Shown: piece by piece, positions 1-64,000 of the stretch | Position numbering within the stretch: position 1 is the first letter of the stretch | How the letters are laid out: every line of letters begins with the position of its first letter | From: an uncultured Gemmatimonadales bacterium | GTDB lineage: Bacteria > Gemmatimonadota > Gemmatimonadetes > Gemmatimonadales > Gemmatimonadaceae | Reading direction: 5' to 3' | Assembly (NCBI GenBank): GCA_963851265.1 | Contig: CAWKNZ010000002.1 | Coordinates: forward strand, 1,440,001 to 1,504,000 | DNA length: 64,000 nt | Notes under the pieces: model-generated | Database searches by the model: none | The model's input: the letters and a program-made list of their open reading frames with translations, nothing else | What the model was told of the DNA's origin: nothing | Made by a program: the position numbers and the translations under genes

Positions 1-2028
1 GTAGCCACCGCCGAGGTCGGCGAGGAACGCGCGGCCGGAGCTGCGCGCCTTGACTGTCAGCTTCTTGTCGAAGAGCTGGTCGGGAAGTCCGTCGAGGAAG
101 CCCGACGGGCGGCCCTGCATCTTCTCGCCGTTCCGCAGGCGCTGTTCGGCGTGCAGCAGGTACAGCTTCTCTTCGGCGCGCGTGATCCCGACGTAGAACA
201 GGCGGCGCTCCTCCTCGAGCTGCGCGGGGTCGTCGTAGGCGCGCGCGAGGGGAAACAATCCGTCCTCCAGGCCCGTGATGAACACGACGGGGAATTCGAG
301 CCCCTTCGCGTTGTGCATCGTCATGAGCGTGACCGCGTCCGCGTCGGCCGCGAGGGCGTCCACGCCCGCGACGAGCGTGGCCTTCTGGAGGAAGTGGTCG
401 AGCGGCGTGAGGCCGACTTCCCCGCCCTCGTCCGCGACCGTTTCGGCCGCGCCGTCGACGAGGGACTGGACGTTGAGCATGCGGTCCTGCCAGTCGGGGC
501 CCTCGGCCTTGAGGTGGTCGCCGTACTTCGTCGCGGCGACGAGATCCTCGATGAGCTCGGGCACGCTCGCTTCGGGCGCGGCGGCGCGGAGGCGGTCGAC
601 GAGCGTGACGAATTCGGCGAGCGGGGCCCGGGCCGCGGGGCGGAGCTGCGCCTGCACCTCGGCGCGCCGCGCGACGTCGAGCAGCGGCGCGCGCTCGCGC
701 TCGGCGATCTCGGCCAGCAGGTCGAGCGACGTGTCTCCGATGCCGCGCTTCGGGACGTTGACGACGCGCCGGAACGCCTCGTTGTCGGCCGGATTGGCGA
801 TCAGCTTGAGGTACGCCATCAGGTCGCGGATCTCGCGGCGGTCGTAGAAGCGGACTGCGCCCACGAGACGGTACGGCATCCCCCGGCGGCGCAGCGACTC
901 TTCGAGCGACCGGCTCTGCGAGTTGGTGCGGTACAGGACCGCGAAGTGCCGCAGCACGCGCCCCTCTCCGGCGCGGCGCGCCGCGATCTCCTCCACCACG
1001 AAGTCGGCCTCGTCGCGGTCGTCGAGCGCGCCGACGAGCGACACGCGCTCGCCCGCGCCGCGGGTCGCGCGGAGGGTCTTGCCCCGGCGCGACGCGTTCG
1101 CGGCGATGACCGTGTTCGCGAGGTCGAGGACGTTCGGCGTCGAGCGATAATTCTCCTCGAGCTTCACCACCGCGGCGTTCGGAAACGTCTTCTCGAAGTC
1201 GAGGATGTTGCGCACGTCCGCACCGCGCCACCCGTAGATCGACTGGTCGTCGTCGCCCACGACCATCACGTTCCCGTGCTCGCCGCCCATCAGCCGGACG
1301 AACTCGAACTGCGCGTGGTTCGTGTCCTGGTACTCGTCGACGAGCACGTAGCGGAACCGCTCGCGGTAGTTGGCGAGCACCTGCGCGTGCTCGCGCAGGA
1401 TCTGCACCGGGAGCACGAGCAGGTCGTCGAACGTCACCGCGTTGGACTCGCGGAGCGCCGGCTCGAAGTCGAGGTAGAGCTTGGCGACCGTTCGCGTGAA
1501 CGGGTCGCCCGCGAGCTCCGCGTACTCGCGGGGCGGCACGAGCGCGTTCTTCGCGTCCGAGATGGCCGACAGCACCGCCTTCGGCGCGACTTCCTTGACC
1601 CCGATCTTGTGGCGCTCGAACAGCCGCTTCAGTGCGCCTAACGCGTCGTCCTCGTCGTAGATCGTGAAGTTGGGCGTGCGGCCGACGAGGTGCGCGTGCT
1701 GGCGCAGCAGTCGCGCGCCGATCGCGTGGAACGTGCCGACCCACATGCCGCGCGGCTCGAAGCCGAGGAAGCGCGCGATGCGGTCGCGCATCTCGCCCGC
1801 GGCCTTGTTGGTGAAGGTGACCGCGAGAATGCGCGCCGGGTCGACGCCGTGCTCCTGCACGAGTCGCGCGATGCGCGTCGTGAGCACGCGCGTCTTGCCC
1901 GAGCCCGCACCGGCGAGCACGAGCGCGGGTCCGTCGACGTGGAGGACGGCCTCGCGCTGGGCGGGGTTGAGGGTCGCGAGCGGGTCGGCCTGCGCGAACC
2001 GGGACGTGCTGGGGATGGGGTGCGGCAT
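1..2028 (-). CDS. pcrA: UvrD/PcrA-family ATP-dependent DNA helicase (3' end runs off the window start)
   Basis: Manual translation of the minus strand from ATG at 2028: MPHPIPSTSRFAQADPLATLNPAQREAVLHVDGPALVLAGAGSGKTRVLTTRIA...ILAVTFTNKAA...LVDEYQDTN...VGDDDQSIYGWRGA...LMTMHNAKGLEF...EERRLFYVGITRAE. These are the SF1 helicase motifs. Absent from the ORF track because there is no stop inside the window. Confidence 0.93.
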   Translation of the reverse strand, partial: MPHPIPSTSRFAQADPLATLNPAQREAVLHVDGPALVLAGAGSGKTRVLTTRIARLVQEHGVDPARILAVTFTNKAAGEMRDRIARFLGFEPRGMWVGTFHAIGARLLRQHAHLVGRTPNFTIYDEDDALGALKRLFERHKIGVKEVAPKAVLSAISDAKNALVPPREYAELAGDPFTRTVAKLYLDFEPALRESNAVTFDDLLVLPVQILREHAQVLANYRERFRYVLVDEYQDTNHAQFEFVRLMGGEHGNVMVVGDDDQSIYGWRGADVRNILDFEKTFPNAAVVKLEENYRSTPNVLDLANTVIAANASRRGKTLRATRGAGERVSLVGALDDRDEADFVVEEIAARRAGEGRVLRHFAVLYRTNSQSRSLEESLRRRGMPYRLVGAVRFYDRREIRDLMAYLKLIANPADNEAFRRVVNVPKRGIGDTSLDLLAEIAERERAPLLDVARRAEVQAQLRPAARAPLAEFVTLVDRLRAAAPEASVPELIEDLVAATKYGDHLKAEGPDWQDRMLNVQSLVDGAAETVADEGGEVGLTPLDHFLQKATLVAGVDALAADADAVTLMTMHNAKGLEFPVVFITGLEDGLFPLARAYDDPAQLEEERRLFYVGITRAEEKLYLLHAEQRLRNGEKMQGRPSGFLDGLPDQLFDKKLTVKARSSGRAFLADLGGGY

Positions 2029-2081
2029 CCCCGACAAGATAGCGCGGGCCGCGGAGGGCCCGCGCGCGGAGCGGCGGCGGG

Positions 2082-3362
2082 TCAGCCGCGCGCGAACCGG
2101 TCCGCGCCGACGAACGCGCGTAACGGCTCGGGCACGTTCACCGCGCCGTCGGCCGTCTGGTGCACCTCGAGCAGCGCCGCGATCACGCGGGGGAACGCCA
2201 GTCCGGAGCCGTTCAGCGTGTGCACGAAGCGCGGCTTCTCACCCGGCGCGGGGCGGTAGCGGATGTTCGCACGTCGCGCCTGAAAGTCGGTGAACAAGGA
2301 GCAGCTCGACACCTCGAGCCAGCGCCCGACGCCCGGCGCCCACACCTCGAGGTCGTACGTCTTCGCGCTGCTGAACCCCGTATCACCGGCCGCGAGTAGC
2401 ACCACACGGTACGGCAACTCCAGGCGTTGCAGCAGCCGCTCGGCGTGGCCGGTGAGCCGTTCCAGCTCGGCGGTGGACGCCTCCGGCGTGCTGTACCGTA
2501 CGAGCTCGACCTTGTCGAACTGGTGCAGGCGCTGGATGCCGCGCGTGTCCTTCCCCGCCGACCCGGCCTCCCGCCGGAAGCACGGGGTGTACGCGACGAA
2601 CGCTTTCGGCAGCTCGGCCGCGTCGAGCAGCTCGTCGCGGTACAGATTGGTCACCGGCACCTCGGCGGTCGGCGCGAGGAACAGGTCGTCGCCTGCGACG
2701 CGATACGCGTCGTCCTCGAACTTGGGGAGTTGGCCGGTACCGGTCATCGACGCGCGCGTGACGAGGGCGGGTGGCCACACCTCCTCGTAGCCGTGGTCGT
2801 CGGCGTGTGTGGTCATGCACCAGTTCAGCAGCGCACGGACGAGCCGCGCTCCGGCGCCGCGGTAGCAGGCGAAGCCCGATCCGCTCACCTTGGCGGCGCG
2901 CGCCATGTCGAACATGCCGAGCGCGGCGCCGACGTCCCAGTGCGGGCGGACCCCGTCCGGGTCGCGCGGTTCGCCCCACGTGCGCACGACGATGTTCGCG
3001 CGCTCGTCGCCGGCCGGCACGTCGTCGAGCGGGATGTTGGGCAGCTCGAGCAGGAGCGCATCCAGCTCCGCGTCCACGGCGGTCTGACGCGCGTCGCCGG
3101 CGGCGATCTCCTCGCCGAGCGTGCGTGCGGCCGCGACGAGATCGTCCGCGGGCTCCTTGGCGCGCTTGCGGCGCGCGACCTCCTGCGTGGTCGCGTTCCG
3201 CGCCGCCTTGCGCTCCTCGACCGTGGCGATGAGCGCGCGACGGTCGCGTTCGAGGGCCTCGAGGCGATCGAGGACCGGCGCGAGGGCGTCGAGCGAGCCG
3301 CGTCGGGCAAGACCGTCGCGAAGCCGGTCGGGGTGCTCGCGCAGGAGCTTCAGATCGTGCAT
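2082..3362 (-). CDS. serS: Serine--tRNA ligase
   Basis: N-terminal coiled coil plus GTGQLPKF, PTAEVP, FRREAGS.GKDTRG..RLHQFDKVE, EVSSCS, HTLNGSGLA motifs. Confidence 0.97.
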   Translation of the reverse strand: MHDLKLLREHPDRLRDGLARRGSLDALAPVLDRLEALERDRRALIATVEERKAARNATTQEVARRKRAKEPADDLVAAARTLGEEIAAGDARQTAVDAELDALLLELPNIPLDDVPAGDERANIVVRTWGEPRDPDGVRPHWDVGAALGMFDMARAAKVSGSGFACYRGAGARLVRALLNWCMTTHADDHGYEEVWPPALVTRASMTGTGQLPKFEDDAYRVAGDDLFLAPTAEVPVTNLYRDELLDAAELPKAFVAYTPCFRREAGSAGKDTRGIQRLHQFDKVELVRYSTPEASTAELERLTGHAERLLQRLELPYRVVLLAAGDTGFSSAKTYDLEVWAPGVGRWLEVSSCSLFTDFQARRANIRYRPAPGEKPRFVHTLNGSGLAFPRVIAALLEVHQTADGAVNVPEPLRAFVGADRFARG

Positions 3363-3398
3363 GGGGACGGGGCGGCGCGCGGCGGTCGGCCGCGCCGG

Positions 3399-4061
3399 TT
3401 ACGAAGTCGGCAGCCCCGCCGCGAACGACTTGAAGCCGCAGTTCTGGTCGATCGTGGCGCGGATCGAAAATGCGCCCGTGAGCGGGTCGACGCTGTCGAT
3501 CACGAGCTTGGCATAGAATGGCGACCCGGCGGTGCACGCGAGGCCCGCGGCCTGCACGACGACGGTCTGGCCGACCGTCACGCGGAACGCCGAATCGGCC
3601 TGGTACGTCCCGCCCGGCGCGCTCTGGAGCGAATCGTAGAGCGTCGTCGACGTCTGGAATCCGGTACGCGGCGAGCTCAGCGCCGACGCGATGAGCTTCG
3701 GCGGCAGCAGCACGATGTGTCCCGCGCTGTCGACGTTGAATGCGACGTCGAAGTTGGGCGCGAGCGTACTCGACCCAGTCACGCTCGTGTACGTGACGAT
3801 CGCGGGGCGGACGACGAGCGGTGTGTGGAGGTCGATCGCCGACCCGTAAGGCGGGGGCGCCGCGCGCAGCGGGAACACCGTGAAGGTCGTCGAGATCGTG
3901 TTGTACGACGCGATCGGCGCGTACGGGTCCCTGCCGCCGCACGCGGCGGCGACACTCACCGCCGCGGCGACGGCGCCGACGACGGCGGCCCGCACGCGGC
4001 GGGGCGCGCGGACGCGCGACGTTGCGGACCGATGAACCGGGCGGAGGTTGAGGGACGACAT
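3399..4061 (-). CDS. Hypothetical lipoprotein
   Basis: Basic N-terminus, hydrophobic stretch and lipobox-like VAAAC; beta-rich body; fills the gap between serS and the divergent roadblock gene. Confidence 0.7.
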   Translation of the reverse strand: MSSLNLRPVHRSATSRVRAPRRVRAAVVGAVAAAVSVAAACGGRDPYAPIASYNTISTTFTVFPLRAAPPPYGSAIDLHTPLVVRPAIVTYTSVTGSSTLAPNFDVAFNVDSAGHIVLLPPKLIASALSSPRTGFQTSTTLYDSLQSAPGGTYQADSAFRVTVGQTVVVQAAGLACTAGSPFYAKLVIDSVDPLTGAFSIRATIDQNCGFKSFAAGLPTS

Positions 4062-4205
4062 ACTTCAAGCTTATCGCCCGCCCCGCGGCCCGAGCAACGG
4101 CGCCACGCGGCGCGGACGCGCGGCGCGGCGGGCCGCGCTTGACCGGTATCGGGCACGACCGTTAGTTGCGCCGACGTTCCGCCGTTTCCCGCCGCGCCCC
4201 ACGCC

Positions 4206-4607
4206 ATGCCATCCTTTCGCGACCAGCTGCGCGCGCTCCAGGCGCACCCCGGAGTTCGTGCGGTGGTCGCGGCGGGTCGCGACGGGCTGCTCATCGACCA
4301 CGCCGTGGGCGAACACACGGCGGCGGCCTCGGATGCCCCGCAGCCGGTCGATCCGGCGGCGTACGCCGAGCACTTGGCGGCACTCGCGCCCGGACTCGTG
4401 ATGGCTGCGGAGATGCTTGCGGACGCCGACGGCGTCGCGAGCGGCCTGCGGTCGGTGGTCGTCGAATCGGGCGTCGGCCTCCTCGTCGCGCTGCCGGTGA
4501 CGCCGGAGGTCACGGTTCTCGCGGCGATAGATGCGGCGCACGCCGACGCGGGCGCGGCGATCGGACACGTGCGGAGCGAACGCGGCGCGCTGGCCGGATC
4601 GGTTTGA
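4206..4607 (+). CDS. Roadblock/LC7 (MglB-like) domain protein
   Basis: 133 aa; HPGVRAVVAAGRDGLLID is the roadblock signature; its TGA overlaps the next ATG at 4607. Confidence 0.8.
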   Translation: MPSFRDQLRALQAHPGVRAVVAAGRDGLLIDHAVGEHTAAASDAPQPVDPAAYAEHLAALAPGLVMAAEMLADADGVASGLRSVVVESGVGLLVALPVTPEVTVLAAIDAAHADAGAAIGHVRSERGALAGSV

Positions 4608-5044
4608 TGTCGACTGCGTCGACGCCGTCCACGGGTCGCGAAGGGGCCCGTCCGGTGCGGCACGTGCTCGTCGCCGACGACGAACCGCACATCGGCCGCA
4701 TCATCCAGATGAAGCTCGAACAGGGCCCGTTTCGCGTGACCCTCGTGCACGACGGGCAGGAAGCGCTCGACGCGCTGAACGACGGGCCGCACGTCGACCT
4801 CGTCCTGCTCGATCTGATGATGCCGCGGTTGAGCGGACTCGACGTGCTCGCCGCGGTGCGCGCCGATCCGCGCCACGCGTCGCTTCCATGCATCATCCTG
4901 ACGGCCGCCGGCCAGGAGCAGCAGTACCGGCAGGCCATGGCTCTCGGCGCGACCGATTTCATGACCAAGCCGTTCAGCCCGAAGAAGCTGTACGCCCGCG
5001 CGGCGGAACTCGCGGGCGTCACCGAAGGGGAGGCGGCCGCGTGA
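4607..5044 (+). CDS. Stand-alone response regulator receiver (CheY-like)
   Basis: VLVADDEPHI, DLVLLDLMMP, ILTA and MTKPFSP motifs; ATG at 4607 overlaps the upstream stop. Confidence 0.9.
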   Translation: MSTASTPSTGREGARPVRHVLVADDEPHIGRIIQMKLEQGPFRVTLVHDGQEALDALNDGPHVDLVLLDLMMPRLSGLDVLAAVRADPRHASLPCIILTAAGQEQQYRQAMALGATDFMTKPFSPKKLYARAAELAGVTEGEAAA

Positions 5045-6153
5045 GCGCGGTCGTTTCTCCCGCCACGCGCGGAGCGCCGATGGATGGCGCATGGGCCGTC
5101 GTGCTCGCAGGCGGCGTCGGGTCCCGGTTCTGGCCGATGAGCACGCCGGCGCGCCCGAAACAACTCCTGGCGCTCGTCGACGAGCATCCGCTGCTCGCCA
5201 ACACGCTCGCGCGGCTCGTGCCACTGGTTCCGGCCGAACGCACGCTGGTACTCACGAATGCGACGCTGCGCGACGCCGTGCGCGCGCTCGCCCCTGAGCT
5301 GCCGGCCGAGAACGTGATCGCCGAGCCCGCCCCGGCGGGCACCTGCGCGGCGCTCGCGTGGGCGTCGCGCGCCGTCGCCACGCGTGGCGGACGCGACGCC
5401 GTGATGGTATGCGTCCACGCGGACTGGGCGATCGCCGATCCGGCGGCGTTCCGTTCGGCGCTCGCGCGCGCAGGTGACGCCGCGGCAGCGCACGCGAGCC
5501 TCGTCACGGTCGGAGTCGTTCCGACGCGCGACGATCCCGGCTTCGGCTACATCCAGCCGGGCGATCCGGTCGACGATGCCGCGCCCGCGGCGCCGGAGGG
5601 TGCGCCGGACGCGTCGCACCGCATCCGGCGCGTGGCGCGCTTCGTCGAGAAGCCCACGCGCGAGCGCGCGGCGCGCATGCGCGCCGAGGGGTACCTCTGG
5701 AACTCGGGGATCTTCGTATGGCGCGCGGGCGACTTCCTCGACGAGGTCGACGCGCTCGCCCCCGAGGTCGGCCCGGCGCTGCGCGCGGCCGGCGATGACA
5801 TCGCCCGCTTCTTCGCCGACGTCACGCCCGTCGCCGTCGACGTCGCGGTCATGGAACGGAGCCGCCGCGTGCTGGTGATCCCCGGCGACTTTGGGTGGGA
5901 CGACGTGGGCACCTGGGGCGCGCTCGGCCGCGTGCGGACGCGCGACGACAAGGAGAACGCGCCGAGCGGTGCGGTGTTCGCGCTCGATGCGCGGCGGAAC
6001 GTGGTGCACGCGGACGGGAACGCGGTCGTCCTGTACGGAGTAGATGACCTCGTCGTGGTGACGCGGCCCGGCCTCACGCTGGTCACGACGCCCGACCGGT
6101 CGAGCGACCTCAAGGCGCTGCTCGACGCGCTCCCGGCGGCGTTCCGGGACTGA
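5041..6153 (+). CDS. manC: Mannose-1-phosphate guanylyltransferase
   Basis: VVLAGGVGSRFWPMS...PKQLL, FGYIQ, RFVEKP, WNSGIF and GWDDVGTW motifs; GTGA overlap at 5041 (alternative ATG at 5080). Confidence 0.88.
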   Translation: MSAVVSPATRGAPMDGAWAVVLAGGVGSRFWPMSTPARPKQLLALVDEHPLLANTLARLVPLVPAERTLVLTNATLRDAVRALAPELPAENVIAEPAPAGTCAALAWASRAVATRGGRDAVMVCVHADWAIADPAAFRSALARAGDAAAAHASLVTVGVVPTRDDPGFGYIQPGDPVDDAAPAAPEGAPDASHRIRRVARFVEKPTRERAARMRAEGYLWNSGIFVWRAGDFLDEVDALAPEVGPALRAAGDDIARFFADVTPVAVDVAVMERSRRVLVIPGDFGWDDVGTWGALGRVRTRDDKENAPSGAVFALDARRNVVHADGNAVVLYGVDDLVVVTRPGLTLVTTPDRSSDLKALLDALPAAFRD

Positions 6154-6182
6154 CCCGGTTCGGCCCGAACCCGCGGGGTAGC

Positions 6183-7376
6183 ATGGCAGGTCTGTACTTC
6201 TACGACGACGCGGTCGCGCGAACGTTCGCGCCATTCGCGTTGACCCGACCGGGCGCGGAACTTCGCGCGGGCGCGCTGATCGTGCGCGAACGATGGGCGC
6301 GCGTGTTCGGGCTGGACGCGGCGGGGTTCCTCTCGTCGCCCGCGCTCGCAGGATTCGAGGAGCCGGGCGCGCCGGGTGCTGCGACGGGCCTACTGCCCGC
6401 GGGCAGCATCGTCATCCACGCGCGGTGCGTGCCCGTGCTCGACGTGCGTGCCGCGCCGAGCGCCGGCGCTTGGCGCTGCAACGGCCGGCTCGCGGCGGTG
6501 CGCCTCGGGAAGCCGGTCCCGGCCGACGCGTTCGCGGACGGCACGCTCACCCTCGACGCGTTCCGGGGCGTCGGCGACGATGCGGAGCTCGCCGGCTGGT
6601 GGCACGACGCGTCGTGGGACTACGTCGGGCACCTCGCCGCACAGCTCGCGCGCGACCTCCCGACGTTAGGCGCGGAGATCGACGCGGTCGAGCACGCGGG
6701 CGTGGTCCTCGGCGCGCACGGCGTGTTCGCCGAGAGAGGCGCCGCGGTCGAGCCGTACACGGTGTTCGACACGTCGGCCGGCCCCGTCGTGGTCCGCCGC
6801 GGCGCGACGGTGCAGGCGTTCACGCGCGTCGTCGGGCCGTGCTACATCGGCGAAGGCTCGGTCGTCACGGCCGACCGCATCAGCGGTTGCGCGATCGGCG
6901 ATCACTGTCGCGTGCACGGCGAGATCAGCGCGTCCGTGCTCGTCGGGCACGCGAACAAGGCGCACGACGGGTTCGTCGGCCACTCCTATCTCGGGCGCTG
7001 GGTCAACCTCGGCGCGGGGACGACGACGAGCAACCTGAAGAACACCTACGGCACGGTCTCGCTCTGGACTCCGGGCGGCGTGCGCGACACCGGGCTGCAG
7101 TTCCTCGGCACGCTGTTCGGCGACCACGCGAAGACGGGCATCGGGCTGACGTTGACGACGGGCACGGTGGTCGGCGCTGGTGCGAACGTCTACGACCGGA
7201 TGCCGCCGAAGCACGTGCCGCCCTTCGCGTGGGGTGGCGGCGCGCCGTACGACACCTACGACGCGGAGCGGTTCGTGCGCGTGGCCGAACGCGCGATGGC
7301 GCGGCGTCAGCGCGCGCTCACCGCGGGAATGCGGGACCTGCTCGCGCGGGCGCACGCGCGTCGCGACGAGGGCTGA
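6183..7376 (+). CDS. GlmU-like putative sugar nucleotidyltransferase with a left-handed beta-helix domain
   Basis: PFALTRP..ELRAG N-terminus; hexapeptide repeats; NKAHDGFVGHSYLGRWVNLGAGTTTSNLKNTY. Confidence 0.8.
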   Translation: MAGLYFYDDAVARTFAPFALTRPGAELRAGALIVRERWARVFGLDAAGFLSSPALAGFEEPGAPGAATGLLPAGSIVIHARCVPVLDVRAAPSAGAWRCNGRLAAVRLGKPVPADAFADGTLTLDAFRGVGDDAELAGWWHDASWDYVGHLAAQLARDLPTLGAEIDAVEHAGVVLGAHGVFAERGAAVEPYTVFDTSAGPVVVRRGATVQAFTRVVGPCYIGEGSVVTADRISGCAIGDHCRVHGEISASVLVGHANKAHDGFVGHSYLGRWVNLGAGTTTSNLKNTYGTVSLWTPGGVRDTGLQFLGTLFGDHAKTGIGLTLTTGTVVGAGANVYDRMPPKHVPPFAWGGGAPYDTYDAERFVRVAERAMARRQRALTAGMRDLLARAHARRDEG

Positions 7377-7377
7377 C

Positions 7378-8193
7378 GTGCGCCTGTGGGTGTTAGGAAC
7401 GGGCAGCCGCGGCAACGCGGTGCTGCTGGAGAGCGACGGCGCGCGCCTCATCGTCGACGCGGGGTTCGGGGTGCGCGCGCTGGCCGAGCGGCTCGCGGCG
7501 GCGCGCGTGCCCCCGGAGTCGATCGCCGCGTGCGTGGTGACGCACGAGCACGCGGACCACGTGAAAGGTGTGCGGCACGCGGCCGCGCGGTGGGGGTGGG
7601 CCGTACACGCGACCACGGGCACGGCCGCGGCATGCGCGGGCGTGCGCGCGGCGGGCGCGACGACGTTCGCCGCGGGTGCGACGTTCCGCGTCGGCCCGTT
7701 CGCCGTCGAGACGGTCGCGACCCCGCACGATGCGGCCGAGAGCATTGCGGTGACTGTGACGACGGACGCCGGTGCGCGCGCTGGCGTGTGCTACGACCTC
7801 GGTCACGCTTCGGACGCCGTGCGCGCGGCGCTGGCCGACGTCGACCTGCTCGTGCTCGAGGCGAACCACGACGAGGCGATGCTGCGTGCGGGCCCGTATC
7901 CGCCTTCGGTCGCCGACCGTATCGCGGGCCGGTTCGGTCACCTGAGCAACCGCGCGGCGGCCTCGCTGGCGCGGCAGGTCGCCACGCCCGCGCTGCGCCA
8001 CGTGGTGCTGGCGCACCTCAGCGAGTCGTGCAACGAGCCACGCCTCGCGAGTGCGGACGTGGGTGCCGCGCTCGCGCGAACGCGTTTCCGCGGAGCGGTG
8101 ACTCCAGCGCTTCAGGACGTCGTCGCGGGGCCGTTCGTCGCGCACGCGGCGCCGCGCGCTCGCGCCGCTGAGCAGCTCGCGCTCGGGCTATAG
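7378..8193 (+). CDS. MBL-fold metallo-hydrolase (YycJ/WalJ-like)
   Basis: LGTGSRGNA, THEHADH, TPHDA, LEANHD, GHLSN and LAHLS motifs; GTG start at 7378. Confidence 0.85.
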   Translation: MRLWVLGTGSRGNAVLLESDGARLIVDAGFGVRALAERLAAARVPPESIAACVVTHEHADHVKGVRHAAARWGWAVHATTGTAAACAGVRAAGATTFAAGATFRVGPFAVETVATPHDAAESIAVTVTTDAGARAGVCYDLGHASDAVRAALADVDLLVLEANHDEAMLRAGPYPPSVADRIAGRFGHLSNRAAASLARQVATPALRHVVLAHLSESCNEPRLASADVGAALARTRFRGAVTPALQDVVAGPFVAHAAPRARAAEQLALGL

Positions 8194-8391
8194 CGCGCCA
8201 ACTCCGGGGTAGTACGGACTGTGAGCGGCGGGCGATCACGCTACGTTTTGCGCCGTTCCGCGCTAAGGAAGCTTAGTGCCCTACCCTGCCACGCCGGCCA
8301 CTCAGTCCTCGCCCCACTCGGGAGTCGAGACGGTGCCGGCGCGTCGAATCGACCTTCGCCGAGCGATCTGCTCGATCGTTGAGGTTCCGCC

Positions 8392-9051
8392 ATGCATGAG
8401 TACCACCGCCTACTCGAGAACAATCGCCGCTGGGCCGCCGACGCCATCGCCGCCGACCCGACCTACTTCTCGTCGATGGCGAGCGGGCAGCAGCCCATGT
8501 TCCTCTACATCGGATGCGCGGACAGCCGGGTCCCGGCCGAGGTGATGACGGGCCTCGGACCCGGCGAACTCTTCGTGCATCGCAACATCGCGAACGTGGT
8601 GCTGCCGAGTGACCTGAGCGCGATGAGCGTGCTGCAATACGCGGTCGACGTGCTCGACGTCAAGCACATCCTCGTGACCGGGCACTACGGCTGCGGCGGT
8701 GTGAAGGCGGGGATGGGCACGGAATCGTACGGCCTGGTCGACCACTGGCTCGGACCGATCCGCAACGTCGTGCGGTGGAACCGCCCCGAGTTGGACGCGA
8801 TCGCGGACGAGCAGGCGCGCTTCGACCGGGTGGTCGAGCTGAACGTGCTGGAACAGATCTACCACCTGAGCGAGACGCCGATCATTCAGCACGCGTGGGC
8901 GCGCGGGAGGCGTCCGATCGTGCACGGGCTCGTCTACGACCTCCGCAAGGGCCTCCTGCGCGAGATCGCCACCAACATCGGCTCGCAGGAAGACGCCGAC
9001 CGTCTGGCGATCAAGCGACTGGCCGGACCGCCGGCGGGCGCGACGCGTTAG
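8392..9051 (+). CDS. can: Beta-class carbonic anhydrase
   Basis: IGCADSRVP, GELFVHRNIAN and GHYGCGGV zinc-ligand motifs; GAGG upstream of the start. Confidence 0.95.
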   Translation: MHEYHRLLENNRRWAADAIAADPTYFSSMASGQQPMFLYIGCADSRVPAEVMTGLGPGELFVHRNIANVVLPSDLSAMSVLQYAVDVLDVKHILVTGHYGCGGVKAGMGTESYGLVDHWLGPIRNVVRWNRPELDAIADEQARFDRVVELNVLEQIYHLSETPIIQHAWARGRRPIVHGLVYDLRKGLLREIATNIGSQEDADRLAIKRLAGPPAGATR

Positions 9052-9068
9052 GCCGCCGCGCGCCGGCC

Positions 9069-9698
9069 TCAGGGGGTGGGGGCGCGCGGATCCGCGACCG
9101 CCTTCACGGCCCGGTTGACGATCGCCTCGAGGCGCCCGGTCGTGGGGCACACGGTACGCGGACCCGCCGCCCCGGGGCGCTGCCCGGCGGCGAAGAGTTG
9201 CGTGCTGACGAGGCTCCCGGCACCATCCGGCGTCACACGCGAGAGCAGCGTCACCATCACGCGGTACTCGCCGAGTGACGGTTCCGCGTAGCTGCCGCCG
9301 CCGCAGGACACGTAACGTCGGAGGGTCGGGACGTCGATGCGGTCAGCGGCGCGGACGTCGACCGCGCCGACAATGTGCGTGGTCGTGTCGAACCGCGTCG
9401 CCGGGAATCCGGCGACGCGGTACGCATCGGTGAGCGCGGCGTACGCCGTCGCGACGGGCGCCCGCACGTGCACCTCGAACGCGGGGGCGCGGACCCCGAC
9501 GAGGCGCACCCCTTCCGCGCGCACCACGCCCTCGGCGCCATTCAGGACACGCAAGTCTTCGATGCGCTCCGCGGCGTCCGGAACGGGCGCGTTGGCGGGT
9601 GAACCGGTGGCCTGGCCGGCACACGCCGCCACGCACGCCGCGCACACGGTCGCGAGCGCGGCGGCGATGCGAACACGACTTTTGTGAGGAGGCTGCAT
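9069..9698 (-). CDS. Hypothetical lipoprotein
   Basis: MQPPHKSRVRIAAALATVCAACVAAC signal/lipobox; paired Cys (YVSCG...VCPTTGRLE); start uncertain. Confidence 0.6.
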   Translation of the reverse strand: MQPPHKSRVRIAAALATVCAACVAACAGQATGSPANAPVPDAAERIEDLRVLNGAEGVVRAEGVRLVGVRAPAFEVHVRAPVATAYAALTDAYRVAGFPATRFDTTTHIVGAVDVRAADRIDVPTLRRYVSCGGGSYAEPSLGEYRVMVTLLSRVTPDGAGSLVSTQLFAAGQRPGAAGPRTVCPTTGRLEAIVNRAVKAVADPRAPTP

Positions 9699-9764
9699 CG
9701 GGCGAAAGCTCGGCACGCGTTCGCCGCACCGCAACGACGCGCTCGAGGCTCGACACCCCCGGAC

Positions 9765-9809
9765 GCACGACGGCGGGGGCGTCCACTGGACGCCCCCGCC
9801 GTTTCGTGC
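9765..9809 (-). terminator. Strong hairpin downstream of groEL, probable terminator
   Basis: ACGGCGGGGGCGTCCA-C-TGGACGCCCCCGCCGT perfect inverted repeat at 9770-9802, about 30 nt after the groEL stop; no clear U-tract on the minus strand. Confidence 0.7.
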
Positions 9810-9829
9810 TGTCGCGTGACGAGCCGGAC

Positions 9830-11497
<1,668 letters not shown>

Positions 11498-11517
11498 TTA
11501 GTTACAGAAGGGGACGA

Positions 11518-11820
11518 TCAGCCGATGACGGCGAGGACGTCCGACTCGCGGAGGATGAGCAGCTGCTCGCCCTCGACGGTGACCTCGGTGCCGCTGTACT
11601 TGCCGTAGAGCACCTTGTCGCCGGCCTTCACGTCCATCGGGACGCGCTTGCCGTTCTCGTCGTACTTGCCGGGCCCGACGGCGACGATCTCGCCCTGCTG
11701 CGGCTTCTCCTTCGCGGTGTCGGGGATGTAGAGGCCGCCGCGCATCTGCTCGGTCTCTTCGAGCGCGCGGACGACGACGCGATCAGCAAGGGGCTTCACG
11801 GCGCTGGTGATGGTGGCCAT
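11518..11820 (-). CDS. groES: Co-chaperonin GroES
   Basis: [40 protein letters not shown]. Confidence 0.99.
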
Positions 11821-11857
11821 GTGTATTGCCTCTGCGAGTGGGTGAGTTGTTGTGGAG

Positions 11858-11884
11858 CTAGCACTCAGCGTTCGGGAGTGCTAA
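11858..11884 (-). promoter_or_regulatory. CIRCE element (HrcA operator)
   Basis: Minus strand reads TTAGCACTC-CCGAACGCT-GAGTGCTAG, one mismatch to TTAGCACTC-N9-GAGTGCTAA, upstream of groES. Confidence 0.93.
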
Positions 11885-11891
11885 CACGGGC

Positions 11892-11920
11892 AACGTAGCC
11901 GTTGCGTCCCGCGACGTCAA
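11892..11920 (-). promoter_or_regulatory. Sigma70-type promoter of groESL
   Basis: TTGACG (11920-11915), 17-nt spacer, TACGTT (11897-11892), directly upstream of CIRCE. Confidence 0.75.
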
Positions 11921-12004
11921 GCGTCGGCCAGGCGCGCGATGGCGAACCGTAAGTACCGGAATTGCAACACGTTACGCGATTATCCCGGGCGTCGCCCCGT
12001 CGTC

Positions 12005-12814
12005 CTACCCCGCCGCCTCCATGCGTTCCGCGTAACGGACCGTCGCGGTTGGCACCGCGTGCACCTGCCCGTCAGGCGCGCGGACGCGCAACTCGCCGCC
12101 CTCCGTCAGCCCGTCGGCGCGACCCACGACAGGCGCGGCGACCTCGCGACCGCGCACCGCATCGCGCGCGGCAAATCGAGCCAGTTCGTCGGGCGTGAGG
12201 ACGCCAGACGCCGCGGCGGCGGCGCGGACCGCGCGAACGACCGCGGCGAGGATGTCGGAGCGACGCACGGCGTCGCCGGTGCCGATCGCGTCGGGCAGAT
12301 CGGCGGGTGCGCGGCGGTTCACGCCGACCCCGACCGCGACCCACTCCGGCGCGCGGTCACGCCACCGCGCCTCGACGAGCACGCCGGCCAGCTTGCGATC
12401 CTTGAGCAACACGTCGTTGGGCCACTTGAGCATCGTCTGGCGGCCGACCAGCGCGTCGAACTCGCGCGAGAGCTCCAGGCCGACACGCAGTGAGAGCACG
12501 CCGAGCGCGTCGAGTTCGGTCGGCCGTTCCAGGATCGTCGTCCAGACGCCCCCCTCGGCGTCCGACACCCATCGTCGGCCGTTACGCCCGCGCCCGGCCG
12601 TCTGCACGTCCGCGACGAACACGGTGCCGGCGGGAGCACCTCCGGCACCCGCGGCGTGCGCCAGGTCCATCGTCGATGTCGCGTGCGAGTACGCGAAGAG
12701 CGCGGGAACTCCGATCCGCTCTCGCAGGAGCGCGACGCGCTCCCCGTCGTACGTGTCGGTGGCCAACGCGTCCGAGTCGTCCCCCCGCGGGCTCACCTGC
12801 GCGCCGATCGGCAA
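12005..12814 (-). CDS. birA: Biotin--[acetyl-CoA carboxylase] ligase (no HTH domain)
   Basis: STMDLA, QTAGRGRNGRRW, KWPNDV and KLAGVLVE motifs; start approximate. Confidence 0.9.
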   Translation of the reverse strand: MPIGAQVSPRGDDSDALATDTYDGERVALLRERIGVPALFAYSHATSTMDLAHAAGAGGAPAGTVFVADVQTAGRGRNGRRWVSDAEGGVWTTILERPTELDALGVLSLRVGLELSREFDALVGRQTMLKWPNDVLLKDRKLAGVLVEARWRDRAPEWVAVGVGVNRRAPADLPDAIGTGDAVRRSDILAAVVRAVRAAAAASGVLTPDELARFAARDAVRGREVAAPVVGRADGLTEGGELRVRAPDGQVHAVPTATVRYAERMEAAG

Positions 12815-12838
12815 CGCGCCCGTCCGACGAGCGACGCG

Positions 12839-13705
12839 TTAGCGCGCGAGCGCGGCGACCGGGGCCGGCCCGGTCTCCTCCGCAGCCGGCGCTGCCGAGC
12901 GCACGCCCGTCGCGATCAGCGCCAGCACGGTCGCGCCCAGCAGCACCCGGTAGATGGCGAATGCGGCAAAGCCGTGGCGCGTGAGGTAGCGCAGAAGGAC
13001 GGTGATCGCGATCCAGCTACTGAGCGCCGCGGTGACGATCCCGACGAGCAGAGGCGCGCGCTCGCCCGTGTCGTGCAACAGCTTCGGGAGCTTGAGCACC
13101 ACGGCGCCGGCGATGATCGGCATACTCATGAGAAAGCTGAATCGCGCGGCCGACTCGCGGTCGAGCTGCAGCGCGCGGCCGAGCGTCATCGTCGAGCCCG
13201 AGCGTGAGACGCCGGGGATCAGGGCCGCGACCTGGGCAAATCCGAGGGCCCATGCGTCGCGCGAGCCCATGTCGTCGATGTGACGCGCCTGCGAGGCCCA
13301 GCGGTCGGCCACCCAGAGCAGCACGCCCATCAGAATCAGCATGCCGGCGATCAGCGCGGGCGAGCGGAAGGTGGTTTCCGCCTTCTGCTCGAGGAGCTTG
13401 CCGGCAATCGCGCCCGGAATGGTCGCGATCACGAGTAGCACGACGCGCCGGTCTTCGGCGGTCTCGATACGGCGGCGGCGGAGCAGATCGACCGCGCTGC
13501 CCGCGAGCGCGATCCAGTCGCGCCGGAAGTACCAGAGCAGCGTGATGAGCGTGCCCGCATGCAGCGCCACGTCGAAGGCAAGGCCGGGATCGGCGTTCCA
13601 GCCGAGGAGCCACGGCGCGAGTGTCAGGTGCGCCGACGAGCTGATCGGGAGGAACTCGGCGAGTCCCTGGAGGAGGCCGAGGACGAAGGCGTGCGAAAGC
13701 GGCAT
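12839..13705 (-). CDS. uppP: Undecaprenyl-diphosphatase
   Basis: QGLAEFLPISSSAH, FDVALHAGT, ALIPGVSRSG and AARFSFLMS motifs; ATG at 13705. Confidence 0.95.
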   Translation of the reverse strand: MPLSHAFVLGLLQGLAEFLPISSSAHLTLAPWLLGWNADPGLAFDVALHAGTLITLLWYFRRDWIALAGSAVDLLRRRRIETAEDRRVVLLVIATIPGAIAGKLLEQKAETTFRSPALIAGMLILMGVLLWVADRWASQARHIDDMGSRDAWALGFAQVAALIPGVSRSGSTMTLGRALQLDRESAARFSFLMSMPIIAGAVVLKLPKLLHDTGERAPLLVGIVTAALSSWIAITVLLRYLTRHGFAAFAIYRVLLGATVLALIATGVRSAAPAAEETGPAPVAALAR

Positions 13706-13815
13706 GCGAGCGGTAGCGTACGGCAGCGAACGGGGCGGGCGGACACACGAGTGAGACGACGCCCGTGTACGCGCCCGCGCGGACGGGCGGTAAGGTAGCC
13801 CGTTCGGGCGGGCTG

Positions 13816-14982
13816 TCAGCCGGCGACCGCCACCGCGGGGTCGCGGCGCGCGGCCCGGGCGACCGCACGTGCGTAGAACGCTTCGTACTGCGCGACCACC
13901 GTTTCGAGCGAGTACCGCGCGCGCGCGTCGGCGGCTGCCGCGGCGCTCATCATGCGCCAGCGTTCCGGATCGGACAGGATGTGAGCTGCCGCCTCCGCCA
14001 TGCCGTCGACGTCGCCGACCGGGCAGAGCGCGCCCGTCTCGCCGTCGCGGACGACTTCTGGAAGGCCGCCCGTGTCGCTCGCGACCACGGGCACCCCGGA
14101 GGCGAGTGCCTCGAGCGCGGACAGCCCGAACGACTCGCTCTGACTGGGCAGCAGGAACAGGTCGGCCCCCGCGAGCAGGGGCGCGACCGCCTCCAGCTTG
14201 CCGAGGAAGTGCACCGACCGCTCGACGCCCAAGGCGCGCGCTTCCTGCTCCGCGTCCACGCGTTCGGGGCCGTCGCCGACCATGAACAGCACGCTCGGCA
14301 CGCGCTCGGTCACGCGGGCGAACACGCGCACGACGTCGCGCACGCGCTTGACCGCGCGCATGTTGGACACGTGCATCACCACCTTGCGTCCCTTCGGCAC
14401 GAGCCAGGAGAGCGCGGGCGGGTGCGCGGCGCGGTCGTACACGAGCGGGTCCACGAAGTTGGGGATCACCTCGACGGCGCAGCCCGTGCAGCCGAACGTG
14501 GCGATCGTCTCGCGGCGCAGGTACTCCGAGACCGACGTGATCCCGTCGGAGCGCTCGATCGAGAACTTCGTGATCGGGTGGAACGACGGGTCCTGGCCGA
14601 CGATCGTGATGTCGGTGCCGTGCAGCGTCGTGATCACCGAGATGTCGGAGCCCTGCGCGCGGAGCATCTCGCGCGCGATCCACGCGCTCGTCGCGTGCGG
14701 GATGGCGTAGTGGCAGTGGAGCAGGTCGAGCCCCTGCGTGCGCACCACCTCGTGCATCCGCACCGCGAGCGCGAGGTCGTACGGCGGGTATTCGAAGAGC
14801 GGGTAGCGGTTGACCTCGACCTCGTGGAAGAAGATCCGCGGCAGGAAGTTAGGCAGCCGGAACGGCTGCTGGTACGTGATGAAATGCACCTCGTGCCCGC
14901 GCGCGGCGAGCGCGATGCCGAGTTCGGTCGCGACCGCGCCGGAACCGCCGTAGGTCGGGTAACACGTGATGCCGATCTTCAT
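13816..14982 (-). CDS. bshA: N-acetyl-alpha-D-glucosaminyl L-malate synthase (GT4)
   Basis: [51 protein letters not shown]. Confidence 0.92.
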
Positions 14983-15968
14983 GGGGCGGGCGTGGGGGCG
15001 CGGTGGGCACTGCGGGGGACGGCGGAAGCCGGGCGCGCGCCGGCGCGGCCGGCGCACCACCACGCGTACGCCGCGTCGAGCGCGTCGACGCGCGCCGGGT
15101 CGACGTGGAGAACGGAAGCCGGCGGGAGTTGGTGCCGGAACCACGTGCGCTGCCGTTTGGCGTACTGCCGCGTAGCGATCACGACACGATCGCGCGCCGC
15201 GGCGAACGGCAGCGCGCCGCGCAGGTGCGCGCGCCAGACGTCGTACCCCGTGGCGTGCCACGCCGGCGCGTCGTCGGGCACCGCGGCCGCGAGCCGCTCG
15301 ACCTCGGCCAGCCATCCGGCATCGAGCATCGCGTCGACGCGGCGCGCGAGCCGATCCGCCAGGATCGGACCGGGGTCGACGACGAGGTAGCGCAGCGCCA
15401 ACCGGGGCGGACGCGCGGCGCGCCGCTGCCAGGTCGTGAGAGGCACTCCCGTGAGCGCCATGACCTCGGCCGCGCGCAGGAGTTGCGCGCGTTGCGCGTT
15501 CGCGCGTTCCGGGTCGAACGCCGCGACGCGCGCGCGGAGCGCCTCGGTGGGCATCGCGTCCAACGCGCGCGCGACCTCGCGTCGTCGATCGGGATCGAGC
15601 GGTGGCTCCTCGAACAGCGGTGCGGCGAGCGCCCGCACGTAGAATCCAGTCCCGCCCACGACGAGCGGCGGCCGCCCTTCAGCATCGCACGCGGCGATCC
15701 AGCACTCCGCCGCGTCGGCCCAGCGGGCGGCGCTCCAGCGATCCGTGGGCTCCGCGACGTCGAGGCCGCGGTGGGGAACGCGCGCGCGCTCATCCGGGGT
15801 CGGTTTCGCGGTGCCGACGTCGAACGCGCGGTAGAGCTGGCGCGAGTCGGCGCTGACGACGGTGGCGCCTACGCGCTCCGCGAGGGCGAGCGCAAGGGCG
15901 GACTTCCCCGCCCCAGTCGGCCCGACGATCGCGGAGACGGTGCGGAACGGGTGCGCGTCTTCAGTCAC
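14979..15968 (-). CDS. miaA: tRNA dimethylallyltransferase
   Basis: IVGPTGAGKS, VSADSRQLY, GTAKP, VGGTGFY, TRQYAKRQRTWF; GTGA overlap with the mutL stop. Confidence 0.95.
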   Translation of the reverse strand: MTEDAHPFRTVSAIVGPTGAGKSALALALAERVGATVVSADSRQLYRAFDVGTAKPTPDERARVPHRGLDVAEPTDRWSAARWADAAECWIAACDAEGRPPLVVGGTGFYVRALAAPLFEEPPLDPDRRREVARALDAMPTEALRARVAAFDPERANAQRAQLLRAAEVMALTGVPLTTWQRRAARPPRLALRYLVVDPGPILADRLARRVDAMLDAGWLAEVERLAAAVPDDAPAWHATGYDVWRAHLRGALPFAAARDRVVIATRQYAKRQRTWFRHQLPPASVLHVDPARVDALDAAYAWWCAGRAGARPASAVPRSAHRAPTPAP

Positions 15969-17803
15969 CGTCGCCCGAATCGCCGCTCGACTTCGTCCCA
16001 TCCCAGGTGCACGATGGTCGCCCGCCCGTGTACGTCGTGGGCGGGCAGCGTCGTGCGCGCGAGCGCGAGGTACAGGGCGCGCATCTCGTCCGCCGCGAGC
16101 TCGTCGCCCGCCTTGATCGCGGCCTTGCACGCGACGGTGGCGGCCAGTCGCTCGTGCCGCGCGTGAGTCGCGGCATGCCGATCTCCGGTGAGCGCGGCGA
16201 GCGAATCACGCAAACATCGCTCGGCGTCGAACCGCGGGTGCGGCGCCGGCACGGCGTGCACGAGCAGCGTGGAGCCGCCGAACGGCTCCGCCGCGTACCC
16301 GAGCCGCTCGAAGCTCGCGCGCGCCGCGTCGAACGCCTCCGCTTCGGCGCCCGTCACGTGCACGGTGAGCGGGAAGAGCAACCGCTGCGACGGCGCGTCG
16401 CCCCGTTCGAGCGCACCGAGGAAGCGCTCGTAGAGCACGCGCTCGTGCGCCGAGTGCTGGTCGATGAGCACGACCCCCTCGTCGCGCTCGAACATGAGGT
16501 ACGTGCGGCGGAGCTGGACGAGGGGGGGAACGACCACGTCGTCGGCCACTCCGGCGCGCATGGCGGGTGCGGCTGGAGCCGCGACGTCCGAAGGCGCGGC
16601 GTCGTCCCACGCGAGCGCGGGCGCCCCGTCGGGGATGCCGGTGTCCGTGCGCGGGTCCACCACGCCCCCCGCGGCCTCGGCCGGAGTGAAGAGCCCGACG
16701 CGCATCGGCGCCGCGGCGGCGAAGGCGGCGCGCTCGTCCGCTGCCGCAGTGGACCCGCCGGCGTCGCCGCGGAGCCCGGTCGTGAACCAGACGCGCCCGC
16801 CGATCCCGCTCGCGCTGTCGAGGGTGCCTAACGCATGCCGCACGGCGCGCAGCACGGCGCCTTCGACGGTCCACCGGTCGTGGAATCGCACCTCGGCCTT
16901 CGCGGGGTGGACGTTCACGTCCACCCCGTCGGCCGGCACCGATAGCTGCAGAAACAACGACGGCCGGAGCCCCGCGGCGAGCGTGCTGCGGTACGCGGCT
17001 TCCGCCGCGCGCAGCAGGCCGACGTCGCGGACGGGCCGTCCGTTGACGCTGACGAAGGTGCGCCGCGGTGAGCGCCCGACGTCGCCCGGGCGCTCGACGA
17101 CGCCGCTCACGGCGACAGCCCCGGTCACGTCGTCGACGTCGAGAAGCACGTCGGGGTAGCGCGGCCCAAAGATGGCGCCGAGGCGGGCGCGGAAGCTCGC
17201 CGCGGCGGGCCAGCTGAGCGCGGGGCGCCCGTCGTGCGTCGCCGACACGCGCACGTCGTGGCGAGCGAGTGCGACGGTGGTGAGCACCTCGCTGATGCCT
17301 CGCCACTCGCCGCGCGCGGAGCGCAGGAATTTCTCGCGCGCGGGTGTGTTGTAGAACAGCCGGGCGACGCTGACCGTCGTGCCGCGCCGGCGGGCGGCCG
17401 CGGCGACCTGCTGCACGGCACCGCCGGTGGCGCGGATGACCGTACCGTCGCCGGACGCGTCGGCCGTGACGAGTTCCAGCTCCGAGACCGAGCAGATTGC
17501 CGGGAGCGCCTCGCCGCGGAACCCGTAGCTCGCGACGCCGACGAGTTCGTCCGCGGAGCGGATTTTCGACGTCGCGTGGCGCGACAGGCACAGCACGGCG
17601 TCGTCGCGCGACATGCCGGCGCCGTCGTCGCTGACGCGCACCAGCGCGCGGCCGCCCTGCTCCACGATCACCTCGACCGCGGTCGCACCGGCGTCGAGCG
17701 CGTTCTCGACGAGTTCCTTCACGACGGACGCCGGTCGCTCGACGACCTCGCCGGCGGCGATCTGGTCGGCGACGGCCGAGGGGAGGACGGCGATGCGCGG
17801 CAC
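15965..17803 (-). CDS. mutL: DNA mismatch repair protein MutL
   Basis: QIAAGEVVERPASVVKELVENALDAG, HATSKI, GFRGEAL, DVNVHPAKAEVRF, DQHSAHER, ACKAAIKAG. Confidence 0.97.
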   Translation of the reverse strand: MPRIAVLPSAVADQIAAGEVVERPASVVKELVENALDAGATAVEVIVEQGGRALVRVSDDGAGMSRDDAVLCLSRHATSKIRSADELVGVASYGFRGEALPAICSVSELELVTADASGDGTVIRATGGAVQQVAAAARRRGTTVSVARLFYNTPAREKFLRSARGEWRGISEVLTTVALARHDVRVSATHDGRPALSWPAAASFRARLGAIFGPRYPDVLLDVDDVTGAVAVSGVVERPGDVGRSPRRTFVSVNGRPVRDVGLLRAAEAAYRSTLAAGLRPSLFLQLSVPADGVDVNVHPAKAEVRFHDRWTVEGAVLRAVRHALGTLDSASGIGGRVWFTTGLRGDAGGSTAAADERAAFAAAAPMRVGLFTPAEAAGGVVDPRTDTGIPDGAPALAWDDAAPSDVAAPAAPAMRAGVADDVVVPPLVQLRRTYLMFERDEGVVLIDQHSAHERVLYERFLGALERGDAPSQRLLFPLTVHVTGAEAEAFDAARASFERLGYAAEPFGGSTLLVHAVPAPHPRFDAERCLRDSLAALTGDRHAATHARHERLAATVACKAAIKAGDELAADEMRALYLALARTTLPAHDVHGRATIVHLGWDEVERRFGRR

Positions 17804-17839
17804 GGCGGGAATCTACAGCGGCCCGTAGCGCCGGCCTCG

Positions 17840-20452
17840 TCAGGGCGCCGCGTCGAGCGGCGCGACCTGCGCGGAGCGCAGCCAGCCGTCGCGATCGCCG
17901 TCGAGGCGCACGCGGCGCCAATCACCTTCGTCGGCGACGAGTTCGGCGACCTCGCCGGTGACGACCGGCGCGACCCCGTACGCGCCAGGCGCCGGCTCGG
18001 GTCGAAGCGCGGTCGGCGCGCGGACGACGGCGAGTCCGCGCACGTCGAGCGCACGCGACGCGAGTACGCCACCTCCGGCGGTCGCGATCGCTGCGACGTA
18101 GCACGCGAGCGCCCCGGCCCACAACCGCGGATCTGGCCTGCGCCGCACCGCGGCGACGACGAGCGCCAGCGCGGCGCATCCCGCGGCCGTGAGCGCCGCC
18201 CCGCTGAGCAGTCGCGGATCGACGGCGGGCGGCGCGCCGAGGTGCCCGACGGCGGCGATACTCGGCAGCCGGTCCAGCCGGGCGCGCAGGCCCGGGTACG
18301 TGGGGGCGAGATGCGCGGCCCGCTGCCAGGCGAACGATGCCGTCGCGGTGTCGGCGACCGCCCACGCCGCCGTTCCCGCGTTGAGCCACGCCGCCGGGGC
18401 GCCGGGCACCGCGCTCACGGACGCGACGAAGAGGTCGCGCGCCCGTGCGGCGTCGCCCGCCGCGTACGCCGCGACGCCCGCGTCGAACGCCGCCACGGCA
18501 TCCGCGCGGCTCGTCGGCGACGACGGTCGCGGCTCGACCGGGGCGAGTTGCGGTGCCGCGACCGCGAACGCGAGCAGCGCAACGCCGATCGCGAGGGCTG
18601 CGAACCTGTGCCGGGCGAAGGGCACGCCGGTCGAGGCGGTGGGCACGCTTCGACCCACGCGCGCCTCGACCGCGCTCTGCGCGCTCGCGCCGGGGGCGTC
18701 GAGCTCGCGCGCGATGCGGTCGAGCAGGTCGCGCGGTCGCGGGCCCGGTTCGGACGGCGAGATCCTGGACGTTTCGGCAGTTCCGTACGCCGCGCGCGCC
18801 CAGGTGTCGTACGCGGCCGCGCAGTCCCCGGCCAGCGCCCGGCTCACACCAGCGCGCCGCAGACCGCGCGCGAGGGTGGCCGCGTCGAATGCTGGCACGT
18901 CGAGCGCGCCGCCGCCGAGCACGTTCGACAGGCCGGCCATAAACTCGGCGAGCGCGGCAGTCGCGCGGGCCCGCGGGGTATCCGGCGCGGAACCGTCCCC
19001 GGCGCGCGCGTGCCCCGATCGACCTCGGCGCGCGAGTGCGGCGGCGGCGAGCCAGCAGAGCGCGCCCGGCACCGGCACGGCGGCCAGCGCCAACCAGAAC
19101 GGACGGCGCATCACCGGGGCTGCCGGCCGCTCGCCGTCCCACCGCACGACGACGCCGAACTCGCTCCGGGTCGCGACCTCGCCCCGACGCGCGAGCGCCG
19201 GGCCGGCGACTGCCGCTGCCGCGGCGCCGGGTGCGACGCGCACCGTGACGGCCGCCGCGTCGGTGATGCCGTACGCAGACGCCTGTGGGTCGAAGAACGC
19301 GTATCTGACGCCTGGAACGCGCAGCGTACCCTTGGCGCGTGGTGTGAGCAGCCAGTCGAATTCCTTCGCACCGCCGGCGAGGTCGCCCGACGAGTCGACC
19401 TGCACGCGCTCACCGGCCGTCGCAACGTCGGCCCATGGCACCGCGACCGGCGGCCGTGGCAGGAGCAGCACGTTGCCGACACCCTCGACGCGGAGCGTGT
19501 AGACGATCGCGTCTCCGACGCGCGCGTGGGCCGTGTCGATCCGGGCCGACGCGCGGAACCGGCCGACGGCTCCGTCCCACTCCACCGGGCGCCCATCGAT
19601 CGGTGGGGCGACCGCGAGCAGACGACGAGGCGCCGTGCGCGCGGTGATCCGCTCCTCGATGCCGAACGGATCGTCCTCGGGGGTGAGCGCGTACAGCAGC
19701 TGCGCGGCGGGCACGTCCACGACGCCGGGCGCGAGGGGGAAGAGCGCGCGTCGGTACACGTGCACGTCGCCGAGCGCACTCGACGCGTGCCGCGAGCCGA
19801 GGTCGTACGAGACCACGCCTGCGACGGACGGGAAGGCGAACTCGGGGCTCCGCCGGAGCCGTGCGCGCACACGCGCGCCGACGCCGACGCGCAGTTCGAG
19901 CGTCGTCTGCGCGCCAACGTACACCCGCTCCGGCGCGACCGAAGCGTCGAAGGCGAGCCGGCCCGGGTCGGTGGCCGCCGAAGGACCGGCGATGCCGCCA
20001 GCCGCCACGTGGGGCGCGGGCGATAGCACGGCGATCGACCACGCGAGCGAACGGAACGTCGCCGGCCGGAGTCCCGGACCGGTCACGTCAGCCTCGAACG
20101 GCTCGAACGCAAATGTGCCCGCCGCTCCCGCGAGCAGCACGAACCGCCACTCGAGACGCTGGCTCCCGCGGAGCCCCGCCGTGTCGGTCGGCGTGCGGTC
20201 GGTGCGCGTGAGCGTGAACGGCGCGAACGCCGGCGGGGCGAGTCGGACGCTTGCACCTGCCGGCGCCGTGACCTCGACCCGGACGAGGACCGGCGTACGC
20301 GCGGGCACGCTTGCCGGTGCGCTCACGGCCACGGTGACCTGCGCGTGGAGCGCGCGCGGCGATGTCAGGCTCACCGCCGTCCACGCGCACGCGACGACCA
20401 GCCGTGCGAGTCTCCGCGTCCACCCCGTCGCCCATGTGGCCGCTGCGCCCAC
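17840..20452 (-). CDS. BatD-like protein fused to a BatE-like TPR/SH3 C-terminus
   Basis: Signal peptide; BatD-type beta repeats (VYVGAQTT, WDGAVGRF, VEGVGNV); TM helices; TPR (AWLNAGTAAW); SH3-like end (DWRRVRLDGDRDGWL); start approximate. Confidence 0.7.
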   Translation of the reverse strand: MGAAATWATGWTRRLARLVVACAWTAVSLTSPRALHAQVTVAVSAPASVPARTPVLVRVEVTAPAGASVRLAPPAFAPFTLTRTDRTPTDTAGLRGSQRLEWRFVLLAGAAGTFAFEPFEADVTGPGLRPATFRSLAWSIAVLSPAPHVAAGGIAGPSAATDPGRLAFDASVAPERVYVGAQTTLELRVGVGARVRARLRRSPEFAFPSVAGVVSYDLGSRHASSALGDVHVYRRALFPLAPGVVDVPAAQLLYALTPEDDPFGIEERITARTAPRRLLAVAPPIDGRPVEWDGAVGRFRASARIDTAHARVGDAIVYTLRVEGVGNVLLLPRPPVAVPWADVATAGERVQVDSSGDLAGGAKEFDWLLTPRAKGTLRVPGVRYAFFDPQASAYGITDAAAVTVRVAPGAAAAAVAGPALARRGEVATRSEFGVVVRWDGERPAAPVMRRPFWLALAAVPVPGALCWLAAAALARRGRSGHARAGDGSAPDTPRARATAALAEFMAGLSNVLGGGALDVPAFDAATLARGLRRAGVSRALAGDCAAAYDTWARAAYGTAETSRISPSEPGPRPRDLLDRIARELDAPGASAQSAVEARVGRSVPTASTGVPFARHRFAALAIGVALLAFAVAAPQLAPVEPRPSSPTSRADAVAAFDAGVAAYAAGDAARARDLFVASVSAVPGAPAAWLNAGTAAWAVADTATASFAWQRAAHLAPTYPGLRARLDRLPSIAAVGHLGAPPAVDPRLLSGAALTAAGCAALALVVAAVRRRPDPRLWAGALACYVAAIATAGGGVLASRALDVRGLAVVRAPTALRPEPAPGAYGVAPVVTGEVAELVADEGDWRRVRLDGDRDGWLRSAQVAPLDAAP

Positions 20453-20466
20453 GCTCCGCACCGGAG

Positions 20467-22239
20467 CTACCAGTCCTTGCCGCCGGGCGGTGGGGGCGGG
20501 GTCTGCCGCTGCTGCTTGCTCTGCGTGTCGCGCTCCTCGCGCGATGCGGCCTGCAGAATCTCTTCCGCCGACGGCTGCCCCAGGTGCGACGGCTGCGACG
20601 CGGGCGGGCGCGGGGGCGCCGCACCGCCGCCTCCACCTCCGCCCCCACCGCCCCCGCCACCACTCGGCGGGCGCTGTAAGGCCAGCTCGTAATTCCATTT
20701 CGCGTCGACGTCGTTCGGGCGCATCCGGATGGCGCGGCGGTAGAGCGCGAGCGCGGCGTCGAGCTCCGGGCGGGAACTGTCGCCCACCGCGCCGCTCGCG
20801 CCGGTCGGCCCGGGTGCTGGCGCGCCGCCCGCGTTCGACACGCCACGCGCGGCCGAGAGCCCGCGCTGCAGGTGCACGAGGCCGAGGTTGAAGATCGCGC
20901 GCCAGCGGACGTCGCCGTCGTCGGAGCGGCGGGCGTCGTCGAGCGGCGGCAGCGCGGCCGCGAGCGAGTCGGCGCGCACGAGCGCGGTGCCCACGTTGTA
21001 GCGGGCGAGCGTGGACCCGCCACCCGCACCGAGCCGCCCGCGATACTCGGCGAGCGCACCCGCGACGTCCCCGCGTTGATAACGCGCGAGCGCATCGTCC
21101 GTGCGCCCGGGCCACGTCAGCCCACAGCCGCCGAGCGCGGCCGCGACGACCAGCGCCGCCGCAGCGCGCGCGACGGCCGCGACGTTCGGGGCCTCGATCA
21201 CGCGTCGACGCGTACCCGGCCCGCGCCGCGCGAGCCATGTGTCCAACAGCAGCAGTAGCAGCGCCGGCGCGACGAACCACTGGAAGCGCGGCGCGAGGTC
21301 GGCCCCCGTCGATGTCGCGCGCGTCGTCTGCCGCAGCCCCGACAGCGCGGCGCGCACGCGCGCCGCCTTGTCCGGCGCGTCGGCCGGTACGAACGTGCCG
21401 CCGCCCGCGGTCGCCGCGGCCTGCAACAGCGCCGGCGTGTAGTGCGACACGACGACGTTGCCCTCGGGGTCGCGCTTCTGACGGACGGTGTTCTCTTCAC
21501 GCACCGGGATCATGGCTCCGGCGACCGTCCCGAAGCCGACGGTCGATACCGTGATTCCGGCCGCGCGCGCGTCGCGCGCGGCGTCGGTCACGTCCGATTC
21601 GGGTTCGAACGACTCGCCGTCGCTCATGAGCACGATCGCACGGTCACCCGGGGAGGGCGAGACCTGCAGCAGGTCGGTCGCCTGCCGGATGGCGCGCGAC
21701 ATGGCACTTCCGGCCTGGCCGACCACCGACGGGTCGAGGTTGTCGAGGAACAGTTCGATTGCCCCGCCGTCGTTCGTGAGTGGCGTGAGGATGTAGCTCC
21801 GCCCGGCGAACGCGAGCAGCGCGACGCGGTTCCCGGGCGTCGTGGCGAGCAACTGCCGCACGACCTGCCGCATACGCTCCAACCGGCTCGGCGGGTCGTC
21901 GGGCGCGAGCATCGAGAGCGACGCATCCAGCGCGAGCACCACGTCCACGCCCTCGGATCGGATGACGTCGCCGCGGGCTCCCCACCGCGGCCCGGCGAAG
22001 GCGAGCGCCGCGCACGCGGACGCGAACCCAAGTCGCGCCGCGCGCCACCCGGTCCCCTGTCCCGCCGCGGCGAGCGCGGGCGCGAGCCGCGCGACGAGCA
22101 CCGCGTCGCCGATGCGGGCCGCGCGCGCGGCCCGTCGTCGCGCGCGCGCGACGACGAGCGCGATCACGAGCGCCGGCAGCACGATCACGAGCGGCAGGAA
22201 CCACGGCTGATCGAAGAACCCGAGCCACGCGCGGCTCAC
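20467..22239 (-). CDS. BatB-like VWA protein fused to a BatC-like TPR region
   Basis: AGPRWG, MIDAS DASLSM, P.SRLE, LMSDGE, TVGFGT, TM helix, TPRs (YNVGTAL, FNLGLVH, DAKWNYELA), poly-Gly, KDW terminus. Confidence 0.8.
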   Translation of the reverse strand: MSRAWLGFFDQPWFLPLVIVLPALVIALVVARARRRAARAARIGDAVLVARLAPALAAAGQGTGWRAARLGFASACAALAFAGPRWGARGDVIRSEGVDVVLALDASLSMLAPDDPPSRLERMRQVVRQLLATTPGNRVALLAFAGRSYILTPLTNDGGAIELFLDNLDPSVVGQAGSAMSRAIRQATDLLQVSPSPGDRAIVLMSDGESFEPESDVTDAARDARAAGITVSTVGFGTVAGAMIPVREENTVRQKRDPEGNVVVSHYTPALLQAAATAGGGTFVPADAPDKAARVRAALSGLRQTTRATSTGADLAPRFQWFVAPALLLLLLDTWLARRGPGTRRRVIEAPNVAAVARAAAALVVAAALGGCGLTWPGRTDDALARYQRGDVAGALAEYRGRLGAGGGSTLARYNVGTALVRADSLAAALPPLDDARRSDDGDVRWRAIFNLGLVHLQRGLSAARGVSNAGGAPAPGPTGASGAVGDSSRPELDAALALYRRAIRMRPNDVDAKWNYELALQRPPSGGGGGGGGGGGGGAAPPRPPASQPSHLGQPSAEEILQAASREERDTQSKQQRQTPPPPPGGKDW

Positions 22240-23228
22240 GGCAGCGGCCCCCGCCAGGCGACGAGTCCGAGCTCGAGCGCGAGCGCCGCGAGCGCGACGC
22301 CGAGCGGCCACCGATACTCCTCGGAGTAGCGGACGTAGCGCTTGGCGTGCGACGGCGTGCGTTCGAGCGCGTCGATCTCCTGGTAGATACGGCCTAACGC
22401 GGCCGCGTCCTTCGCGCGAAAGTAGCGGCCGTGCCCCGTGCGGGCGACGTCGGTGAGGAGCGCCTCGTCGATCTCGACCGGCCGCTCCTCGAAGCGCAAT
22501 CCGTACAGACCGCGCCCGACGGGGACGGGGGCCATGCCCTCGGTCCCGACGCCGATCGTGTAGATGCGAATGCCGAATGCGGCCGCCGCCTGCGCCGCCG
22601 TGCGCGGGTCGATCGCGCCGCGGTTGTTCACCCCGTCGGTGAGCAGGACCATCACGCGCGAGCGCCCCGCGACGCCCCGCAGTCGGTTGGCGGCCGTCGC
22701 GATCGCGGTACCGATCGCCGTGCCGTCCTCGAGCTGCCCGGCCTGCAGGTTGTCGATCGCGGCGAGCACCACCGGGTAGTCGGTGGTGAGGGGGACCTGC
22801 GTGAGCGCTTCCGCCGCGAACGCCACGACCCCGATGCGGTCGGCCGAGCGACCCGCGACGAATCGCTTGAGCGTCGCCTTGGCGACCTCGAGACGGTTCT
22901 CCGGCTGGAAGTCCTGCGACAGCATCGAGCTCGACAGGTCGACGACGAGGGCGATGTCGATCCCGTCGCGCGAGTCGGGGACGGCGCGCGCGCCGGTGCG
23001 TGGACGTGCGAACGCGACCACGAGTCCGGCGAGCGCGAGCCATCGCAGCGTCGCGAGCGCACGCGCGACGCTGCGGCCGGCGCGCGGACCGCGCGCGAGC
23101 GCTGCCGCCCGCGAGAAGGTGATCGCCGCACGCGGTGCCCGCCGCCCGACCGCCCAGAGCAGCGGCAGGACGAGCAGGAGCGCGAGCGCCCACGGCGCGG
23201 CGAAGCTGACGCCTCCGACGTCGCTCAT
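22236..23228 (-). CDS. batA: BatA-like VWA domain protein
   Basis: FARPR, MIDAS DLSSSM, NRLEVAK, PLTTDY, GTAIG, LLTDGVNN, IYTIGVG, YFRA. Confidence 0.85.
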   Translation of the reverse strand: MSDVGGVSFAAPWALALLLVLPLLWAVGRRAPRAAITFSRAAALARGPRAGRSVARALATLRWLALAGLVVAFARPRTGARAVPDSRDGIDIALVVDLSSSMLSQDFQPENRLEVAKATLKRFVAGRSADRIGVVAFAAEALTQVPLTTDYPVVLAAIDNLQAGQLEDGTAIGTAIATAANRLRGVAGRSRVMVLLTDGVNNRGAIDPRTAAQAAAAFGIRIYTIGVGTEGMAPVPVGRGLYGLRFEERPVEIDEALLTDVARTGHGRYFRAKDAAALGRIYQEIDALERTPSHAKRYVRYSEEYRWPLGVALAALALELGLVAWRGPLP

Positions 23229-24307
23229 GCTGCCCGGTCCTCACGCGCGGCGGCGCGGGTAGCGCGGCGCCGCTCGGCCTCGTACGCCCGCCGTTCGTCG
23301 GCTTCGGCTCGCGCCCGCTCGGCGGCCTCCTCTGCCTCCCGCGCCTCGCGCGCGCGTACACCGGTCTCGGTCGCCTCGACGACGCCGCGCGCGTCGGCCG
23401 CGACGTTCGCCGCGTCGGTCGCACCGATCGGAACCGCGGCGAACTTCACGAGGTCGCCCGTGCCGAGCACGTGCCGGAGCGCCGCTTCCGGCACCTCCGG
23501 CCGAGCGGCGAGCGCGTCGGCGAGCTCGCCGCTCGTCTGCCACGCGCCAGCCGCGTCCGGAAAGCGCGCGACGAGATAGTCGCGAAGCAGGTCGACGGCG
23601 AGCGCGACGTGGCGGCCGCCTTCGCCCAACGCCACGAGCCCGCGCCGGTCGAGCGCGGCGTACCCGGCGAGGGCGCGCGCGTACGCGTCCTCGCCCGCGA
23701 CGCGCACGGCGCGCCTGCGCACCCGCCGCCGCGCGACGAACACCAGGGCGGCCACGAGCGCGATGAGCGCGAGCGCGAGCAGCGCGTAGCGCAGCCACCA
23801 GAGGCCGAGGTCGGGAAGCGGGTCGCGCACCGGCTTCGGCGTACGCTTGGTGCTGTCGGCCGGGAGCACCGAGCGGACGTAGATGCCTAACGGCGGCATC
23901 GCGACGCGCCGCACGGCGTCCCCCGCGCGCACGGTCACGCTGTCCAGCGCGACGGGCACCGCCCCGGTCGTCCACGCGACGACCGTGTAGTCGGCGGTGA
24001 CGTCGACGCCGCCGCCCGGCACGGCGGCGGACCGTCGCCGCGGGCCGTCGATCACCTCGATCGGCGCCGCGCTGTCGGCCGCGGCGGGAAAGTCGACGCG
24101 CGCGCCGGCGGGCGCGGCCACGCGCAAAAGCACGTGGAACGGGTCGCCCACGCGCACGCTGTCCGGCGCGCGCGACGCGCCGACGCGGACGGTCTGCGCT
24201 GCGGCCGTCGGAGCCCGGCCGGCGATGAACGCCGCGCCCGCGACGAGCGCCGCCGCGCCCGCGCGCGCACCGGCCCGCGATCGCCGCGCGGTGACGAGCG
24301 CGCTCAC
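23225..24307 (-). CDS. Membrane-anchored hypothetical protein of the MoxR/Bat locus
   Basis: Signal peptide, DSVRVGDPF beta domain, TM helix, C-terminal DLVKFA; overlapping start/stop junctions on both sides. Confidence 0.7.
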   Translation of the reverse strand: MSALVTARRSRAGARAGAAALVAGAAFIAGRAPTAAAQTVRVGASRAPDSVRVGDPFHVLLRVAAPAGARVDFPAAADSAAPIEVIDGPRRRSAAVPGGGVDVTADYTVVAWTTGAVPVALDSVTVRAGDAVRRVAMPPLGIYVRSVLPADSTKRTPKPVRDPLPDLGLWWLRYALLALALIALVAALVFVARRRVRRRAVRVAGEDAYARALAGYAALDRRGLVALGEGGRHVALAVDLLRDYLVARFPDAAGAWQTSGELADALAARPEVPEAALRHVLGTGDLVKFAAVPIGATDAANVAADARGVVEATETGVRAREAREAEEAAERARAEADERRAYEAERRRATRAAAREDRAA

Positions 24308-25236
24308 CGGCGGGCGACGCGCGTCTCGCGCGCCTTGAAGAAACTGAGCAGCGGCTGCACGTAGCCGCGGTCGGTACGCACCGCGATCTCGTCGACCCCC
24401 GAACGGCGCAGCGCGCGCGCCCGCGCGGCCGCGTCGGCCGCGACCGCCTCCGCGAACGCGGTGCGCACGGCAGGATCGCTCGTGTCGACCTCGATCTCCG
24501 CGCCGGTCTCCGGGTCGACGAACCGCGCGAGGCCGACGTCGGGGAGCACGTCCTCGCCAGGGTCGCTCACCGTGACGGCGATGACGTCGTGCCTGATGGA
24601 CAGCCGCTTCAGCGGGCGCTCGAGGTCGGGCGCGGCGAAGTCGGACACGATGAACACGATCGCCTTCTGGTGGAGCACCTTCGCCACATGGTCGACGGCG
24701 CCGGCGAGGTCCGTTCCGCGCCCGGTCGCGTTCGCCGCGAGCAGGTCGCGCAGCAGACGAAGGGCGTGCCGCCGGCCCTTGCGCGGCGGCACCTCGTGCT
24801 CGATCCGGTCCGTGAACAACGTCAGGCCCACGCGGTCGTTGTTCCGCACGGCCGCGAGCGCGAGCACCGCGGCCAACTCCACCGCGAGATCGCTCTTGAA
24901 CCGTGTTTTCGTACCGAACCGCTCCGAACCCGAGAGGTCGACGAGCAGCATCACGGTCAGCTCGCGCGCCTCCTCGTACCGGCGCACGAACGGCCGCCGC
25001 ATGCGCGCGGTGACGTTCCAATCGATCGCGCGCACCTCGTCGCCGGGCAGGTACTCGCGGACCTCGGCGAACTCCATCCCCTGCCCCTTGAACACGGAGC
25101 GATACTCGCCGGCCCAGAGCGAGTTGACCGGCCCGCGCGTGCGCACCTCGATCCGGCGCACCTGCCGCAGGATCTCGGCCGGCACGCCGTGCGGCGACTC
25201 AGCCGACGCGGCGACCTGCGCGTCGCTCTGACTCAC
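24304..25236 (-). CDS. DUF58 domain protein
   Basis: GEYRSVFKGQGMEFAEVREY.PGDEVRAIDWNVTAR, DLSGS, NDRVG, IVSDF. Confidence 0.9.
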   Translation of the reverse strand: MSQSDAQVAASAESPHGVPAEILRQVRRIEVRTRGPVNSLWAGEYRSVFKGQGMEFAEVREYLPGDEVRAIDWNVTARMRRPFVRRYEEARELTVMLLVDLSGSERFGTKTRFKSDLAVELAAVLALAAVRNNDRVGLTLFTDRIEHEVPPRKGRRHALRLLRDLLAANATGRGTDLAGAVDHVAKVLHQKAIVFIVSDFAAPDLERPLKRLSIRHDVIAVTVSDPGEDVLPDVGLARFVDPETGAEIEVDTSDPAVRTAFAEAVAADAAARARALRRSGVDEIAVRTDRGYVQPLLSFFKARETRVARR

Positions 25237-25246
25237 CGCGCCGCCC

Positions 25247-26251
25247 TCACGGGCTCGGCACGCGCGCGAGCACGCGCGCGACCACGTCGTCGCTCGTCAC
25301 CTGCTCCGCGTCCGCCTCGAACGACGTGAGCACGCGGTGGCGCAGCACGTCGGGCGCGATCGCCTTCACGTCGTCGGGCGTCACGTACGCGCGCCCGCGC
25401 AGGAACGCGTGGGCGCGCGACGCCTGCGCGAGCGCGATCGTCGCGCGCGGACTCGCGCCGAACTGGATGAGCACCGCGAGGTCCGCGAGCCCCGCCTCCT
25501 TGGGCGCGCGCGTCGCGTGCACGAGGTCGACGATGTAGTCGACGATCCGCTCGTCCATGTACAGCTGCGCGATGCGCTTGCGCGCCTCCATGATCTGCGT
25601 CGGTCCGGCCACGGCGCTCACGTCGATCGGCGCACCGCCCGCCATCCGCCGCATGATCTCGCGCTCCTCGTCGCGCGTCGGGTAGCCCACGCGCAACTTC
25701 AGCATGAAGCGGTCGAGCTGCGCCTCGGGGAGCGGGTACGTACCCTCCTGCTCGATCGGGTTCTGCGTCGCGAGCACGAGGAACGGCTCGACGAGCGGGT
25801 ACGTCTCGCCGCCGATCGTCACCTGCTTTTCCTGCATCGCCTCGAGCAGCGCCGACTGCACCTTCGCCGGCGCGCGGTTGATCTCGTCGGCGAGCACCAC
25901 GTTGGCGAACACGGGGCCCTTCTTCACCGAAAATCGCCCGGTGCTCTGATCGAACACCTGCGTTCCGACCACGTCCGCGGGGAGCAGGTCGGGGGTGAAC
26001 TGGATGCGCTGGAACGACGTGTGGATCGTCTCGGCGAGCGTGCGCACGGTGAGCGTCTTCGCGAGCCCCGGCACGCCTTCGAGCAACACGTGGCCGCCGG
26101 TCAGCAGGCCGATCAGCAATCGCTCGACCATGTAGTCCTGACCCACGACCCGGCGCCCGACCTCTCGCATCACCCGCTCGACCAGCGCGGCATCCGCCGT
26201 CGGCGCTTCGGTCCGTGCGCCGTCGCGCTCCCGCAAGGCCCCTATCCCCAC
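25247..26251 (-). CDS. moxR: MoxR-family AAA+ ATPase
   Basis: GHVLLEGVPGLAKT, RIQFTPDLLPAD, LADEINRAPAKVQSALLEAMQE, ATQNPIEQEGTYPLPEAQLDRF; start approximate (GTG 26251 or ATG 26290). Confidence 0.93.
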   Translation of the reverse strand: MGIGALRERDGARTEAPTADAALVERVMREVGRRVVGQDYMVERLLIGLLTGGHVLLEGVPGLAKTLTVRTLAETIHTSFQRIQFTPDLLPADVVGTQVFDQSTGRFSVKKGPVFANVVLADEINRAPAKVQSALLEAMQEKQVTIGGETYPLVEPFLVLATQNPIEQEGTYPLPEAQLDRFMLKLRVGYPTRDEEREIMRRMAGGAPIDVSAVAGPTQIMEARKRIAQLYMDERIVDYIVDLVHATRAPKEAGLADLAVLIQFGASPRATIALAQASRAHAFLRGRAYVTPDDVKAIAPDVLRHRVLTSFEADAEQVTSDDVVARVLARVPSP

Positions 26252-26382
26252 GTGTCGACTCCCGATCTGATGGTGTGACCGCGTCCGCATGCCGACGCCG
26301 TCGAACGCGCGACCAGCTGTAGCGCGTGTACCCCCACACGCGGGCCCGGTTCGGAACGCTGCCGGCCCCCCCCCGCGTGCGT

Positions 26383-27306
26383 TCAGTCGTCCGCGAACCG
26401 CGTATCGCGCGGCACGGCAGGCATGCGGGCCAGCGCGTCGAGCGCGCGCAACTCGGTCGCGGTGAGTGGGCGCGCCTGCCCCACCGGGAGGTCGCCGATC
26501 CGGATCGGGCCGAACGAGATGCGCACGAGCCGCTCCACCTCGAGACCGAGCACCTCGCACACGCGCCGCACCTCGCGCGTGCGCCCCTCGGTGAGCGTGA
26601 TCTCGAATTCCCAGCGCCGGCCGCCGAGCGCGTACGCGTCGGCGCTGACGGCGCGCACCATCCCATCCTCGAGTTCGACGCCCTGGCGCACCGCGCGCAC
26701 GGCCGCCGGCGCGTTCCCGCGCACGAGTGCGACGTAGGTGCGCTCGACCTCGCGGCTCGGGTGCGTGAGTTTGTGCGCCGCTTCGCCGTCGGTGGTCAAC
26801 AGGAGCACGCCCTCCGTCATGAGATCGAGGCGGCCGACGTACGTCAGACCGGGCCGCTTCGGCACGAGGTCGAACACGGTGCGGCGCCCTTCGGGGTCGT
26901 CGCGCGTGGTCATGACGCCAGCCGGTTTGTGGAGCACGAACCACTCGGCCGCGACCGGCGCCGCCACGGGCGCACCGTCGAGGAGCACCCGATCGCGCGC
27001 CGGATCCACCGTCTGCCCGAGCACCGCTACGGTTCCGTTCACCGTCACCCGGCCAGCCGTGATCATCTCCTCGGCGGCGCGACGCGACGCCACGCCCGCG
27101 CGCGCGAGCGCGCGTTGCAGCCGCATCGGCCCGACCGCGACCGGACGCCCGGGCGCGGCCGGCCGCGCGCTCTTTTTCTGTGCGGGCCGGCCCGCCGGCG
27201 CGCGGGGCGCCGATTTGGCCGCCGATTTTGGGGCGGGCGGACTGCCGCTCGCGCGCGCGGGCCGGCCGCGGGGCGCGTCGGCGCGGCGGGGTCGATCGTT
27301 GGGCAT
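26383..27306 (-). CDS. rluB: rRNA pseudouridine synthase (RsuA/RluB family) with S4 domain
   Basis: RLQRALARAGVASRR, HKPAGV, VGRLD, EGRTREVRR; basic low-complexity N-terminal extension. Confidence 0.85.
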   Translation of the reverse strand: MPNDRPRRADAPRGRPARASGSPPAPKSAAKSAPRAPAGRPAQKKSARPAAPGRPVAVGPMRLQRALARAGVASRRAAEEMITAGRVTVNGTVAVLGQTVDPARDRVLLDGAPVAAPVAAEWFVLHKPAGVMTTRDDPEGRRTVFDLVPKRPGLTYVGRLDLMTEGVLLLTTDGEAAHKLTHPSREVERTYVALVRGNAPAAVRAVRQGVELEDGMVRAVSADAYALGGRRWEFEITLTEGRTREVRRVCEVLGLEVERLVRISFGPIRIGDLPVGQARPLTATELRALDALARMPAVPRDTRFADD

Positions 27307-27345
27307 CGGATGCGGACGGGTGAGGATCAGGCCAGGTCGGCGGCG

Positions 27346-27894
27346 TCAGAGCGCGGCCGGATTGGCACGCAGGGCAACCGCGAGTTCGTCGGCGCGCGGC
27401 AACTCCTGGAGGTGCCGGAGCGCGAACTGCTCGAGGAAACGCGACGTCGTACCATACAACAACGGGCGGCCGAGTCCCTCCGCGCGCCCGACCACGTCGA
27501 CCAGCCCGCGCTCCAACAGGGTTTTGAGCACTCCGCCGACCGCGACGCCGCGAATCTCCTCGACCTCCGCGCGCCCGATCGGCTGGCGGTAGGCGATCAC
27601 GGCGAGCGTCTCGAGGGCCGCAGCCGTCAGCCGTGGCGGCCGTTCGGCGATCTGCGCGCGTTCGATCGCCTCGGCGTATTCGGCGCGCGTGAGGAGCTGC
27701 CACCCGCCTCCCTGCTCGACGAGTTCCACCGCGTGGCCGCCGTCGAGATCGTCGTAGTGCGCGCGCAGCTCGTCGAGCGCGCGCACCACTTCGTCCGCGC
27801 CCGCCGCCGGATCGAGTCGCGCGAGGTCGGCCGTCGAGACGGGACGCAGCGCGGCGAACAGCGCGGCCTCAAGCAGCTTCGCGAGCGGCGTCAT
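27346..27894 (-). CDS. scpB: SMC-Scp complex subunit ScpB
   Basis: LEAALF, AALETLAVIAYRQPI.RAEVEEIRGV, GRPLLYGTT..FL..F. Confidence 0.95.
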   Translation of the reverse strand: MTPLAKLLEAALFAALRPVSTADLARLDPAAGADEVVRALDELRAHYDDLDGGHAVELVEQGGGWQLLTRAEYAEAIERAQIAERPPRLTAAALETLAVIAYRQPIGRAEVEEIRGVAVGGVLKTLLERGLVDVVGRAEGLGRPLLYGTTSRFLEQFALRHLQELPRADELAVALRANPAAL

Positions 27895-28654
27895 CGGGTT
27901 CCCGTACGGCGCGGGCGATGCTCACGTCAGCGAACGCGTCCGCCTGCGCGAGTCGGAGTTCGCCGAGCTTGGCCAGTTCGAGGAGGGCGAGGAGGGCGCT
28001 CAACACGCGCCACGGTTCGGCGTCGGGGGCCATCACGTCGCGCCAGCGAGCCGACGCGCGGCGCGCGAGAAGCGCCCGCACGTCCCCGATCGCGCCGGCG
28101 ACGTCGAGCGCGCGCGGAACGACGTCGTGCACCGTCGGCCGCCGGACGGCGTGCAACACGCGATCGACGCTGCCCAACAGTTCGCCGAGCGAGAGGGCGA
28201 GCGGGACAGGCGGGCGTTCGACAGTCGCGCCGTCGTCGCGAGCGAAGACTGCCCCGCGACCGAAGCGGTCGCGGCGCGTTTCGGCCAGACGGTCGAGGTG
28301 CTCGACGACCTCCCGCACCTGCTGATACTCGAGCAGGCGCCGCACGAGTTCGGCCCGCGGGTCTTCCCACACCTCGTCGGCGCCCCCCGGCCGCGGCAGG
28401 AGGAGCTGTGCCTTGATGCGCACCAGGCGTGCGGCCATGTCGAGGTAGTCGGCCGCGTCGTCGAGGCCCATCGCGTGCACGCGCGCGAGAAACTGCTGCG
28501 CGACCCGGGCGATCGGGATGTCGTACACGTCGAGCTGCTCGTCGCGGATGAGCGTGAGCAGCAGGTCGAGCGGCCCCGAAAAGGCTGGCAGTTCGACGAC
28601 GAACGTGGCCGCGTCGAGCGTCGCGTCCGCGGCCGGCGCCTCGGCTACCGCCAC
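27869..28654 (-). CDS. scpA: Segregation and condensation protein ScpA
   Basis: FSGPLDLLL.LI, DIPIA, AARLVRIKA..LLP, EDPRAELV.RLLEY, LALLEL. Confidence 0.93.
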   Translation of the reverse strand: MAVAEAPAADATLDAATFVVELPAFSGPLDLLLTLIRDEQLDVYDIPIARVAQQFLARVHAMGLDDAADYLDMAARLVRIKAQLLLPRPGGADEVWEDPRAELVRRLLEYQQVREVVEHLDRLAETRRDRFGRGAVFARDDGATVERPPVPLALSLGELLGSVDRVLHAVRRPTVHDVVPRALDVAGAIGDVRALLARRASARWRDVMAPDAEPWRVLSALLALLELAKLGELRLAQADAFADVSIARAVREPDDAAREAA

Positions 28655-28658
28655 CCGG

Positions 28659-29339
28659 TCACCGCCAGGTCGCGGCAAGCAGGAACGGCCCGACCGCGTG
28701 TTCGGCGAGCCCGGCCAGCGCCGCCGCCGGCGTCAGCCACGCGTCGATGACCGGCTCCGCGAACCAGAAGATCGCCATGAGCAGGAGCAGCCCGAAGCGC
28801 CCGGCGCGCTCGTACTGGATCGCCCACGCGGGAGGGAGCAGGTACTTGGCGACGTGCGACCCGTCGAGCGGCGGGATCGGCAGCAGATTGAACGCGGTCA
28901 GTATCAGGTTGATGCCGACGCCGTTGATCATCATGTGCTGCAGGATCGAGCACGTCGGCGCCGCGGCGGGCACCGCGCCGCCCAGCAGTCCGAGCGGCAC
29001 GATGAGGATGGCGCAGACGATCGCGATGGCGACGTTCGTCGTGACGCCCGCGAGCGAGACGATGATGTCGCCGCGCTTGTAGTTGCGGTAGTTTCGCGGG
29101 TCCACGGGCACCGGCTTGGCCCCGCCGAACAGGAACGGCGCGTGCGCGATGATGAGCAGCACGGGAAGCAGCACCGTCATGAACGGATCGATGTGCGGCA
29201 GCGGGTTCCACGTCAGCCGGCCGAGGTTCTTGGCCGTCGGATCGCCCTGGCGCAGCGCCGCGTAGCCGTGCGCGATCTCGTGCGCGATCACCGAGAACAG
29301 CAGCACCGGGGCGACGAGCAGGAGCGAGTTGAAATCCAC
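28659..29339 (-). CDS. Site-2 protease (M50 family)
   Basis: HEIAHG (HExxH), GDPTAK..GRLTWNP..HIDP, AKPVP, FNLLPIPPLDG. Confidence 0.93.
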   Translation of the reverse strand: MDFNSLLLVAPVLLFSVIAHEIAHGYAALRQGDPTAKNLGRLTWNPLPHIDPFMTVLLPVLLIIAHAPFLFGGAKPVPVDPRNYRNYKRGDIIVSLAGVTTNVAIAIVCAILIVPLGLLGGAVPAAAPTCSILQHMMINGVGINLILTAFNLLPIPPLDGSHVAKYLLPPAWAIQYERAGRFGLLLLMAIFWFAEPVIDAWLTPAAALAGLAEHAVGPFLLAATWR

Positions 29340-29399
29340 CGGTGGCCTGGAGCAGCGGGACGACGGACGAAGTCGGCCGGGCACGGCGCACGGCCCCGA

Positions 29400-29428
29400 A
29401 GCTTACTGCGCCCACGCGTGCGCGTCAA
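29400..29428 (-). promoter_or_regulatory. Sigma70-type promoter for the site-2 protease/scpAB operon
   Basis: TTGACG (29428-29423), 17-nt spacer, TAAGCT (29405-29400). Confidence 0.65.
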
Positions 29429-29460
29429 AGCGGTGGAACGCGACAAGTCCATGTCCCGCC

Positions 29461-29489
29461 TTGACATGGGCGCCTTTGGCGGGTAACCT
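29461..29489 (+). promoter_or_regulatory. Sigma70-type promoter of rpsT
   Basis: TTGACA (29461-29466), 17-nt spacer, TAACCT (29484-29489). Confidence 0.75.
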
Positions 29490-29589
29490 GCGCGACTCAC
29501 TTGCGCTGCCGCGCCGTGCGCGAAGCGCGCGCATCCGGACCGGTTCGCCGGCCGCATTCGTTCTCCGCAGACTCAGCTCCAAATCGATC

Positions 29590-29865
29590 GTGCCGAACAT
29601 CGCATCCGCCAAGAAGAACATGCGGAAGTCGCGCGCCGCGGCGGTGCGCAACCGCGCGCAGCGCTCGGCGCTCCGCACCGCGCTCAAGAAGGCCCGCGCC
29701 GAAACCGCCCCGACCGACACGGTCACCACGGCCGTAAGCCTGCTCGACCGCGCCGCGCGTAAGGGCCTCATCCACCGCAACAAGGCGGCGCGCCACAAGT
29801 CACAGCTCGCCCGCAAGGCCAACGCGCAGACGGCTGCCGCGAATCAACAGACCGCCACGGTCTGA
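29590..29865 (+). CDS. rpsT: 30S ribosomal protein S20
   Basis: (M)PNIASAKKNMRKS...RNRAQRSALRT...LDRAARKGLIHRNKAARHKSQL; GTG at 29590. Confidence 0.95.
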   Translation: MPNIASAKKNMRKSRAAAVRNRAQRSALRTALKKARAETAPTDTVTTAVSLLDRAARKGLIHRNKAARHKSQLARKANAQTAAANQQTATV

Positions 29866-29892
29866 CGCGTCGCGCCTAACGCGTCGCGCGAC

Positions 29893-29932
29893 GAGGCCCG
29901 GCCCCGATACCTCGGGGCCGGGCCTCTCTCGT
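29893..29932 (+). terminator. Intrinsic terminator between convergent rpsT and the zinc-ribbon gene
   Basis: GAGGCCCGGCCCCGA-TACC-TCGGGGCCGGGCCTC (15-bp stem) followed by pyrimidine-rich TCTCGTT. Confidence 0.8.
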
Positions 29933-29969
29933 TCGGGCTGTCTCCGGTTCGTGCCGCGTCAGGGCGCGG

Positions 29970-30851
29970 TCAGAGCGCGGCGAGCTCGCCGCCGCACTTC
30001 TCGCAGTACCACTCCGTCGGGTAGTTGAGCGCACCGCAGTCCTGGCAGCGCAGCGTCTTTTCCTGCCCCGCCGCGGCCGGCTCCGGCGACTGCGGCCGCC
30101 CGCCGCCGAGCCCGTAGCTTCCCGGCGCGCCCGTACGGATCGCGTCCGTGAACGCCGGCGTGAGCGATGGCTGGCGATCGCCGAGCGCCACGCGGGCCGC
30201 GTCCACGGCCCCGTGGTCGAACGCGCCGCCTTCCGAGCCGACGGGCTCGGAAGGCGGCGCTGCAGCCGACGCAGCGTGAGCCGCCGAGTCTGTCTCGGTA
30301 CCGTCGGACGACGCGGCGGGCTCCGCGGCCGCGTGGCCGGCCGCCTCGGGCGCGTCGGACGTAGCCGGCGCGGTGACCGCCGGGGGTGGACTCACGCGCG
30401 TGACCAATCCGCGCACATCCGCGAGCGCGGCGGCCGCGCCGCCGAGCTCACGCTCGAGCGCCGCGATCGCCTGTGCGGCGCCGCTTCGCCGCTGCTCCCC
30501 TTCATCTGCGGGGTACTCGCCGACCAGCGTACGCAGCTCGATCTCCGCGAGTCCGTCGCGCTCCTCGCCGAGTCGCTGCTCGACGGCCTGGTGCTGCTGC
30601 GTGAGCGCGTCCTCGTGGGCGCGCAGTGGGGCCACGTGCGCGGCGAGCTGCGACGTCACCCGGTCCAGGCGCCCGGCGTAATCCTGCCGCACGCGGTCCA
30701 GCACGTGCGCGGGCGTCATCGCTCGGCGGCCGTCGAGCGCTTGCAGCCAGCCCTCGTAGCGGGTCCGCTCGTCGACCAGCGTGCGGATGTCGTCGAGCGG
30801 AAGGGCGGCGGAGTCTTGGTGGGGGTGGTCGGGCGCGTAGCCGGTGGTCAT
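29970..30851 (-). CDS. Hypothetical coiled-coil protein with a C-terminal zinc ribbon
   Basis: Helical N-terminal ~150 aa, Ala/Pro/Ser linker, CQDCGALNYPTEWYCEKCG. Confidence 0.75.
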   Translation of the reverse strand: MTTGYAPDHPHQDSAALPLDDIRTLVDERTRYEGWLQALDGRRAMTPAHVLDRVRQDYAGRLDRVTSQLAAHVAPLRAHEDALTQQHQAVEQRLGEERDGLAEIELRTLVGEYPADEGEQRRSGAAQAIAALERELGGAAAALADVRGLVTRVSPPPAVTAPATSDAPEAAGHAAAEPAASSDGTETDSAAHAASAAAPPSEPVGSEGGAFDHGAVDAARVALGDRQPSLTPAFTDAIRTGAPGSYGLGGGRPQSPEPAAAGQEKTLRCQDCGALNYPTEWYCEKCGGELAAL

Positions 30852-30948
30852 GCGGAGCGTCGTCAACGAAATGGGACCGGTCGCGCACCGGCGCACGAGC
30901 ACGCGGCCGGTCGGAAGCGGGACCGTGGGGAGCGAGTAAGCTACCCGA

Positions 30949-32265
30949 TCACGACGCCGGCGTGCGCCCGTCGTGCACGAGCCGGCCGCCGACGACGGTC
31001 GCTATCGCGCGCCCCTGCAGCGTCTGACCCGCGTACGGCGTGTTGCGCCCCTTCGACCGGAACTGCGCAGGGTCGACGGTCCATCGCCGTTCGGGATCGA
31101 ACACCGTGACGTCGGCCGCGGACCCGCGGCGAAGCGTGCCCCCGGGCAAGCCGAACACGCGTGCCGGCGCGCACGCCATCCGGTCGACGAGCTGCCCGTA
31201 CGTGAGAATCCCGGGCGCCACGAGCCACGTGACGAGCACGCCGAGTGCGGTCTCGAGGCCGACGATGCCGTTGGGCGCGTCGGCGAACTCGCGCTCCTTC
31301 TCGTCGTAGTGGTGCGGCGCGTGATCGGTCGCGACGACGTCGATCGTGCCGTCGCGCACCGCCTCCTGGAGCGCGGCGACGTCGGCCGCGGTGCGGAGCG
31401 GCGGGTTCATCTTCGCGTTCGTCTGGTAGCCCTCGACCGCCTCCTCGGTGAGCGAGAGGTGGTGCGGGCAGACCTCGGCCGTGACGCGGATGCCGCGCTC
31501 CTTTCCCCACCGGATGAGCTCGACCGATCCGGCGGTGCTCATGTGGCAGAGGTGCACGTGGCCGCCGGTGCGACGCGCCAGCAGGATGTCACGGATCGCC
31601 ATGATCTCCTCAGCCTCGCTCGGGATGCCGCGCAGGCCGAGGCGCATCGAGACCACGCCCTCGTTCATCGCGCCGCCCTGGGCGAGGGTGGGCTCCTCGC
31701 AGTGGTCCGCGACCGGGATGCCGAACGTGCGCGCGTACTCGAGCGCGGTGCGCATGATGTGCGCACTCACCACCGGCTTGCCGTCGTCGCTCACCGCGAC
31801 CGCGCCCGCGCCCACCATCTCGCCGAACTCCGCCAGGGTCTCGCCGCGTTCGCCTAACGTGATCGCGCCGATGGGGTACACGCGTGCGGCTCCCGCGCGC
31901 TGTGCCTGGCGCACGATGAACCCGACGGCGGCCTGGTTGTCGGTCACCGGGTCGGTGTTGGGCATCGCGCAGACCGCGGTGAACCCGCCCGCGGCCGCGG
32001 CACGGGCCCCGGTCGCGACCGTCTCGACGTCCTCGCGCCCGGGCTCGCGCAGGTGGCAGTGCACGTCGATGAACCCGGGCGAGACGACGAGTCCGGCACA
32101 GTCCACGACCTCCGCACCGTCGGGGCGGCCGACGCGCTCCCCCGCGTGTTCTACGCGCCCGTCCACGAGCAGCACGTCGCCGACCGCGAGATCGAGGCCC
32201 TGCGACGGGTCGAGCACGCGCCCGCCCGCGAGCAGCAGTGGACGGCCGTGCGGCACGTCGCTCAC
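30949..32265 (-). CDS. pyrC: Dihydroorotase
   Basis: [53 protein letters not shown]. Confidence 0.96.
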
Positions 32266-33242
32266 GCGTCCCCCCGCGCCGCGTCGCCCCGCGCGGCGTC
32301 GGCCAGCTCCGGGCGGCCGCCGGCCAGCAGGTAGAGCACGGCCATGCGCACGGCCACGCCATTCGTGACCTGCTCGAGGATGACGGAGTGCGGTCCGTCG
32401 GCCACGTCGGAATCGATCTCGACGCCGCGGTTCATCGGTCCGGGGTGCAGGATGAGGAGGTCGCGCGGCGCGCGCTCGAGGCGCTCGCGCGTCACGCCGA
32501 ACACGCGGTTGTACTCGCGCTGCGACGGGATGTAGCCGGCGGTCATGCGCTCCAGCTGCAGCCGGAGCACGTTGAGCGCCTCGGCCCACTCGATCGCGGC
32601 CTCGACGCGGTCGAACACTTCGACGCCGAGCTGGTCGACCGCGTTGGGGAGAAGAGACCGCGGGCCGCACACGCCGACTTCGGCGCCCAACGCCTTCAGG
32701 CCCCAGATGTTCGAGCGCGCCACGCGCGAATGGAGCACGTCGCCGACGATGCAGACGCGCCGACCGTCGAGCGACCCGAACCGGTCGCGGAGCGTGAGCA
32801 GGTCCAGCAGCCCCTGTGTGGGGTGCTCGTGCGTGCCGTCGCCCGCGTTGATCACGGTCGAGTCGATGCGTTCGGCGAGGAACCGCGCCGCACCCGACGA
32901 CCCGTGCCGGATGACGACGGTGTCGATCTTCATCGCCTCGAGGTTCCGCGCCGTGTCGACGAGCGTCTCGCCCTTCGACACGCTCGACCCGGCGGACGCG
33001 ATACTCACCGTGTCCGCGCTCAGGCGCTTCTCGGCGAACTCGAACGACACGCGCGTGCGCGTGGACGCCTCGAAGAACAGGTTGACGACGGTCTGCCCCC
33101 GCAGCGTGGGCACCTTCTTGATCGCCCGCTCGCTCACGGCGCGCAGGGGCGCGGCGGTGTCGAGCACGAGCTCGATCTGGGCGCGCGACAGCGACGAGAG
33201 GCCGAGCAGGTCCTTGCCTAACGAGACGGGTACCGCGCTCAC
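32262..33242 (-). CDS. pyrB: Aspartate carbamoyltransferase catalytic subunit
   Basis: [44 protein letters not shown]. Confidence 0.97.
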
Positions 33243-33787
33243 GCCGCCCCCGGCGGCTCGTGCACGAGGACCGCGTCGCGGCCGTCCAGCTCCGTGACGA
33301 GCACGTCGACCCGCCCGCCGGCCGGCACCTCCACGCGTCGGCCGACCACGTCGGCGTGGATCGGCAGCTCGCGCGCGCCGCGGTCGACGAGCACGGCGAG
33401 CGCGATACGCGCCGGGCGTCCGAAGTCGGCCAGCTCGTCGAGCGCGGCCCGCACCGTGCGCCCCGTGTAGAGCACGTCGTCGACGATCACGACGTGCGCG
33501 CCGTCCACGCTCGTGGGCAGCGAGGTCGGCCCGACCACGGGGCGGGGGCCGACCGTCTGGAGGTCGTCGCGGTAGAGCGTGATGTCGAGCGCCCCGCGCG
33601 CGACCTCGACACCCTCGCTCGCGCGAATGGTGCGCGCCAGGCGCTCCGCGAGCTGCACGCCGCGGCGCTGGATTCCGACGAGCAAGAGGGCGTCGGTCCC
33701 GGCGTTCAGCTCGAGGATCTCGCTCGCCATGCGCGTCAACGTCCGCTCGAACGCACGCGCATCGAGCAGGGTGCGCTCCGATGACAT
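33239..33787 (-). CDS. pyrR: Bifunctional pyr regulator / uracil phosphoribosyltransferase
   Basis: [41 protein letters not shown]. Confidence 0.95.
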
Positions 33788-33816
33788 GGCGCGCGAATAT
33801 AGCGGCCGCGCCGCGA

Positions 33817-33903
33817 CGGACAGGGAGGGATTCGAACCCTCGAGACGGTTGCCCGCCCACACGCTTTCCAGGCGTGCGCCTTAAACCACTCGGCCACCTG
33901 TCC
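33817..33903 (-). tRNA. tRNA-Ser(GGA)
   Basis: GGACAGGTGGCCGAGTGGTTTAAGGCG-CACGC-CTGGAAA-GCGTG, long variable arm, GAGGGTTCGAATCCCTC-CCTGTCCG; CCA not encoded. Confidence 0.95.
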
Positions 33904-33954
33904 TCTGTTCCACAACGCGCGGGGCCGCGGAGCGTAGGCCCCGCGGCCCCGGAA

Positions 33955-34041
33955 CGGACAGGGTGAGATTCGAACTCACGGTACCGTTGCCGGTACGCCG
34001 GTTTTCGAGACCGGTGCCTTCAACCACTCGGCCACCTGTCC
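33955..34041 (-). tRNA. tRNA-Ser(CGA)
   Basis: GGACAGGTGGCCGAGTGGTTGAAGGCA-CCGGT-CTCGAAA-ACCGG, long variable arm, GTGAGTTCGAATCTCAC-CCTGTCCG; CCA not encoded. Confidence 0.95.
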
Positions 34042-34055
34042 AAGTCCGGGCGGAG

Positions 34056-34084
34056 AGTCTAGCCCTGGCCGCCGGGGGTGTCAA
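34056..34084 (-). promoter_or_regulatory. Sigma70-type promoter for the tRNA-Ser pair, embedded in the tadA 3' end
   Basis: TTGACA (34084-34079), 17-nt spacer, TAGACT (34061-34056); the TAG of the -10 box is the tadA stop codon. Confidence 0.8.
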
Positions 34085-34547
34085 CGTCGCGCGGGACGCC
34101 ACGCCGTCGCGCGAAAAACGCGCGCAGCAGCTCGCCGCACTCGCGTTCCAGCACGCCGCCGCGCACCGCCGGACGGTGGTTGAGGCGCGCGTGGCGCAGC
34201 ACGTCGCCGACCGAGCCGGCCATGCCCGCCTTGTCGTCCCACGCGCCGAACACGACCCGGTCGACGCGCGCGAGCACGAGCGCGCCGGCGCACATCGCGC
34301 ACGGTTCCAGGGTGACGTACAACGTGCACCCGTCGAGTCGCCAGCGGCCAAGGGCGGCGGACGCGGCGCGTATCGCCAGCACCTCGGCGTGCGCCGTCGG
34401 ATCCTGATCGCGCATGGTCCGGTTACTCGCGTCGGCGACGACGCGCGCGTCGCGCACGATCACCGCACCGACGGGCACGTCCGCGCCCGCGCCACCCGCG
34501 ACCGCGAGCGCCGCGCCCATCCACCGTTCGTCGTCGGCGGGCGACAT
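34059..34547 (-). CDS. tadA: tRNA adenosine(34) deaminase
   Basis: [36 protein letters not shown]. Confidence 0.92.
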
Positions 34548-34880
34548 CGTCGGATGCTAGTGCAAGTCGCGGTCGAGTGTAGGCGAAGCGGCAGGGTGCG
34601 GGGAAGCTCCAGGCCCGAGTTCCCCGACCATCCGACCGTCGTCTCGGTCGCGGTCTCTGACACCGAGCGGGACGTGAGAATCTGGCGTTCCCCGGCGCGC
34701 GGGTGCGCGGATCCGGGCGCGTCGGCCGCACGAGATGTAAGCTGGTCGGGTCACCACCCCAGCGCCGTGTCCGGGGTGTCGCGCGGCGCCCCATGCGGCG
34801 CGACCGGGCGGCACGCGCCCGGTGCCCGGCCCGTCGGTGTGCGATCTATTCGCGCGCCGCCCATCCCGAGGAGGTCCCCG

Positions 34881-35690
34881 GTGTCCCGTCACGTCGCGCT
34901 CTACGACACGTCCTACCGCCACTTCGCCGCGGCCGCCGAGGCGGCCGTTCGGGCCGAGACCTACGGCGAGGACCTCGGCCAGAGCAGCTGGCTCACGGCG
35001 GACGAGTGGCGCGCGAGCATCGCACTGCTCGCGCTTTCGCCCGACGCCCACGTGCTCGAGGTGGGCAGCGGCTCCGGCGGCCCGGCCGTCTACCTCGCGC
35101 GCGCCACGGGGTGCCGCGTCACTGGCGTGGACGTGAACGCGCACGGCGTGGCGAACGCCGAGGCGCTCGCGCGCGCGCAGGGCGTGCAAGGGTGCGCCGC
35201 GTTCCGCGCACTGGACGCGCGCCGGCCGCTGCCCTTCGCCGACGACACGTTCGACGCGGTGATCGCGAACGACGCGATGTGCCACCTCGCGAACCGCGGC
35301 GCCGTGCTTCGCGAGTGGCACCGCGTGGTCCGCCCCGGCGGCCGCGTGCTGTTCACCGACGCGATGGTGGTCACCGGCGAAGTGTCGGACGAGGAGCTCG
35401 CCGCGCGCAGTTCGATCGGCCAGTACGTGTTCGTGCCGCCGGGGCTGAACGAGCGGCTGCTCGGTGAGGCGGGGTTCGCCGTCGAGCGCGTCGAGGACGC
35501 GACCGCGAACGCGGCGGCGATCTCGGCGCGCTGGCGCGCGGCGCGCGAGCGGCACAGAGAGGCGCTGGTCGCGGAAGAGGGAGCGGCGACCTTCGACGGG
35601 CTGCAGGCGTTCCTCGCCTGCGTGCACGCGCTCTCGGCGGAGCGGCGGCTGACGCGATGGCTCTACCTCGCGGCCAAGCCGCCGGCGTGA
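34881..35690 (+). CDS. Class I SAM-dependent methyltransferase
   Basis: GAGGAGG RBS at 34868-34874, GTG at 34881; VLEVGSGSGG, VTGVDVN, LPFADDTFD, RPGGRV. Confidence 0.88.
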   Translation: MSRHVALYDTSYRHFAAAAEAAVRAETYGEDLGQSSWLTADEWRASIALLALSPDAHVLEVGSGSGGPAVYLARATGCRVTGVDVNAHGVANAEALARAQGVQGCAAFRALDARRPLPFADDTFDAVIANDAMCHLANRGAVLREWHRVVRPGGRVLFTDAMVVTGEVSDEELAARSSIGQYVFVPPGLNERLLGEAGFAVERVEDATANAAAISARWRAARERHREALVAEEGAATFDGLQAFLACVHALSAERRLTRWLYLAAKPPA

Positions 35691-36073
35691 GCCGGGCGAC
35701 GCGGGCGGCTCGTCGAAACCCCTCGAACGGGGTGCGACGAACGCAGGCGCGTGCGCGACGGTCGTCGCACGCGTCGCCGGCCGACGACGTCCGGAACGCT
35801 CGGCGGCGAGAACGAAGATGACCGGTTTTCAGGCGAGCGAGACGGGCACGGCCGCGTTGCGCGGACGGACAGGTTCTGCAACGGGTTACGCGACGACGGA
35901 CGCGCCGTCGAGAGGGCTGCGGGCCGTGACGACCGTCGCAACGCACGCGGGAATCATCGTGCTTGCTACAATCGAACGCGAACTGCTCTAACGTTCGCCC
36001 GTCGCCGCCGAGCGCCCGGCGGCGCCCGTCGCGCCGTGCGACCGAACTGCCCGAGCCTGGATCGAGAGCCCGC

Positions 36074-36700
36074 ATGAACGGACGCGCGACGTTGATCGCA
36101 GGCCGGCTCGCGCTGGCGCTGCTCGTCCTTGCGGCCGTCGGCGCGCAGCTCGCGATCCACGTCGCAGCCGGCTACAGCGTGGTGTCGTTTTTCAGCTACT
36201 TCACGAATCTCTCGAACCTGTTTGCGGCGGCCGTCCTTACCGTCGGCGCGACGCGTCTCGCGCGGGGTCGCGCGCCGACGCGGACCAGCGATTCGATGCG
36301 CGGGGCGGCCGTCGTGAACATGCTCGTTGTCGGCCTCGTGTTCAGCCTCCTGCTCCGGAACGTCGATCTCGGCGCGCTGCGGCCGTGGGTCAACGGAGTG
36401 CTGCACTACGTCATGCCGGTCGCGGTCGCTCTCGAGTGGGTACTCGCCCCACCGACGGCGCGGCTCGGCCGTGGCGACGCGATACGCTGGCTCGCCTTCC
36501 CGACGGCATACCTCGCGTACTCGCTCGCGCGCGGCGCCCTCACCGGGTGGTACCCGTATCCGTTCCTCAACCCGGCGACGATCGGCGGGTACGGACACGT
36601 CGCGGCGTACGCGGTCGGGATTTTCGGCCTGTTCGCGGTGCTCGCGTTGCTCGTGCTCGCCGTGGGCAACGCCCGGCGGCGACCGGCCGCACCCGCATGA
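36074..36700 (+). CDS. Pr6Pr-like (FAR-17a/AIG1-like) integral membrane protein
   Basis: About six TM helices; FFSYFTNLSN, LHYVMP and WYPYPFLNP motifs. Confidence 0.8.
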   Translation: MNGRATLIAGRLALALLVLAAVGAQLAIHVAAGYSVVSFFSYFTNLSNLFAAAVLTVGATRLARGRAPTRTSDSMRGAAVVNMLVVGLVFSLLLRNVDLGALRPWVNGVLHYVMPVAVALEWVLAPPTARLGRGDAIRWLAFPTAYLAYSLARGALTGWYPYPFLNPATIGGYGHVAAYAVGIFGLFAVLALLVLAVGNARRRPAAPA

Positions 36701-36785
36701 ACGCGCCGCCTCCCGCAACGGTCGGCGGACCGCCGTGGGTGCCTCGGCCGCGAAACCGGCGGCGAGCGACGACGTAGGACGGCGT

Positions 36786-37466
36786 ATGCAGCCCCCGCCT
36801 ACGCCTACGCCTACGCCGATGCCAGCGCCGGACCCACCGTCCGCGCCGGCCCCGTTCGAAGCGAACGCCTCGACAGGCGCCGCTCCGCGGACCGTCCAGG
36901 AACTCGCCGGTCTGCGGCGGCAGCGCGACGAACTCACGCAACAGCTCGTCGCGACGCATTCCCGTCGCGGCGAACTCGTTCGTGAAATGGTCAGCACCGA
37001 CCCGGGCGCGCGCGGCGTCCTGCGCGAGCAGATGGCCCAGCTCGACTTCCGGGTGCTGATGCTCGAGAAGGACGTCACGTCTGTCGATCATGCGATCGCG
37101 TCCGCGCCCCCCTCAATCGCGGCCGACGCGTCGCCGAACATTCCGGGGTTTCGCACCCTCGTACCGCCGCGCGGTTTCGTGCTCGCCGGCCCGCGCGGCC
37201 CGTCGGCGAACACCGTACCGGTGTTGCTGGTCCTCATCTTCGCGATGCAACTGTCGGCGATCGCTCGCGGGCGTTGGCGCCGCGGGCGCGCGGCCGCGGT
37301 CGACCCGATGTTGCGCGAATCGGCCGCGCGCCTGGCCCGCGTCGAACAAGCGGTCGAGGCGATCGCGATCGAGGTGGAGCGCGTCAGCGAGGGCCAACGC
37401 TTCATCACGCGCGCGCTCGGCCCGGCGCGCGCCGAGCCGGCATACCTGGACGTGGACGGGCGCTGA
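36786..37466 (+). CDS. Hypothetical coiled-coil membrane protein
   Basis: Pro-rich N-terminus, coiled coil, one TM, C-terminal RLARVEQAVEAIAIEVERVSEGQRF; start uncertain. Confidence 0.6.
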   Translation: MQPPPTPTPTPMPAPDPPSAPAPFEANASTGAAPRTVQELAGLRRQRDELTQQLVATHSRRGELVREMVSTDPGARGVLREQMAQLDFRVLMLEKDVTSVDHAIASAPPSIAADASPNIPGFRTLVPPRGFVLAGPRGPSANTVPVLLVLIFAMQLSAIARGRWRRGRAAAVDPMLRESAARLARVEQAVEAIAIEVERVSEGQRFITRALGPARAEPAYLDVDGR

Positions 37467-37561
37467 CGCGTCCGCGGCGCGGGCCGCGGTGGTCGAGATC
37501 CGACGGGATGCGCAACCCGCGCGGGACCCTATGTTGAGCCGCACCGCGCTCCACAGCTCTT

Positions 37562-38389
37562 ATGTCTGCGCAGCCTGAGGCCACATTGTTCCATCGACCG
37601 CCGCCCCGCTATACGCCACGCGTTGTCCTCGTGACGGCCTTGTTCGCCGTTCCCGGGTTCGCGCGCGCGCAGCCCGCGTGCGTGTCGGGCACCGTCACCG
37701 ATTACGCTGGACTCGGGTCCACCGGCTGCGCCATCGGCGACGTGACGTTCAGGTACCTCGACGACATTCCCGACCGGAGCGCGATCTCGACCGCGCGGCT
37801 CACCCCATTCTCGCTTCCGCTGGTCGGCGGTGCGCGGCTCGTCGGTTTCGACTTCGCGTTCGCGACGCCAAACGTACTCACGCAGACCGTGCCTGCTGGC
37901 GCGCCCGGCACGACCGACGGGGACTCCCCACTCGTCGCGTTTCTCGCGTCGGCGACGAACGGCAGCAGCATCACCGGCGTGAGGTTGCTCGGGTACACCA
38001 TCAGCGCTGCGTCGGCGACCGCGGCGCTCGGCGCAGACGCGCGCGTCGCGGCCACCGTGGGCTCGGCCACCTCGACCGACATCCATCAGGTGAGCGCACA
38101 TGTCTCGTCGCCGCCGCCGTGCGTCTTTTCGTTCTGTCCGGGCAACGTCGACGCCGTCGATTTCGCCCCGATCTCCGTCGGGTCTTTCTACCTGGGGAAC
38201 GGCGTCGAACTCCTCGCGACGGGTCAGCTCGATACGGCCCCGGGAACGGCCTACGCCAGGGTTGACGGTTTTCAGGCCGCGCTCGTCGTCGGCCCGGCCG
38301 TTGTCCCAGAACCGTCCTCGCGCGCGCTCGTTATGCTCGCGGTGATGAGCGGGGGGGTGCTCATAAGGTGGCGCGCGCGCCGACGCTGA
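37562..38389 (+). CDS. PEP-CTERM sorting domain protein
   Basis: Signal peptide (VVLVTALFAVPGFARA-Q); C-terminal VPEPSS, hydrophobic helix, then RWRARRR. Confidence 0.78.
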   Translation: MSAQPEATLFHRPPPRYTPRVVLVTALFAVPGFARAQPACVSGTVTDYAGLGSTGCAIGDVTFRYLDDIPDRSAISTARLTPFSLPLVGGARLVGFDFAFATPNVLTQTVPAGAPGTTDGDSPLVAFLASATNGSSITGVRLLGYTISAASATAALGADARVAATVGSATSTDIHQVSAHVSSPPPCVFSFCPGNVDAVDFAPISVGSFYLGNGVELLATGQLDTAPGTAYARVDGFQAALVVGPAVVPEPSSRALVMLAVMSGGVLIRWRARRR

Positions 38390-38455
38390 GGCATGTGCGA
38401 ACAGGGCGCGGACTCGCGTCCGCGCCCCGTCGCGACACTCGCGGCTCCGCGCCGC

Positions 38456-41065
<2,610 letters not shown>

Positions 41066-41337
41066 CTGGGTCGGGCGTTGAACGTGAGAGAGTAACGGCT
41101 CGCGGGGGCGCGCCGACGGCGCTGCTCGACCCGCGCGCGGGACGCCCCAGTGTAGAGCAACGCGAGTGCCCCGCCTGTAGGACATCATGGCGCGCTCTCG
41201 CGTGGCGGCCCTGCCGGTTTCGCCGGTGTGGATGCCGAAACGACGCTGGGCATCGCCGACGCGGCGAACCCATCTTTGAAGCTACTCGCGTGCTGCCGCG
41301 CGGACCCGCCGTATCGTCCCGCGCTCGACGAGCTCCG

Positions 41338-42150
41338 CTACGCGCGACCGCCCTGAGCGCCGCCCGCGAGCGCGGCACCTTCCCACACCTCGAATGCCCG
41401 GAGCGGGCGCCCGTCCGTCAGGTGCTCGCGAAGGAACTCGCGCAGCAACCGCTGGTGCGCCCGCACCGTCGCGCCGTCCATGGGTACGATCTCGCGCACC
41501 AGCGTCGCGCCGGCGATGTCGTGCGGGTCCGCGCCGAGCCACACGCGGAGCGACGCGCGCGCGGCGACCGGCAGCGTGCGCGTGGTCCCGCCGAGTCGCG
41601 CGCAGCCGTCGCAGAGCGCACCGCCCAACGGCTGGCTGAACCGCGCCGCCGCGTCGGCGTCCAGCTCGCGCCCGCACCGGGCGCAGGCGTCGAGCGACGG
41701 CGTGAAGCCTAACGCGCCGACCAACGCCCACGCGCCGGCGAGCCCGGCCTCGCGCGCGAGTCCCGCCGGCACGGTCTCGATCGCGTCGAGTGCGGCGACG
41801 AGCGCGTCGTACCACGCCGGATCGGGCTCGTCGCGCCCGAAGCGCAGCACGAGTTCCGCGATCACCGCCGCGGTCGTGAACCGATCGAGGTCATGGCCGA
41901 GCGCGACCCGCGCACGCGTCACGTCGAACGCGGCGAGCGTGTGCAGGTCGCGGCCGGACTTCGCGTAGTACGCCGCCTCGCCCTGGGCAAACAGATCGAC
42001 GGCCGACCCGAAGCGGCGTTGTGTCTTACGCGCGCCCTTCGCCATCACCGACACGACGCCGTGCGCGCGCGTCGCGAGCCGCAGGATGCGCGAACTCTCG
42101 GAGTAGAGCTGCGCGTGTAGCACGACGGCGTCGGTCGCGGCAAGGGCCAT
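41338..42150 (-). CDS. recO: DNA repair protein RecO
   Basis: TDAVVL...YSESSRIL..AT..HG, AKGARK..RRF, CARCG...GALCDGC zinc finger. Confidence 0.9.
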   Translation of the reverse strand: MALAATDAVVLHAQLYSESSRILRLATRAHGVVSVMAKGARKTQRRFGSAVDLFAQGEAAYYAKSGRDLHTLAAFDVTRARVALGHDLDRFTTAAVIAELVLRFGRDEPDPAWYDALVAALDAIETVPAGLAREAGLAGAWALVGALGFTPSLDACARCGRELDADAAARFSQPLGGALCDGCARLGGTTRTLPVAARASLRVWLGADPHDIAGATLVREIVPMDGATVRAHQRLLREFLREHLTDGRPLRAFEVWEGAALAGGAQGGRA

Positions 42151-42203
42151 CTGCGAAAGCTACCCCGGCTTGCGCGCCCCCACGCGCCGCGGCGCCGTCG
42201 ATC

Positions 42204-43457
42204 TCACACGGCGGCCGCGGAGCCCTCGAGTTGCTCCGCCAGCTGGCGCTTCAACCGCTCGCGCGCACGCGCGTACGCCTCCGCCTCGGCGTCGGACGTT
42301 TCCGATCCTGCGGCCGCCCGCGCCGAGTGTGCGTCATCGAGCGCCGCGAGTTCGGCGAGCAGCGCGTCGGCCGTCTGTGGCGCGGCCGTGCCAGCGGGAC
42401 GCCCTATCGTTTCCGTGGGGCGCGACGCGGCGCGACGCCGGTACGCGGCAAGCAGTCCGACCGTCATAGCCCCGCCGACGCTCGCGATGAGCGCGGGGAC
42501 CGCCCACGTCGGCCACACGTTCCCCGGCGTGGTGGGGACGTCGACCGTCACCGGCGTGCCCGCGGGCACGTCCTGCGCGAGATAGCGGTGAAACGTGTGC
42601 CCTTCGACCGCCGCCGGTGCTGCCTGCACGAGCGTTCCGCCCGTCGCGATCCCGCGCGGGTCCTCAATGAGTACTTCGAGCACCGACGTCGGCGCGTCGA
42701 CCGGGACCGACATCGGGAAACGCGCGGCCGGGATCCGATACGAGAATGCCACCTGCTTGAGCCCGGGGGCGAGCGGCGCGCGCAACACCGCCCGTCCGTT
42801 CGTCAGGGACATGCCGTCAGGCGGTACGTCGGCGCTCGGGCGCACGGCAAACGCGGTCGCGCCGGCGGGGAGCGGAGCCGACCACACCCCGGCCGACGAC
42901 GTGGCCGACGGTACGCCGGTTCGAGGACCGTCGTTCGACAACTCGTACACGTCCAGCACGTCGCGCGCGCCGTCCGGCGTTGCCCGCCCGATCGCGACGT
43001 GACGCCCGCGCACGGTGACGGGTACGCGCGCCGAGGTCGTGTCGAATACGGTGACCTCGGCCTTCTCCCCAGTGACGACGGCATCGCGCAGTGGCGCCGA
43101 GAAGTACGCGATGCCTCCGTACTGGACCGAGACGAAGTAGATCGCGCTGGCGACGCCCGTGGGACGGTACGTGAACGCGAACGTTCCGTCCGCCCCGGTG
43201 CGCACGGAGTCGAGCGGGCCCGCGGCGTCGGACGCGACCCGGTGGAGCGTGACCCAGGTGCCAGGCACCGGCTGCATCGCGCTGTCGCGGGGCGTGACCA
43301 CGCGCCCGCGCACCCGCCGCGTGCCGTTCGGCAACACGGCCGGGCGGTCGACGCTGGCCGAGTCGAGCGCGTTCTGTGCCGCGGCCCGCGCCGGAACGGA
43401 CGCGGCGCCCGCGAATGCGAGCGTCGCCGCCGGCCACGCGGCCCATGTGGCGCGCAC
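42204..43457 (-). CDS. Secreted/membrane-anchored hypothetical protein
   Basis: Signal peptide (..ARAAA-Q), carboxypeptidase-regulatory-like beta domain (VRGRV...TGADGTFAF), C-terminal TM and LLAELAALDD...YARARERLK helix. Confidence 0.65.
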   Translation of the reverse strand: MRATWAAWPAATLAFAGAASVPARAAAQNALDSASVDRPAVLPNGTRRVRGRVVTPRDSAMQPVPGTWVTLHRVASDAAGPLDSVRTGADGTFAFTYRPTGVASAIYFVSVQYGGIAYFSAPLRDAVVTGEKAEVTVFDTTSARVPVTVRGRHVAIGRATPDGARDVLDVYELSNDGPRTGVPSATSSAGVWSAPLPAGATAFAVRPSADVPPDGMSLTNGRAVLRAPLAPGLKQVAFSYRIPAARFPMSVPVDAPTSVLEVLIEDPRGIATGGTLVQAAPAAVEGHTFHRYLAQDVPAGTPVTVDVPTTPGNVWPTWAVPALIASVGGAMTVGLLAAYRRRAASRPTETIGRPAGTAAPQTADALLAELAALDDAHSARAAAGSETSDAEAEAYARARERLKRQLAEQLEGSAAAV

Positions 43458-43464
43458 CGCCGCC

Positions 43465-44001
43465 CTACAGCCCGAACTTCCCAAAATCTTCGGGACGCAT
43501 GTTCTCGAGGTGCGCTTTCAGCTGCTCGGCGCTCAGGGCGTCCGGCTCGCGCGCCGCACGCGGCACGGCCGGCGGCGAGGCATACCCCTGCGAGTCGTCG
43601 TCCTCGTCGCGCTCGGCCAGCGTGGTCAGCAGGCCCTCGGGCGCGTAGATGGGTGCGCCAAGTCGGACGGCGATCGCGATCGAGTCAGACGGGCGCGCGT
43701 CGACTCGCACGGCGCCGGTCGGGCCCTGCAGGTGCAGCTCGGCGAAGTACGTCCGTTGCTGCACCTTGGTGATCTGGACGCGCTGCAGCGTCCCGCCGAG
43801 TCCGACGACGAGCGATTTGCAAAGGTCGTGGGTGAGCGGCCGTTCGCGTTTGGCACCGTTCAGGTGCATGGCGATCGATTCGGCCTCGGGGTGCCCGATC
43901 CAGATGGGCAGCACGCGCCGTCCGTTCTTCTCCTGCAGGATGACGACGTAGCTGTTCGTCGAGCTATCGAGCCCGAGGCGGGAGATTGCGACTTCGACCA
44001 T
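43465..44001 (-). CDS. Bifunctional nuclease family protein (DUF151)
   Basis: VILQE...LPIWIG..EA, RPLTHDL, DARPSDSIAIA.R..APIY. Confidence 0.9.
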   Translation of the reverse strand: MVEVAISRLGLDSSTNSYVVILQEKNGRRVLPIWIGHPEAESIAMHLNGAKRERPLTHDLCKSLVVGLGGTLQRVQITKVQQRTYFAELHLQGPTGAVRVDARPSDSIAIAVRLGAPIYAPEGLLTTLAERDEDDDSQGYASPPAVPRAAREPDALSAEQLKAHLENMRPEDFGKFGL

Positions 44002-44171
44002 CGATGAACACTCCGGCGCAACGGACGGGCCTCGCGCGACGGAAACGTGGGGCGTTTCCGTCCGGCGCGGCGACCGATCCCGCCGCGCCGCACGAGGTAC
44101 CCCGGAGGTTCGTCGGCGGCCCGCGCGGTGTCAACCGGGCGCCGCGCGGGCCGCCCGCCGCCGACCGCGGA

Positions 44172-45428
44172 TCAGCTCCGGCGCGCGACCGCGGCGAGCT
44201 GTTCCGCCCGGTCCGTGCCTTCCCAGGTGAAGCCCGGGTTGGTTTGGACCAACTCCTTCCCGTCGCGAGTCGCCGTGTGCGTGACCGCCTGCGGCGCGCG
44301 CCCGAAGTGTCCGTACGCCGCGGTCGGCGAGTAGATCGGCGTCCGGAGCGCGAGCGCCTCGGTGATCCCCTTGGGCGTGAGATCGAACACCTCGCGCACC
44401 GCACGCACGATCGCGTCGTCCGACACCGTCCCGGTGCCGAACGTGCTCACCATGATCGAGACCGGCTCGCGGACCCCGATCGCGTACGCGAGCTGGACCT
44501 CGCAGCGGCGCGCCAGCCCGGCCGCGACGACGTTCTTCGCGACCCAGCGGGCCGCGTACGCCGCCGAACGGTCCACCTTCGACGGGTCCTTGCCGCTGAA
44601 CGCGCCGCCGCCGTGGCGCCCCATCCCGCCGTACGTGTCGACGATGATCTTGCGTCCGGTGAGCCCCGCGTCGCCCATCGGTCCGCCGACCACGAAACGC
44701 CCGGTCGGGTTGATGTGGTAGGCGATGTTGGGGCTGCGGAGCGAGTCCGGGATCACCGGCTCGATCACGTGCTCGATGATCGCCGCGCGCAGGTCGTCCG
44801 CCGAGATGTCTTCGGCGTGCTGCGTCGAGACCACGACGGTCTCGACCGACACCGGGCGGTCGCCCTCGTACGCCACGCTCACCTGCGCCTTGCCGTCGGG
44901 GCGCAGCCAGGGAAGCGTCTTGTTCTTCCGCAGCTCCGACAGGCGCTGCGTGAGACGGTGCGAGAGGAGGATCGGCAGCGGCATCAGCTCCGCCGTCTCG
45001 TCGGTCGCGTAGCCGAACATCATCCCCTGGTCGCCGGCGCCGCCCGTGTCGACGCCCTGCGCGATGTCGGCGCTCTGCTTATCGATCGTGCTCATCACCG
45101 CGCACGTCTTGCTGTCGAAGCCGTACGTCGCGTCGTCGTAGCCGATGCGCTGGATCGTGTCGCGCACGAGCTTCGGCAGGTCGACCCACGCGTGCGTGGT
45201 GATCTCGCCGGCGATCACCGCGAGGCCCGTCGTGACGAGCGTCTCGCACGCCACACGGCCCGCGGGGTCGAGGTGCAGGATCGCGTCGAGCACCGCGTCG
45301 GAGATTTGGTCGGCGATCTTGTCGGGATGCCCCTCGGTGACCGACTCCGAGGTGAACAGGTGGCGCGTGCCGGCCGGCGCCGCGGCGGGCGCCGACGCCA
45401 GGGCGTCGGGCATGAGCGTCGTGGACAT
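44172..45428 (-). CDS. metK: S-adenosylmethionine synthetase
   Basis: [52 protein letters not shown]. Confidence 0.98.
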
Positions 45429-45451
45429 GAGGCGGGGGTCCCTGGCGTGGA

Positions 45452-46993
45452 TTAGTAGCGGTAGTGGGCGGGCTTGTACGGGCCGTGCTCGGGCACCCCG
45501 ATGTACTCGGCCTGCGCCGGCGTCAGCTCGGTCAGCTTCACGCCGAGCTTGTCGAGGTGCAGACGCGCGACCTCCTCGTCGAGGTGCTTCGGCAGCACGT
45601 ACACTTCTTTCGCGTAACGCTCGGTGTGGCCAAACAGCTCGATCTGCGCGGCCACCTGGTTGGTGAACGAGCACGACATCACGAAGCTCGGGTGCCCGGT
45701 CGCGCAGCCGAGGTTCATGAGGCGGCCTTCGGCGAGGATGAGCACCGAGTGGCCGTCGGGGAACACGTACTCGTCGTACTGCGGCTTGATGTTCACGCGC
45801 TGTACGCCCGGCATCTTCTTGAGCCCGGCCATGTCGATCTCGTTGTCAAAGTGGCCGATGTTGGCCACGATGGCCTTGTCCTTCATGCGCGCCATGTGCT
45901 GCGCGTCGATGATGCCGTAGTTGCCGGTGGCGGTGATGAAGAGGTCGGCCGTGCCGATCACGTCTTCGAGCGTGAGGACCTGGTACCCCTCCATCGCCGC
46001 CTGCAGCGCGCAGATCGGATCGATCTCGGTGACGATGACGCGCGCGCCCTGCCCGCGGAGCGCCTGCGCGCACCCCTTGCCGACGTCGCCATAACCGCAA
46101 ACCACCGCGACCTTGCCCGCGAGCATCACGTCGGTCGCGCGGTTCAGACCGTCGATGATCGAGTGGCGGCAGCCGTACAGGTTGTCGAACTTGGACTTGG
46201 TGACCGAGTCGTTGACGTTGATCGCCGGGAAGCGGAGCGTGCCCGCCTTCTGCATCTCGTACAGGCGGTGCACGCCCGTCGTCGTCTCCTCGGTCACGCC
46301 CTTGATCGCGGCGGCGACCTTCGTCCAGCGGCCGGGGTTCCGCTGCTGCTCCTGGCGCAGCAGGTCGAGGATCACGCCCCACTCCTCGGGGTCCTTGTCA
46401 GCGTCGAACGCCGGTACCGCGCCCGCGGCCTCGTAGTCCGCGCCGCGGTGAATGAGCAGCGTCGCGTCGCCACCGTCATCGAGCAACATGTTGGGGCCCG
46501 CGCCGTCCGGCCACGTGAGCGCCTGTTCGGTGCACCACCAGTACTCCTCGAGCGTCTCACCCTTCCACGCGAACACCGGGATTCCGCGCGGCTCCTCCAC
46601 CGTGCCGTCGCGTCCGACGGCGACAGCCGCCGCCGCGTGGTCCTGGGTCGAGAAGATGTTGCACGACACCCAGCGGACGTCGGCGCCGAGATCGACGAGG
46701 GTCTCGATCAGCACGGCGGTCTGCACGGTCATGTGGAGCGAGCCCATGATGCGCGCGCCGGTGAGCGGCTTGCTCGCCGAGTAGCGCGCGCGCATCGCCA
46801 TGAGGCCGGGCATCTCCTGCTCGGCGAGCCGGATTTCCTTGCGTCCGAGCTCGGCCTGCGCGAGGTCGCGCACCTTGAACGGCGGGCGATCCGGCGTGCC
46901 GTTGGGCGACGCGGTCGCGGGCGCGGCGTCGTACTCCTTGGTCGTGGTGCCGCGCGACGCGGGGGCGTCGGCGACCGAACTCGGCGGTGTCAT
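45452..46993 (-). CDS. ahcY: Adenosylhomocysteinase
   Basis: [61 protein letters not shown] overlap with the upstream regulator. Confidence 0.98.
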
Positions 46994-47991
46994 ACGGTAC
47001 GCGGGGTTGAGTGGCTGGCGAGTGGAGCGTCGATGGACGGAACGCGCGCGGCGGGGCGCGCGGCCGATCGCCGGGCCGTGGCCGCGACGAGTTGGGGCCC
47101 GCGTGCGGCCGGGTCGACCGGGAGCGGGGTGTAGCGAAGCGCGCCGAATCCGGCTTCGGCGAGCCACTCCGCGAGTTGTGCCTCGCCGAAGCCGAGCCAA
47201 ACGTGGCCCATTTCCTGGCGATAGCGTTCGCGGTCGTGTGGGGCCATGTCGATCACGACGAGGCGGCCACGCGGGCGAAGCGCGCGCGCCGCCTGTTCGA
47301 ACACGGCGAGCGGGTCGGGCAGGTGGTGCAACGTGAGTACGAGCAGCGCGGCGTCGAGCTCGCCGTCGCCGATCGGAAGGGCCTCGAGATCGCCCTCGCG
47401 CAACTCGACGTTCGCGCGCCCGTCCAGGCGCCGGCGGGCGACCGCGAGCATCTCGCGCGAGTGGTCGACCGCGATCACGCGTCCGACGAACGGCGCGAGC
47501 ACGTCCGCTACGGCTCCGGTCCCACAGCCGAGGTCGCCGAGGACCATCTCGTCGTCGAGCAGCGCGAGAAGCGCGAGCAGGTCGGCCCGTGCCCCGAACA
47601 GCTCCACCCGCAACCGGTCCCAGGCCTCGGCCGTCGACGAGAAGAAGGCCCGCGTGGCCGACCGCCGCTCCGCCAGCACCGCGCGCAACCGTTCCGCGTC
47701 GTGCGGCGCGGCCGGTAGCGCCGCGAGCGGGTCGCGTACGGCGGCCCAGAGCGCGCCCGTCGACGACTTCCGGCCCACGTCGGCGATGTGGTATCGGCGG
47801 CTCGGACCGTCGGCGCGCGCCGCGACCCACCCAGCGTCGACCAGCGTCTTCAGATGCCGGCTGACCGTGCTCTGCGGCAGCTGGAGCGTGGCCGCGAGCT
47901 CACCGACCGCGAGCTCGTGCCGTTCGAGCGCGAGCAAGAGCCGCCCCCGGACGGGGTCGGCGAGCGCGGCGAGCGAGTCGAGGACATCCAC
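46990..47991 (-). CDS. sahR: ArsR-HTH plus SAM-methyltransferase-fold regulator (SahR-like)
   Basis: ALADPVR.RLL...ELAVGEL...[12 protein letters not shown] followed by FF...A..WD, DLGCGTG, LHH, HVWLGF; first gene of an ahcY-metK operon. Confidence 0.82.
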
Positions 47992-48000
47992 GTTGATGAT

Positions 48001-48032
48001 TTCCTTTCATCCGGATAGACGGATGAAAGGAA
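48001..48032. promoter_or_regulatory. Perfect 13-bp-arm palindrome upstream of the sahR-like gene, probable operator
   Basis: TTCCTTTCATCCG-GATAGA-CGGATGAAAGGAA; ends 9 nt before the GTG start. Confidence 0.7.
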
Positions 48033-48051
48033 CGCCCGCGCACCGGCTGCG

Positions 48052-49824
48052 TCAACCGGCGGCGTTCGTCAATCCCGAAGCGCCGGTGCTGCGCCCGAGT
48101 TCGGCGTCGAGCGCGGCGTGAAGGATCACCTCGGCTTCGCGCGCCGTGGCGGAGTTCAGCGCCCGCTCCGCGGCGGCGGTCGCGCGGGAGGCATGCACGC
48201 CGCGCACGATGCGCTTCACCACCGCGACGTTGCGCGGTCCCACCGAGAGCTGCCGCAGGCCGAGCCCGAGCAGCGCGTAGGCCATGAGGGGCTGAGACGC
48301 CATCTCACCGCACACGCACACGTCGAGGCCGTGGTCCGCCCCGACCTGCACGACGTGGCGGAGGAGGCGGAGTACGGAAGGGTGCAGCGGCGTGAACCGC
48401 GGCGCGAGCTGCGCATTCCCGCGGTCCACGGCGAGCGTGTACTGCACGAGGTCGTTGGTGCCGATCGAGAAGAACGCGACCTCGCCTACGAACGACTCGG
48501 CGGCCAACGCGGCGGCCGGCGTCTCGATCATGACGCCGAGCGGCACGTCGTCGCGAAACGACGCGCCGCGCGCGCGCAGCTCCGCGGCGGCTTCGCCCAT
48601 GAGCGCCCGTGCGGCGCGCACCTCGTCCACGCTCACCACGAGCGGGAGCATGATGCGCACGTCCCCGTGGGTCGCGGCGCGCAGGAGCGCGCGCAGCTGG
48701 CCCTTGAACAGTTCGGGCTGGTCGAGACACATCCGGATCGCGCGCCAGCCCAGGAACGGGTTGGGCTCGGCCGGGAATCCGCCGACCGGCAGCTTGTCGC
48801 CGCCGATGTCGAAGGTCCGGATCACCACCGGGCGGCCGCGGAACGCGTCGACCACGCGCGCGTAGGCCCGGTACTGCTCGTCCTCGTCGGGCATCGTCGC
48901 CCGACCGACGACGAGGAATTCGGTGCGCAGCAGCCCGACCCCGTCCGCCCCACTCGTCGCCGCCGCGTCGGCCTCCTCCGGCAGATCGACGTTGGCGCGC
49001 AGCGTCACGCACACGTCGTCGCGCGTGACCGCGTCCAGCGCGGAGAGCTGGCGCAACTCGGCCGTCTCCTGCACTTCGAGCTGCGCGCGCGCCGCATACG
49101 CCGCGAGTTCCGTCGCGTCGGGGTCGAGCGCGAGCGTGCCCGCCGCCCCGTCGAGCACCGCGCGCTCGCCACCGCGGAGCCGCGACGTCGCGTCGCGCAG
49201 GCCGACCACGGCGGGCAGGCCTAACGACCGCGCGAGGATCGCGATGTGCGACGTGTTCGTCCCGGCGTCGGTGGCGATCGCGGAGATCGCCTCGCGGTCG
49301 AGCTGGACCGTCAGCGACGGCGTCAGGTCGTGCGTGACGAGGATCGCCCCCGCGCCCTTGGGCACCGAGATCGGGTCGTAGTCGGGCAGGTCGAGCAGCA
49401 GCGATAGGAGGCGGATCTGCACGTCCGTCAGGTCGCCGACGCGCTCGCGGAGCATCGCGTGCGGATGCTTCGCGAACTGCTGGCGCCACTCGAGCATCGC
49501 CAGGTCGACCGCCTTCTCGGCGCCGAGGTTCTGGCGCACCAGCGTCTCCATCTGGTCGACGAGCGCCTCGTCGCGGAGGATCGAGAGCTGCACGTCGAAG
49601 ATCGCGGCCTCGTCGGGCCCGGCCTGGCGCTCGGCGCGCGCGCGGACGAGCTCGAGCCGGTCGGCCGCGCCGGCGATCGCGGCGCGGAGCCGCGCCAACT
49701 CCGCGGGGATCATGTCGTCGGCGACGATCCGCTGGGGCACGTCGGGCACCTCCCAGCGCAGGAGGTGCACGGGCCCCACGACGATCCCCGGCGACGCGGC
49801 GATCCCCGCGAGTTGCAGCCGCAC
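48052..49824 (-). CDS. ptsI: PTS enzyme I
   Basis: GIAASPG, TSHIAILARS (phospho-His), GVGLLRTEF, DIGGDK, EPNPFLGWR, MIETP, SIGTNDLVQY, CGEMA. Confidence 0.96.
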   Translation of the reverse strand: MRLQLAGIAASPGIVVGPVHLLRWEVPDVPQRIVADDMIPAELARLRAAIAGAADRLELVRARAERQAGPDEAAIFDVQLSILRDEALVDQMETLVRQNLGAEKAVDLAMLEWRQQFAKHPHAMLRERVGDLTDVQIRLLSLLLDLPDYDPISVPKGAGAILVTHDLTPSLTVQLDREAISAIATDAGTNTSHIAILARSLGLPAVVGLRDATSRLRGGERAVLDGAAGTLALDPDATELAAYAARAQLEVQETAELRQLSALDAVTRDDVCVTLRANVDLPEEADAAATSGADGVGLLRTEFLVVGRATMPDEDEQYRAYARVVDAFRGRPVVIRTFDIGGDKLPVGGFPAEPNPFLGWRAIRMCLDQPELFKGQLRALLRAATHGDVRIMLPLVVSVDEVRAARALMGEAAAELRARGASFRDDVPLGVMIETPAAALAAESFVGEVAFFSIGTNDLVQYTLAVDRGNAQLAPRFTPLHPSVLRLLRHVVQVGADHGLDVCVCGEMASQPLMAYALLGLGLRQLSVGPRNVAVVKRIVRGVHASRATAAAERALNSATAREAEVILHAALDAELGRSTGASGLTNAAG

Positions 49825-49828
49825 GGTC

Positions 49829-50101
49829 CTACCGCTCCCCGAACTTGCCGTCGACGAGCGCTTCGAGCGCGGCGACCGCCGCGTCCGCGTCGGGCCCCGT
49901 CGCCCTCAGCACGATCGTCGCGCCGCACTCGGCGGCGAGCATCATCACTCCCATGATGCTCTTGCCGTTGACCTCCATGTCGTCGCGCGTGATGGTCACG
50001 TCGCTCTGGAACCGCGACGCGGCCTTCACCATCTCGGCCGCAGGTCGGGCGTGCAGGCCGTGCTTGTTCTGGATCTGGACTGGCCGTTCGACCGTCGGCA
50101 T
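49829..50101 (-). CDS. ptsH: Phosphocarrier protein HPr
   Basis: NKHGLHARPAA (His15) and NGKSIMGVMML (Ser46). Confidence 0.96.
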   Translation of the reverse strand: MPTVERPVQIQNKHGLHARPAAEMVKAASRFQSDVTITRDDMEVNGKSIMGVMMLAAECGATIVLRATGPDADAAVAALEALVDGKFGER

Positions 50102-50148
50102 GGGCGTGGGTACTGGGCGACCGGGGGTGGCAGGCGGCACGGCGCTGG

Positions 50149-50946
50149 TCAGCGAAGGAGGCCGTAGAGCGTAAAGATGGCGAGGAGCGTGAGCGCGAGG
50201 CGCCATCCGTCGAGGCGGCCGTGCAACCGTGCGAGCACGACGGCCGCGACGACGATCACGACGAGCGCCGCGCCGAGCAGCGTACGCCCCGGCCCGATCG
50301 CGCGGTCGAGGGCGAGCGGCAGCGCCGCCCCCCCGACCAGCGCGGCGGCCTGCGACAGCCGTTCGGGCCCCTGGCGGAACAGCGGATGCGCGAGCCCCTG
50401 CGCCACCCGCAGCCCGCGCGCGAGGCCGGTCCGCAGCCCCCACACACGGAGCGCGACGTGCCCGGCGTTGTACAGGAGCAGGAAGCCGCCCACGGTCACG
50501 AGCGGCGACGCGCCGGCGCCGAACAGCAGCAGCCCGACGGCCGAGCAGAACGGCAGCCACGCCGCCCAGACCAGCCGGTCGCCGACGCTGCCTAACGGGC
50601 CGCAGAGCGCGGTGCGGAACCGCTCGATCCGCACGGCCGGCTCGCCGTCGAGCTCCGCGCGCGCGAGGGCGCCCACGGCGAGCGCGGCGAGGTACGGGTG
50701 CGCGTTGAAATACGCGCTCTCGCGCGCGAGCGCCTCCCGGTACGCGGCGCCCCCTCGCCCGCCGGGCAGCAGCGCGAGTGCGGGCTCGACGGCGTAGCCG
50801 ACGCCGGTCCCGAGCAGCAGCTCGTAGTTCCACGACGCCTGGATCGCGAACAGCCGGACGAGCATCAGCGCCCGGGTCGCGAACGGCACCACCGCGCCGG
50901 ACGTCGTGCCGGGCGCCGCGCCGAGCGGCAGCGCGGCGCCGCTCAC
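50149..50946 (-). CDS. PTS mannose/fructose/sorbose family IID component
   Basis: IQASWNYE, YFNAHPY, GPLGSVGD.L.W, LYN. Confidence 0.88.
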   Translation of the reverse strand: MSGAALPLGAAPGTTSGAVVPFATRALMLVRLFAIQASWNYELLLGTGVGYAVEPALALLPGGRGGAAYREALARESAYFNAHPYLAALAVGALARAELDGEPAVRIERFRTALCGPLGSVGDRLVWAAWLPFCSAVGLLLFGAGASPLVTVGGFLLLYNAGHVALRVWGLRTGLARGLRVAQGLAHPLFRQGPERLSQAAALVGGAALPLALDRAIGPGRTLLGAALVVIVVAAVVLARLHGRLDGWRLALTLLAIFTLYGLLR

Positions 50947-51671
50947 TGCAGGGCGAGCCGCAGAAGGCCGGCCGCGATCCCGGCGGCGAACAGGAGTCGT
51001 GCGCGCGGTACGAGGTGGAACAGCTTCCAGACGGCGCTGCCCGCCACGGTTGCGGCCACGCTCACCACCACGGCGCGCGACAGCCGCGCGTCCGCACCCC
51101 AATGCCCGACCGCCGTCGCGAGCAGCGGGAGCGAGAGCTGCAGCGCAAGCACCGTGAGCGCGAACCCGCGCAGCAGGTCGAAGCCGAGCCCCGCGAACTG
51201 CAGACGCGACACCGTCCGCCGCGACCCGGTCTGAAGCGCCGGGGCCTGCGCGCGCGCGAACTGGCCGTTGATGCGCCGGAGCAGGATCATCGACTCGCCG
51301 CCGACCCAGGCGGTCGCGAGCGCGCACGTGACGGCGAGCACGAGTGCGCCCGCCGCGCCTTCGGGATGCAGTGCGTAGAGCGCGCCGCCGACCACCGCGG
51401 CCGATCCCCACTCGGGGTAGCGCGACGCGCCCACCGGCAGCGTCTCGAGTGCCACGAGTTCGAGCACCGCACCGACGAGCAGACCGCGCCCGGGCTCGCC
51501 CACGACCGCGCCGGCGAGCGTCGCGGCGACGAGCGGGCGCGATATCATCGCCTGCGGAAAGCTGACCACGTCGAGCCCGAGCACCGCGCCGAGGAGCGCG
51601 AAACGAAGGACGTCGAAGTTCGCGAGTCGCAGCTTTTCTAGCGCCGTGAGGGCCGTCCCCGGCTCAAACAT
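50943..51671 (-). CDS. PTS mannose family IIC component
   Basis: LGLD...PQAMISRPLVA, G...GAVLEL...PVGA; polytopic membrane protein. Confidence 0.85.
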   Translation of the reverse strand: MFEPGTALTALEKLRLANFDVLRFALLGAVLGLDVVSFPQAMISRPLVAATLAGAVVGEPGRGLLVGAVLELVALETLPVGASRYPEWGSAAVVGGALYALHPEGAAGALVLAVTCALATAWVGGESMILLRRINGQFARAQAPALQTGSRRTVSRLQFAGLGFDLLRGFALTVLALQLSLPLLATAVGHWGADARLSRAVVVSVAATVAGSAVWKLFHLVPRARLLFAAGIAAGLLRLALQ

Positions 51672-52173
51672 CCACGCGCCCCGCGAGCACGTCGAACAGG
51701 GTCACCGGCTTCGCCGCGGGTACGTCCTGCGCGGTCACCTGCACGCCCGACGCGGCGAGCGCGCGGAGCGCCGCCTCCTCGTCGGGCGTGAGGAACACGT
51801 AGCGCATGCGCTGGACGCGACCGGCGCGGTGGTGTACGCCGCCGACGTTCACGCCGGAGATCTTGGCCGCGGTGCCACTCGCGCGCACCGCGTCGACGAA
51901 CCGGCGCATCGTCGTGACGTCGCCGGCGAGCACGATGGCGCGCGCGCGCCCGGCGACGAGCCCCGCGTGCATGCGCGCCGCGTCGTCCACCGACGCGAAC
52001 CGGACGTCCATCTCGGGAGGCACCGCCATGCGGTAGAGCTCCTGCTCCCACTCGCTCACGGCCAGCTCGTCGTCGACGACCACGATGAGCTGAACGTCGA
52101 GCGGGCGGGCCCACCCGAGCACGACCTGCCCGTGGATCAGCCGGTCGTCGATCCGGTACAGCTCAACCGGCAC
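51664..52173 (-). CDS. PTS mannose/sorbose family IIB component
   Basis: RIDDRLIHGQV..GW, VNVGG, QDVP; GTG at 52173. Confidence 0.9.
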   Translation of the reverse strand: MPVELYRIDDRLIHGQVVLGWARPLDVQLIVVVDDELAVSEWEQELYRMAVPPEMDVRFASVDDAARMHAGLVAGRARAIVLAGDVTTMRRFVDAVRASGTAAKISGVNVGGVHHRAGRVQRMRYVFLTPDEEAALRALAASGVQVTAQDVPAAKPVTLFDVLAGRVDV

Positions 52174-52657
52174 GTGGCGCGCCCGGGAGCGAGGTGAGCG
52201 CGACCTGTCCGCGCGAGACGGCGCGCGCCGCGGCGGCCCGCGCCCCGTCGGGCGTCTGCACGTCGCCGTCGCACCCGCCGTCGGCCGCACACACGAAGTC
52301 GAGCAGCGTGCCGAGGTTCGTCCCCGTGACGACCGTGACGTCGGGGCGGTCGCGTTGTACGCGGCGCGCGGCCATCGCGCAGCTGCCGGCCGGCAGGTCG
52401 GTGAAGATGACGAACGCGGCCGCGGCGTCGAGCTTCTCGCGGATCGCGCGTTCGATGTCGGCCCCTCCCAGGTCGCGGTTGCTCAGCACGTCGAGCAGCG
52501 CGCCGCGCCCGGTAATCTGCTCGACGGCCGACCGCAGGCCCGTCGCGAGGTCGCCGTGCGCGGCGATGAGCGCGACCGGCCGGCGTGGCGCGTCGAGCAC
52601 CGCGGCCTCGCCGGAGCCGGCCACGCTCTGCATATTCGCAGCCGGTTCGTTATTCAT
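52163..52657 (-). CDS. PTS mannose family IIA component
   Basis: LIAAHGDLA.GL, IFTDLPAGSC, VTGTNL. Confidence 0.85.
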   Translation of the reverse strand: MNNEPAANMQSVAGSGEAAVLDAPRRPVALIAAHGDLATGLRSAVEQITGRGALLDVLSNRDLGGADIERAIREKLDAAAAFVIFTDLPAGSCAMAARRVQRDRPDVTVVTGTNLGTLLDFVCAADGGCDGDVQTPDGARAAAARAVSRGQVALTSLPGAPRAG

Positions 52658-53696
52658 CGTCGTCGCGCAGGTAACGCTGGATGTCGATCGTCCGGTCGCG
52701 CCGCGCGCCGTTGACGGGCGCGCCGGTGCGGGTCTGCTCGCGCGCGGCGGCCTGCGCGCGCATGCGACCGATCAGCCGCTCGTTGAACGCCTCGGCGGGG
52801 TCGACGCCGGTGCTGTAGCGCAGCAGGTGGTTCATCGCGATCACCTCGGCGATGACGGTGATGTTCTTCCCCGGGTTGAGCGGCACCCGGATGCGCGGCA
52901 GCGCCACGCCGAGGATGTCGTGCGTCTCGCCATCGAGCCCCGTGCGGTCGACGACGGCTTCCTGGTCCCACGGCTCGAGGTGTACGCACACCTCGACGCG
53001 CTTCTGCTGGCGCACGGCCCGAATGCCGAAGATCGCCGGGATGTCGATGAGACCGATCCCGCGAATCTCCATGTGGTGCCGCTGCAACTCGTGGCCGCGC
53101 CCGATCAGGACGTCCGCGCCGCGCCGCTTCACGATGAGCAGATCGTCGGCCACGAGTCGGTGGCCGCGCTCGACGAGGTCGAGTACGCACTCGCTCTTGC
53201 CGATGCCGCTCATGCCGGTGAAGAACAGCCCGACGCCGTAGACGTCGGCGAGCGAGCCGTGGAGCGTCGCCGTCGGCGCGAACTCGTCCGCGAGCAGCGG
53301 CTTGATCTGCTCGTAGAACTCGGCGGTCTTGATCGTGGTCCGGAACACGGCCACGTTCGCGCGCTCGGCCAACGCGAGCAGCGGGTCCGGCGGTTGGAGG
53401 CCCTTCGTGATGAACACGCACGGAATCGGGAACGAGAAGAACCGCTCGAGATTCCGTTCGCGCGTGTCGCGGTCGAGCGACATGAGATAGGTGATCTCGG
53501 TCTCGCCGAACACCTGCACCCGCTCGTGCGCGAAGCGGTCGACGTAGCCGGCGAGCACCAGTCCCGGGCTCGACGCCTCGGGCCCGGGCACGGGACGCGA
53601 GAGCCCCACCCCCGCCCCGAGCTGCTCGACCGGCGTCGAGTCGCTCAGCCGCTCGGCCAGCTGCCCGACCGTGAACGGCGCGCGTCCCGGGCTCAC
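52650..53696 (-). CDS. hprK: HPr kinase/phosphorylase
   Basis: PGLVLAGY, RVQVFGETE, HGSLADVYGVG, GMSGIGKSE..LDLVERGHRLVADD, MEIRGIG, PGKN. Confidence 0.96.
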   Translation of the reverse strand: MSPGRAPFTVGQLAERLSDSTPVEQLGAGVGLSRPVPGPEASSPGLVLAGYVDRFAHERVQVFGETEITYLMSLDRDTRERNLERFFSFPIPCVFITKGLQPPDPLLALAERANVAVFRTTIKTAEFYEQIKPLLADEFAPTATLHGSLADVYGVGLFFTGMSGIGKSECVLDLVERGHRLVADDLLIVKRRGADVLIGRGHELQRHHMEIRGIGLIDIPAIFGIRAVRQQKRVEVCVHLEPWDQEAVVDRTGLDGETHDILGVALPRIRVPLNPGKNITVIAEVIAMNHLLRYSTGVDPAEAFNERLIGRMRAQAAAREQTRTGAPVNGARRDRTIDIQRYLRDDDE

Positions 53697-54826
53697 CGCG
53701 CGCCACCCCCCGCGCGCGCGCCGCGCGGGGTCGCTACGACCTCGGCCAGGTGTGCCGCGGTCTGGACCGCGGCCCGCTCCCAGGTGAACGACTCCGCGAA
53801 GTGGCGGGCGCTCGCACCCATTTCTGCGACGAGTGCGGGCCGCGCGGCGAGGGCGTCGAGGCGTTCGGCAATAGCGCCCACGTCGCCGTGGCGCACCAGG
53901 AAGCCGGTCTCCCCGTCACGAACGCTCTCCCGCAATCCGGGCGCGTCTGACGCGACCACTGGCGTGGCGCACGCGGCGGCTTCGAGGTTCGTGATCCCCC
54001 ACCCCTCCTTTGGCGACGCGAAGACGAGTGCCCAAGCGCGCCGAAGCAGCGCGAGCTTCTCGGATTCGCTGACCCGCCCAAGAAACCGCACGCGCGCGCC
54101 GAGGGCAAGAGAGTCGACGAGCCGCTCGAGCGCCGGGCGATAGTCGCCGACGCCCGCGATTTCGAGACGCGCGCGCGGGTCGGCCACCCGCGCGAACGCG
54201 CGCACGACGAGGTCGACTCCCTTGTAGCGCTTGAGTCGGCCGAGGTATGCGAACACCGGCTCGGCCGCCCGGACGCTCGCGTCGGGCGTGTATGCGCGCG
54301 CGTCGATCCCGGGGTAGATCACGCGCACGCGCGCGCGCGGGATGCCGCGCGCGACGAGGTCGTCCGCCGTGCTCTCGGAGATCGCTTCGAAGGGCACGTC
54401 CCGGTACGCGCGCGCGAGCGGTCGCTCGGCGAGCCAGACCGCGGCCGCGACGGGCGGCGGCGCCTCGCGAAACACCGTCCCGCCGAACAGATGCGGCACG
54501 AGCGCGACCGAGCGCCGCGCGCCCCAGCGCGCCGTGTGCAGCGGCACCTTGTTGATGTCCTCCACGAGGACGTCGGCGTCCAACCGCGCGAGGTGCTCTC
54601 GATAGTAGCGACGTGCGACGAACGGAAAGGTGTAGCGCGTCCCCGCGCGGTGCACGGCGATGCCGTCGAGGGTCGCGCGCGGCGGGCAGCCGGGCCACCC
54701 GCCGCACAGGAGCGTCACCTCGTGCCCCGCCGCGGCGAGCCGGCCGAAGATCTCGTGCAGGTGGATCTCCGCGCCGCCGGCGAGCGGCGCCTCACGATCC
54801 TGCCAGTTGACGACGAGAATGCGCAC
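53693..54826 (-). CDS. Glycosyltransferase family 4
   Basis: VNWQD..P.AGGAE.HLHE, YLGRLKRYKG, KEGWGITNLEA.ACATP. Confidence 0.9.
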   Translation of the reverse strand: MRILVVNWQDREAPLAGGAEIHLHEIFGRLAAAGHEVTLLCGGWPGCPPRATLDGIAVHRAGTRYTFPFVARRYYREHLARLDADVLVEDINKVPLHTARWGARRSVALVPHLFGGTVFREAPPPVAAAVWLAERPLARAYRDVPFEAISESTADDLVARGIPRARVRVIYPGIDARAYTPDASVRAAEPVFAYLGRLKRYKGVDLVVRAFARVADPRARLEIAGVGDYRPALERLVDSLALGARVRFLGRVSESEKLALLRRAWALVFASPKEGWGITNLEAAACATPVVASDAPGLRESVRDGETGFLVRHGDVGAIAERLDALAARPALVAEMGASARHFAESFTWERAAVQTAAHLAEVVATPRGARAGGGAR

Positions 54827-54853
54827 GCGACGACCGCGGGACCGCCGCGGGCG

Positions 54854-55267
54854 TCAGAGCCGGCCGAGCCGGCGCGCGAGCGCGTCGACGACACCGTTCA
54901 CGAAGCGAGCGCTCTGCGCGCTTCCGTAGCGCTCGGCGAGGCGCACCGCCTCCTGGATCACGACCTTCGGCGGCGCATCGTCGAGGCGCAGCTCCGCGGC
55001 GGCGAGGCGCAGCACGCAGCGCTCGATCGTCCCGAGTCGTTCCAGGCGCCAATTGGTCGTCACCGCCGCGAGCTGCGCGTCGACGTCGCCGCGGTCGCGC
55101 ACGATCTCGCCGACGATCCGCGCGGCGAGCTTGCGCTCTTCCGGGCCTACGCCCAGGTCGTCCCACACGTTTTGCGCGACGCGCTCGAGCCCTTCCTCGC
55201 CGCGCACGTCCCACGCGTACAGCGCCTGCAGCGCGCGGGCGCGCGCGCGGCTCTCGACGCGGGCCAT
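54854..55267 (-). CDS. nusB: Transcription antitermination factor NusB
   Basis: RARARALQALY, NWRLERL, VLRLA..EL, PPKVVIQEAV.LA..YG...S.RFVNGV. Confidence 0.95.
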   Translation of the reverse strand: MARVESRARARALQALYAWDVRGEEGLERVAQNVWDDLGVGPEERKLAARIVGEIVRDRGDVDAQLAAVTTNWRLERLGTIERCVLRLAAAELRLDDAPPKVVIQEAVRLAERYGSAQSARFVNGVVDALARRLGRL

Positions 55268-55779
55268 CAGCCGTCCGACGGCGCGCCGTCGAACTCGTCT
55301 TCCGCTTCCGCAGCCGCGTCGAGCATGGCGAACAGGTCGGCCATCTCGAGCGCGGCGAGCGCCGCGTCCCACCCCTTGTTGCCGTGCTCGCCGCCGGCAC
55401 GTGCCTCGGCCTGCGCCATGTTGTCGGTGGTCAGCAGCCCGAGCGCGACCGGCACGTCGGCCTCGGCCGACGCGTCCGCGAGCCCGCGCGCGGCCTCGCC
55501 CGCGACGATGTCGAAGTGCGGCGTGTCGCCGCGGACGACCGCGCCGACGGCAACCACCGCGGCGTAACGGTCGCTCGCAAGTACGCGACGCACCGCCGCC
55601 GGCAGCTCCCACGCGCCTGGGACCCAGACCACGTCGACGTCGTCGAACGCGGTGCCGTGGCGGACGAGCGCGTCGACGGCGCCGTCGGCGAGCGCGCGCG
55701 TGATCGTCTCGTTGAAGCGGCTGGCGACCACCGCGAAGCGGCGGCCGTCTCCGCGCGGCGTGCCGACGAACTCGGGCAT
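55267..55779 (-). CDS. ribH: 6,7-dimethyl-8-ribityllumazine synthase
   Basis: VVASRFNE.IT, VPGAWELP, VRGDTPHFD, GLLTTD, NKG.DAA..ALEM; ATG at 55779 (alternative 55821). Confidence 0.96.
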   Translation of the reverse strand: MPEFVGTPRGDGRRFAVVASRFNETITRALADGAVDALVRHGTAFDDVDVVWVPGAWELPAAVRRVLASDRYAAVVAVGAVVRGDTPHFDIVAGEAARGLADASAEADVPVALGLLTTDNMAQAEARAGGEHGNKGWDAALAALEMADLFAMLDAAAEAEDEFDGAPSDG

Positions 55780-55844
55780 GGGGGCGGGCGTGGGGTCTAC
55801 GATGGGAAGCTGGCGCGGCATGCTGGCGGCGGGACGGTCCGTGC

Positions 55845-55917
55845 TGTCATGCTGAGCGAAGCGCCGACGCGTAGTGCCTGTCGGCGTCGGCGATCGGTCG
55901 CCGCGCCCGGGATGACA
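55845..55917. repeat. Imperfect palindromic REP-like element (TGTCAT...ATGACA) between ribBA and ribH
   Basis: TGTCATGCTGAGCGAAGCG...CGCCCGGGATGACA with an internal CGCCGAC/GTCGGCG stem; single copy in this window. Confidence 0.5.
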
Positions 55918-55947
55918 ACGTAGCGTGACCGGTCGGTGTCGCGCCCC

Positions 55948-57162
55948 TCACGACGCCAGCAGGTGCCCGAGCTTGGCCCGTTTGGTGTCGAGGTACGCCG
56001 AGTTCCCCTCCGTCCGCGGCGCGACGATCCGCACGCCCTCCAGCACCGTGAGCCCGTACCCTTCGATCCCGACCAGCTTCCGCGGATTGTTGGTCATGAT
56101 GCGCACCGCCTTCAGCCCGAGATCGAGAAGGATCTGCGACCCGATCCCGTAATTCCGGAGGTCGGGTTGGAACCCGAGACGTTCGTTCGCCTCGACCGTG
56201 TCGGCGCCGCGGTCCTGCAGCTCGTAGGCGCGCAGCTTGTTGAGAAGGCCGATCCCCCGCCCTTCCTGGTCGAGGTAGACGATCACGCCGCAGCCCGCCT
56301 CGACGATCATGTCCATCGCGCGCTCGAGCTGCCACCCGCAGTCGCATCGGTCGGAGTGGAACACGTCGCCCGTGAGGCACTTGGAGTGCATGCGGACGAG
56401 CACCCCGTCGCCGCGCGCGACGGCAGCGTCGATGTCGCCGTGGACGAGCGCGACGTGCTCGCGGTTGTCCACGTCGTTCTTGTAGCCGACGATGCGCCAG
56501 AGCCCGCGCGCGGTGGGCAGTCGCGCGTCGGCCACGCGGTGCACGAGCCGCTCGTGCTTGAGGCGGTGCGCGACGAGTTGCGCGACCGTGATGAACGTGA
56601 TGCCGTGCCGCTCACAGTACGCCTCGAGGTCGGGACGCCTGGCCGTCGAGCCGTCGGAGTTGAGAACCTCACAGATCACGCCCGCCGGCGTGAGGCCGGC
56701 GAGGCGGCAGAGGTCCACCGCCGCCTCGGTGTGACCGACGCGGTGCAGCACCCCGCCCTCGCGCGCACGCAGCGGGTGGATGTGGCCCGGCCGGCGCAGG
56801 TCGCGCGGCGCCGACGTCGGGTCGGCCGCCACGCGGATCGTCGCGGCGCGGTCGGACGCCGAGATCCCCGTCGTCACCCCGAAACGGGGCGCCGCGTCGA
56901 TGCTGACCGTGAACGCCGTCCGCATCGCCTCGGTGTTGTCCTCGGTCATCAGCGGGAGGTCGAGCCGCGCGCAGTGTTCCGGGCTCAGCGCGAGGCAGAT
57001 CATGCCCTTCGCGTCGAGCATCTGGTTCACCATCGCGGGCGTGACGAGCTCCGCGGCGCAGATGAGGTCGCCCTCGTTCTCCCGATCCTCGTCGTCCGCG
57101 ACGACGATGAACTTGCCGGCGCGCAGGTCGGCGGTCGCCTGCTCGATGGTCCCGAAGGGCAT
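55948..57162 (-). CDS. ribBA: Bifunctional DHBP synthase / GTP cyclohydrolase II
   Basis: DDEDRENEGD, TGISASDR, GHTEA, RMHSKCLTGDVF.S.RCDCG, QEGRGIGL, TNNPRK. Confidence 0.97.
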   Translation of the reverse strand: MPFGTIEQATADLRAGKFIVVADDEDRENEGDLICAAELVTPAMVNQMLDAKGMICLALSPEHCARLDLPLMTEDNTEAMRTAFTVSIDAAPRFGVTTGISASDRAATIRVAADPTSAPRDLRRPGHIHPLRAREGGVLHRVGHTEAAVDLCRLAGLTPAGVICEVLNSDGSTARRPDLEAYCERHGITFITVAQLVAHRLKHERLVHRVADARLPTARGLWRIVGYKNDVDNREHVALVHGDIDAAVARGDGVLVRMHSKCLTGDVFHSDRCDCGWQLERAMDMIVEAGCGVIVYLDQEGRGIGLLNKLRAYELQDRGADTVEANERLGFQPDLRNYGIGSQILLDLGLKAVRIMTNNPRKLVGIEGYGLTVLEGVRIVAPRTEGNSAYLDTKRAKLGHLLAS

Positions 57163-57186
57163 GCTCGAACTCCTGTAGCGGGTGCG

Positions 57187-57822
57187 TTAGGCCGCGCGGG
57201 CCGCGAGGTACGGCGCCACGAGGCGCTGCACGTACTTCCCGACGACGTCGCCCTCGACGTGCACGGGGTCACCCGGCGCGCGGAGCCCGAGCGTGGTGTG
57301 GCGGTGCGTGTACTCGATGATCGATAGCTGCAACACGCCGGGCGCGGGCAGCGCGTTGACCGTGAGACTCACGCCGTCGACCGTCACGGAGCCGTGCGGG
57401 ACCATGAGCGCGTCGAGCCCCGCGGGGAGCGCGACGTCGATGAGCCACGCGTCGCCGCGTCGCACGACGCGTTCGACGGTGCCGACGCCGTCCACGTGCC
57501 CCTGCACGAGGTGGCCGCCGAGTCGGTCGCCCGCGCGCAGCGCGCGCTCGAGATTGACCCGGCGCCCCTCGCGCCACGCGCCGAGCGCGGTGCGGTCGAG
57601 CGTCGTCACGACCGCGGCCACGGTGAACCAGCTGCGCGCGCCGTCTCCGTCGGCGCCGGCGATCGGCCCCGAACTCCTCACGGTGAGACACACGCCGTCG
57701 CACGCGACGCTCTCGCCGTCGGCGAGGGCCTCGTACGCGGTGTGGATGCGGAACTCGCGCCCCGCCTCCGTATCGTCTACGGAGGCGATGGTGCCGACGT
57801 CGTCGACGAGACCGGTGAACAT
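57187..57822 (-). CDS. ribE: Riboflavin synthase (alpha chain)
   Basis: MFTGLV, GESVACDGVCLTV, VNLERAL, GGHLVQGHVDG, GSVTVDGVSLTV. Confidence 0.96.
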   Translation of the reverse strand: MFTGLVDDVGTIASVDDTEAGREFRIHTAYEALADGESVACDGVCLTVRSSGPIAGADGDGARSWFTVAAVVTTLDRTALGAWREGRRVNLERALRAGDRLGGHLVQGHVDGVGTVERVVRRGDAWLIDVALPAGLDALMVPHGSVTVDGVSLTVNALPAPGVLQLSIIEYTHRHTTLGLRAPGDPVHVEGDVVGKYVQRLVAPYLAARAA

Positions 57823-57852
57823 GGTTCGGTTCGGGCCCGTCGCGCGGGCGTG

Positions 57853-58995
57853 TTAGGGACTGGGTGCGAGCGGGTCGGAACCGTCGGCCATGCGAGTGGG
57901 GACGGCGTGCACGGCATACGCGGTCATGACATCGTCGCCGAGCACGCGCCGGCGGACCACCGTCAGCCGGTGCGCGCCGCGCGCCGCGCGCGGCGGCGCA
58001 CTCGCGAACGCGCCGAGCGCGCCGGCCCCGAGTACGACCGGCGCCTGAAAGGTAACCAGGCGGTCCACGAGATCCGCGCCCCAGAGCGCGCCGGCGATCC
58101 CGGCTCCCCCTTCCACCAGGAGCGCGCGTACCCCGCCGGCACGCAGTGCCGCGCACGCGTCCGCGAGCGTGCCGGCGACGATCACGCTGACGCCCTCGCG
58201 TTCGAGGGCGACGCGGCGTTCGAGCGGCGCGTCGGCCGAACACACGATCGCGGTGCGCACCTCGCGCGCGCTCCGCACGAGTGCGGCGGCGAGGGGAAGA
58301 CGCGCGGCGCGGTCGAAGACCACGCGCATTGGTGCCACGCGCGGCGCGGGCACGTCGCGCACCGTGAGCGCCGGGTCGTCGGCGAGCGCGGTTCCGACGC
58401 CGACCGCGATGGCGTCGCTCCCCGCACGCATCCGGTGCACGGCGCGACGCGACTCCGCCCCGGTGAGCCACGCCGGCGTGTGCGTGTGGTCCGCGATCGC
58501 GCCGTCGATCGAGGTTGCGAGCTTGAGCGTGATCCAGGGCCGCCCGCCGCCGGTGACGTCGTGAAAGAACGCGGCGTTGAGCTCGACCGCCGCGTGGGCG
58601 AGGACGCCGACGTCGACCGCCACGCCCGCCGCGCGCAGCCGGTCGGCGCCCCCGGAGGCAATCGCGTGCGGGTCGGCCGCCGCCACCACCACGCGCCCGA
58701 CGCCCGCCGCGAGCAGCGCATCCACACACGGCGGCGTGCGTCCCCAGTGGTTGCACGGTTCGAGCGTCACGTAGGCGGTCGCGCCACGCGCCGCGGAGCC
58801 AGCCGCGCGCAGCGCGGCAACCTCGGCGTGCGGACCGCCGTACTCCGCGTGCCACCCCTCGCCGACGACCAGACCGTCGCGCACGATCAGCGCGCCGACC
58901 AGCGGGTTGGGCGCGACGCGGCCCCACCCGCGCCGCGCGAGCTGCAGCGCGCGGCGCATGTGGCGCTCGTCCTCCGGGGCGCGCAGGTCGGTCAC
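57853..58995 (-). CDS. ribD: Riboflavin biosynthesis deaminase/reductase
   Basis: PNPLVGA, HAE, VTLEPCNHWGRTPPC, KLATSIDG, DDPALTVR, LVEGG. Confidence 0.96.
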   Translation of the reverse strand: MTDLRAPEDERHMRRALQLARRGWGRVAPNPLVGALIVRDGLVVGEGWHAEYGGPHAEVAALRAAGSAARGATAYVTLEPCNHWGRTPPCVDALLAAGVGRVVVAAADPHAIASGGADRLRAAGVAVDVGVLAHAAVELNAAFFHDVTGGGRPWITLKLATSIDGAIADHTHTPAWLTGAESRRAVHRMRAGSDAIAVGVGTALADDPALTVRDVPAPRVAPMRVVFDRAARLPLAAALVRSAREVRTAIVCSADAPLERRVALEREGVSVIVAGTLADACAALRAGGVRALLVEGGAGIAGALWGADLVDRLVTFQAPVVLGAGALGAFASAPPRAARGAHRLTVVRRRVLGDDVMTAYAVHAVPTRMADGSDPLAPSP

Positions 58996-59008
58996 GATCC
59001 CGCGCGCG

Positions 59009-60070
59009 TCACCGGCCCACGCGCACCCCGACCGAGACGTAGGTGTACGCGTCGGTCGGCGTACGGCCCGAGAACCCGTTGTAGGTCGGGACGTCGCCTC
59101 CCCCGGAGACCCGCCCGACCTCCGCGACGAGCTGCGCGATCCCGCCCGCGGGGAGGCTGGCCGCCCCGTAGACGTTCGTGCGGGTCACGCGTTGCGCGTA
59201 CGCCTGCGAGAAGCTGGACACGCCGGTGCCGTACCCCGGGACGTTCACGGCGACGCTCCCGGCGATCGTCGCGCGCGCGTCGTACCGGTCCTGCCCCACG
59301 CCCGCGCTGAGTCCGAGCAGCGAAACGCGCTGGTTGGCGGCGAGCCGCCACGAGTCGGTCGACACGCGCGCCCCCGACACGCCGATCGTACCGCCGTCGG
59401 TCGTCGACGCGAGAATCGACGTTTGCGGCAGCTCGCGGCGCAGGTACGTCACGCCGATTCCGGGCACGAATCGCGACCGCTCGAGCAGCCCGAGTCGAGC
59501 GCCGTAGCCGATCTGCAGCGCGCTCCCGGTCCGCGTCACGCGCACCTGCCCCGAGGAGAACGACGGGACGTAGGCGCCGCTGAGCAGCAGGTCGAGTCCG
59601 CCAACCCGCGTGAGGCCGACCGGGACGCCCCCGAACAGCCCGATTCCTGCGTCGGCGGTCGGCAGTGCGAGGGTTTGCGAGTTGACCTGGAAGTTGGTGC
59701 GCTGCGCGCCGGTGTAGCTGAGCTGCACGTTTCCGAGGTCCGGAAGTCGGCCGCCGCCGACCACGTTGGCGCGGACACCGACGCCGAAGTGCCCGAGTCC
59801 GCCTAACGTTCCGCCGCGTCCGAGCTCCGCACTCCCCCCGCCGAGGAGCGCGCCGAGCTGCGGGGCGAGGTAGTTGAAGACGTCGATCGACTTCTGACAG
59901 GCGTCCTGCTGCACCAGCGCCGCGGCGCCGGCGGTGGTCGTCGGGAGGGTCGCGCCGCAGCGCGGGTCGACTCCGCCTGTCTGCGCGGCGGCGCGGTGTG
60001 GGACGGCGAACGCGGCGGCCAGCGCGGTTGCCCATGCGGTGGGCGGAACGGCGAACGAGTAGCGATGCAT
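59009..60070 (-). CDS. Secreted, probable outer-membrane beta-barrel hypothetical protein
   Basis: Signal peptide (..RAAA-Q), Cys pair, alternating amphipathic beta strands, C-terminal YTYVSVGVRVGR. Confidence 0.65.
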   Translation of the reverse strand: MHRYSFAVPPTAWATALAAAFAVPHRAAAQTGGVDPRCGATLPTTTAGAAALVQQDACQKSIDVFNYLAPQLGALLGGGSAELGRGGTLGGLGHFGVGVRANVVGGGRLPDLGNVQLSYTGAQRTNFQVNSQTLALPTADAGIGLFGGVPVGLTRVGGLDLLLSGAYVPSFSSGQVRVTRTGSALQIGYGARLGLLERSRFVPGIGVTYLRRELPQTSILASTTDGGTIGVSGARVSTDSWRLAANQRVSLLGLSAGVGQDRYDARATIAGSVAVNVPGYGTGVSSFSQAYAQRVTRTNVYGAASLPAGGIAQLVAEVGRVSGGGDVPTYNGFSGRTPTDAYTYVSVGVRVGR

Positions 60071-60209
60071 GGAACGTGAACGGGTCGGGTCACGGGTCGG
60101 AGCAATCCGCAGGCCTGGAACCTCGACAGGCGCGGGCGCGATCGAGCCGCGCGGCGCGCGCACTCCACTGCATGACACGCCGCGGGTCAGGAGGCCCTCA
60201 CCGGGCCCC

Positions 60210-61241
60210 TCAGCGCAGGACGACGCGCCCCCGGCCGGCGGTCACGTGTCCGATCGGTCGGGCCGCGACCCCGGCCCGGGCCGCCGCGTCGACGACGGCG
60301 TCGACGTCGGCCGGCGCGACCAGCGCGCACAGGCCGATCCCCATGTTGAACGTTCGGAACTGCTCGTCCCGCGCGATCTCCCCCGCTTCGGCGAGGACGC
60401 GGAACAGGTGCGGGATCTCCCACGCGCCGGTATCGATCACCGCGTCGCACTCCGCGGGGAGCGACCGGTCGAGGTTGCCGGGGAGTCCGCCGCCGGTGAT
60501 GTGCGCCATCGCGTGCACGCGACCGAGCACGGGGCGTACGGCCGCGAGGTACGAGCGGTGCACGGCGAGCAGCACGTCGCCCACCGACGCGTCCGTGCCC
60601 GGGAACACGTCGCCGACGCCGAGACGCAGCCGGTCACTCACGACGCGGCGCGCGAGCGAATAGCCGTTCGTGTGCAGGCCGCTGCTCTCCAGTCCGACCA
60701 CGACGTCACCTACCCGGACGCGGTCCGCGCCAAGCACGGCGTCCTCCTCGACCGCGCCGACGATGAACCCTGCGAGGTCGAAGTCCGGCGGCGTGTACAC
60801 GCCCGGCATTTCCGCGGTCTCGCCGCCGATGAGCGCGCAGCCGTTCTCGCGGCATCCGGCGGCGACGCCGGCGACCACCGCCTCGACGGCCGCCGGTTCC
60901 AACTTCCCGAACGCCACGTAATCGAGGAAGAACAGCGGCAGCGCACCCTGCACGAGGATGTCGTTGACACAGTGGTTCACGAGGTCGTGGCCCACGGTGT
61001 CGAGGCGGCCCGCGTCGACCGCGACCTTCACCTTCGTGCCCACGCCGTCCGCGCTCGCGACGAGCAGCGGCGCGCGCACGCCCGCCGGCATGCGAAACAT
61101 TCCGCCGAAGCCACCGAACGCGCCGCGGGTCCCGGCCGTACGCGTCGAATCGACGAGCGCCTTGAGGCGGTGCTTCGCGTCGTCCGCCGCGTGCAGGTCG
61201 ACGCCGGCCGTGCGGTAATCGAGCGGAACGTCGCCCGACAT
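60210..61241 (-). CDS. purM: Phosphoribosylaminoimidazole (AIR) synthetase
   Basis: Y..AGVD, GGFGG, DGVGTK, HCVNDI, GGETAEMPG, SSGLHTNGYSL, HITGGG, TFNMGIG. Confidence 0.97.
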   Translation of the reverse strand: MSGDVPLDYRTAGVDLHAADDAKHRLKALVDSTRTAGTRGAFGGFGGMFRMPAGVRAPLLVASADGVGTKVKVAVDAGRLDTVGHDLVNHCVNDILVQGALPLFFLDYVAFGKLEPAAVEAVVAGVAAGCRENGCALIGGETAEMPGVYTPPDFDLAGFIVGAVEEDAVLGADRVRVGDVVVGLESSGLHTNGYSLARRVVSDRLRLGVGDVFPGTDASVGDVLLAVHRSYLAAVRPVLGRVHAMAHITGGGLPGNLDRSLPAECDAVIDTGAWEIPHLFRVLAEAGEIARDEQFRTFNMGIGLCALVAPADVDAVVDAAARAGVAARPIGHVTAGRGRVVLR

Positions 61242-61243
61242 CG

Positions 61244-62188
61244 TCACGCGGTCGCGTCCGCCGGAAGCGCGGACACCGGCATCTCCGTGTCGAACGTGAC
61301 CAACCGGCGGAAGGCGGCGACGCGCTCGTCGATCTCCGCCCGCGTGAGGGCGATCGTGCGCTCGTTCGAGAACCGCTCGACCGCGAAGGAGCCCATCGCG
61401 GAGCCGTAGACGACGGCGCGGCGCAGGTTGGCGTCGCTGAGGTCGTCGGTCGCGGCGAGCCATCCGATGAACCCGCCCGCGAACGAATCGCCCGCGCCGG
61501 TCGGGTCGAAGATGCTCTCGAGCGGGTAGGCCGGCGCGAAGAACACGGACTCGCCCGAAAAGAGAAACGCGCCGTGCTCGCCCTTCTTGATGACGACGTG
61601 CTTCGGGCCCCGCGCCATGATCCAGCGCGCCGCGCGCACGACGTTCGACTCCTCGGTCAGCTGTCGCGCTTCGGCGTCGTTGAGCGTGATGAGGTCGACG
61701 TGGCCGAGGAGCGCCACGAGGTCGGTGCGGCGGCTCTCGATCCAGAAGTTCATCGTGTCGCACGCGACGAGCTTGGGGCGTGCGACCTGGCGGAGCACGT
61801 CGAGCTGCAGCCGCGGATCGATGTTGCCGAGGAAGACGTACGGCGCGTTGCGGAACGCGTCGGGGATGCGCGGCCTGAAGTGCGAGAACACGCCAAGGCG
61901 CGTCTCGAGCGTCTCGGCCGAGTTGAGGTCGTGGCGGTAGCGCGCGCGCCAGCGAAAGCTCTCGCCATCGGCCTGCTCGAGACCGGAGAGGTCGACGCCG
62001 CGGGCGCGGAGCGGCTCGAGCTTCTGCATCGGGTAGTCGCTGCCGACGACGCCGACCAACTGCACCGGGCCGAAGTGGCACGCCGACGACGCGAACATCG
62101 TGGCGGAGCCGCCGAGCACTTCGTCGGCCTTGCCGAACGGGGTCTCGACCGAATCGAGCGCGACGGAGCCTACGACGAGTACGGGCAT
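61244..62188 (-). CDS. PfkB-family carbohydrate/nucleoside kinase
   Basis: VVGSVALD.VETP, LGGSA, DTMNFWI, IKKGEHG, DPTGAGDSFAGG. Confidence 0.92.
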   Translation of the reverse strand: MPVLVVGSVALDSVETPFGKADEVLGGSATMFASSACHFGPVQLVGVVGSDYPMQKLEPLRARGVDLSGLEQADGESFRWRARYRHDLNSAETLETRLGVFSHFRPRIPDAFRNAPYVFLGNIDPRLQLDVLRQVARPKLVACDTMNFWIESRRTDLVALLGHVDLITLNDAEARQLTEESNVVRAARWIMARGPKHVVIKKGEHGAFLFSGESVFFAPAYPLESIFDPTGAGDSFAGGFIGWLAATDDLSDANLRRAVVYGSAMGSFAVERFSNERTIALTRAEIDERVAAFRRLVTFDTEMPVSALPADATA

Positions 62189-62228
62189 GGCGTTGGAGAG
62201 GGGGTGCCGTGCTGGGGCGACCGACGGA

Positions 62229-63980
62229 TCACATCCGGTCCGGCGCCGAGATGCCGAGCAAGGTGAGCGCGTTGCGCAGCACGACCTGCGTCGCCCGCGC
62301 CAGCGCGAGCCGCGCGGCCGTGAGCGCGGGCTCCTCGCCTAACACGTGGTGCTTGTGGTACCACGCGTGCGCGAGGTTCGCGGTCTCGAGCAGGTACGCG
62401 GCGACCCGGTGCGGCTCGAGCGACTCCGCCGCCTGCCCGATCACGCGCGGGAAGTCGACGAGCTTGGTGATCAACTCCTGCTCCGCGGGCTCAGCGAGCA
62501 GACCGTACTCCACGGGCGTCGCCAGGATGCCGTCCACGTCGAGCCCCTCGAGGCCGGCGTTGCGGAAGATGCCCGACATCCGCGCGTGCGCCATCTGCAC
62601 GCGGTAGACCGGGTTCTCGTCGCTCTCGCTCCGCGCGAGGTCGACGTCGAACACGAGGTGCGAGTCCCCCTTCCGCATGAGGTAGAAGTAGCGCACCGCG
62701 TCGCGCCCGACCCAGTCGATCAGGTCGCGCACCGTGACGTAGCTGCCCGCGCGCTTGGAGATCTTCACCTCCTCCCCGCCGCGCATCACGGTGACCATCT
62801 GGTGCAGCACGTACTCGGGGTAGCCGGGCGGGATCCCGGCGCCTAACGCCTGCAGTCCCGCGCGCACGCGCGCCGTCGTCCCGTGGTGGTCGCTCCCCTG
62901 CACGTTCACCGCGCGCGCGTAGCCGCGCTCCCACTTGGTCACGTGGTACGCGACGTCCGGGACGAAGTACGTGTACTCGCCCCCCTTCCCGGCGCTACGC
63001 CGCATCACCCGGTCCTTGTCGTCGCCGAACGCCGTGGTCCGCAGGAACAGCGCGCCGTCCTGCTCGTACGTCGCCCCCGCCTCGACGAGCGCGTGCACCG
63101 TGCGGTCCACGCGCCCGTCGGCGTAGAGCGAACTCTCGAGGTAGTAGGTGTCGAACGCGACGCCGAACGCGCGCAGGTCGAGGTCCTGCTCGGCGCGGAG
63201 CGCGGCCACCGCGAACCGGCGCATCTGCTCGAACACGTGCCCCTGCTCGGGCCTCCGCCCCTCCGCGATCCGAATCGCGCCCTCGTACAGCACCTCGCGG
63301 TCCGGCATCCCGTGCTCGGCGACGAACGCGTCCGCGATCTCGGCGACGTACTCCCCGTGGTAGCCGCCTTCCGGCACCTCGGCGGTCGCGCCCGCGCGTT
63401 GCGCGACGCGCGCCCACACGGTCTTGGCCAGGTTCTCGATCTGCGCGCCGGCGTCGTTGTAGTAGAACTCACGGCTGACGTCCCACCCCGACCACGCGAG
63501 CAGCGCGCTGACCGCGTCGCCGAGCGCGGCCTGGCGCCCGTGCCCGACGTGCAGTGGCCCGGTCGGGTTCGCGGACACGAACTCCACGACGACCCGCTCG
63601 CCGGCCCACGCGGCGTCTCGGCCGTAGTTCGCGCCTTGCGCGAGGATGGGCGCGATGCCGCGCGCGACCAGCGCCGGGTCGAGGCGAAAGTTGAGGAACC
63701 CGGCGCCCGCAATCTCGACCGCGCGTACGCCGGCCGCCGCGAGGTCGAGCTGCCCGACGATCGCGTCGGCGATCTCGCGTGGCTTCCGACGCAGCGAGCG
63801 CGCGAGCGTCATCGCGAGATTCGTCGTCCAGTCACCGAACGCGGGATCACGCGGGCGTTCGAGGACGACGTCGACCGAGTCGTCCGCGCCGATCGCGCGC
63901 GCGGCGGCGACGAGCGCCGACCGGATCGCGTCGGGGCCGGCGAGCGGCGAGGCCGCGCCGTCGGCGTCGCGCACGGTCAC
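62229..63980 (-). CDS. argS: Arginine--tRNA ligase
   Basis: EFVSANPTGPLHVGHGR, YYNDAG.Q, FGDDKDRV, KISKRAG, NPVY..Q.AHAR, LGISAPDRM. Confidence 0.97.
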   Translation of the reverse strand: MTVRDADGAASPLAGPDAIRSALVAAARAIGADDSVDVVLERPRDPAFGDWTTNLAMTLARSLRRKPREIADAIVGQLDLAAAGVRAVEIAGAGFLNFRLDPALVARGIAPILAQGANYGRDAAWAGERVVVEFVSANPTGPLHVGHGRQAALGDAVSALLAWSGWDVSREFYYNDAGAQIENLAKTVWARVAQRAGATAEVPEGGYHGEYVAEIADAFVAEHGMPDREVLYEGAIRIAEGRRPEQGHVFEQMRRFAVAALRAEQDLDLRAFGVAFDTYYLESSLYADGRVDRTVHALVEAGATYEQDGALFLRTTAFGDDKDRVMRRSAGKGGEYTYFVPDVAYHVTKWERGYARAVNVQGSDHHGTTARVRAGLQALGAGIPPGYPEYVLHQMVTVMRGGEEVKISKRAGSYVTVRDLIDWVGRDAVRYFYLMRKGDSHLVFDVDLARSESDENPVYRVQMAHARMSGIFRNAGLEGLDVDGILATPVEYGLLAEPAEQELITKLVDFPRVIGQAAESLEPHRVAAYLLETANLAHAWYHKHHVLGEEPALTAARLALARATQVVLRNALTLLGISAPDRM

Positions 63981-64000
63981 GACGCGCTGCCCGTACCGCC

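Follow-up and report, generated by a model that had tools for sequence, protein, structure and literature searches.

The window and its GTTAGGC copies

The window, the whole 64-kb stretch of DNA analysed here, comes from G000, a soil member of the Gemmatimonadaceae represented by 12 contigs, and carries housekeeping and metabolic genes in which a short word recurs. GTTAGG occurs 21 times, with 6 copies on the + strand and 15 on the − strand (Table 1). Nineteen of the 21 read GTTAGGC and 17 read CGTTAGGC, and every TTAGG pentamer in the window (21) is preceded by G. Sixteen copies are in-frame TTA-GGN, one is an antisense CCT-AAC, three span stop codons and one is intergenic. This exact recount agrees with a preliminary description of the window in the number of copies, in the extension of most of them to the 8-mer, in the four site classes and in the coordinates, its + strand positions starting one base before the G. 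Pfam matches support its gene names for UvrD, MutL, carbonic anhydrase, RibE, RibD, ArgRS, ClpB, RecO, PtsI, EIID, PyrB, PyrC and S20; the genes it named bshA and batA are identified only as a family-4 glycosyltransferase and a VWA protein.

Table 1. Copies of GTTAGG in the window.
Position	Strand	Word	Reading	Gene
1636..1642	-	GTTAGGC	in-frame GCG-TTA-GGC	UvrD-type helicase
6665..6671	+	GTTAGGC	ACG-TTA-GGC	sugar nucleotidyltransferase-like gene
7392..7398	+	GTTAGGA (variant)	GTG-TTA-GGA	metallo-beta-lactamase-fold gene
9047..9053	+	GTTAGGC	across TAG stop	carbonic anhydrase
14848..14854	+	GTTAGGC	antisense, CTG-CCT-AAC	family-4 glycosyltransferase
16826..16832	-	GTTAGGC	GCG-TTA-GGC	mutL
22392..22398	-	GTTAGGC	GCG-TTA-GGC	VWA-domain gene
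23885..23891	-	GTTAGGC	CCG-TTA-GGC	gene without Pfam match
29874..29880	-	GTTAGGC	intergenic	directly after rpsT
31852..31858	-	GTTAGGC	ACG-TTA-GGC	pyrC
33216..33222	-	GTTAGGC	TCG-TTA-GGC	pyrB
38759..38765	-	GTTAGGC	CCG-TTA-GGC	clpB
39656..39662	-	GTTAGGC	ACG-TTA-GGC	clpB
41707..41713	-	GTTAGGC	GCG-TTA-GGC	recO
49219..49225	-	GTTAGGC	TCG-TTA-GGC	ptsI
50590..50596	-	GTTAGGC	CCG-TTA-GGC	PTS IID component
57186..57192	+	GTTAGGC	antisense across TAA stop (GCC-TAA-C)	riboflavin synthase
57852..57858	+	GTTAGGG (variant)	antisense across TAA stop	ribD
59801..59807	-	GTTAGGC	ACG-TTA-GGC	gene without Pfam match
62337..62343	-	GTTAGGC	GTG-TTA-GGC	argS
62841..62847	-	GTTAGGC	GCG-TTA-GGC	argS

Genome-wide use and mutual exclusion

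GTTAGGC is the top 7-mer of G000, with 1762 copies compared to 96 expected under an order-2 Markov model (~18-fold excess) and 127 under order-3. In-frame G-TTA-GGC is found 994 times, far from the 34 obtained by codon shuffling, and holds 78% of the 1280 TTA codons of the genome. Because the word supplies so many of them, TTA is only the twelfth rarest codon here, not the rarest as the preliminary description had assumed. TTA is chosen at 981 of 5600 G-Leu-GGC sites versus 38 of 28587 control G-Leu-G(non-G) sites, and TAA at 108 of 231 GCC-stop-C versus 3 of 76 GCC-stop-other sites.

The word is written in every open frame, over stop codons and in spacers. With C at −1, sense TTA-GGC is used at 16–36% of free sites and antisense CCT-AAC at 13–30%, and no informative flank was found in G000 beyond the 7–8 informative bases. 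The encoded dipeptides are near expectation (Leu-Gly 1.04, Leu-Thr 1.00, Pro-Asn 1.17, Val-Arg 1.09), and Leu-Gly is retained equally at word sites and unused sites in word-poor relatives. The like use of sense and antisense frames, together with conservation of sites between species, bears out the earlier suggestion that the signal lies in the DNA itself rather than in a codon pair. The word is not confined to conserved housekeeping genes, where it had been placed; 11–20% of free sites are used on each of the 12 contigs.

Copies exclude one another within about 200 bases, which is a new finding. Among free G-Leu-GGC sites of G000, TTA occupies 2 of the 354 that lie less than 100 bp from another copy, 18 of 390 at 100–200 bp and 181 of 744 at 700–1000 bp, with a plateau of about 24% for 0.7–2.5 kb. 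Six neighbour distances fall below 200 bp, compared with 49 ± 7 in an availability-matched null. The exclusion is the same in all four orientation classes and is present in every word-rich relative with enough sites. Monte Carlo simulation with one saturating 120-bp kernel, its parameters fitted to the same data, yielded 989 copies (981 observed) and reproduced the distance profile; without interaction the profile was flat.

The GC halo and the spread of the word among relatives

A second new finding is a GC halo centred on the word. From <30 to 350–500 bp, A/T-ending codons occur at 0.67, 0.70, 0.82, 0.87, 0.96, 0.99 and 1.04 of the within-gene expectation, so that synonymous A/T is down by one third around each site over a span of about 250 bp in G000. 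Five control word sets gave much flatter profiles, and unused G-CTC-GGC sites remained at 0.96–1.01. The halo is symmetric, surrounds copies in the TTA frame, in other frames, over stops and between genes alike (log-likelihood gain 379) and is equally strong for A/T alleles unlike the word; no patchiness was detected far from the word. Orthologous positions in 25 word-poor loci lack it (1.01 and 1.12 within 60 bp). Transitions respond to word proximity (within-gene odds ratios 0.55, 0.72, 0.78), the transversion CGG/AGG is unaffected (1.00, 0.75–1.34), and C/G divergence near the word is not lower (0.300 vs 0.284); there is therefore no general drop in mutation rate near the word. T-ending codons are somewhat more depleted than A-ending ones (0.67 vs 0.77) and CpG is depleted most (0.57–0.65). 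This T/A asymmetry and the CpG maximum are not predicted by plain conversion.

About a quarter of the family genomes (68/250) are word-rich, with hundreds to thousands of copies each. The same spelling arises in separate lineages, and no dialects were seen among 40 relatives. Word sites are kept in three congeners at 21/33, 20/33 and 22/31, compared to 11–18% for TTG codons, and 49 of 64 are conserved between G240 and G297. Orthologue comparison also uncovered several mutational routes into the word that alter GTT itself. The halo is detected in G000, G001, G004, G240+G297 and G165 and more weakly in G211; it is absent in word-rich G012, G002 and G292+G193. The expectation that it follows GC3 failed: G012, the set richest in the word, shows none (−0.06 ± 0.05), and the plasmids of Gemmatirosa kalamazoonensis KBS708, very high in GC and holding 353 copies in 450 kb, show a weak one (−0.11 ± 0.07).

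Proposed short-tract exchange and competing explanations

On sequence evidence, we give roughly an even chance to (C)GTTAGGC being a strand-independent word spread by donor-advantage drive, via short homologous tracts with GC-biased conversion. A candidate protein would prefer word-bearing DNA as the donor when homologous tracts a few hundred bases long are exchanged. Such a drive would account for a word written wherever the protein sequence permits, on either strand, and then kept between species; for a second copy within about 180 bp being almost never made, in either orientation; and, in some lineages only, for the symmetric depletion of synonymous C-to-T/G-to-A states over about 250 bp around a copy. 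Both lengths would mirror the tract travelling with the word. A close second copy would ride the same tract and gain nothing, and heteroduplex G:T mismatches would be repaired to G:C in lineages with that bias, making the halo a by-product. The fitted lengths differ (exclusion 120–180 bp, halo about 260 bp), which counts against reading them as a single tract. Recognition may take place at DNA uptake, as for DUS and USS, or at recombination, as proposed for HIP1.

Like the USS of Pasteurellaceae and the DUS of Neisseriaceae, the word is non-palindromic, non-polar and strongly over-represented on both strands, with about one copy per 0.7–3 kb of coding and non-coding DNA, and is scarce in low-GC3, likely acquired genes of a host with competence genes. 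Its use climbs from 7% to 23% with gene GC3 in G000, a likeness to uptake sequences that we count for the drive reading; the available text of PMC7811141 describes uptake sequences as scarce in newly acquired DNA. The same text reports that H. influenzae takes up DNA no better when a second USS lies within 100 bp, as a close second copy would add nothing here, and that peak width tracks fragment length. Unlike uptake sequences, the word has only 7–8 informative bases and one spelling across lineages, is written in the rarest codons and is almost without terminator pairs or close pairs; 17 of 1750 neighbour distances over all G000 copies are below 100 bp, whereas 23% of USS lie within 100 bp of another (PMC7811141, in part). 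Leu-Gly is not enriched at the word, whereas uptake sequences double their encoded tripeptides, according to the portion of PMC2817400 available.

No ComP-like specific reader was found, and none of 16 candidate families yielded the reader protein. The competence genes detected (comEC, comEA, dprA, type IV pilins and a basic pilin ending GRxR, a motif taken from the accessible part of PMC8897410) include comEC, comEA, dprA and the GRxR pilin, which also occur in word-poor genomes, and no residue separates 33 word-rich from 18 word-poor pilins in alignment. Our literature search found no paper describing (C)GTTAGGC as a genome word, in keeping with the preliminary description, and none tying gBGC to uptake sequences.

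Possibly, though we doubt it, the word instead anchors an intracellular DNA-binding protein, a nucleoid organiser or repair anchor, with copies directly selected and a benefit saturating within a 200–300 bp footprint; bound or wrapped DNA would suffer less cytosine deamination or undergo more G:T-to-G:C repair. In favour of an anchor, the word lacks polarity, is independent of orientation and excludes its own copies, and the halo is specific to transitions and more pronounced on the coding strand. In G000, each of the three parAB loci falls in a gap of 15–45 kb devoid of the word (0/2000 random placements), which would fit a reader unable to reach DNA coated by ParB and points to a process acting on the chromosome within the cell. 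Clear repetition of this gap is limited to G001, however; G240 and G297 show a mild one, and the chromosomal parB of G012 and that of G304 have none. The lineages lacking a halo nevertheless keep the word, and protection is therefore not its purpose everywhere. Nor is word use higher in the core-gene region near the terminus (15–21% vs 10–23% elsewhere, per 100 kb). As to the confinement to, or exclusion from, a chromosome domain that marks nucleoid-protein sites (parS, matS, NBS, SBS, XDS), the word is not kept out of the terminus; it avoids parAB regions in G000 and G001, though not in G012 or on the G304 chromosome. Word-rich genomes have no extra ParB-like protein, and the presence of TopIB, Ku, XerC/XerD, Vsr, NucS and UDG does not track the word.

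Integron attC sites have core R' and R'' boxes with the consensus GTTRRRY/RYYYAAC, and the word matches letter for letter the core found in attC-like hairpins, both those of G000 and those of word-poor relatives of this order. It is nonetheless unlikely that the reader is an integron integrase or a derivative, with strand exchange at shared cores and short branch migration converting neighbouring DNA and spreading the core. G000 has intI, and its hairpins have GCCTAAC...GTTAGGC at their borders, with C or T at −1 as in the word; arrays of such pairs are present in word-poor G027 and G029, adjoined in G027 by an integrase N-terminal match, and one spelling in separate lineages is what fixed specificity would give. 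Yet nearly all copies are lone half-sites in genes without a hairpin partner: 8 pairs fall within the searched 44–144 bp among the 1762 copies of G000, and none of the 21 window copies is paired, the arrangement being limited to a handful of attC-like sites. The intI of G000 is interrupted, and intI presence does not track word abundance among relatives, with strong IntI-type matches in word-poor G006, G068, G095, G293 and others and none in word-rich G001 (97% complete), G165 (99%), G008 and G131; IntI may have acted in the past. The routes that alter GTT itself also speak against an integrase, as does the statement, in the part of bioRxiv 10.1101/2022.09.11.507474 available, that GWT suffices for IntI to insert into a genome and that such insertion disrupts genes.

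HIP1 (GCGATCGC) of cyanobacteria shares with the word hyper-abundance, conservation at silent sites and a patchy distribution within a phylum-level group, and has been linked to transformation (PMC13756078 and bioRxiv 10.1101/2024.09.10.611283, both in part). Elhai's HIP1 model, a methylation-directed mismatch-repair ratchet that would make and space the word, is already largely refuted and most improbable here. It predicts saturation by distance (PMC4390886, available section), and MutS and MutL are present, but its saturation length is about 1000 nt versus 200 here, C/G divergence near the word is not lower, and the word is not palindromic. Despite its plasmid copies, the PacBio methylome of G. 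kalamazoonensis lists only RGATCY, ATGCAC and CCAGN7TCA (PMC3974934), although 5mC and rarer marks may escape PacBio, and no C5 methyltransferase match was found in G000, G012 or G240 (92–96% complete); a HIP1-type ratchet, among the analogies drawn earlier, thus lacks the mark it would need. The spacing rules differ as well, about 200 bp for the word and tens of kb for HIP1 periodicity, as given in part of PMC5861425.

Two further readings, a chromosome signal with polarity (Chi, KOPS, primase site) and a device acting on translation (bldA-like TTA control, codon pair), would fit the crowding of TTA codons into the word, the tRNA-Leu(UAA) found and the 354 of 630 copies on the leading strand of contig C2, but have next to no likelihood and are refuted for C2, provided that a dif-like site and the gene-strand switch place its terminus correctly, because use per free site is non-polar (241/1365 leading vs 140/805 lagging; antisense frame 45/260 and 36/177), exclusion and the symmetric halo ignore orientation, antisense frames, stops and spacers are used too, and no AddAB/RecB-type nuclease match exists in G240 and G012, two of the richest genomes. 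What is left of the Chi/KOPS analogy drawn earlier is a short non-palindromic word in roughly a thousand copies that the drive reading connects with recombination; of the other earlier analogies, those to uptake sequences and to a nucleoid-protein site stay in play.

Peaks of GC-biased gene conversion surround PRDM9 hotspot motifs, and these motifs erode. In common with them, the bacterial word has a motif-centred, symmetric rise in GC that spans a few hundred bases, yet it accumulates. Tentatively, a word of integron-crossover-core spelling may serve scattered lineages of the Gemmatimonadales as a short-tract conversion hot spot across the genome. It might represent a methylation-free third class of bacterial self-tag that leaves motif-centred GC-biased conversion peaks, a counterpart of PRDM9 footprints that is self-driving instead of eroding.

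To our knowledge, hyper-abundant genome words are few (DUS, USS, HIP1, Chi, KOPS), and for each of them this word falls short on a defining test. Because a major soil phylum harbours it, a cultured type strain included, it can be tested, and the 200-bp exclusion and GC halo supply a length scale and a mutational signature for the process. Should the attC-core link be real, it bears on the interplay of integrons with host chromosomes and on cassette origin. Should the halo reflect biased conversion, each genome would offer about 1700 marked sites, which some lineages have and their congeners lack, and the long-disputed link between recombination and GC in bacteria would become testable directly, site by site.

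The word in the host genome and its relatives

The window holds 21 GTTAGG hexamers, of which 19 are GTTAGGC and 17 are CGTTAGGC. The site classes of the preliminary description were reproduced: TTA-GGN is in frame at 16 copies, CCT-AAC is read antisense at one, three copies span stop codons and one lies between genes. Most of its gene names are backed by Pfam. The host belongs to the Gemmatimonadota, its nearest named AhcY relatives being Gemmatimonadales, and its genome (G000, genus g1; 4.60 Mb, 73% GC) was annotated with our own codon model (3747 genes). Against the Markov null that had been proposed, GTTAGGC is the top-ranked 7-mer, with 1762 occurrences on both strands and 96 expected (order 2). 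The informative form is (C>T)GTTAGGC, and GTTGGGC occurs as a weak variant (CGTTGGGC, 726 versus 329).

Most TTA codons stand in the context that the preliminary description had proposed to check: G-TTA-GGC accounts for 994 of the 1280 TTA codons, compared to 34 expected by codon shuffling. Other frames are also enriched, including CCT-AAC (200 versus 16 expected), CTA-AC (72 versus 8) and GTT-AGG-C (23 versus 0.8). A further 193 copies run across a gene end, and 275 lie between genes. TAA is the stop codon of 108 of 231 genes in the GCC-stop-C context versus 3 of 76 when another base follows the stop, and TAG is used by 77 of 84 genes in the NGT-stop-GC context. Once flanks are matched, sense and antisense frames are equally used, which bears out the earlier argument against a pure codon-pair effect, and dipeptide frequencies are scarcely altered. 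This frame-blind usage with near-unchanged dipeptides therefore indicates a force on double-stranded DNA that acts via silent sites. Separately, CTAG is the most avoided tetramer of this genome (1108 versus 6043 expected), yet no Vsr match was found there.

By hand count, CGTTAGGC is at least twice as frequent as its reversed control word in 68 of 250 family genomes. The distribution is bimodal and genera mostly behave as units; genus g48 is divided, with G240, G297, G410, G427 and G446 word-rich and G293, G462, G477 and G491 word-poor. In two sister families a small number of genomes (G036, G040, G038; genus g76) have elevated counts, and outside the order none of 102 genomes rises above the control word. 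Throughout these counts the unpublished genomes G011, G451 and G469 serve solely as word-poor rows of the denominators. Named loci, mostly from Actinomycetota and serving as GC-rich controls, carried 0–1 copies each and one carried three; a public sequencing run contained 31% of the words. Rich and poor lineages are interleaved in a tree that shows this only roughly, 17 of 41 genomes being kept on a sparse 20-gene matrix and 24 dropped for too few columns.

The spelling is identical everywhere, and dialects were rejected, no other dispersed word appearing among the top 7-mers of 20-kb loci from 40 relatives; an excess of AGCAGGA in G293 proved to be an intergenic tandem repeat. Sites are conserved in orthologues, at 21 of 33 in G001, 20 of 33 in G004, 22 of 31 in G002 and 5 of 19 in G304, for a baseline of 6–18% at TTG codons. 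The g48 members G240 and G297 (81% amino-acid identity) share 49 of 64 sites. Their poor congener G293 keeps none of 51, with ordinary CTC/CTG codons in their place and no decayed remnants.

Short-range exclusion and the GC halo

Copies exclude one another at short range. At free G-Leu-GGC sites in G000, TTA is used in 2/354 cases less than 100 bp from another copy, rising to 18/390 at 100–200 bp, 103/760 at 200–400 bp, 173/981 at 400–700 bp and 23–24% at 700–2500 bp, then down to 31/316 past 4 kb. Exclusion holds regardless of orientation or side, is seen again in relatives and is weaker at TAA stops (8/32 under 250 bp versus 100/199 beyond). The fitted decay length is 120 bp with the baseline fixed, a fit in which the full advantage for C at position −1 is about 5.9 log units, and 180 bp with the baseline free. 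A simulation with the 120-bp kernel, not independent of the fit, recovers the profile.

Copies are also surrounded by a halo of synonymous A/T depletion. In G000, A/T-ending codons less than 30 bp from a copy stand at 0.67 of the within-gene expectation and recover by about 300 bp. Around control words, unused G-CTC-GGC sites among them, the profile is flat or almost flat, the lowest value in the first bin being 0.84 (n = 223). The halo is symmetric about copies, is present around every site class (logit −0.82, −0.55, −0.53 and −0.66; decay about 260 bp) and is deepest at CpG. Transitions are affected (odds ratios 0.55–0.78) and the transversion CGG/AGG is not (1.00), with ATC/ATA at 0.70 (wide interval, 0.37–1.33). 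In 25 word-poor loci, the corresponding orthologous positions lack the halo; together with the within-gene tests and controls, this rejects a gene or position effect. Mosaic imports from AT-richer donors were rejected by a pair excess of 1.04 at 2–5 codons and about 1.0 past 10, weak copies of the word by the independence of the halo from likeness to it, and a general drop in mutation rate by C/G divergence, which is not reduced nearby.

The amplitude in G000 is −0.67 ± 0.03. In relatives, for which 60–450 kb each was used, it is −0.51 ± 0.12 (G001), −0.84 ± 0.13 (G004), −0.78 ± 0.06 (G240 and G297), −0.84 ± 0.20 (G165), −0.35 ± 0.11 (G211), −0.24 ± 0.13 (G304 chromosome) and −0.11 ± 0.07 (plasmids of the cultured strain Gemmatirosa kalamazoonensis KBS708), and about zero in G002 (0.00 ± 0.09), G012 (−0.06 ± 0.05) and G292 with G193 (−0.05 ± 0.12). 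The halo is therefore real in four separate genera and missing in other word-keeping genomes. The G002 pattern (table) looks like a loss of the GC-biasing step.

Candidate readers and chromosomal landmarks

None of the sixteen candidate families or proteins checked tracks the word. Rich and poor genomes are not separated by tyrosine recombinases other than IntI (5 genomes), XerC/XerD sequences (5 each) or dif arms, ParB (58/59), comEC and comEA (5/5), dprA (56/59), type IV pilins, the GRxR pilin (67/71), UDG, NucS and MutS (5 each), an AddAB-type nuclease (3/5), TopIB (47/72), Ku (56/72) or Vsr (16/72). Ku has no match in the g1 genomes G000, G001, G003 and G004, nor has an AddAB/RecB-type nuclease in G240 and G012. 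The neighbourhoods of comEC, comEA, dprA and parB hold no gene peculiar to word-rich genomes. The reader may be an unknown or unprofiled gene, or may differ by a few residues within a shared protein. The GRxR minor pilin is conserved in 67/71 family genomes; the G000 protein has no Pfam match at 1e-8, and its C-terminal end fits the GRxR motif, which an excerpt of PMC8897410 gives as the DNA-binding motif of gammaproteobacterial FimT.

5mC is poorly visible to PacBio; searches of G000, G012 and G240 gave no C5 methyltransferase match, and the one match among five genomes is in the word-poor one, so this enzyme was rejected as reader. Methylation at the word, which had been proposed as a check, is absent from the published PacBio methylome of KBS708, where only RGATCY, ATGCAC and CCAGN7TCA are listed (PMC3974934), although the strain is word-rich (353 copies in nine 50-kb stretches of two large plasmids, 450 kb of 2.15 Mb).

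The attC consensus is GTTRRRY. A handful of attC-like hairpins in G000 are bounded by GCCTAAC...GTTAGGC, and in word-poor G027 and G029 such pairs form arrays. The dispersed copies are lone half-sites. In the portions of the attC literature covered, only the AAC cleavage triplet is confirmed, and an excerpt of bioRxiv 10.1101/2022.09.11.507474 has IntI insertion into genomes needing only GWT. The IntI N-terminal domain, matched in 59/68 genomes, does not track word abundance. The agreement with the attC core may be history or coincidence.

Replichore skew was not borne out: with the terminus set at the dif-like site (C2:1.369 Mb), whose pattern we take to be that of dif, TTA occupies 241/1365 leading and 140/805 lagging free sites. 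Around the terminus, core genes form a co-oriented block with the architecture that PMC11237797 describes for the phylum, which likewise points to a host in the Gemmatimonadota; the text covered in that paper mentions no motif.

Positions of features in G000 and in relatives
Position	Feature	Remarks
G000:C6:900-6900	Integron	intI broken near C-terminus by insertion with serine-recombinase-like gene, then attC-like hairpins
G000:C10:188900-203800	Four further attC-like sites	One cassette site near-identical on C6 and C10
G000:C1:182876-227962	Word-free gap, parAB	45 kb
G000:C8:248137-269544	Word-free gap, parAB	21 kb
G000:C6:76505-91676	Word-free gap, parAB	15 kb
G000:C1:2107-17073	Word-free gap, dnaA/dnaN region	15 kb
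G000:C8:254381-260526	parA-parB-rep-like cassette	Unfamiliar Rep-like protein
G000:C2:~1368950	Single dif-like site	Close to gene-strand switch; consistent with terminus-centred core region of phylum
G000:C7:452369-452773 (L259:2372-2773, − strand)	Basic minor pilin	Net charge +12; ends SRLGRVR
G293:C166 (L091) 9730-9900, 13780-13930, 17590-17770	Intergenic tandem AGCAGGA/AGCAGAA heptamers	Inverted tandem array downstream; 3 copies in 20 kb
G002:C1 (L085, L135-L139)	Word and spacing kept, no halo	A/T-ending codons 2x those of congeners

Proposed donor advantage or direct selection, and known words

We infer that DNA carrying the word would be the favoured donor when homologous tracts of a few hundred bases are exchanged, and that GC-biased repair of G:T mismatches would leave the halo as a lineage-dependent by-product. 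Exclusion throughout, with a halo confined to certain lineages, fits such exchange. In Haemophilus influenzae, an excerpt of PMC7811141 reports that a second USS within 100 bp gives no extra uptake, that uptake peak width is set by fragment length and that drive alone suffices for USS-like distributions. Uptake genes are intact in G000, and equally so in word-poor genomes. Against donor advantage, the exclusion and halo lengths are unequal, the halo is biased to the coding strand and CpG, and the prediction that its depth tracks GC3 failed across relatives.

The main alternative is a protein acting inside the cell, with the word under direct selection. It is favoured by the word-free gaps in which each of the three parAB loci of G000 lies, the 45-kb one having P = 0.0015 under random placement. 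However, the gaps repeat clearly only in G001; they are partial in G004 and G240 and absent in G012 and the G304 chromosome, and a general rule was rejected. A protective purpose is also difficult to reconcile with G012, which keeps the word without a halo. Canonical parS (at most two mismatches) occurs nowhere in G000 nor near parB in G001 (C5) and G004 (C1), and adjoins parB in G012, G240, G297, G165 and G304; parS may have another sequence in genus g1. A secondary replicon probably has its origin at the C8 cassette.

Among the analogies drawn in the preliminary description, uptake sequences are closest in working, yet the word lacks two of their features that were tested; it is not HIP1, which, in an excerpt of bioRxiv 10.1101/2024.09.10.611283, boosts transformation when homologous and methylated, nor is it Chi, KOPS or attC. 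A literature search, mostly of papers outside subscription and of main texts, found no published description of the word, its sole match being unrelated; searches of Gemmatimonadota with motif terms found no description of it, and none was found linking gBGC with uptake sequences. The word belongs among hyper-abundant genome words, and its exclusion and GC halo are new results here.
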